A stretch of DNA of 20,000 nt, taken from Nitrospirota bacterium (GTDB taxonomy: Bacteria; JACPQY01). Positions 1-20,000 of this stretch are shown here, in pieces (position 1 is the stretch's first letter; each line of letters begins with the position of its first letter). The notes beneath the pieces are model-generated. The model did no database searches. It was not told the DNA's origin and was given only the letters and a program-made list of their open reading frames with translations. The translations under genes were made by a program, and so were the position numbers. Where the stretch lies: positions 112,214 to 132,213 of the forward strand of contig JACPAV010000016.1 of NCBI GenBank assembly GCA_016180645.1, read 5' to 3'.

Positions 1-1091
1 GAGAACTCAAGCAGGTCGGCAATGAGCTGCTTCATGCGATCGGCCCCTTCGGCAATGACCCTCATATACCGCCGGGTGTCGGGCGTCGATTCTTCGGGCA
101 ATGCCTCCTGCAGGAGGCTTACGAATTCCCGCACGTGACGTAGCGGCGCTTGGAGGTCGTGGGAAACGGAGTAGCTGAAACTCTCCAGTTCGGCGTTCAC
201 CGCCTCCAACTCGCGCGATTTCCGGATCAGGTCCTCCGCGACTTTCTCGCGCTCCAATCGGAGACGCCTGACCGTACCGGCTGTCCACCACACTAACGCC
301 CCAAGCACAATGACACTCGCCACCACCACCAGACCGAGTCCGAAATGCCAGTCGTACCAGCCGGCCCTCGCGCCGGTCCGAACCGCCCGTCCCAGAAGGA
401 GGGGAACGAGAAAGGACCCGATAAGGAGACGTCGGGCCATCACCCCCTCCTCGGAGGAGCTCGAAATTCTTCTCATGATCCCGCGATTCGGCCTGGCGCA
501 TAGGATTCCCGCATCCAAGAGCAGAAAGGCCACCGCCGTGTTCAGGGCCATCGGAATGTAGGAAGTAATCCCGTACATCCCACGAACGCCGTATGCGTAT
601 CCCACCACGGCCAGAGTGGAAACAAGCCCGGAGAGCAGAGGCAGCGCCTGGGCCGGCCTCCGGCCGCGCCGCGTTTCAATGTCGATGAAGAGCAAGGCCA
701 TCCCCTGGAGAAGGAAGTTCATGGCGGTGTTCGGAGCCATCCGGTTCGGCAGGGTGTAGGCCGCCAGTTTGTCCGTGAACAGAACCTGATCGATCCCAAA
801 ATCCATCCCCAGGAGATTCATGACCTTCATGACCGCGATTAGAATCGTTCCGCCGGCAAGGATGGCGACGAAGCTCCGCCGGCGGCCGGTGCAAGATTCC
901 GCGCCGGCAAGGAGAAGCGCAGTCCCGACAAGTCCGAAGGCCACCGCCGTCATCGGATTCATGGCCACGAATCCGGGGACGACGCTCTTGAGAATTTCGG
1001 AATCGAGGATCCAGCCGAGGAGCGCGAGGGCCCCCGCCGTGATCCCGACCATCGCCGTGAGGCCGGAAAACCACAGAAACATCCGCTCCAC
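1..1091 (-). CDS. Membrane-bound sensor histidine kinase (multi-TM N-terminus + HisKA; COG4251-like H-box), C-terminus beyond left edge
   Basis: Not in the ORF track because there is no stop in the window. Manual translation of the open minus frame gives MFLWFSGLTAMVGITAGALALLGWIL...ELEAVNAELESFSYSVSHDLQAPLRHVREF...GADRMKQLIADLLEF, with several hydrophobic helices then a coiled coil and H-box. Start is GTG 1091 or ATG 1082, just after the MFS stop (1097). Confidence 0.9.
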   Translation of the reverse strand, partial: MERMFLWFSGLTAMVGITAGALALLGWILDSEILKSVVPGFVAMNPMTAVAFGLVGTALLLAGAESCTGRRRSFVAILAGGTILIAVMKVMNLLGMDFGIDQVLFTDKLAAYTLPNRMAPNTAMNFLLQGMALLFIDIETRRGRRPAQALPLLSGLVSTLAVVGYAYGVRGMYGITSYIPMALNTAVAFLLLDAGILCARPNRGIMRRISSSSEEGVMARRLLIGSFLVPLLLGRAVRTGARAGWYDWHFGLGLVVVASVIVLGALVWWTAGTVRRLRLEREKVAEDLIRKSRELEAVNAELESFSYSVSHDLQAPLRHVREFVSLLQEALPEESTPDTRRYMRVIAEGADRMKQLIADLLEF

Positions 1092-1096
1092 GGGAA

Positions 1097-2407
1097 TCAG
1101 GTCGGCCTCCCCTTGATTCGCAGTGTGGCCACCCAGCCGAGCGCCGCCACCAGGCTGAAAAAGGAACCGACGGCAAAAGTCCAACGGGCAGTTTGAGTCG
1201 TGTCCCAAAGGTACCCCCCAAGAAGACTCGCCAGGATCAGACCCGCTCCCTCCACGGCGCCGATCCAGCCGAAGGCACGGCCCCGATGGTTCGGCGGGAC
1301 CCAATCCGCCACAACGGCACGGCTCGCTCCTTCCGTCAGTCCGAAGAAGAAACCGTACAGCACAAGAAGACCCAGTACAGCACCGGGACCATCCGCCACG
1401 GCGAACCCCGCGTACACGGATCCGTAGAGGAACCACCCCACCACGAGAAGTCGGCGACGGCCCCATCGGTCGGACAGACGGCCGCCCCAAAGGTTCGTGG
1501 CGGCCTTGACAAGGTGCAGGCCCGCCCAGAGGAGCGGAAGGTGCGCATCCTTGAAACCCAGCTCTCGGGCGCGAAGCAGCAGGAAGGCATCGGTCGATCC
1601 CGCGAGCGCGAAGAAGAAAAGGCATGGAACGTACCACTTCAGAGGATCGGGGAATCGCCAAGCCGCTTTCTCACCCCCACCCGCGCCCCCTGGCCGAGGA
1701 CGGCCTGGGGGGAATACAGGGAGACGGTGCGATTCTCCTTTCCCTTCCCCGCTTGAGGGGGAAGGTAGGGATGGGGGGTGCTCTACGGATGCGTCGCCCC
1801 TGCGCAGGCGGTCCGAATTTTCCCGGACAAATAGCAGGATGATAAACAGCGCGAGCACTCCGGGGATCGCGGACGCCTTGATCACACCGGCCACGTCCAT
1901 TTTCAGAATGCTCAACAGCAGAAAGGCCAGAAGACCGCCACCCACGGCGCCCAAGTGGTCCATGGCCCGCGTGTAGCCGAAGGCCCGCCCGCGGGAATCC
2001 GCGTCCGCCAGATCGGACACCAGTGCATCCCGAGGCGCCCCCCGAAATCCCTTTCCGATTTTGTCGATCAGTCGGAGTCCCAGCACCTGGGGCACGGTCG
2101 CAGCCAGACCGATCAGCGGCTTGGCAACCGAGGAAACGCCATAGCCACCGAGGATGATGGGGACGCGGCTGCGAACGCGATCCGAGAGGTGGCCGGCGAA
2201 ATAGCGGACCATGAGCGGAATGCCCTCGGCCAGCCCTTCGATGATCCCCACCACGAGTTTTCCGGCGCCGAGATGGACCGTGATGAACAGAGGAAGGATG
2301 GGGTAGATCATTTCGCTGCCCAGGTCCGTGAAAAGACTCACCCAGCCGGTGGCGAGAATGACACGGTGCAACCGGGGCCGGAGGGAGCGGCCGAAGGGGG
2401 TGCCCAT
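1097..2407 (-). CDS. MFS transporter (436 aa)
   Basis: GWVSLFTDLGSEMIYPILP N-terminus; MFS motif A in both halves (GHLSDRVRSR, GRLSDRWGRRR); RGRAFG twice; ~12 TM segments. Start set at ATG 2407 because the ORF extension to 2590 overlaps the divergent channel gene. Confidence 0.9.
   Translation of the reverse strand: MGTPFGRSLRPRLHRVILATGWVSLFTDLGSEMIYPILPLFITVHLGAGKLVVGIIEGLAEGIPLMVRYFAGHLSDRVRSRVPIILGGYGVSSVAKPLIGLAATVPQVLGLRLIDKIGKGFRGAPRDALVSDLADADSRGRAFGYTRAMDHLGAVGGGLLAFLLLSILKMDVAGVIKASAIPGVLALFIILLFVRENSDRLRRGDASVEHPPSLPSPSSGEGKGESHRLPVFPPGRPRPGGAGGGEKAAWRFPDPLKWYVPCLFFFALAGSTDAFLLLRARELGFKDAHLPLLWAGLHLVKAATNLWGGRLSDRWGRRRLLVVGWFLYGSVYAGFAVADGPGAVLGLLVLYGFFFGLTEGASRAVVADWVPPNHRGRAFGWIGAVEGAGLILASLLGGYLWDTTQTARWTFAVGSFFSLVAALGWVATLRIKGRPT
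1672..1780. repeat. GC-rich multi-hairpin palindromic element inside the MFS CDS
   Basis: Outer imperfect arms CACCCCCACCC (1672-1682) / GGGATGGGGGGTG (1768-1780). Inner hairpins CCCCCTGGCCG-AGGA-CGGCCTGGGGG (1686-1711) and CCTTCCCC-N7-GGGGAAGG (1743-1765). Confidence 0.55.
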
Positions 2408-2435
2408 GACTGGGTGGCAGGATATCACAAATCCC

Positions 2436-2463
2436 TTGCAGCGCTTGGCCACTCGGCTAGAAT
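2436..2463 (+). promoter_or_regulatory. Putative sigma70 promoter of the channel gene
   Basis: TTGCAG (2436-2441)-16 nt-TAGAAT (2458-2463), followed by GGGAG and ATG 2490. Confidence 0.45.
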
Positions 2464-2489
2464 CGGTCCGGCATGGGAGTCCCACACCG

Positions 2490-3833
2490 ATGGCGCTGAT
2501 ACACCCCGACGGAAAATTCAGGCAGCGGTGGGACTTCGTCGTGATTGTCGCCACCGTCGTCTCCTCGGTTGAAATCCCCTTGCGGATCACGCTGAACTAT
2601 CCCCTCAAGGGCTGGTTGGTTCCCTACGACTACGTCGTCACGCTCATCTTCTTGGCAGACGTCGTTGTCAACTTTCTGACTCAGCAGTACGACAAGAAGA
2701 AACTCATTTCCGATCCCAAGGTGATCGCCGGGCGCTACCTGCGCGGGTGGTTTGTGGTTGATTTCCTTTCTGCCGTACCATTCGACCTTCTGTTTTCCGG
2801 TGTCGCGGCCGCGGGTTCCAATCGAATCCTGCGTCTCCTCCGCATCACCCGTCTGCTTCGGCTGACACGGCTGGCGGCCTTTCTAAGCAAATGGGGCCGG
2901 GGGAGTTCGATCAACCCCGCCATTCTTCGAATGTTTTATCTCGTGTTTTGGATCCTGATGACGTCCCACTTCGTGGCCTGCCTCTGGATCTACTTCGGCT
3001 CGGGAAACGCCGTCAATACGAACACCGACTACGCTCCGACGGACAATCTCCGAAACTACGTCCGGGCTCTCTACTGGGTGACCACCACGCTCACCACGAT
3101 CGGCTATGGGGATATAACGCCCGTCAACAACCGCCAGACCGTCTTCACCATGATCATCCAGTTGATGGGCGCCGGCATGTACGGCTTCGTCATCGGTAAC
3201 ATTGCCAACCTGATCGCCAACATCGACATTGCCAAGTCCCAGTTCCGCGAGCGCATGGAGAAAATCGAGACCTTCATGCGGTACAAGGCCGTTCCCCCGG
3301 AAACGCAGGATCGGGTCCGTGAATACTACAACTACCTGTGGGAATCGCGCCGGGGGTATGACGAATTTTCCATCGTCAACGATTTCCCCACTCCGCTCCG
3401 CACGGAAATTCTGCTTTTCCTCAACCGGAGCATGATCGAGAAGGTCCCCATCTTCAAAGGCGCCACTCCGGATTTCGTTCGTGAAATCGTGCTCAACCTG
3501 AAGCCGGTGGTGTTTTCCCCATCCGAGTTTGTCTTTCGCAAAGGAGATATCGGCTACAACATGTACTTCATCAGCCGTGGAGGGGTGGAAGTGACCTCAG
3601 AGGACGGGAAAACCATCTACGCAACCCTGCGGGAGGGAAATTTCTTCGGTGAGATCGCCCTCCTCCTCAGCATGCCGCGCACGGCCAGCATACGCGCAAT
3701 CGAATTTACCGACCTCTACGAACTCGACAAGGACACCTTCGACCGCGTTCTCGGTCGATTTCCGGACTTTGAGAAGCACATGCGGGAACTGGCGCGCCAG
3801 CGTCAGGAGGAGATGCAGAAGGACAAGAAGTAG
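2490..3833 (+). CDS. Cyclic nucleotide-gated K+ channel, 6TM + C-linker + CNBD (SthK/LliK/HCN-like), 447 aa
   Basis: Selectivity filter TTLTTIGYGD; Arg-rich S4 RILRLLRITRLLRLTRL; C-linker (RVREYYNYLW); CNBD phosphate-binding cassette FFGEIALL...PRTASIRA. Start ATG 2490 (MALIHPDGK) with GGGAG upstream. Confidence 0.95.
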   Translation: MALIHPDGKFRQRWDFVVIVATVVSSVEIPLRITLNYPLKGWLVPYDYVVTLIFLADVVVNFLTQQYDKKKLISDPKVIAGRYLRGWFVVDFLSAVPFDLLFSGVAAAGSNRILRLLRITRLLRLTRLAAFLSKWGRGSSINPAILRMFYLVFWILMTSHFVACLWIYFGSGNAVNTNTDYAPTDNLRNYVRALYWVTTTLTTIGYGDITPVNNRQTVFTMIIQLMGAGMYGFVIGNIANLIANIDIAKSQFRERMEKIETFMRYKAVPPETQDRVREYYNYLWESRRGYDEFSIVNDFPTPLRTEILLFLNRSMIEKVPIFKGATPDFVREIVLNLKPVVFSPSEFVFRKGDIGYNMYFISRGGVEVTSEDGKTIYATLREGNFFGEIALLLSMPRTASIRAIEFTDLYELDKDTFDRVLGRFPDFEKHMRELARQRQEEMQKDKK

Positions 3834-3852
3834 TGCGTTTCTCCTTGATCCT

Positions 3853-3907
3853 GGTAGCCGCGGACTTTAGTCCGCGAGTCGGACGCAGCCTGAAGGCTGC
3901 GGCTACC
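3853..3907. repeat. GTAG-type REP doublet (REPIN-like)
   Basis: GGTAG-CCGCGGAC-TTTA-GTCCGCG, 7-nt spacer, then an inverted unit whose reverse complement is GGTAG-CCGCAGCC-TTCA-GGCTGCG. Confidence 0.8.
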
Positions 3908-3924
3908 TGTCCGTCGATCAGGAC

Positions 3925-3960
3925 ATCCGGATTGACATGGTCATAATATCCGGATAATCT
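3925..3960 (+). promoter_or_regulatory. Sigma70 promoter of the ATPase gene (probably leaderless) overlapped by two ATCCGGAT palindromes
   Basis: TTGACA (3932-3937)-17 nt-TAATCT (3955-3960), ATG at 3967 with no SD. ATCCGGAT at 3925-3932 and 3948-3955. Confidence 0.65.
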
Positions 3961-3966
3961 TCCCAT

Positions 3967-5109
3967 ATGGGTAAGATTGTAAAAAGGCTGTTCTCTCTGA
4001 ATCTTCCCGGTGGGAAGTCTGCCTTCTTGTGGGGTCCCCGAAAGGTCGGCAAGACCTACTGGATCACCCATTCCCTTCCCGGGGTTCCCGTCGTGGACCT
4101 GCTCCAAACGGATGTTTTTGCCGAATACGCATCGCGCCCCTCTCTCCTCCGCGAGCGGTTTGGGAGTCACACGGGGCTCGTCGTGATCGATGAAGTCCAG
4201 AAAATCCCCGCCCTCCTGGATGAAGTGCACGGACTTATGGCCCACCGCGGCATGTCCTTCTTGCTCTGCGGCTCCAGCGCCAGGAAACTGAAGCGGGGAC
4301 ACGCGAACCTCCTGGGGGGCCGGGCATGGCGGAGGACGATGGCACCCCTGTCCTGTATGGAAGTCGAAGGATTCGATCTGGCGGCGGCGATGACGTCAGG
4401 ACTTCTCCCGCCGCACTTTCTATCCCCTTCCCCCGAGGAAGATCTTCGCGCATACATCGCCGACTATCTGAAGGAAGAGATAGCCGCGGAGGCCCTCACC
4501 CAAAATATCCCGGCCTTCTCTGAATTTCTGCGCGTCGCGGCGCTGACCTCCAGCGAACTTCTGAATTACACCAACATTGGACGGGAGACCGGAGTGTCCC
4601 AGAAGATCGTGCGAAACTATTTCGAGATTCTGGAGGATACCCACCTGGGCTTCAGGGTTCCTCCTTGGAGAAAATCCAGGACGCGACGGATGATTCAGAC
4701 GGAAAAGTTCTACCTCTTCGATGTTGGGGTCGCCAACTACCTCTCGCGCCGGACACCCCGCCTGGGCAGTCCGGATTTCGGAAAATCCTTCGAGCACTAC
4801 ATTCTCATGGAGATTCGTGCGTATCAGGCCTATCGCCAGCCGGATCTTCCCATCGCCTATTGGCGGACCAGCACGGGGCAGGAAGTCGACTTCATCCTCG
4901 GCGAGAAGGATCTTGCGATCGAAATCAAGGGATCGAGCCGCGTGCACGAAGGGGATCTCCGATCCTTGCGCGCGTTCTCGGAGGACGGTCCTGCTCGCCG
5001 CACCGTGGTGGTATGCATGGAAAGGGAATCGAGGCGCGTTACGCCACGCATCGAGATCCTTCCTTGGAGGATGTTCGTTCAGAGACTGTGGGCAGGGGAC
5101 TTCCTGTAG
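3967..5109 (+). CDS. AAA_14 ATPase with DUF4143 (COG1373 family)
   Basis: Walker A GPRKVGKT, Walker B VVIDEVQK, GSSARKL, LLGGRA, KFYLFDVGV, and C-terminal YWRTSTGQEVDFI...AIEIK (PD-(D/E)xK-like). Confidence 0.92.
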   Translation: MGKIVKRLFSLNLPGGKSAFLWGPRKVGKTYWITHSLPGVPVVDLLQTDVFAEYASRPSLLRERFGSHTGLVVIDEVQKIPALLDEVHGLMAHRGMSFLLCGSSARKLKRGHANLLGGRAWRRTMAPLSCMEVEGFDLAAAMTSGLLPPHFLSPSPEEDLRAYIADYLKEEIAAEALTQNIPAFSEFLRVAALTSSELLNYTNIGRETGVSQKIVRNYFEILEDTHLGFRVPPWRKSRTRRMIQTEKFYLFDVGVANYLSRRTPRLGSPDFGKSFEHYILMEIRAYQAYRQPDLPIAYWRTSTGQEVDFILGEKDLAIEIKGSSRVHEGDLRSLRAFSEDGPARRTVVVCMERESRRVTPRIEILPWRMFVQRLWAGDFL

Positions 5110-5139
5110 GGAACCCTGCCGGCCCAGGAAATCTGCCTC

Positions 5140-5766
5140 CTACGGCAAATTCAACGAACCCCGAATCGCGCTCAAGGTTTCTGCCGGAGGGGTATGCAGG
5201 CCCTCAGATTGGTGGACGATTTCGCCCTTGGCGTTCAACACCGAGATCTTGTTGCTATGCGCGAAGTCCTTCTCTCCCATCCTGCGGATCTGGATGCCAA
5301 GGAGAGCTTCCAGCTCCAGCGTCTGGGCGGGCGGGCCTGTCAAGAACACCCAGGTTTTCACGGCGGAGCCGTTCTTCTTCTTGAATTCCGAAAGGCGGGC
5401 CGGCGTGTCGCGTTCCGGATCGACGGTCACGATCACGAAACGGACCCGGGATCGCTCCTTCTCGGTGAGGGAACGCGAAATGCGTTTGGCATCCTCGATC
5501 AGAATCGGGCAGGCCGACTCGCAATGCGTGTAGAGCATGAGGAGCACTACGGGTTTGCCCTCGAAGGATCGGAGCGTGACCGACTCCCCCTTTTCGTTGG
5601 TCCACTCCCCTTCCAGCCAAAAGACCGACTTGTCCGTCGGGGTCCCTCCGGCCGCCTCTCCGTGATGATGCGGGTGGGCCTCGTCATCCGCCGAGGTCCC
5701 GGGGGCAGCCGCGCCGGTGCACACCACGGCGACGACGAGCGAGAGGGCTACTCGTCTTTCGCGCAT
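5140..5766 (-). CDS. SCO1/SenC family copper chaperone
   Basis: Signal peptide, YTHCESACP (CxxxCP), VTVDPERDTP and FAHSNKI (His ligand). Start overlaps the end of the upstream nirV-like gene. Confidence 0.93.
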   Translation of the reverse strand: MRERRVALSLVVAVVCTGAAAPGTSADDEAHPHHHGEAAGGTPTDKSVFWLEGEWTNEKGESVTLRSFEGKPVVLLMLYTHCESACPILIEDAKRISRSLTEKERSRVRFVIVTVDPERDTPARLSEFKKKNGSAVKTWVFLTGPPAQTLELEALLGIQIRRMGEKDFAHSNKISVLNAKGEIVHQSEGLHTPPAETLSAIRGSLNLP

Positions 5767-6485
5767 CGGAAGCCGAGATTGTGAGTCCCGTACGACGCCT
5801 TCAAGCTGGAACGGAATGCGTAGCGCATGAAGGCGGCGTAGTCCGCCTTGTCCACGGCCTCCGAGGATGCCCCGCCGCAGTACAGATTTCGATCCTTGTC
5901 CGCATCCGATCGATTGTCGCCGCTGAGAAGGCTGGCGTTGAAATCCTCAACCCATTCCCAGAGACGATGGAAGTCGTGCAGGCCGAGGGCGTTCGAGGGG
6001 CCGGAGGCCACCTCCGCAAGCGGGCCCTCGTGCGGCATGGCGTACCAGCGAAGAACTTCATCGCGAGCGGCAGGATCTCCACCCGAGCCGGCCGATGCCG
6101 CATATTCCCATTCCATGGCCGTCGGCAACCTCTTCCCTTGGGCCGCACAGTAGGCCCTCGCCGCAAACCAGGACACCTGCGTAGCAGGCCGTCGTTCGGC
6201 CCCTGTGGGGATGGACACGTCGGTCACCCACTCGCGGAGGTAGTGCGTGTCACGAAACACGGACGGGGCGCGGTTCCGACTCCAGCGCGGATTCGCGAGC
6301 ACGAACTTCAGGAAATCGCCGTGCGTCACGGGAACCCGATCCAATAGGAACGATGGGATGCGAACCGACTCGATCGTCGTTTCCGGTCGGTAGAGTGGTG
6401 TGAACGTGCCGCCCGGAACGGGGGCCATGTCGGGGGCCACGAGTTCTGCCGCAGCAAGAAGAATCGCAAGCCACAGCTTCGACAT
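5748..6485 (-). CDS. nirV: NirV-like FGE-sulfatase (SUMF1) domain periplasmic protein
   Basis: Signal peptide; VSWFAARAYC...GKRLPTAMEWEYAA, WEWV and NLGFRCA are FGE-fold motifs; directly downstream of nirK. Confidence 0.82.
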   Translation of the reverse strand: MSKLWLAILLAAAELVAPDMAPVPGGTFTPLYRPETTIESVRIPSFLLDRVPVTHGDFLKFVLANPRWSRNRAPSVFRDTHYLREWVTDVSIPTGAERRPATQVSWFAARAYCAAQGKRLPTAMEWEYAASAGSGGDPAARDEVLRWYAMPHEGPLAEVASGPSNALGLHDFHRLWEWVEDFNASLLSGDNRSDADKDRNLYCGGASSEAVDKADYAAFMRYAFRSSLKASYGTHNLGFRCAKDE

Positions 6486-6494
6486 CGAAGAGTC

Positions 6495-7931
6495 CTACTG
6501 CTTCGCCCGCTCCTCGGCCACTTCTTCGGGTGTCACCATGTCGCCCTTGTTGCCCCAGGCATTTCGGACGTAAGTCAGAATAGAGGCGACATCTCCGTCC
6601 CCCAGATTGAGGCGGGGCATCTCGGCGTTGTAGTCCTGACCGTTTACCTGGATCGGGCCTTTCATGCCGTTGATGACGATGTGAATGCTCCGTGGTTTGT
6701 CCGCCAGGAGAAAGTCCGATTTCGCCAGCGGCGGGAACACGCCGGGTATCCCTTCGCCCGTGGGCTGATGGCACATGGAGCAGTTGTTGAGATAAAGCTG
6801 GTTTCCTTCCTGAATGCGCATGTCCCGGGTGAGCTGCTTGATCCGCGGGTTCGTGCGCTTTTCTTCCTCGATCTGGGCGCGGAGTTTTTCGACCTCCTCG
6901 CGGCTCTTGTCCCCTTCGGGCGCCTGAGATCCCAAGTACACCTCGTCCACCTCTTTGCCGGAGTAAATCGATTTATCCTCCGGCCCCGATACCTTCAGCA
7001 TGCCCAGCGTCCCTTTGTTGAACGTACGAAAAATCGAGTGGTCCACAAGGATAAACGTACCCGGCACTTCCACTTTGAATTCCACCATGGTGGAACCGCC
7101 CGCCGGTATGAGGGTGGTTTGGACCTGTTTCTGATTCGGAAGGATTCCGCCTTCGCCGTAGACGCTGTCGAAGATTTCGCCGATGACGTGGAACGAGCTG
7201 ATCATGTTCGGCCCGCCGTTCCCGAGATAGAGTCGCACCGTTTCACCCACATTGGCCTGGAGCGCTTTGTCGCCGACCAGAGAACCGACGGCGCCGTTGA
7301 ATACGATGTATGACGGATTCTCATCGATGCCCCGTTGCATGTCGAACGGTTGAAGTCCCTTCTCGCCGAAGTTTCCCCTGGTGTAGAAGTCTCCCTGCAT
7401 TACGTAGTACTCGCGGTTCACCTTCGGCATCCCTTCCTTCGGCTGCACGAGGATGAGGCCGTACATGCCGTTCGCCACGTGCATGGGAACGGGCGCGGTG
7501 GCACAGTGGTAGACGAAGAGACCGGGGTTGATGGCCTTGAAGGTGAATCGGGAGGCGTGGCCCGGCGCCGTGAACGAGCTTGCGGCGCCTCCGCCGGGAC
7601 CCGTCACCGCGTGCAGATCGATATTGTGCGGCATCTTGCTGCCCGGGTTGTTCTGGAGATGGAATTCCACGGTATCCCCTTCGCGGACTCGGATGAACTT
7701 GCCGGGCACTTTCCCACCGAACGTCCAGAACAGATATTGAACCCCGTCTGCCAGTTGGCCGACTTTCTCCACGACTTCGAGTTCAACCACGACCTTCGCG
7801 GGGTTCTTCCGTTCTATGGACGGCGGAACGAGAGGCGCGTCGGTCAGCACGGCCTTCTCAACGGGTAGCTCGGCGGCGGCAGCATTGTGCATCGCTGCGG
7901 TCACCAATACGAGTAGGAGCAGAAGTTTCAT
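6495..7931 (-). CDS. nirK: Copper-containing nitrite reductase (AniA-like) with C-terminal cytochrome c domain, 478 aa
   Basis: [29 protein letters not shown] and LVDHS supply the T1/T2 Cu ligands and catalytic Asp/His. C-terminal CSMCH...FPPLA...MP cytochrome c. GGAGG 6 nt before ATG 7931; Sec signal peptide. Confidence 0.97.
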
Positions 7932-7994
7932 GTCACACCTCCGGGTCATGGTTTCAGTTGGCCATTAGTGTCCGACCAAGTCAAGGATCGAAAT

Positions 7995-8008
7995 ATGACG
8001 ACGGTCAG
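7995..8008. promoter_or_regulatory. CRP/FNR-type box upstream of nirK
   Basis: ATGAC-GACG-GTCAG. Centre is 29.5 nt from a minus-strand GACACT (7972-7967), consistent with a -41.5 position. Confidence 0.7.
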
Positions 8009-8022
8009 TATCAGGTGTTGTG

Positions 8023-8078
8023 GGTAGCCGTAGGCTTCAGCCTACGCGCCGGACGCGGGCTGGAAGCCCGCGCCTACC
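8023..8078. repeat. GTAG-type REP doublet (REPIN-like)
   Basis: GGTAG-CCGTAGGC-TTCA-GCCTACG, 7-nt spacer, then an inverted unit with reverse complement GGTAG-GCGCGGGC-TTCCA-GCCCGCG. Same layout as 3853-3907. Confidence 0.8.
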
Positions 8079-8098
8079 AAGGGAAGGCCCTGAGATAC

Positions 8099-8141
8099 AA
8101 AACAAAAGGGCCGCCCCCTTGCATGCCCAAGGGAGCGGCCC
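8099..8141 (-). terminator. Intrinsic terminator after the nonaheme gene
   Basis: 14-bp stem 8108-8121/8128-8141 (one G-U on the minus strand) followed by TTTTGTTTT on the minus strand, 21 nt past the stop. Confidence 0.85.
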
Positions 8142-8162
8142 GGACTGATTGGAAAAGAAGGC

Positions 8163-10778
8163 TTACTTCAGGGCAGCGATGGACGCCTCGATTACGTCGA
8201 ACGTGAACGTCGGGTTGTGCACGCCTTCCCCGCTCCCGGCATGGAGCAGGAAGTAATTCCAGCCGGCCTTCACGAGGTTGTCCGTGGCGGCCACGACCGC
8301 CGTCTTGGCCGCGGAGTCCGAATAGAAATCGCCCAACTGGACCTCCAGTTTCGTCACGGGCATCGTATGGGCCGATTCACCCGTCGGTGTATAGCTCACG
8401 GTCACCGCAGTCTTGAGGTTGACGAAGAAGCCCTGCTGGCCGTGAGGCTCCGTCGCTTCCAGGGACGACACGTTGTCCTTGCTGATCGTCACCGCCGCAC
8501 TCTTCACGTCGTAGTCCTTGCCGTTGTACTGATGCGGCATGTAGTCCTTGACGTAAAACGTCGCCGGCAGCTTGGCGCTGAGATACGAGGCCATTTTGTC
8601 AGCCAAGGCTTTGAGGTCCTCCTCGGCGGCGCTTTGCAGCGTTTTCATTTGGACAAACGCATTGGTGTCCTTGTTGCCATGGCAGTTCGAGCAGATCTTG
8701 CCGTCCGCCTCGAAGGTGTGGTTCGTGCCCCTGCCCTGGTTGCTGAACTCCTTCGGCGGATCGGTCTGAACCATGTGGCAACTGGTGCAGGTGTCCTGGA
8801 TGTTCGCGTGTTTCGAAGGCACGCCCGTGCTCACCAGGTAGGCATTCTGCCCCATGAACACGTCGGCCTGGCAGGCCGCATGGGGCGCGGAGTAGGCCGT
8901 GACCGCGATCGAATCGTTACGCAGGCCGTTGCGTGAATTGTGGCACGTCATGCACAGCGCCCCGCTGCCCACACCTTTGGCCTGGAATCCGGAAGGCAGC
9001 ATGGCGGTGTCCCCTTCGATCCGGACGGTCGCCGTGTTCGGCTCGCCGGAGGTGGTACCCTGCGCGTGGGGATCGTGGCAGACCACGCAAGTCTGCGGGT
9101 GGACGCTGTCCTTGGTCATGCCCCACGATTTCATCTCATCCACGGTGGCATTGCCGTTGGCCCCCTGGATTTGCTTCGTCAGATCGCCCTGTTTGATCCA
9201 TTTGAGAAAGCCTTGTCCCGCGTGGCAGCGACCGCAGTGGGCCGCCGTGGCCTGGCGCCCTTCCACCGTAGCCTGCGCTTCGGCCAAGGCGTAGTCCGCG
9301 TGATGGCTCTCTTCCCACTGCTGATAGCGGCCGTGGCTCGGCGGCTCGCCGTGGCACGCCCCGCACACGCCGGAAGCGAGGCTTACGCGCTCGGGGTCGC
9401 TGACCTTGTTGTTATGGAGCGCGGTCGTATTCGGCCCGTGGCAGTTCTCACACTGGATGTTCGTCATCCGCGCCGTGGCCGGATACGTCGCCAGCATGGT
9501 GTCCCAATTCGTCGGTCTGGCCGTCCCGTACAGCTTCGCATCGATGAAGGTCTGGAAATCGGACGCCTCATCGATCCCGCCGTTCGCCACCTCCTTGTCA
9601 TAGCCGACGCCATGGCACTCCAGGCATGTTTCCTTATAGGTCGCCGAGGAGTTCAGATTGTTCGTAAAGATTTCGGCATGGCCCGATTTTTTCCACGGAG
9701 TGAACTTGTCCGGCGCGATGCTTCCGTTGTGACAGGACGTGCAACCGTCCGAATTCGGCCTCCCATCGGCGCCTCTGCCCGTGATCACACCCTGCCAGTT
9801 TCCGGCATAGATGTTTAGGGTCGTTCCCGTATTGTTTTCCTTGGCCACGTACTGGCCCGCTGTGTCCGGCGTGAAGGCTGGGTCCTGGCTGCCGGCATCG
9901 TCGAACGTTGCCGAGCCCCCCGGCGTGGTCAAGCTCCAGCTATACCCGCCTGCGTTCTTCTTGCCGTGGAGCAGCACGGGGATCCCAACCGGGACGTCTC
10001 CGATGCCGAGCGTGTGTTCAAACGCCGGTTTCGCCACGGAGACCTTGACCGTGCCCGAACCGCTCGTGGTCGAAGTTGTCACCGTCAGCTTGAGCGAAAC
10101 GGTGGTCGAGGAGCCCAAGGCATGCGGGTCGATCGCCTGGATCAACGTGCGATCCGGCACCTTCAGGCCGGATACCAGTTTGGCCTTTGCAGTCGCCGCG
10201 TCGGGCAGCGGAACCGTGACCGTGTCCGAATCCGCGCCCGAGAGGGCCACGTTCGGACCGTCGGTGATCGACCATTTGTAGGACAGGAGGCTGGAGCCGT
10301 CGAGAACTTCCACCCTGGCCGGGACTTGCACCGCCTCACCGAATTGGCCCGTCACCGCTTTGATTTCGATCCCCACTGGGTTCTCGGGCACGAGCTTTAC
10401 GGTCTGTGTGACGTCGCGGTCGGCAATGGCCGACATGACGACATCCGGAGAAGGGGCCTTGTAGAATGTCCTCTTGAGCTTCAGGACGTACGCACCGGCG
10501 GTCACTTCCTTTCTGAACTTCCCTTCGGCGTCCGTCTTCAGCGCGGCGGGGGCTGCCGCCTGGGCCTCGCCCGCCTTGGCCGCGGCGGGCGCCTCGAACG
10601 GCGGATCGGGAGTGATCTCCACGTCCGCCACGGGGTCCCCCGTGATGCTGTTGACAACCTTAAGCTCGATCGTCCCTTTCGTGAGTTCGGAGGCTGTGCA
10701 ACCCGCGAAGACCCAGAGGCCCGCCAGCATCAGGGCCAGGAACGAGAGCGCGACGTTTCGATCCGTGATGTACTTCAT
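8163..10778 (-). CDS. Nonaheme cytochrome c lipoprotein with N-terminal beta-sandwich domains, 871 aa
   Basis: Lipobox VFAG-C. Nine CxxCH: CTSCH, CLECH, CENCH, CGACH, CGRCH, CVVCH, CMTCH, CTSCH, CSNCH. N-terminal carboxypeptidase-regulatory-like/PKD-like segments (YKWS, YSWSL...PAFTPD..GQY). GAAAGGGG before ATG 10778. Confidence 0.93.
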   Translation of the reverse strand: MKYITDRNVALSFLALMLAGLWVFAGCTASELTKGTIELKVVNSITGDPVADVEITPDPPFEAPAAAKAGEAQAAAPAALKTDAEGKFRKEVTAGAYVLKLKRTFYKAPSPDVVMSAIADRDVTQTVKLVPENPVGIEIKAVTGQFGEAVQVPARVEVLDGSSLLSYKWSITDGPNVALSGADSDTVTVPLPDAATAKAKLVSGLKVPDRTLIQAIDPHALGSSTTVSLKLTVTTSTTSGSGTVKVSVAKPAFEHTLGIGDVPVGIPVLLHGKKNAGGYSWSLTTPGGSATFDDAGSQDPAFTPDTAGQYVAKENNTGTTLNIYAGNWQGVITGRGADGRPNSDGCTSCHNGSIAPDKFTPWKKSGHAEIFTNNLNSSATYKETCLECHGVGYDKEVANGGIDEASDFQTFIDAKLYGTARPTNWDTMLATYPATARMTNIQCENCHGPNTTALHNNKVSDPERVSLASGVCGACHGEPPSHGRYQQWEESHHADYALAEAQATVEGRQATAAHCGRCHAGQGFLKWIKQGDLTKQIQGANGNATVDEMKSWGMTKDSVHPQTCVVCHDPHAQGTTSGEPNTATVRIEGDTAMLPSGFQAKGVGSGALCMTCHNSRNGLRNDSIAVTAYSAPHAACQADVFMGQNAYLVSTGVPSKHANIQDTCTSCHMVQTDPPKEFSNQGRGTNHTFEADGKICSNCHGNKDTNAFVQMKTLQSAAEEDLKALADKMASYLSAKLPATFYVKDYMPHQYNGKDYDVKSAAVTISKDNVSSLEATEPHGQQGFFVNLKTAVTVSYTPTGESAHTMPVTKLEVQLGDFYSDSAAKTAVVAATDNLVKAGWNYFLLHAGSGEGVHNPTFTFDVIEASIAALK

Positions 10779-10922
10779 GGTGCCACCCCTTTCTGGGATA
10801 CCGTGACCCAGAGTGCAGCCCGGAAAGGGACGCACTCCGCATCGACCCGCGGAACGGAAGCCTCGATGGAGGTCTTCATCATTCATCGTGCGAATAATTC
10901 GCATACTCATCCGGCTGCTTGA

Positions 10923-10936
10923 ATGACTGCGATCAG
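10923..10936. promoter_or_regulatory. CRP/FNR-type box upstream of the nonaheme gene
   Basis: gaATGAC-TGCG-ATCAG; matches the boxes at 7995, 13863, 17386 and 19644. Confidence 0.65.
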
Positions 10937-10998
10937 CGGATTGAACGCAGCCGAAATGCAGCGCATGACACACCGTCACGGTCCCTGCGTTTTGGTCG

Positions 10999-11012
10999 CT
11001 GATTCAGATCAG
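10999..11012. promoter_or_regulatory. Possible second CRP/FNR-type box
   Basis: CTGAT-TCAG-ATCAG, perfect 5-4-5 inverted arms, 76 nt further upstream than the 10923 box. Confidence 0.45.
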
Positions 11013-11172
11013 GATGCGTTGGCCGTGCGGCGGCTGAAAAGTTTGGAACCGCGATCAATCATCACGCTTGGGCAGAGTTGAAGGATGTCTTCGCTCAGCA
11101 TTGGACCGAAACGTGAAGGGGCATGAAAAGGATGGGGAGGGCGGCCACCTCGACGGAATGTAAAAAGATCGC

Positions 11173-11209
11173 AACAAAGGAAATCCCCCTTCGCGGGAAG
11201 GGGGATTTC
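11173..11209 (-). terminator. Intrinsic terminator after the decaheme gene
   Basis: Perfect 13-bp stem GAAATCCCCCTTC-GCGG-GAAGGGGGATTTC (11180-11209) followed by CTTTGTT on the minus strand. Confidence 0.8.
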
Positions 11210-11251
11210 AGAGAGGCTGAGACTCTGGCGACGTGAGATCGCGGGTTCCGG

Positions 11252-13750
11252 CTATTCCTTCTCCCTCTTGTAAGGCGGTTTGTACGGGTCCCACACGTTG
11301 TGGACGGTGGAGACGGCGAACTCTTTGCCTACGCCGTGGCAAGTCCTACACGATTCCGCTTCGTCTCCGCTCCAGGCATCAGCCGGCGTGGGATCGACGG
11401 TCATCGCCGTGCCATGAGCGATGGCCGCATCGCCGTCGTGGCATGCCAGACATGCCAACCTTGATGGGTTCTCGTTCCACGAGTTGGTTTCGGCATGGCA
11501 CTTGGTGCAGTTGCGGATATCCTGCGGGAAGATGACGCCTGAGTAGTCTTCCGTGGCGTGGACTTCCTTGGGTTTGTCCAGGTAATGCCCGCGGTGTACG
11601 CCGTGGACGCGGCGAGCGAGGGGCGCCGAGCCAAAGCCCATGTTGCTGCGTCCCGCCGCGGCGTTGACGCCCCAGCCGTCCGCCGGATCCGTGGCCTGCC
11701 GCGCCGCCATCTGCCGCTTGTAGTCGTGGCAGCTCTTGCAGATGTCCGGATTGAACTCGACACCGAAATAGGTGGCGTGCATTCGAGTGTCCTCGTGGCA
11801 GGTCTTGCAGTTGGTGGCGATCTTCTTGTCCTCGGTGGCCGTGCCCACCTGGAAATTGAGGAGGCTCCATCCCATGAGGGGTTTGGCGCCGGCTTCGACC
11901 CAGACCGAGTACGTGCCCGCCCGGAGCCCCTTCGTGTTGTCCAGTTGATAGGTGATGGCCGTGGACGACCGCTTGACCTTGGGGTCCTCGTCCAGCGGGT
12001 CCGACATGACGCGGAAATCGTTGTTCGCGTAGGTGTGAGTATCCTTGTTGACGTTGACGCCCACCGTCCATTTCATGTTGGTCGTGACCGTGCCGGCGAG
12101 GATTTCGACCTCCGAGCCGGTCCCGATGGTGTTGCTCTTGATCAACACTTTGGACGCGCCACTGGATGATACTTTCGAGGCCGTGGCATAGGTTCCGATG
12201 CCGGTGCTCTTGTCGTTGAGCCAGGATACGACCTCGGCCTGCGTAGCCTTGGAGGCATCGGCAAACTTGGACGCCGATGCGGTGATCGTGAAGGGTCCTT
12301 TGTTGTCGATATCGATCATGAATGTGGGACTACCCGAGAGATCCCATGGCCCGTTGCTTCCGTTCGTGACGTTGGCGCGAACGTGCGCGGCCCCCCCCGC
12401 CGTCGTCGTCAACACCGGCTCCGTGCCCGAACGCGGTCCCGACACGAAAATGTTGGCCCGCGAGAACGACGTAGCCGTAATCGTGGCGGGGTCGATCACC
12501 GCGCCGGTCGCGGCGTCCTTTACCGTGACCGTGAGGACGGGCGCTTCATCGACGTAGTAGCTCCCGTTGGCCGGGGGCGTGAGGGCCAGCTCAACCTTGG
12601 TATTGAACGCCGGCGGTGGGACCTTGTGGGCTTCCGCAACGGACTTCACACCGCCCGTGTCCGGCGGGTGGCAGGTCGCGCAGTTCTTGTCGTCCGTCTG
12701 CACGCCGCCGCTCTGCCCGCCTTCGTGCCCACCGTGTTTCTCTCCCGTCGAGAAGTCGACGTGGTCATGGCAGGCGCCGCACGCCAGGCGCGAGGGTTTG
12801 GTTTTCCATGAGTCGTCCAAGTGGCATTTCGTGCAATTCCGGACGTCCGCGGGAAAGACGACTTCGGTGTAATCCTTGAAGTCGCCGTTCTTGGGATCGA
12901 TGTTCAACGGGTTTTCCAGCTCTTCACCCATGTGGACGCCGTGAACGCGACGAACAATATTATCGGGCACTTTATTGGCGGCGCTGCACGGGCTTTCCGT
13001 GCGGCTGGCGCAGTACGCCGCGTATCCTTCCTGGTTGTGGCAGTTCTTGCACGTGCGGACGGGGTCCGAGTCGATGGCCCAGCCTCCCGCCGGGTTCCTG
13101 CCGGTGGGGTCGGCATGGTGCAGATAGAATTTCCCGCTCAACGCGCCCTTGTGGCAATCGGCGCAATTCCCAACGATCTCCTTTTGCACGTCGGCCGTGC
13201 CGATCTGGACGTCCGCCAACTCGAAAGACTGGCTGAGGGCCTTGGCGGTGGCCACGCTGCGGAACCCCACCGTGTACGTGCCGGCCTCTTCGCTCGTAAT
13301 CGGCTGAAGCGTGTACGTGAGGACGTTCCCCTTCACGGTCAGGTCGGGGGCGGCCGCTTTCTTGAGATCCACATAGTGATGGAGGCTGCCTGCGGCGTCC
13401 CGATCCGTCGATGCGTTCAGAAGCGCCGAGGCCGTCTTGATCGTTTGGACGTTCTTGGGTCCGTACATATAAAGGCCCGCCGTGCTCAGATCGTCCAGCG
13501 TCAGCGGATTCTCCTTGTCGTCCATGACATTGAGCGTGACCACGATTCTCTCACCGGCGGCGAAGAAGGAGCCGTTCTTGGGTTGCGACGTGGAGAGAGT
13601 GACCGTGAGTCCATCCGATTTCGCGGCCGCCGCTCCAGGCAGCCCCTGCACGATCGTCTTTTCTTCCGTTGTGCATCCCAGCGCGGACATCGCCATCAGG
13701 AGGGCGAGACCGCCGAGAATGTTTGCAAGTTCATTCATAGTGTTTTTCAT
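11252..13750 (-). CDS. OmcA/MtrC-family decaheme cytochrome c lipoprotein, 832 aa
   Basis: Lipobox SALG-C. Ten CxxCH in a 5+5 arrangement (CADCH, CKNCH, CTKCH, CGACH, CATCH | CKTCH, CKSCH, CTKCH, CLACH, CRTCH), each block preceded by a heme-free beta-rich domain. Repeated RRVHGVH.G...FP.D.RNCTKCH....W...PSRLAC.ACH. SD AAAGGAG. Confidence 0.9.
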   Translation of the reverse strand: MKNTMNELANILGGLALLMAMSALGCTTEEKTIVQGLPGAAAAKSDGLTVTLSTSQPKNGSFFAAGERIVVTLNVMDDKENPLTLDDLSTAGLYMYGPKNVQTIKTASALLNASTDRDAAGSLHHYVDLKKAAAPDLTVKGNVLTYTLQPITSEEAGTYTVGFRSVATAKALSQSFELADVQIGTADVQKEIVGNCADCHKGALSGKFYLHHADPTGRNPAGGWAIDSDPVRTCKNCHNQEGYAAYCASRTESPCSAANKVPDNIVRRVHGVHMGEELENPLNIDPKNGDFKDYTEVVFPADVRNCTKCHLDDSWKTKPSRLACGACHDHVDFSTGEKHGGHEGGQSGGVQTDDKNCATCHPPDTGGVKSVAEAHKVPPPAFNTKVELALTPPANGSYYVDEAPVLTVTVKDAATGAVIDPATITATSFSRANIFVSGPRSGTEPVLTTTAGGAAHVRANVTNGSNGPWDLSGSPTFMIDIDNKGPFTITASASKFADASKATQAEVVSWLNDKSTGIGTYATASKVSSSGASKVLIKSNTIGTGSEVEILAGTVTTNMKWTVGVNVNKDTHTYANNDFRVMSDPLDEDPKVKRSSTAITYQLDNTKGLRAGTYSVWVEAGAKPLMGWSLLNFQVGTATEDKKIATNCKTCHEDTRMHATYFGVEFNPDICKSCHDYKRQMAARQATDPADGWGVNAAAGRSNMGFGSAPLARRVHGVHRGHYLDKPKEVHATEDYSGVIFPQDIRNCTKCHAETNSWNENPSRLACLACHDGDAAIAHGTAMTVDPTPADAWSGDEAESCRTCHGVGKEFAVSTVHNVWDPYKPPYKREKE

Positions 13751-13862
13751 GGGAAGACTCCTTTCTGAACGTGGGCCTCTGCCAGGGTCTTGTGGTGCGT
13801 CGCCGCATGTAACTTATCCGGTCTCACGCAGGGACTTTCGCATGGATCGCGCCCACCAATGA

Positions 13863-13876
13863 ATGACGGCGGTCAG
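13863..13876. promoter_or_regulatory. CRP/FNR-type box upstream of the decaheme gene
   Basis: gaATGAC-GGCG-GTCAGta; 13/14 identical to the nirK box. Confidence 0.7.
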
Positions 13877-13925
13877 TAGGGAAACTGCTGCAACTCGGTT
13901 ACAGTTAGAGCCCCTAACAGAATGC

Positions 13926-13994
13926 CGATTCGTAGGGGAGCATCTTCAGATGCTCCCTCTTGTCGGGAGGGTCTGAAGACCCTCCCCTACGCAT
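13926..13994. repeat. GTAG-type REP doublet, copy 1 (inverted copy at 19912-19980)
   Basis: CGTAG-GGGAGCATC-TTCA-GATGCTCCC, spacer, GGGAGGGTC-TGAA-GACCCTCCC-CTACG. Confidence 0.88.
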
Positions 13995-14013
13995 TCTGTT
14001 GGACGCTCTTAGA

Positions 14014-14868
14014 CTACGAGGCTGGACGGGAAGATTTGATGATGCCGAGTTTCTTGATGAGGCGCTGGAGCGTAACACGGTGAATGCCGAGTGCTTCGGC
14101 GGTATAGGTAACGTTTCCGCCGTGCCTCGCGAGCATATCGACGAGATAATTCCTCTCGTAGTCTCTGAGGACGGCGCGCCGCGCAGAGACACCGTCGGTC
14201 GTCCTCTCCATCGGACGTGGGATCGCTCCCCCCTTCCGGAGATCCTCCACCGTTATGACGGCTCCCGTGGCCTTCGAGACCGCCTTTTGGACGGCGGCGC
14301 GAAGTTCGGCCGAGTTACCGGGCCAATCCTGGTCGGCCAGGAGATCTAACGCCTCGTCCGAAAAACCCTTCACGCGCAGTTTGGGGTTTTCCTTTAGTAG
14401 TGCATCCAGAAAACGGACGGCGAGGTGTGGGATGATCTCCGGTTTTTCGCTCAAGGCCGGCGCGGGCTCCATGCGGCGAAGGAGATCCGCGTGCTCCTTT
14501 GCCTGGCGAGCGAGGAGGGCCGATCTCACTGCATCGACCAACTGATCGCCCGTAAAGGGTTTGGTGAGGTAATCCACAACGCCGCCCTTAAACGCTTGAA
14601 TGGCGGACTCCACGGAGGGATACGCCGTGATGAGGATCACGGGAAGGTCGGGCGCGACTCGGTGGGCCGCCTGGATGACGGCCTGACCTCCCCCGTTCGG
14701 CATACGGAGATCGGTCAGCACAAGATCCAGTTCCTCACGCTGGAGGATCGGTGCGGCTTCCTTTGGAGAAAGGGCGAGGAAGACCGCAAACTTCGCCCCT
14801 TCGAGCGCCTGCCGGCAACTCGCCAGCATGTCCCGGTCGTCTTCGACGATGAGGATGCGTTCAGGCAT
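14014..14868 (-). CDS. Response regulator: REC + remnant sigma54-activator lid subdomain + Fis-type HTH (no AAA+ core)
   Basis: REC motifs ILIVEDD, LVLTDLRMP, ITAY, DYLTKPF. Then directly EIIPHLAVRFL...GFSDEALDLL...WPGNSAEL and YERNYL...GGNVTYTAEALGIHRVTLQRLIKKLGI. Confidence 0.9.
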   Translation of the reverse strand: MPERILIVEDDRDMLASCRQALEGAKFAVFLALSPKEAAPILQREELDLVLTDLRMPNGGGQAVIQAAHRVAPDLPVILITAYPSVESAIQAFKGGVVDYLTKPFTGDQLVDAVRSALLARQAKEHADLLRRMEPAPALSEKPEIIPHLAVRFLDALLKENPKLRVKGFSDEALDLLADQDWPGNSAELRAAVQKAVSKATGAVITVEDLRKGGAIPRPMERTTDGVSARRAVLRDYERNYLVDMLARHGGNVTYTAEALGIHRVTLQRLIKKLGIIKSSRPAS

Positions 14869-14877
14869 CCGTTCTCC

Positions 14878-14926
14878 CTATCGAGGCTAAGCCTCTATAG
14901 TCGCCATAGAGGCTTAGCCTCGATAG
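14878..14926. repeat. Perfect 21-bp inverted repeat with internally palindromic arms (REP-like)
   Basis: CTATCGAGGCTAAGCCTCTAT-AGTCGCC-ATAGAGGCTTAGCCTCGATAG; each arm contains GAGGC-N3-GCCTC. Confidence 0.8.
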
Positions 14927-14934
14927 AAACCTCA

Positions 14935-16338
14935 TCAGGCACCTCCCAAGGGGATTCGCACGGTTACGGTGGTGCCGGAGCCGGACCGGCTCTTAATCCC
15001 CAGAGATCCACCGTGGGCGTTCACAATGGAATTGGAGATCGAGAGGCCGAGTCCCAACCCAAGTTCCTTCGTGGAGTAGAACGGCTCCGTGGCATGCCGC
15101 AGGGACTCCTCGCTCATGCCTTGTCCTGCGTCCGAGACGCTCAATACCAAACCCTCCCGTTCGGCGGCTGCCCGAACGACCACCTCGCCGCCCTCCGGAC
15201 TCGCATCGATGGCATTCGTCAGCAGATTGAACAGGACCTGCTGGATGCCCTGCTCATCCATCACCACCTCGGGCAAGTCCGGCGGGAGATCGGCTCGGAC
15301 TTGAATTCCCGCGAGACGGATCCGATCGTCCAGAAGTTCCAGACATTCACCCACCATGCCGGCGACCTTGACCGGGCGGGGCCGGAGGCCGTCGCTCTTC
15401 ATCGTGTAGCGCGCAAATTGAAGAAGTTTTTGGGTGGCCAACGTGGCCCGTTTCGAGGCCGTGCGAAGGCGTCGAATTTCTTCCGCGGCGCCTGAGTTGA
15501 ATTCCCCCGCCCTGACTCTCGAATCGAGGAACGAGGCATTCATGCTCATCACACCCAATGGGTTGTTGATTTCATGGGCGATGGTGGCGGAGATTTCTCC
15601 GAGGTAGGCCAGTTTCCTGGCCGCGTCGAGCTGACGGGTGCGTTCATCCAGGCGATCCATCAGTTCCTGGAAGCGCATCGCGATCTGCGAAGTCTCGTGT
15701 GTCTCCTCAAGCGAGTTCTTCCCCCCTGTCTTTTCGTCGAGAAAAACCGCCCGCTCGATGGCCCGATTGAGCTCCTCGATCGGCCGGGAAACGTAGATGG
15801 CGGTCAGGATGCCCGCGATGAGTCCTGCCGTCCCAATCCCGAGGAGGTATCTGCCCACCCGACCGATCAGCTTCCGGAGCGGTGCCTGACTGAGGCCGAG
15901 GCGAACGCGATAGCCTCGGCCGATCGATTCGTAGTCATAGACGTATTCGCCGTCCATTCGGATGAGGCGCACGGACACGTCTTCCCCTTTCACGGCTTCG
16001 TGCGGCACGGAGGCAAGGTCCCCCGGAATCCCCTTGGGGAACGTGCTCCAAAGCGGCCGGTTGTTGGAGTCCATGACCGCGATATAGCGGGTATCCGGCA
16101 TGGATCTCATCTGGCGCTTGAACAAATCCGAGAGACCCGCGAGGTCGTCATAGTAGACCAGCCGGGCGCATTCAGCCGCGACGGCCCGCGTGAGGTGGAG
16201 GCCCCGATCCCGGAAGAAATTCCGGGCGGAGGCATAAAGGAGGAGGCCCACCGTTGCGGAGATGACGGTCCCCCACATCATCGCGTATACAACGAATGTG
16301 AAGGAGATCCGAGTCCGGAGCCGGACGGGGTCCCGCAC
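14935..16338 (-). CDS. Sensor histidine kinase (2 TM, periplasmic domain, HAMP-like linker, HisKA, HATPase_c; NtrB-like)
   Basis: H-box IAHEINNPL, N-box QVLFNLLTNAIDA, G1 DAGQGM, F EPFYSTK, G2 GLGLGLSI. GTG start overlaps the upstream stop by 1 nt. Confidence 0.95.
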   Translation of the reverse strand: MRDPVRLRTRISFTFVVYAMMWGTVISATVGLLLYASARNFFRDRGLHLTRAVAAECARLVYYDDLAGLSDLFKRQMRSMPDTRYIAVMDSNNRPLWSTFPKGIPGDLASVPHEAVKGEDVSVRLIRMDGEYVYDYESIGRGYRVRLGLSQAPLRKLIGRVGRYLLGIGTAGLIAGILTAIYVSRPIEELNRAIERAVFLDEKTGGKNSLEETHETSQIAMRFQELMDRLDERTRQLDAARKLAYLGEISATIAHEINNPLGVMSMNASFLDSRVRAGEFNSGAAEEIRRLRTASKRATLATQKLLQFARYTMKSDGLRPRPVKVAGMVGECLELLDDRIRLAGIQVRADLPPDLPEVVMDEQGIQQVLFNLLTNAIDASPEGGEVVVRAAAEREGLVLSVSDAGQGMSEESLRHATEPFYSTKELGLGLGLSISNSIVNAHGGSLGIKSRSGSGTTVTVRIPLGGA

Positions 16339-17333
16339 TATTTCCCGCCTTTAAGATAGGCATCCACCCTCTGATGAATCTCTCTCGCGGAATCGTAGAG
16401 GCCCGGTGCGGGAGCTTCGAATCTCAGGACCCCCATCGCCTCCAAGGCTTTCCGGCCTCTGGGAACCTGGTCCATGATCAGAAAGGCTTTCTGGAGCCGG
16501 CCCCGAAGGTACGGATTCATACTTGTCGGAACGACCACAGGCGGTGCGCCAAGAGGGGGAGACGTGTCGAGGACGCGGACCTCGGCCCGCAGGGAAGGAT
16601 TGCGTTGAATTTCGCGCTGGTATGCGCGGCTGTGAACGGCGGCGGCATCGGCCATCCCGCTCGCCACGGCCTCCAGACTCCCATCGCTGCTGTTTGTGAA
16701 CGTGGTTCGTGAAAAAAAGCCCCGAGGTTCGATGCCAAGACCCAGCAGACGGAACAACGGGTAATAGTAGCCGGCCATGGAGAGCGTATCGGTGTAGGCG
16801 AAGGAATAGCCTTTGAGATCCTCGACCGTTCGGGCGGGCCGGTCGGCGCGGACGATGATGAGGGCGTGATAGACGGGCCCTTCTTCATAGACAGGGACCG
16901 CGATATTCTCGATGGGCAGATCGACCTCCTCGGCGCGAATGTAGGCGCCCGGGCAGAGCAAAGCCGCCTGCACGGCGCCGTTTCTCAGCAGCTCGTTCAC
17001 CTCGCCGTGCGTCTTCTGCTGGATCAATCGAACCGGGTGAGAGAGCCGGTTTTCGAGGTAGGCGGTCAGAAGCTCATAGTTCTGCGCCGTCCTGTTGGGG
17101 GAAAGAATGGGACCGATCGCAACTCGGTAGGGAGGGGTTTCCGCCCCGTTGGGGACCATGGCGGAGGAATCCAGCCGAACTTCGATCGCCCGCTCTCCGA
17201 GATTTGCGAGAGGCGCGACGGCCAGAAGGATACCCAATCCCACGACCGAGAGAGCGAGGACAAGATGCCGGCGCCGGAGCCCGCTCCATTTCGCTGCAAG
17301 GACGGTGAATGAAGGAATCACCGGGATTCGCAC
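16338..17333 (-). CDS. PhnD/SsuA-family (phosphate/phosphonate-type) periplasmic binding protein, probable sensor accessory
   Basis: N-terminal hydrophobic anchor; YHALIIVRAD...VEDLKGYSFAYTDTLSMAGYYYP and AVASGMADAAAV typical of PhnD-like proteins. Coupled to the kinase; no ABC permease or ATPase nearby. Start uncertain. Confidence 0.88.
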   Translation of the reverse strand: MRIPVIPSFTVLAAKWSGLRRRHLVLALSVVGLGILLAVAPLANLGERAIEVRLDSSAMVPNGAETPPYRVAIGPILSPNRTAQNYELLTAYLENRLSHPVRLIQQKTHGEVNELLRNGAVQAALLCPGAYIRAEEVDLPIENIAVPVYEEGPVYHALIIVRADRPARTVEDLKGYSFAYTDTLSMAGYYYPLFRLLGLGIEPRGFFSRTTFTNSSDGSLEAVASGMADAAAVHSRAYQREIQRNPSLRAEVRVLDTSPPLGAPPVVVPTSMNPYLRGRLQKAFLIMDQVPRGRKALEAMGVLRFEAPAPGLYDSAREIHQRVDAYLKGGK

Positions 17334-17357
17334 CGCCGCCTCGTTCCCATGCCTTCA

Positions 17358-17399
17358 AAGCTACGTGTCGGGGATGCTCAGGAACATGACGGAAGTCAT
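17358..17399 (-). promoter_or_regulatory. Class II CRP/FNR-type promoter of the binding protein-kinase-regulator operon
   Basis: Perfect ATGAC-GGAA-GTCAT (17386-17399); minus-strand -10 TAGCTT (17363-17358) places the box centre at about -41.5. Confidence 0.7.
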
Positions 17400-17435
17400 A
17401 TTTGGCGCCGCAGGGAAGGGCGGAGCGGCAGCCGG

Positions 17436-17471
17436 AAAAAGAAGCGGCAGGCGGGGAAGCCCGCCTGCCGC
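17436..17471 (-). terminator. Intrinsic terminator after the octaheme gene
   Basis: Perfect 12-bp stem GCGGCAGGCGGG-GAAG-CCCGCCTGCCGC (17444-17471) followed by TTCTTTTT on the minus strand. Confidence 0.9.
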
Positions 17472-17498
17472 ATAGGGTTACGTTGCGCTCGCTACTTC

Positions 17499-19526
17499 TC
17501 AGTCTCCGCTCAATCTCTTATTCTCGTGGCAGGCGCCGCAGGCGTTCGGCATGATGTCCGTATCCTTCCCGCCCGATGCTTTCTTGAGGGCGCTGGAGGT
17601 TTCGTACTTGATCACGTCGAACACGTGGGAGGCTTGGTCACCCGAAACGAGGGCCGTGTTGCCCGCCGCATCCTTGCCGGTGGTGTAGCCGCCGGACTTG
17701 GCCGTCTTGGCCATGTGGCACGAGGAACAACGGCCCACAGGTTTCGCGTCATTCGTCGGATCATACGTGGAGCCCATGCCCGGAACCTTGTCCTTCATGT
17801 GCGCTTTCACCGCATCCGCCACGGCCGAGCTCGATCCCCCGCCGGCAGCCAGTGCCGTGTGATTCTTTTCCGCCTTGCCTCCCGCGGCGATGTGGACCTC
17901 GGCCACGTCTTCTTTCGTAAGCGAGGCATACGGAGCTTCACCGGCGTGGCATGTCAGGCACAGGGTATTGTTCTTGTGGCTCGGACTCAATAGGGCGTAC
18001 TCGTCCTTCCCGACCTCCTCCTCAAGCTCCTTCGGACCTTGATAGAGCGAGTGGACGTTGTGGCAGCTCGCGCAGGTCAGCTTCTCCTTCGAGTTGGCCC
18101 AGTGCTTGGAGTAGCTCAGCATCGTGTATTGCTGGCGGTGGGCCAACCCGTGTTTGCCGTCCGGCCACGCATTGAAGGCGCCGCCCTCAGCAGACGTCAC
18201 GCCGAAGCCTTTGATGTAGTCCTTGAGATCGTAGACGCCCGCCACGAAGGCGCCATTGCCCAACTTGGACGCATTCGCCAGGTTGTAGGCGTATCCATGG
18301 ACTCCCGACGGGTCTTTGCTCTTTCCATCGTCGCCTGAGTGGCACATTCCACAGACTTGGTTCTCTCCCAGAGCCGTCAAGTTGCGGGGTGTGATGATGG
18401 TGAGTTTCCTGTTCTCAGTCGTCGCGGCCAGGTGTTCCGAGCCGGGACCGTGGCACACCTCGCAGGTGATGTTCATGTCCTTGTAGCTGTACGCTTCCGT
18501 GTAGTTCTTGCCGGAGGCCGCTTCTCGCGTGAGCTCCATGCCGGTGTTATGGCAGCCCGCACACTGACGGGAAAACGTGCGGCCTCGATCGGCCCATTCG
18601 GTTTCCTTGTAGGCGCCGGTCTTCGGCGCACCGTCTCCGGACTGGGTGATTTGCACCGGCAGGATGAGATAATCCTTGTCCTTTCCGGAAGTGTATGTCC
18701 ATGAGGACGCGAGAGGAACGTCAGAGAGTTTGGCGAGGAATCGCTGTTTGTACTTTCCGAAATTGGGCTTGTTCGCGATACCGCCATCGCCCTCGCCGCC
18801 GTAGGTTCCCGAAACCGCTATGAACGTGCCGTCGGTCGTGACCGTGCAATCCGCCGTTCCTCCGAACTTCATCTGGTAGTCGCCGGCCGTGGGCTGACAG
18901 AGGACCACGGCAACTTGGGCCGCCTTGGTCGGATCAGCCGTATCCTTGGCTCCGGTCGGATCCATGGCTTTGATTTTGGAGTCGATGGTGGCGCCCACCG
19001 TGGGCCATTTCTCGAGGCTGATCATGCGCGATTTGTCGGTCGTGATCGAGACGGCGTGAGGGGCCCCGCGTTCCTCGGCGTCCTGAGTTTGATGGCAGGC
19101 GGCGCACTGGGTCCCGCCGACGTATTTGGCCGAATCGGAAGGCCGGGAGGAAAGCGTGATCGTCACCGACTCGGAGGGTTTGCCGTCCTCTCCAATTTCA
19201 ATCGCATGGCGGGTTTCACCGGCGAGGTAGGAGGCGCTTGGCGCGGCGACTTTCAGAAAGGCTTTCCCTGCGCCCACGCCTTCAAGAGCGAACGCGCCAT
19301 TGGCGTCGGTGATCGCGGAAGCCGCCTGACCCTCAACCGTCACCGCGGCGCCTTCGATGCCCTTGCCCGCGGCGTTCTTCACGAAGAATTCGAGCTTCTT
19401 CGTTGTGGTGGTGGTCGTCGTGGTGGTTGTTTCCTTGTCCCCCCCGTCGCATCCGGTCGCGGCGAGCATGGCCGCGATGAACAACGGGGTCATCCCGCGC
19501 AGGGCATTTCGAGCAAGCATACTCAT
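17499..19526 (-). CDS. Octaheme cytochrome c lipoprotein with poly-Thr tether and carboxypeptidase-regulatory-like domain, 675 aa
   Basis: AAGGAGG 7 nt before ATG 19526; lipobox AATG-C; ~10 consecutive Thr. Eight CxxCH: CAACH, CAGCH, CEVCH, CGMCH, CASCH, CLTCH, CSSCH, CGACH. Confidence 0.93.
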   Translation of the reverse strand: MSMLARNALRGMTPLFIAAMLAATGCDGGDKETTTTTTTTTTKKLEFFVKNAAGKGIEGAAVTVEGQAASAITDANGAFALEGVGAGKAFLKVAAPSASYLAGETRHAIEIGEDGKPSESVTITLSSRPSDSAKYVGGTQCAACHQTQDAEERGAPHAVSITTDKSRMISLEKWPTVGATIDSKIKAMDPTGAKDTADPTKAAQVAVVLCQPTAGDYQMKFGGTADCTVTTDGTFIAVSGTYGGEGDGGIANKPNFGKYKQRFLAKLSDVPLASSWTYTSGKDKDYLILPVQITQSGDGAPKTGAYKETEWADRGRTFSRQCAGCHNTGMELTREAASGKNYTEAYSYKDMNITCEVCHGPGSEHLAATTENRKLTIITPRNLTALGENQVCGMCHSGDDGKSKDPSGVHGYAYNLANASKLGNGAFVAGVYDLKDYIKGFGVTSAEGGAFNAWPDGKHGLAHRQQYTMLSYSKHWANSKEKLTCASCHNVHSLYQGPKELEEEVGKDEYALLSPSHKNNTLCLTCHAGEAPYASLTKEDVAEVHIAAGGKAEKNHTALAAGGGSSSAVADAVKAHMKDKVPGMGSTYDPTNDAKPVGRCSSCHMAKTAKSGGYTTGKDAAGNTALVSGDQASHVFDVIKYETSSALKKASGGKDTDIMPNACGACHENKRLSGD

Positions 19527-19616
19527 AGTCACGCCTCCTTCATCAGCGCACGATTGGGCCCGGCTTCGTACCGGTGCCGTGTCGATGTTTCCAATGATTC
19601 CTGAAATCACGCGGGG

Positions 19617-19657
19617 AGTGTAACCGACACGCAGCAGGCGAGAATGACGCCGGTCAA
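19617..19657 (-). promoter_or_regulatory. Class II CRP/FNR-type promoter of the octaheme gene
   Basis: gaATGAC-GCCG-GTCAA (19644-19657); minus-strand -10 TACACT (19622-19617) places the box centre at about -40.5. Confidence 0.7.
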
Positions 19658-19911
19658 TGAGATGCCTGAAACTTCAAGTGAATCAGATGCGTTACTTCAG
19701 AACTGCTGCAATACAGCATCAGCCATGGATCAACGTTGAGAACTTCACATAACCTGTCTTTATCACTTGATCATGCTATCGATACTCATCACTGGATCTG
19801 TCCAGGCATCGAGATGGATGGAATGAGTGATGCACTATCGCAGCAGCAATGCCCCGATCCGGGTCCTAAGCTCGACTTTTGCCATTTTTTGAAAGGTTTA
19901 TGTTGGTCATG

Positions 19912-19980
19912 ATGCGTAGGGGAGGGTCTTCAGACCCTCCCAACAAGAGGGAGCATCTGAAGATGCTCCCCTACGAATCG
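19912..19980. repeat. GTAG-type REP doublet, copy 2 (inverted relative to 13926-13994)
   Basis: Reverse complement of 13926-13994 with a single mismatch over 69 bp. Confidence 0.88.
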
Positions 19981-20000
19981 CTTGAGCGGTGTCTGAAGAT

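Follow-up and report, generated by a model that had tools for sequence, protein, structure and literature searches.

What brings a copper nitrite reductase together with three large multihaem lipoproteins and a three-part sensor system? The first-pass annotation of this locus had offered two answers: that extracellular donors are coupled to nitrite reduction, or that the genes form a co-induced anaerobic respiration toolkit. Our ORF and profile analysis of the window (the whole 20-kb stretch of DNA under study) finds, as that annotation had said, nine consecutive minus-strand genes all reading in one direction, accompanied by a number of smaller features:

5140-5766, minus strand: sco, SCO1/SenC copper chaperone, 208 aa (PF02630, 80.7 bits; CESAC, a CxxxC motif)
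5748-6485, minus strand: nirV, NirV-like FGE-sulfatase-domain protein, 245 aa (PF03781, 113.6 bits)
6495-7949, minus strand: nirK, three-domain Cu nitrite reductase with a C-terminal cytochrome c (TIGR02376, 360.7 bits; cut-off 296.3)
7996-8007, unstranded: CRP/FNR-type box TGACGACGGTCA upstream of nirK
8108-8141, minus strand: intrinsic terminator after cytA (14-bp stem, 11 GC pairs, T tract)
8163-10778 (ORF to 10979), minus strand: cytA, 9-haem lipoprotein, 871 aa (9 CXXCH, FAGC lipobox)
10999-11012, unstranded: variant box CTGATCTGAATCAG (TGAT-N4-ATCA), 227 nt upstream of the likely cytA start
11180-11209, minus strand: intrinsic terminator after cytB
11252-13750, minus strand: cytB, 10-haem OmcA/MtrC-like lipoprotein, 832 aa (10 CXXCH, lipobox-like ALGC)
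13864-13875, unstranded: CRP/FNR-type box upstream of cytB
13926-13994: 69-nt REP-like nested palindrome, with a second, inverted copy at 19912-19980 (copies 99% complementary)
14014-14868, minus strand: R2, response regulator, 284 aa (matches to PF00072, PF25601 and PF02954, none to PF00158)
14935-16338, minus strand: S2, sensor histidine kinase, 467 aa (HisKA and HATPase_c)
16338-17333, minus strand: X2, membrane-anchored periplasmic (PhnD-like) binding protein of the ArrX/AioX family, with a remodelled pocket
17387-17398, unstranded: CRP/FNR-type box upstream of the X2-S2-R2 operon
17444-17471, minus strand: intrinsic terminator after cytC
17499-19526 (ORF to 19610), minus strand: cytC, 8-haem OcwA-like lipoprotein, 675 aa (8 CXXCH, ATGC lipobox)
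19645-19656, unstranded: CRP/FNR-type box 124.5 nt upstream of the likely cytC start, ATG 19526

Strong terminators lie 3' of all three cytochrome genes and exclude a single-operon layout; the island comprises at least five transcription units, namely cytC, X2-S2-R2, cytB, cytA and nirK-nirV-sco. The likely starts of cytA (10778) and cytC (19526) are internal to their longest ORFs, each with a Shine-Dalgarno-like run and a signal peptide. The CXXCH counts (8 in cytC, 10 in cytB, 9 in cytA) and lipobox-like motifs agree with the three multihaem lipoproteins first proposed, and profile matches and motifs likewise uphold the assignment of NirK-cytochrome c, NirV, SCO and a three-part sensor. The window reaches the contig end, so that the island is cut off there. 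Within the window, the R2-cytB junction spans a repeat of about 100 copies and is not bridged by the independent contigs compared; the REP-like repeat has about 100x depth in public contigs, and its 20-nt core occurs in 105 exact genome copies.

By its sequence, NirK is an ordinary RpNiR-type enzyme with nothing notable in itself. Residues 32-483 align to residues 18-458 of chain 3ziy_A (E 1.5e-190), which we take to be the Ralstonia pickettii RpNiR, and a second chain, 2zoo, presumably from the Pseudoalteromonas haloplanktis enzyme, matches at E 8.1e-187; the likeness is full-length and includes the C-terminal cytochrome c domain (CSMCH at residue 390). What sets this NirK apart from the RpNiR type is its genomic setting, next to multihaem lipoproteins and an ArrX-type sensor. 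An alternative nirK start at ATG 7931 is possible. The last gene of the operon, sco, overlaps nirV, and in G001, the only same-family genome compared, the nirV copy (57% identical) is likewise found behind nirK.

The lipoproteins themselves are of three kinds. With Shewanella OmcA, MtrC and MtrF, cytB shares ten CXXCH motifs in a 5+5 arrangement (residues 196-357 and 648-801), two MtrC/MtrF domain II/IV matches (PF22113, 92.2 bits, two stretches) and a lipoprotein signal, and it matches MtrF (3pmq) at E 9.4e-8; however, it scores under the curated TIGR03507 cut-off (186.8 versus 209.3 bits), and its host shows no MtrB/PioB porin. A look elsewhere in the genome for an MtrAB/PioAB-type conduit, as suggested at first pass, turned up no MtrB/PioB outer-membrane porin (PF11854) in either the host or G001. 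Relatives of cytB are scattered over metagenome genomes of Chloroflexi, Verrucomicrobia, Planctomycetes and Myxococcales. The second protein, cytA, is a member of a widespread 9-haem family with Ig stalks (of 8000 scored sequences, 1207 are relatives at E<=0.001, and many of these bear the name "carboxypeptidase regulatory-like"). It combines a stalk of tandem Ig-like/PKD domains with a multihaem core and, at the C terminus, an alpha/beta domain. No solved relative of its haem core was found, and its model is confident only outside that core, where three Ig-like domains in tandem, following the lipid anchor, are modelled with confidence.

The closest likeness of cytC, in both sequence and fold, is to OcwA, a terminal reductase with nine haems on the cell surface of Thermincola potens (PDB 6i5b; PMC6703420). 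The two match at E 5e-10 by phmmer and at E 1.6e-20 with the family profile; 6i5b is also the top Foldseek match (E 1.7e-10, TM 0.49) of the cytC model (pLDDT 82.7, pTM 0.81), and the Carboxydothermus S-layer undecahaem cytochrome is the other best fold match. The haem core is of the c554/NrfA/MccA type, the family profile matching cytochrome c554 at E 1.9e-6. Unlike OcwA, cytC has eight rather than nine CXXCH motifs, adds an N-terminal lipid anchor, a poly-Thr linker and a CarboxypepD_reg domain, and resides in a diderm host (Omp85/BamA present). Its lipid-anchor Cys is followed by Asp at +2, which in E. coli would signal inner-membrane retention, a rule that may hold for the host.

Could such cytochromes deal with nitrogen oxides rather than minerals? 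The OcwA-like and c554-like proteins (cytC, perhaps cytA) would then be periplasm-facing removers of NO, hydroxylamine or nitrite, replacing a missing NO reductase near NirK. Searches of the host and G001 genomes for NorB, NosZ, NrfA and Hcp found none of them; the first-pass suggestion to look for nor elsewhere yielded, among PF00115 matches, only aa3-type and cbb3-type oxidases. The profile matches of cytC to OcwA and c554 point in the same direction, as does a His-Arg at the place of the distal His-His of OcwA haem 2, although this reading comes from one profile alignment and an inferred residue-number offset. PMC6703420 credits OcwA with two open-coordination haems and with reduction of nitrite and hydroxylamine in vitro, but nitrite turnover is slow there, at 1 per minute. 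Relatives of cytA and cytC in other lineages do not adjoin nirK. Furthermore, cbb3 oxidases may handle NO. All told, we regard this N-oxide role as quite improbable.

What the units do have in common lies upstream of them. The palindrome TGAC-N4-GTCA occurs four times in the 20-kb window against 0.29 expected, a number reached in none of 200 shuffles, and each copy precedes one unit (nirK, cytB, the sensor operon and cytC), so the shared upstream box noted at first pass stands. The centre of the nirK box is 52.5 nt before ATG 7949, or 70.5 nt before ATG 7931. The cytB box and its flanking blocks align with G001, and a further motif, TTGCAGCAGTT, is found 8 nt upstream of that box (13883-13893) and again upstream of cytC (19701-19711). 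In G001, CTGATACCTGTCAT precedes cytA, and relaxed boxes precede SBP1, cytC, cytB and cytA; the 116 bp preceding nirK contain none, and common control of nirK and the cytochromes is therefore seen in one genome only. Throughout the host genome, 24 of 83 sites fall outside ORFs of at least 150 aa, in DNA that makes up 7% of the total (p = 1.4e-9). The box is also present before multihaem clusters on contigs C60, C19 and C3, before a ccsA-like cytochrome-c assembly gene, a universal stress protein (Usp) gene and a type II DMSO-reductase-family gene, and before an FNR-like regulator gene on contig C24, whose product scores best against Fnr and FixK.

The FNR/ANR/DNR regulons of denitrifiers and metal reducers employ TTGAT-N4-ATCAA boxes. 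The present system resembles them in its palindromic 5-4-5 box 40-125 nt before starts, in regulators with the FNR cysteine motif (C-x2-C-x5-C near the N terminus in four of the six host proteins above the Crp HTH family cut-off) and in having a box before one regulator gene itself. It differs in its half-site, TGAC/GTCA instead of TGAT/ATCA, in its four paralogs and in joining nirK with surface-type cytochromes, the last in the host genome only, as far as seen. Separate units with the same CRP/FNR-type box, its enrichment outside ORFs genome-wide and its presence before other cytochrome-related genes fit the co-induced toolkit reading, co-induction being what these DNA motifs, and they alone, suggest.

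The other original reading can be weighed by gene linkage. In it, Fe(II), reduced humics or partner cells would donate electrons to surface lipoproteins, which would hand them on to the NirK cytochrome c, and the island would be a lithotrophic nitrite-reduction unit. The tethered cytochrome c does need a haem-protein donor, cytB and cytC do resemble surface cytochromes, boxes are common to nirK and the cytochromes in the host, and nirK immediately follows cytA in the window and lies close to it in G001. The synteny check that had been proposed came out in two ways. Gene order is kept in G001, with identities of 70% for cytC, 72.5% for X, 72% for S, 59% for R, 61% for cytB, 74% for cytA, 77% for nirK, 57% for nirV and 49% for sco. 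In other lineages, however, the 168 loci that carry a relative of cytA or cytC all lack nirK: it is found at 0 of 75 genome loci (63 with a downstream flank of 3 kb or more beyond the cytA match) and 0 of 80 metagenome loci (31 with a downstream flank of 3 kb or more) for cytA and at 0 of 13 for the cytC family. Even in G001, cytA and the boxless nirK are not adjacent: genes for a TAT protein and a GMC oxidoreductase, both unrelated, lie between them. Add to this the separate termination of the units, the missing porin and a probable remainder of the island that encodes quinol-dehydrogenase-type cytochromes, which fit outward better than inward flow, and a donor-to-NirK pathway has no specific support; we consider it improbable.

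The sensor triad can be placed by homology in the ArrX/AioX arsenic-oxyanion family, X2 matching ArrX (6x6b) at E 4.2e-42 and AioX (6esk) at E 2.4e-26. The first-pass annotation had not recognised it as an oxyanion system of this type. It shares with AioXSR, ArxXSR and ArrXSR (PMC5908839; ArrX 6x6b) the X-S-R order, with a kinase and an NtrC-type regulator after the binding protein. It departs from them in its pocket, where X2 has H,C,Y,S,A,S,H against Y,C,Y,S,S,H,D in ArrX and keeps 3 of the 7 residues listed in PMC5908839, and in R2, which has a receiver, an AAA lid and a Fis-type HTH without the sigma-54 ATPase core. No sigma-54 promoter signal was found (14 matches versus 17.6 expected). 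The G001 ortholog of R2 (278 residues aligned, 59% identical) is also core-less, whereas the paralog R1 on contig C60 has PF00158. The Tyr-to-His, Ser-to-Ala and His-to-Ser changes of X2 recur in its G001 ortholog and a third G001 copy differs again, so the paralogs have diverged in the ligand site. Finally, the window triad precedes a multihaem cytochrome gene and not a molybdoenzyme; at 18 loci of X family members in other lineages, 6 have a molybdoenzyme or Fe-S neighbour and 2 have ORFs with at least three CXXCH.

A molybdoenzyme may nevertheless be close by, since the island probably continues on C60. The join is putative: its basis is G001 synteny and the repeats at the contig ends, and the 71-nt overlap consists entirely of repeat, with 8 occurrences of its first 26 nt in the genome. 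C60 encodes an 11-haem protein fused to cytochrome b, a 16-haem NrfH/NapC-type protein and a 9-haem DmsE-like protein, together with a TAT-exported molybdoenzyme, an ArrB-like Fe-S subunit (184 bits), a TorD-like chaperone and an Acr3-ArsC fusion; behind the molybdoenzyme block is an X copy with 7 of 7 pocket residues. This gene content, the family of the binding proteins and a G001 molybdoenzyme block contiguous with cytC would suit an arsenic-centred island, whose cytochromes link an Arr/Arx-like molybdoenzyme to redox partners and whose X-S-R triads all report arsenic species, either for anaerobic arsenite oxidation towards NirK or for arsenate reduction drawing on the cytochromes. Such an arrangement is nonetheless unlikely: the C60 molybdoenzyme has 116.5 bits against ArrA, far under the cut-off of 1600, the window triad has the altered pocket conserved in G001, the contig join is as described, and no direct link ties the enzyme to NirK.

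The explanation that we prefer, to which we assign an even chance, is a toolkit of anaerobic electron sinks that work in parallel, gated by FNR and tuned by sensors. The box would be bound by one of the four FNR-like, [4Fe-4S]-type regulators, and all units would then be induced as oxygen falls. Each cytochrome gene would be, or ancestrally have been, under its own ArrX/AioX-type triad, as is still the case in G001 with its three X-S-R triads, one before each cytochrome; FNR would thus be the anaerobic gate and the triads the substrate-specific gate. For the window triad, the ligand is probably an oxyanion but neither arsenate nor arsenite, and the target promoter is probably of the sigma-70 type. 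Periplasmic nitrite reduction would fall to NirK, which has a cytochrome c tethered to it and NirV and SCO as maturation partners, while the three lipid-anchored cytochromes may serve as electron outlets at or near the end of the chain, receiving electrons of the quinol pool through the CbcL-like and NrfH-like membrane cytochromes on C60. Which way the lipoproteins face bears on their role: if outward, an electron route is missing; if towards the periplasm, "outlet to minerals" is wrong. On the preferred toolkit reading, nitrite reduction and electron disposal through the cytochromes would be parallel sinks that have regulation and upstream electron supply in common, with no dedicated wire from donor to NirK, and the window may, with the same even balance of confidence, hold the distal portion of a gene island for respiration that a sparsely sampled diderm groundwater lineage turns on in anoxia.

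ORF listing and family scans place nine genes in succession on the minus strand between 5140 and 19610, with the same gene content and haem counts (8, 10 and 9) that the first-pass annotation had read from the sequence.

Genes and terminators of the island (window coordinates)
5140-5766, minus strand: sco (PF02630)
5748-6485, minus strand: nirV (FGE-sulfatase domain)
6495-7949, minus strand: nirK (TIGR02376, 360.7 bits; C-terminal cytochrome c with CSMCH)
8108-8141: strong intrinsic terminator after cytA
8163-10979, minus strand: cytA (9 CXXCH)
11180-11209: strong intrinsic terminator after cytB
11252-13750, minus strand: cytB (10 CXXCH)
14014-14868, minus strand: response regulator (R2)
14935-16338, minus strand: histidine kinase (S2)
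16338-17333, minus strand: PhnD-like binding protein (X2)
17444-17471: strong intrinsic terminator after cytC
17499-19610, minus strand: cytC (8 CXXCH)

A lipobox-like motif ends the signal peptide in all three cytochromes (FAGC, ALGC and ATGC), in keeping with their earlier description as lipoproteins, and the internal ATGs at 10778 and 19526, with purine-rich runs before them, are the likely starts of cytA and cytC respectively. The nirV gene starts 10 nt past nirK and overlaps sco; the binding-protein gene overlaps the kinase, from which 66 nt lead to the regulator. These overlaps and short spacings, together with the three terminators, divide the island into at least five units: cytC, the X2-S2-R2 triad, cytB, cytA and nirK-nirV-sco. 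The Gly-Arg cassette GG[VI]RG occurs in none of the 13 window proteins. Past sco, on the opposite (plus) strand, lie genes for a cyclic-nucleotide-gated K+ channel homolog (2328-3833; Ion_trans and cNMP_binding) and an AAA/DUF4143 ATPase (3967-5109), both of which appear unrelated to the island.

The genomes available for comparison include a single member of the same family (G001), all the remaining ones sharing only the domain. On contig C25 of G001 the genes have the same order as in the window, with identities of 70% for cytC, 72.5%, 72% and 59% for the X, S and R components, 61% for cytB, 74% for cytA, 77% for nirK, 57% for nirV and 49% for sco. At the G001 locus, unlike that of the window, every cytochrome gene has an X-S-R triad ahead of it (three triads in all), cytA and nirK are separated by genes for a TAT protein and a GMC oxidoreductase, and a gene for a GH106-like lipoprotein stands ahead of the second triad. 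Outside the family, our neighbourhood survey covered the relatives of cytA and cytC, and no gene for NirK, NirV, SCO or the binding protein was found at any of 75 genome loci holding a cytA relative (63 of which extend 3 kb or more past the match on its downstream side), at any of 80 metagenome cytA-relative loci (31 extending 3 kb or more downstream) or at any of 13 cytC-relative loci in 12 genomes. The synteny that the first-pass annotation proposed to check is thus kept in G001, but nirK accompanies the cytochromes at none of the surveyed cytA- and cytC-family loci elsewhere; beside these counts, we consider it quite unlikely that the island is a wired pathway leading from a donor to NirK.

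The shared upstream box of the first-pass annotation, a CRP/FNR-type palindrome TGAC-N4-GTCA, is indeed present in the window in four exact copies, with a related variant, CTGATCTGAATCAG, before cytA. This number compares with 0.29 expected and was reached in 0 of 200 shuffles, and each copy stands in a spacer, one ahead of nirK, one ahead of cytB, one ahead of the sensor operon and one ahead of cytC. In G001, relaxed boxes precede SBP1, cytC, the GH106-like gene, cytB and cytA, and the 116 bp before nirK contain no box. The 4.7-Mb genome of the window (G000) has 83 exact sites, 24 of which fall outside ORFs of at least 150 aa, a space that makes up 7% of the DNA (binomial p = 1.4e-9).

Box sites elsewhere in G000
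contig C60: before a cluster of 9-, 11- and 16-haem genes
contig C19: before a 4-haem gene, the first of a cluster that also encodes an 11-haem NHL-repeat protein
contig C3: before a cytochrome cluster
before a cytochrome-c assembly gene
before a universal stress protein gene
before a type II DMSO-reductase-family gene
contig C24: 49 nt before the start of a 249-aa CRP/FNR-family gene

Six proteins of this genome match the Crp-type HTH family over the cut-off, and in four of the six a C-x2-C-x5-C motif, spaced like the iron-sulfur ligands of E. coli FNR, is found close to the N terminus; the C24 CRP/FNR-family protein has its best scores with Fnr and FixK. Both marks of a CRP/FNR regulon are present here, a box enriched before genes and regulators with a [4Fe-4S] cysteine motif. 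From the placement of the box, the genes behind it and the FNR-like regulators we infer that it is an FNR-type anaerobic switch, to which such a regulator would bind. A second short element, the 11-mer TTGCAGCAGTT, has only four copies in the genome, two of them in the window (13883-13893 and 19701-19711), a short way upstream of the FNR-type boxes that precede cytB and cytC; a GCAGC block is aligned at the corresponding position before cytB in G001. This 11-mer is a candidate site for the triad regulators. On contig C19 (8014-9969), downstream of the box and between a small multihaem gene and the 11-haem NHL-repeat cytochrome, there is a 651-aa ORF without a Pfam match, a candidate outer-membrane partner.

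The window ends where its contig (C11) ends, and the island probably continues on C60, judging from gene order in the relative. Contig C60 stops 225 nt past a full X-S-R triad. Upstream of this triad are genes for a 913-aa molybdoenzyme with TAT export, for an ArrB-like Fe-S subunit and for a TorD-like chaperone. On the other side of a box, and transcribed divergently, come three multihaem genes, whose products are a 9-haem protein, a fusion of an 11-haem protein with cytochrome b, and an NrfH/NapC-type protein with 16 haems; an Acr3-ArsC fusion gene adjoins these three. In G001 the equivalent block continues directly into cytC. An overlap of 71 nt (one mismatch) between the ends of C60 and C11 was considered as proof of the join and rejected, being entirely repeat (its first 26 nt occur eight times in the genome); the join is therefore probable, on the synteny of G001, rather than proven.

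Repeats of this kind are common in G000. A 69-nt REP-like element with two nested hairpins occurs in the window at 13926-13994 and 19912-19980, in opposite orientation and 99% complementary; a 20-nt core of the element recurs 105 times without mismatch in the genome, in 19 cases no further than 200 nt from a contig end, and public contigs have a depth of about 100-fold over the element. This element is the chief reason why the assembly of G000 breaks. The public contigs (four DNA runs of one study, three of which are possibly the source) cover 5000-13943 and 13980-19894 with 0 differences and stop at the repeats, the one at 13926-13994 being unbridged and the contig end not passed. What looks like a second repeat family is a perfect palindrome at 14878-14926 (21-nt arms, 7-nt loop), which fills the 66-nt spacer between kinase and regulator, has raised depth and shows 1-nt indel variants at 14901 and 14905 in the public contigs. 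The G001 contig C68 (L197) was set aside as an independent assembly of the locus: it matches C11 at 99.93% over 126118-132154 (cytC and X2-S2-R2), then switches at the REP element to sequence that is 90% like G000 contig C14. This contig is probably chimeric or cross-binned, and it says nothing on gene order.

The window triad belongs to a recognisable family. The binding protein X2 is closest to ArrX (PDB 6x6b, E 4.2e-42) and then AioX (6esk, E 2.4e-26), phosphite and phosphonate binders scoring far worse, and binding protein, kinase and regulator are adjacent in the X-S-R order of the ArrX/AioX/ArxX systems. In PMC5908839, AioX, ArxX and ArrX are described as the periplasmic first parts of X-S-R systems that activate arsenic-metabolising molybdoenzymes via a sigma-54-dependent regulator, and the AioX pocket, conserved in all three, is given as Tyr88, Cys106, Tyr131, Ser161, Ser163, His192 and Asp210. 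The ArrX alignment has Y, C, Y, S, S, H and D at the expected spacings, from which the mapping onto AioX numbering is inferred.

Pocket residues of the binding proteins, in AioX order, with the number kept
ArrX (reference): Y, C, Y, S, S, H, D; 7/7
C60 paralog in G000 (X1): as ArrX; 7/7
window X2: H, C, Y, S, A, S, H; 3/7
X2 ortholog in G001: H, C, D, S, A, S, D; 3/7
third paralog in G001 (X3): Y, C, T, S, I, H, N; 4/7

X2 thus departs from the seven-residue pocket at four positions. X2 and its G001 ortholog share three substitutions, His for Tyr, Ala for Ser and Ser for His, so that the window protein has a conserved new pocket rather than a decayed one. The regulator differs from those of the known systems as well: where they act through a sigma-54-dependent regulator at an RpoN promoter, R2 combines a receiver and an AAA lid with a Fis-type HTH and lacks the sigma-54 ATPase domain (PF00158). 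Its G001 ortholog, also without the sigma-54 ATPase core, aligns across 278 contiguous residues, and the C60 paralog R1 has the full domain set including PF00158. A search of the window for sigma-54 promoters (TGGCAC-N5-TTGC, up to two mismatches) gave 14 matches against 17.6 expected, with none in the relevant spacers before the cytochrome genes. Among 18 ArrX/AioX-family loci examined in other lineages, a molybdoenzyme or Fe-S subunit is nearby in six and ORFs with at least three CXXCH in two, which makes a triad serving a multihaem cytochrome unusual. An arsenic-centred circuit must be weighed against these data, with the intact pocket, the molybdoenzyme and the Acr3-ArsC fusion of C60 on one side and the remodelled X2 pocket on the other; we regard it as rather unlikely.

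The cytochromes themselves are of three kinds. CytB has the OmcA/MtrC architecture: two PF22113 matches, lipobox ALGC and haems arranged 5+5, with CXXCH at positions 196, 234, 306, 324 and 357 and at 648, 671, 748, 767 and 801 (the two pentahaem domains II and IV). It resembles MtrF (E 9.4e-8) and falls under the curated TIGR03507 cut-off (186.8 vs 209.3 bits). An OmcA/MtrC protein would be expected to work with an MtrAB-type porin-cytochrome conduit. Of the conduits that the first-pass annotation suggested looking for, our search covered the MtrB/PioB barrel family (PF11854), which was found in neither G000 (97% complete) nor G001 (84% complete). The organism is diderm, with Omp85/BamA matches.

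CytC is related to OcwA of Thermincola (phmmer E 5e-10; family profile E 1.6e-20), and its structural model (pLDDT 82.7, pTM 0.81) has 6i5b as top Foldseek match (E 1.7e-10, target-normalised TM 0.49), with further fold matches to the Carboxydothermus S-layer undecahaem cytochrome (6qvm) and MccA. It departs from OcwA, which has nine haems, two of them of open coordination under His-His motifs, in having eight CXXCH and, in the profile alignment, an apparent His-Arg at the only one of these motifs that aligns, the second being unaligned. The cytC profile also matches cytochrome c554; catalysis on N-oxides by OcwA/c554-like cytochromes seems to us very unlikely. Within residues 27-48 of cytC (675-aa form), right after the lipid-anchor Cys, stand CDGGDKE and then ten Thr in a row, and the G001 ortholog has CGEDDEETTE; this acidic Thr-rich linker may bear on sorting or glycosylation.

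CytA has a weak similarity to cytC (E 3e-4). Its model (mean pLDDT 65) is confident for the three Ig-like domains that follow the anchor and for the C-terminal domain, and falls below a pLDDT of 50 across most of residues 443-707, which cover most of the haem core. In sequence and profile searches against solved structures the best match of this core was NrfA (E 0.05), and since the Foldseek matches are limited to Ig-like tandem-domain proteins, the core is left unclassified. At E <= 0.001 there are 532 relatives of cytB (8000 scored), 1207 of cytA and 230 of cytC; the three families, all of them large, occur across many phyla, chiefly in metagenome genomes, and such cytochromes abound in uncultured Chloroflexi, Acidobacteria, Myxococcota and other groups.

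NirK exceeds the equivalog cut-off of TIGR02376 (360.7 vs 296.3 bits), aligns over residues 32-483 with the three-domain enzyme 3ziy_A (18-458) and has a class I cytochrome c at its C terminus (PF00034, residues 380-465, CSMCH motif). By sequence it is a copper nitrite reductase of the cytochrome-c-fused class, predicted to reduce nitrite to NO; such a fused NirK with NirV and SCO is ordinary. The only haem-copper oxidases of G000 are one aa3-type and one cbb3-type, the latter matching solved cbb3 oxidases at E 4e-53 vs only 1.7e-6 for NorB, and NosZ (two models), NrfA and Hcp were found in neither G000 nor G001. In these searches, which covered the haem-copper oxidase family, NosZ, NrfA and Hcp, NirK is therefore without a known NO reductase, and no nor gene of the kind that the first-pass annotation suggested looking for turned up. 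Elsewhere in G000, adjoining aa3 oxidase genes on contig C28 (21033-24638), a gene with a box upstream encodes a 1164-aa type II DMSO-reductase-family (NarG/Nxr-like) protein that scores under both cut-offs (TIGR03479, 321 bits; narG, 162 bits); it is a possible source of nitrite for NirK.

How might the island work? A more elaborate reading would join several of these elements. The host family would have multiplied an arsenic-oxyanion three-component sensor into paralogs with differing pockets, one per lipid-anchored multihaem cytochrome, so that the electron outlet or inlet is chosen by the dissolved or mineral-released oxyanion met. NirK would be an electron-exchange partner of the cytochromes, so that nitrite reduction could be driven by oxidising arsenite, Fe(II) or other reduced species, and the OcwA/c554-like cytochrome would dispose of NO in an organism without a known NO reductase. 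We think this unlikely. The reading we favour, at about even chances, is that of parallel electron sinks under shared control. Anoxia, acting through an FNR-like protein, would open all the units, and the triads would be a second, ligand-specific gate on individual cytochrome genes. Periplasmic carriers would be supplied by quinol-oxidising membrane cytochromes encoded in the probable upstream half, and would in turn deliver electrons to the lipoprotein cytochromes and, via its own cytochrome c domain, to NirK.

Every part of the island comes from a known family. What is new is the assignment of ArrX/AioX-type triads to multihaem lipoprotein genes, the conserved remodelled pocket with a regulator that lacks the sigma-54 ATPase domain, and the grouping of triads and cytochromes with NirK under a single FNR-type box in a hardly sampled lineage in which no NOR was found. 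The first-pass annotation knew of no described locus with such a combination, and among the papers listed by full-text literature searches none describes a cluster of nirK with such multihaem cytochromes or a sensor of ArrX/AioX type next to genes for multihaem cytochromes. For the nitrogen cycle, the island adds another NirK-only organism, here from a groundwater lineage, and raises the question of what becomes of its NO. To our knowledge, almost nothing is known of the triggers and substrates of these widespread multihaem cytochromes. Here their genes are tied to recognisable sensors, with the FNR-type box as the proposed oxygen gate and the ArrX/AioX-type binding protein as the proposed second gate, and the ligand of the latter could be found in vitro, giving a handle on the natural substrates. 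The island would take the ArrX/AioX family beyond arsenic and beyond molybdoenzymes, and it is most valuable as a way to the substrates of cytochromes that are very widespread in the environment.
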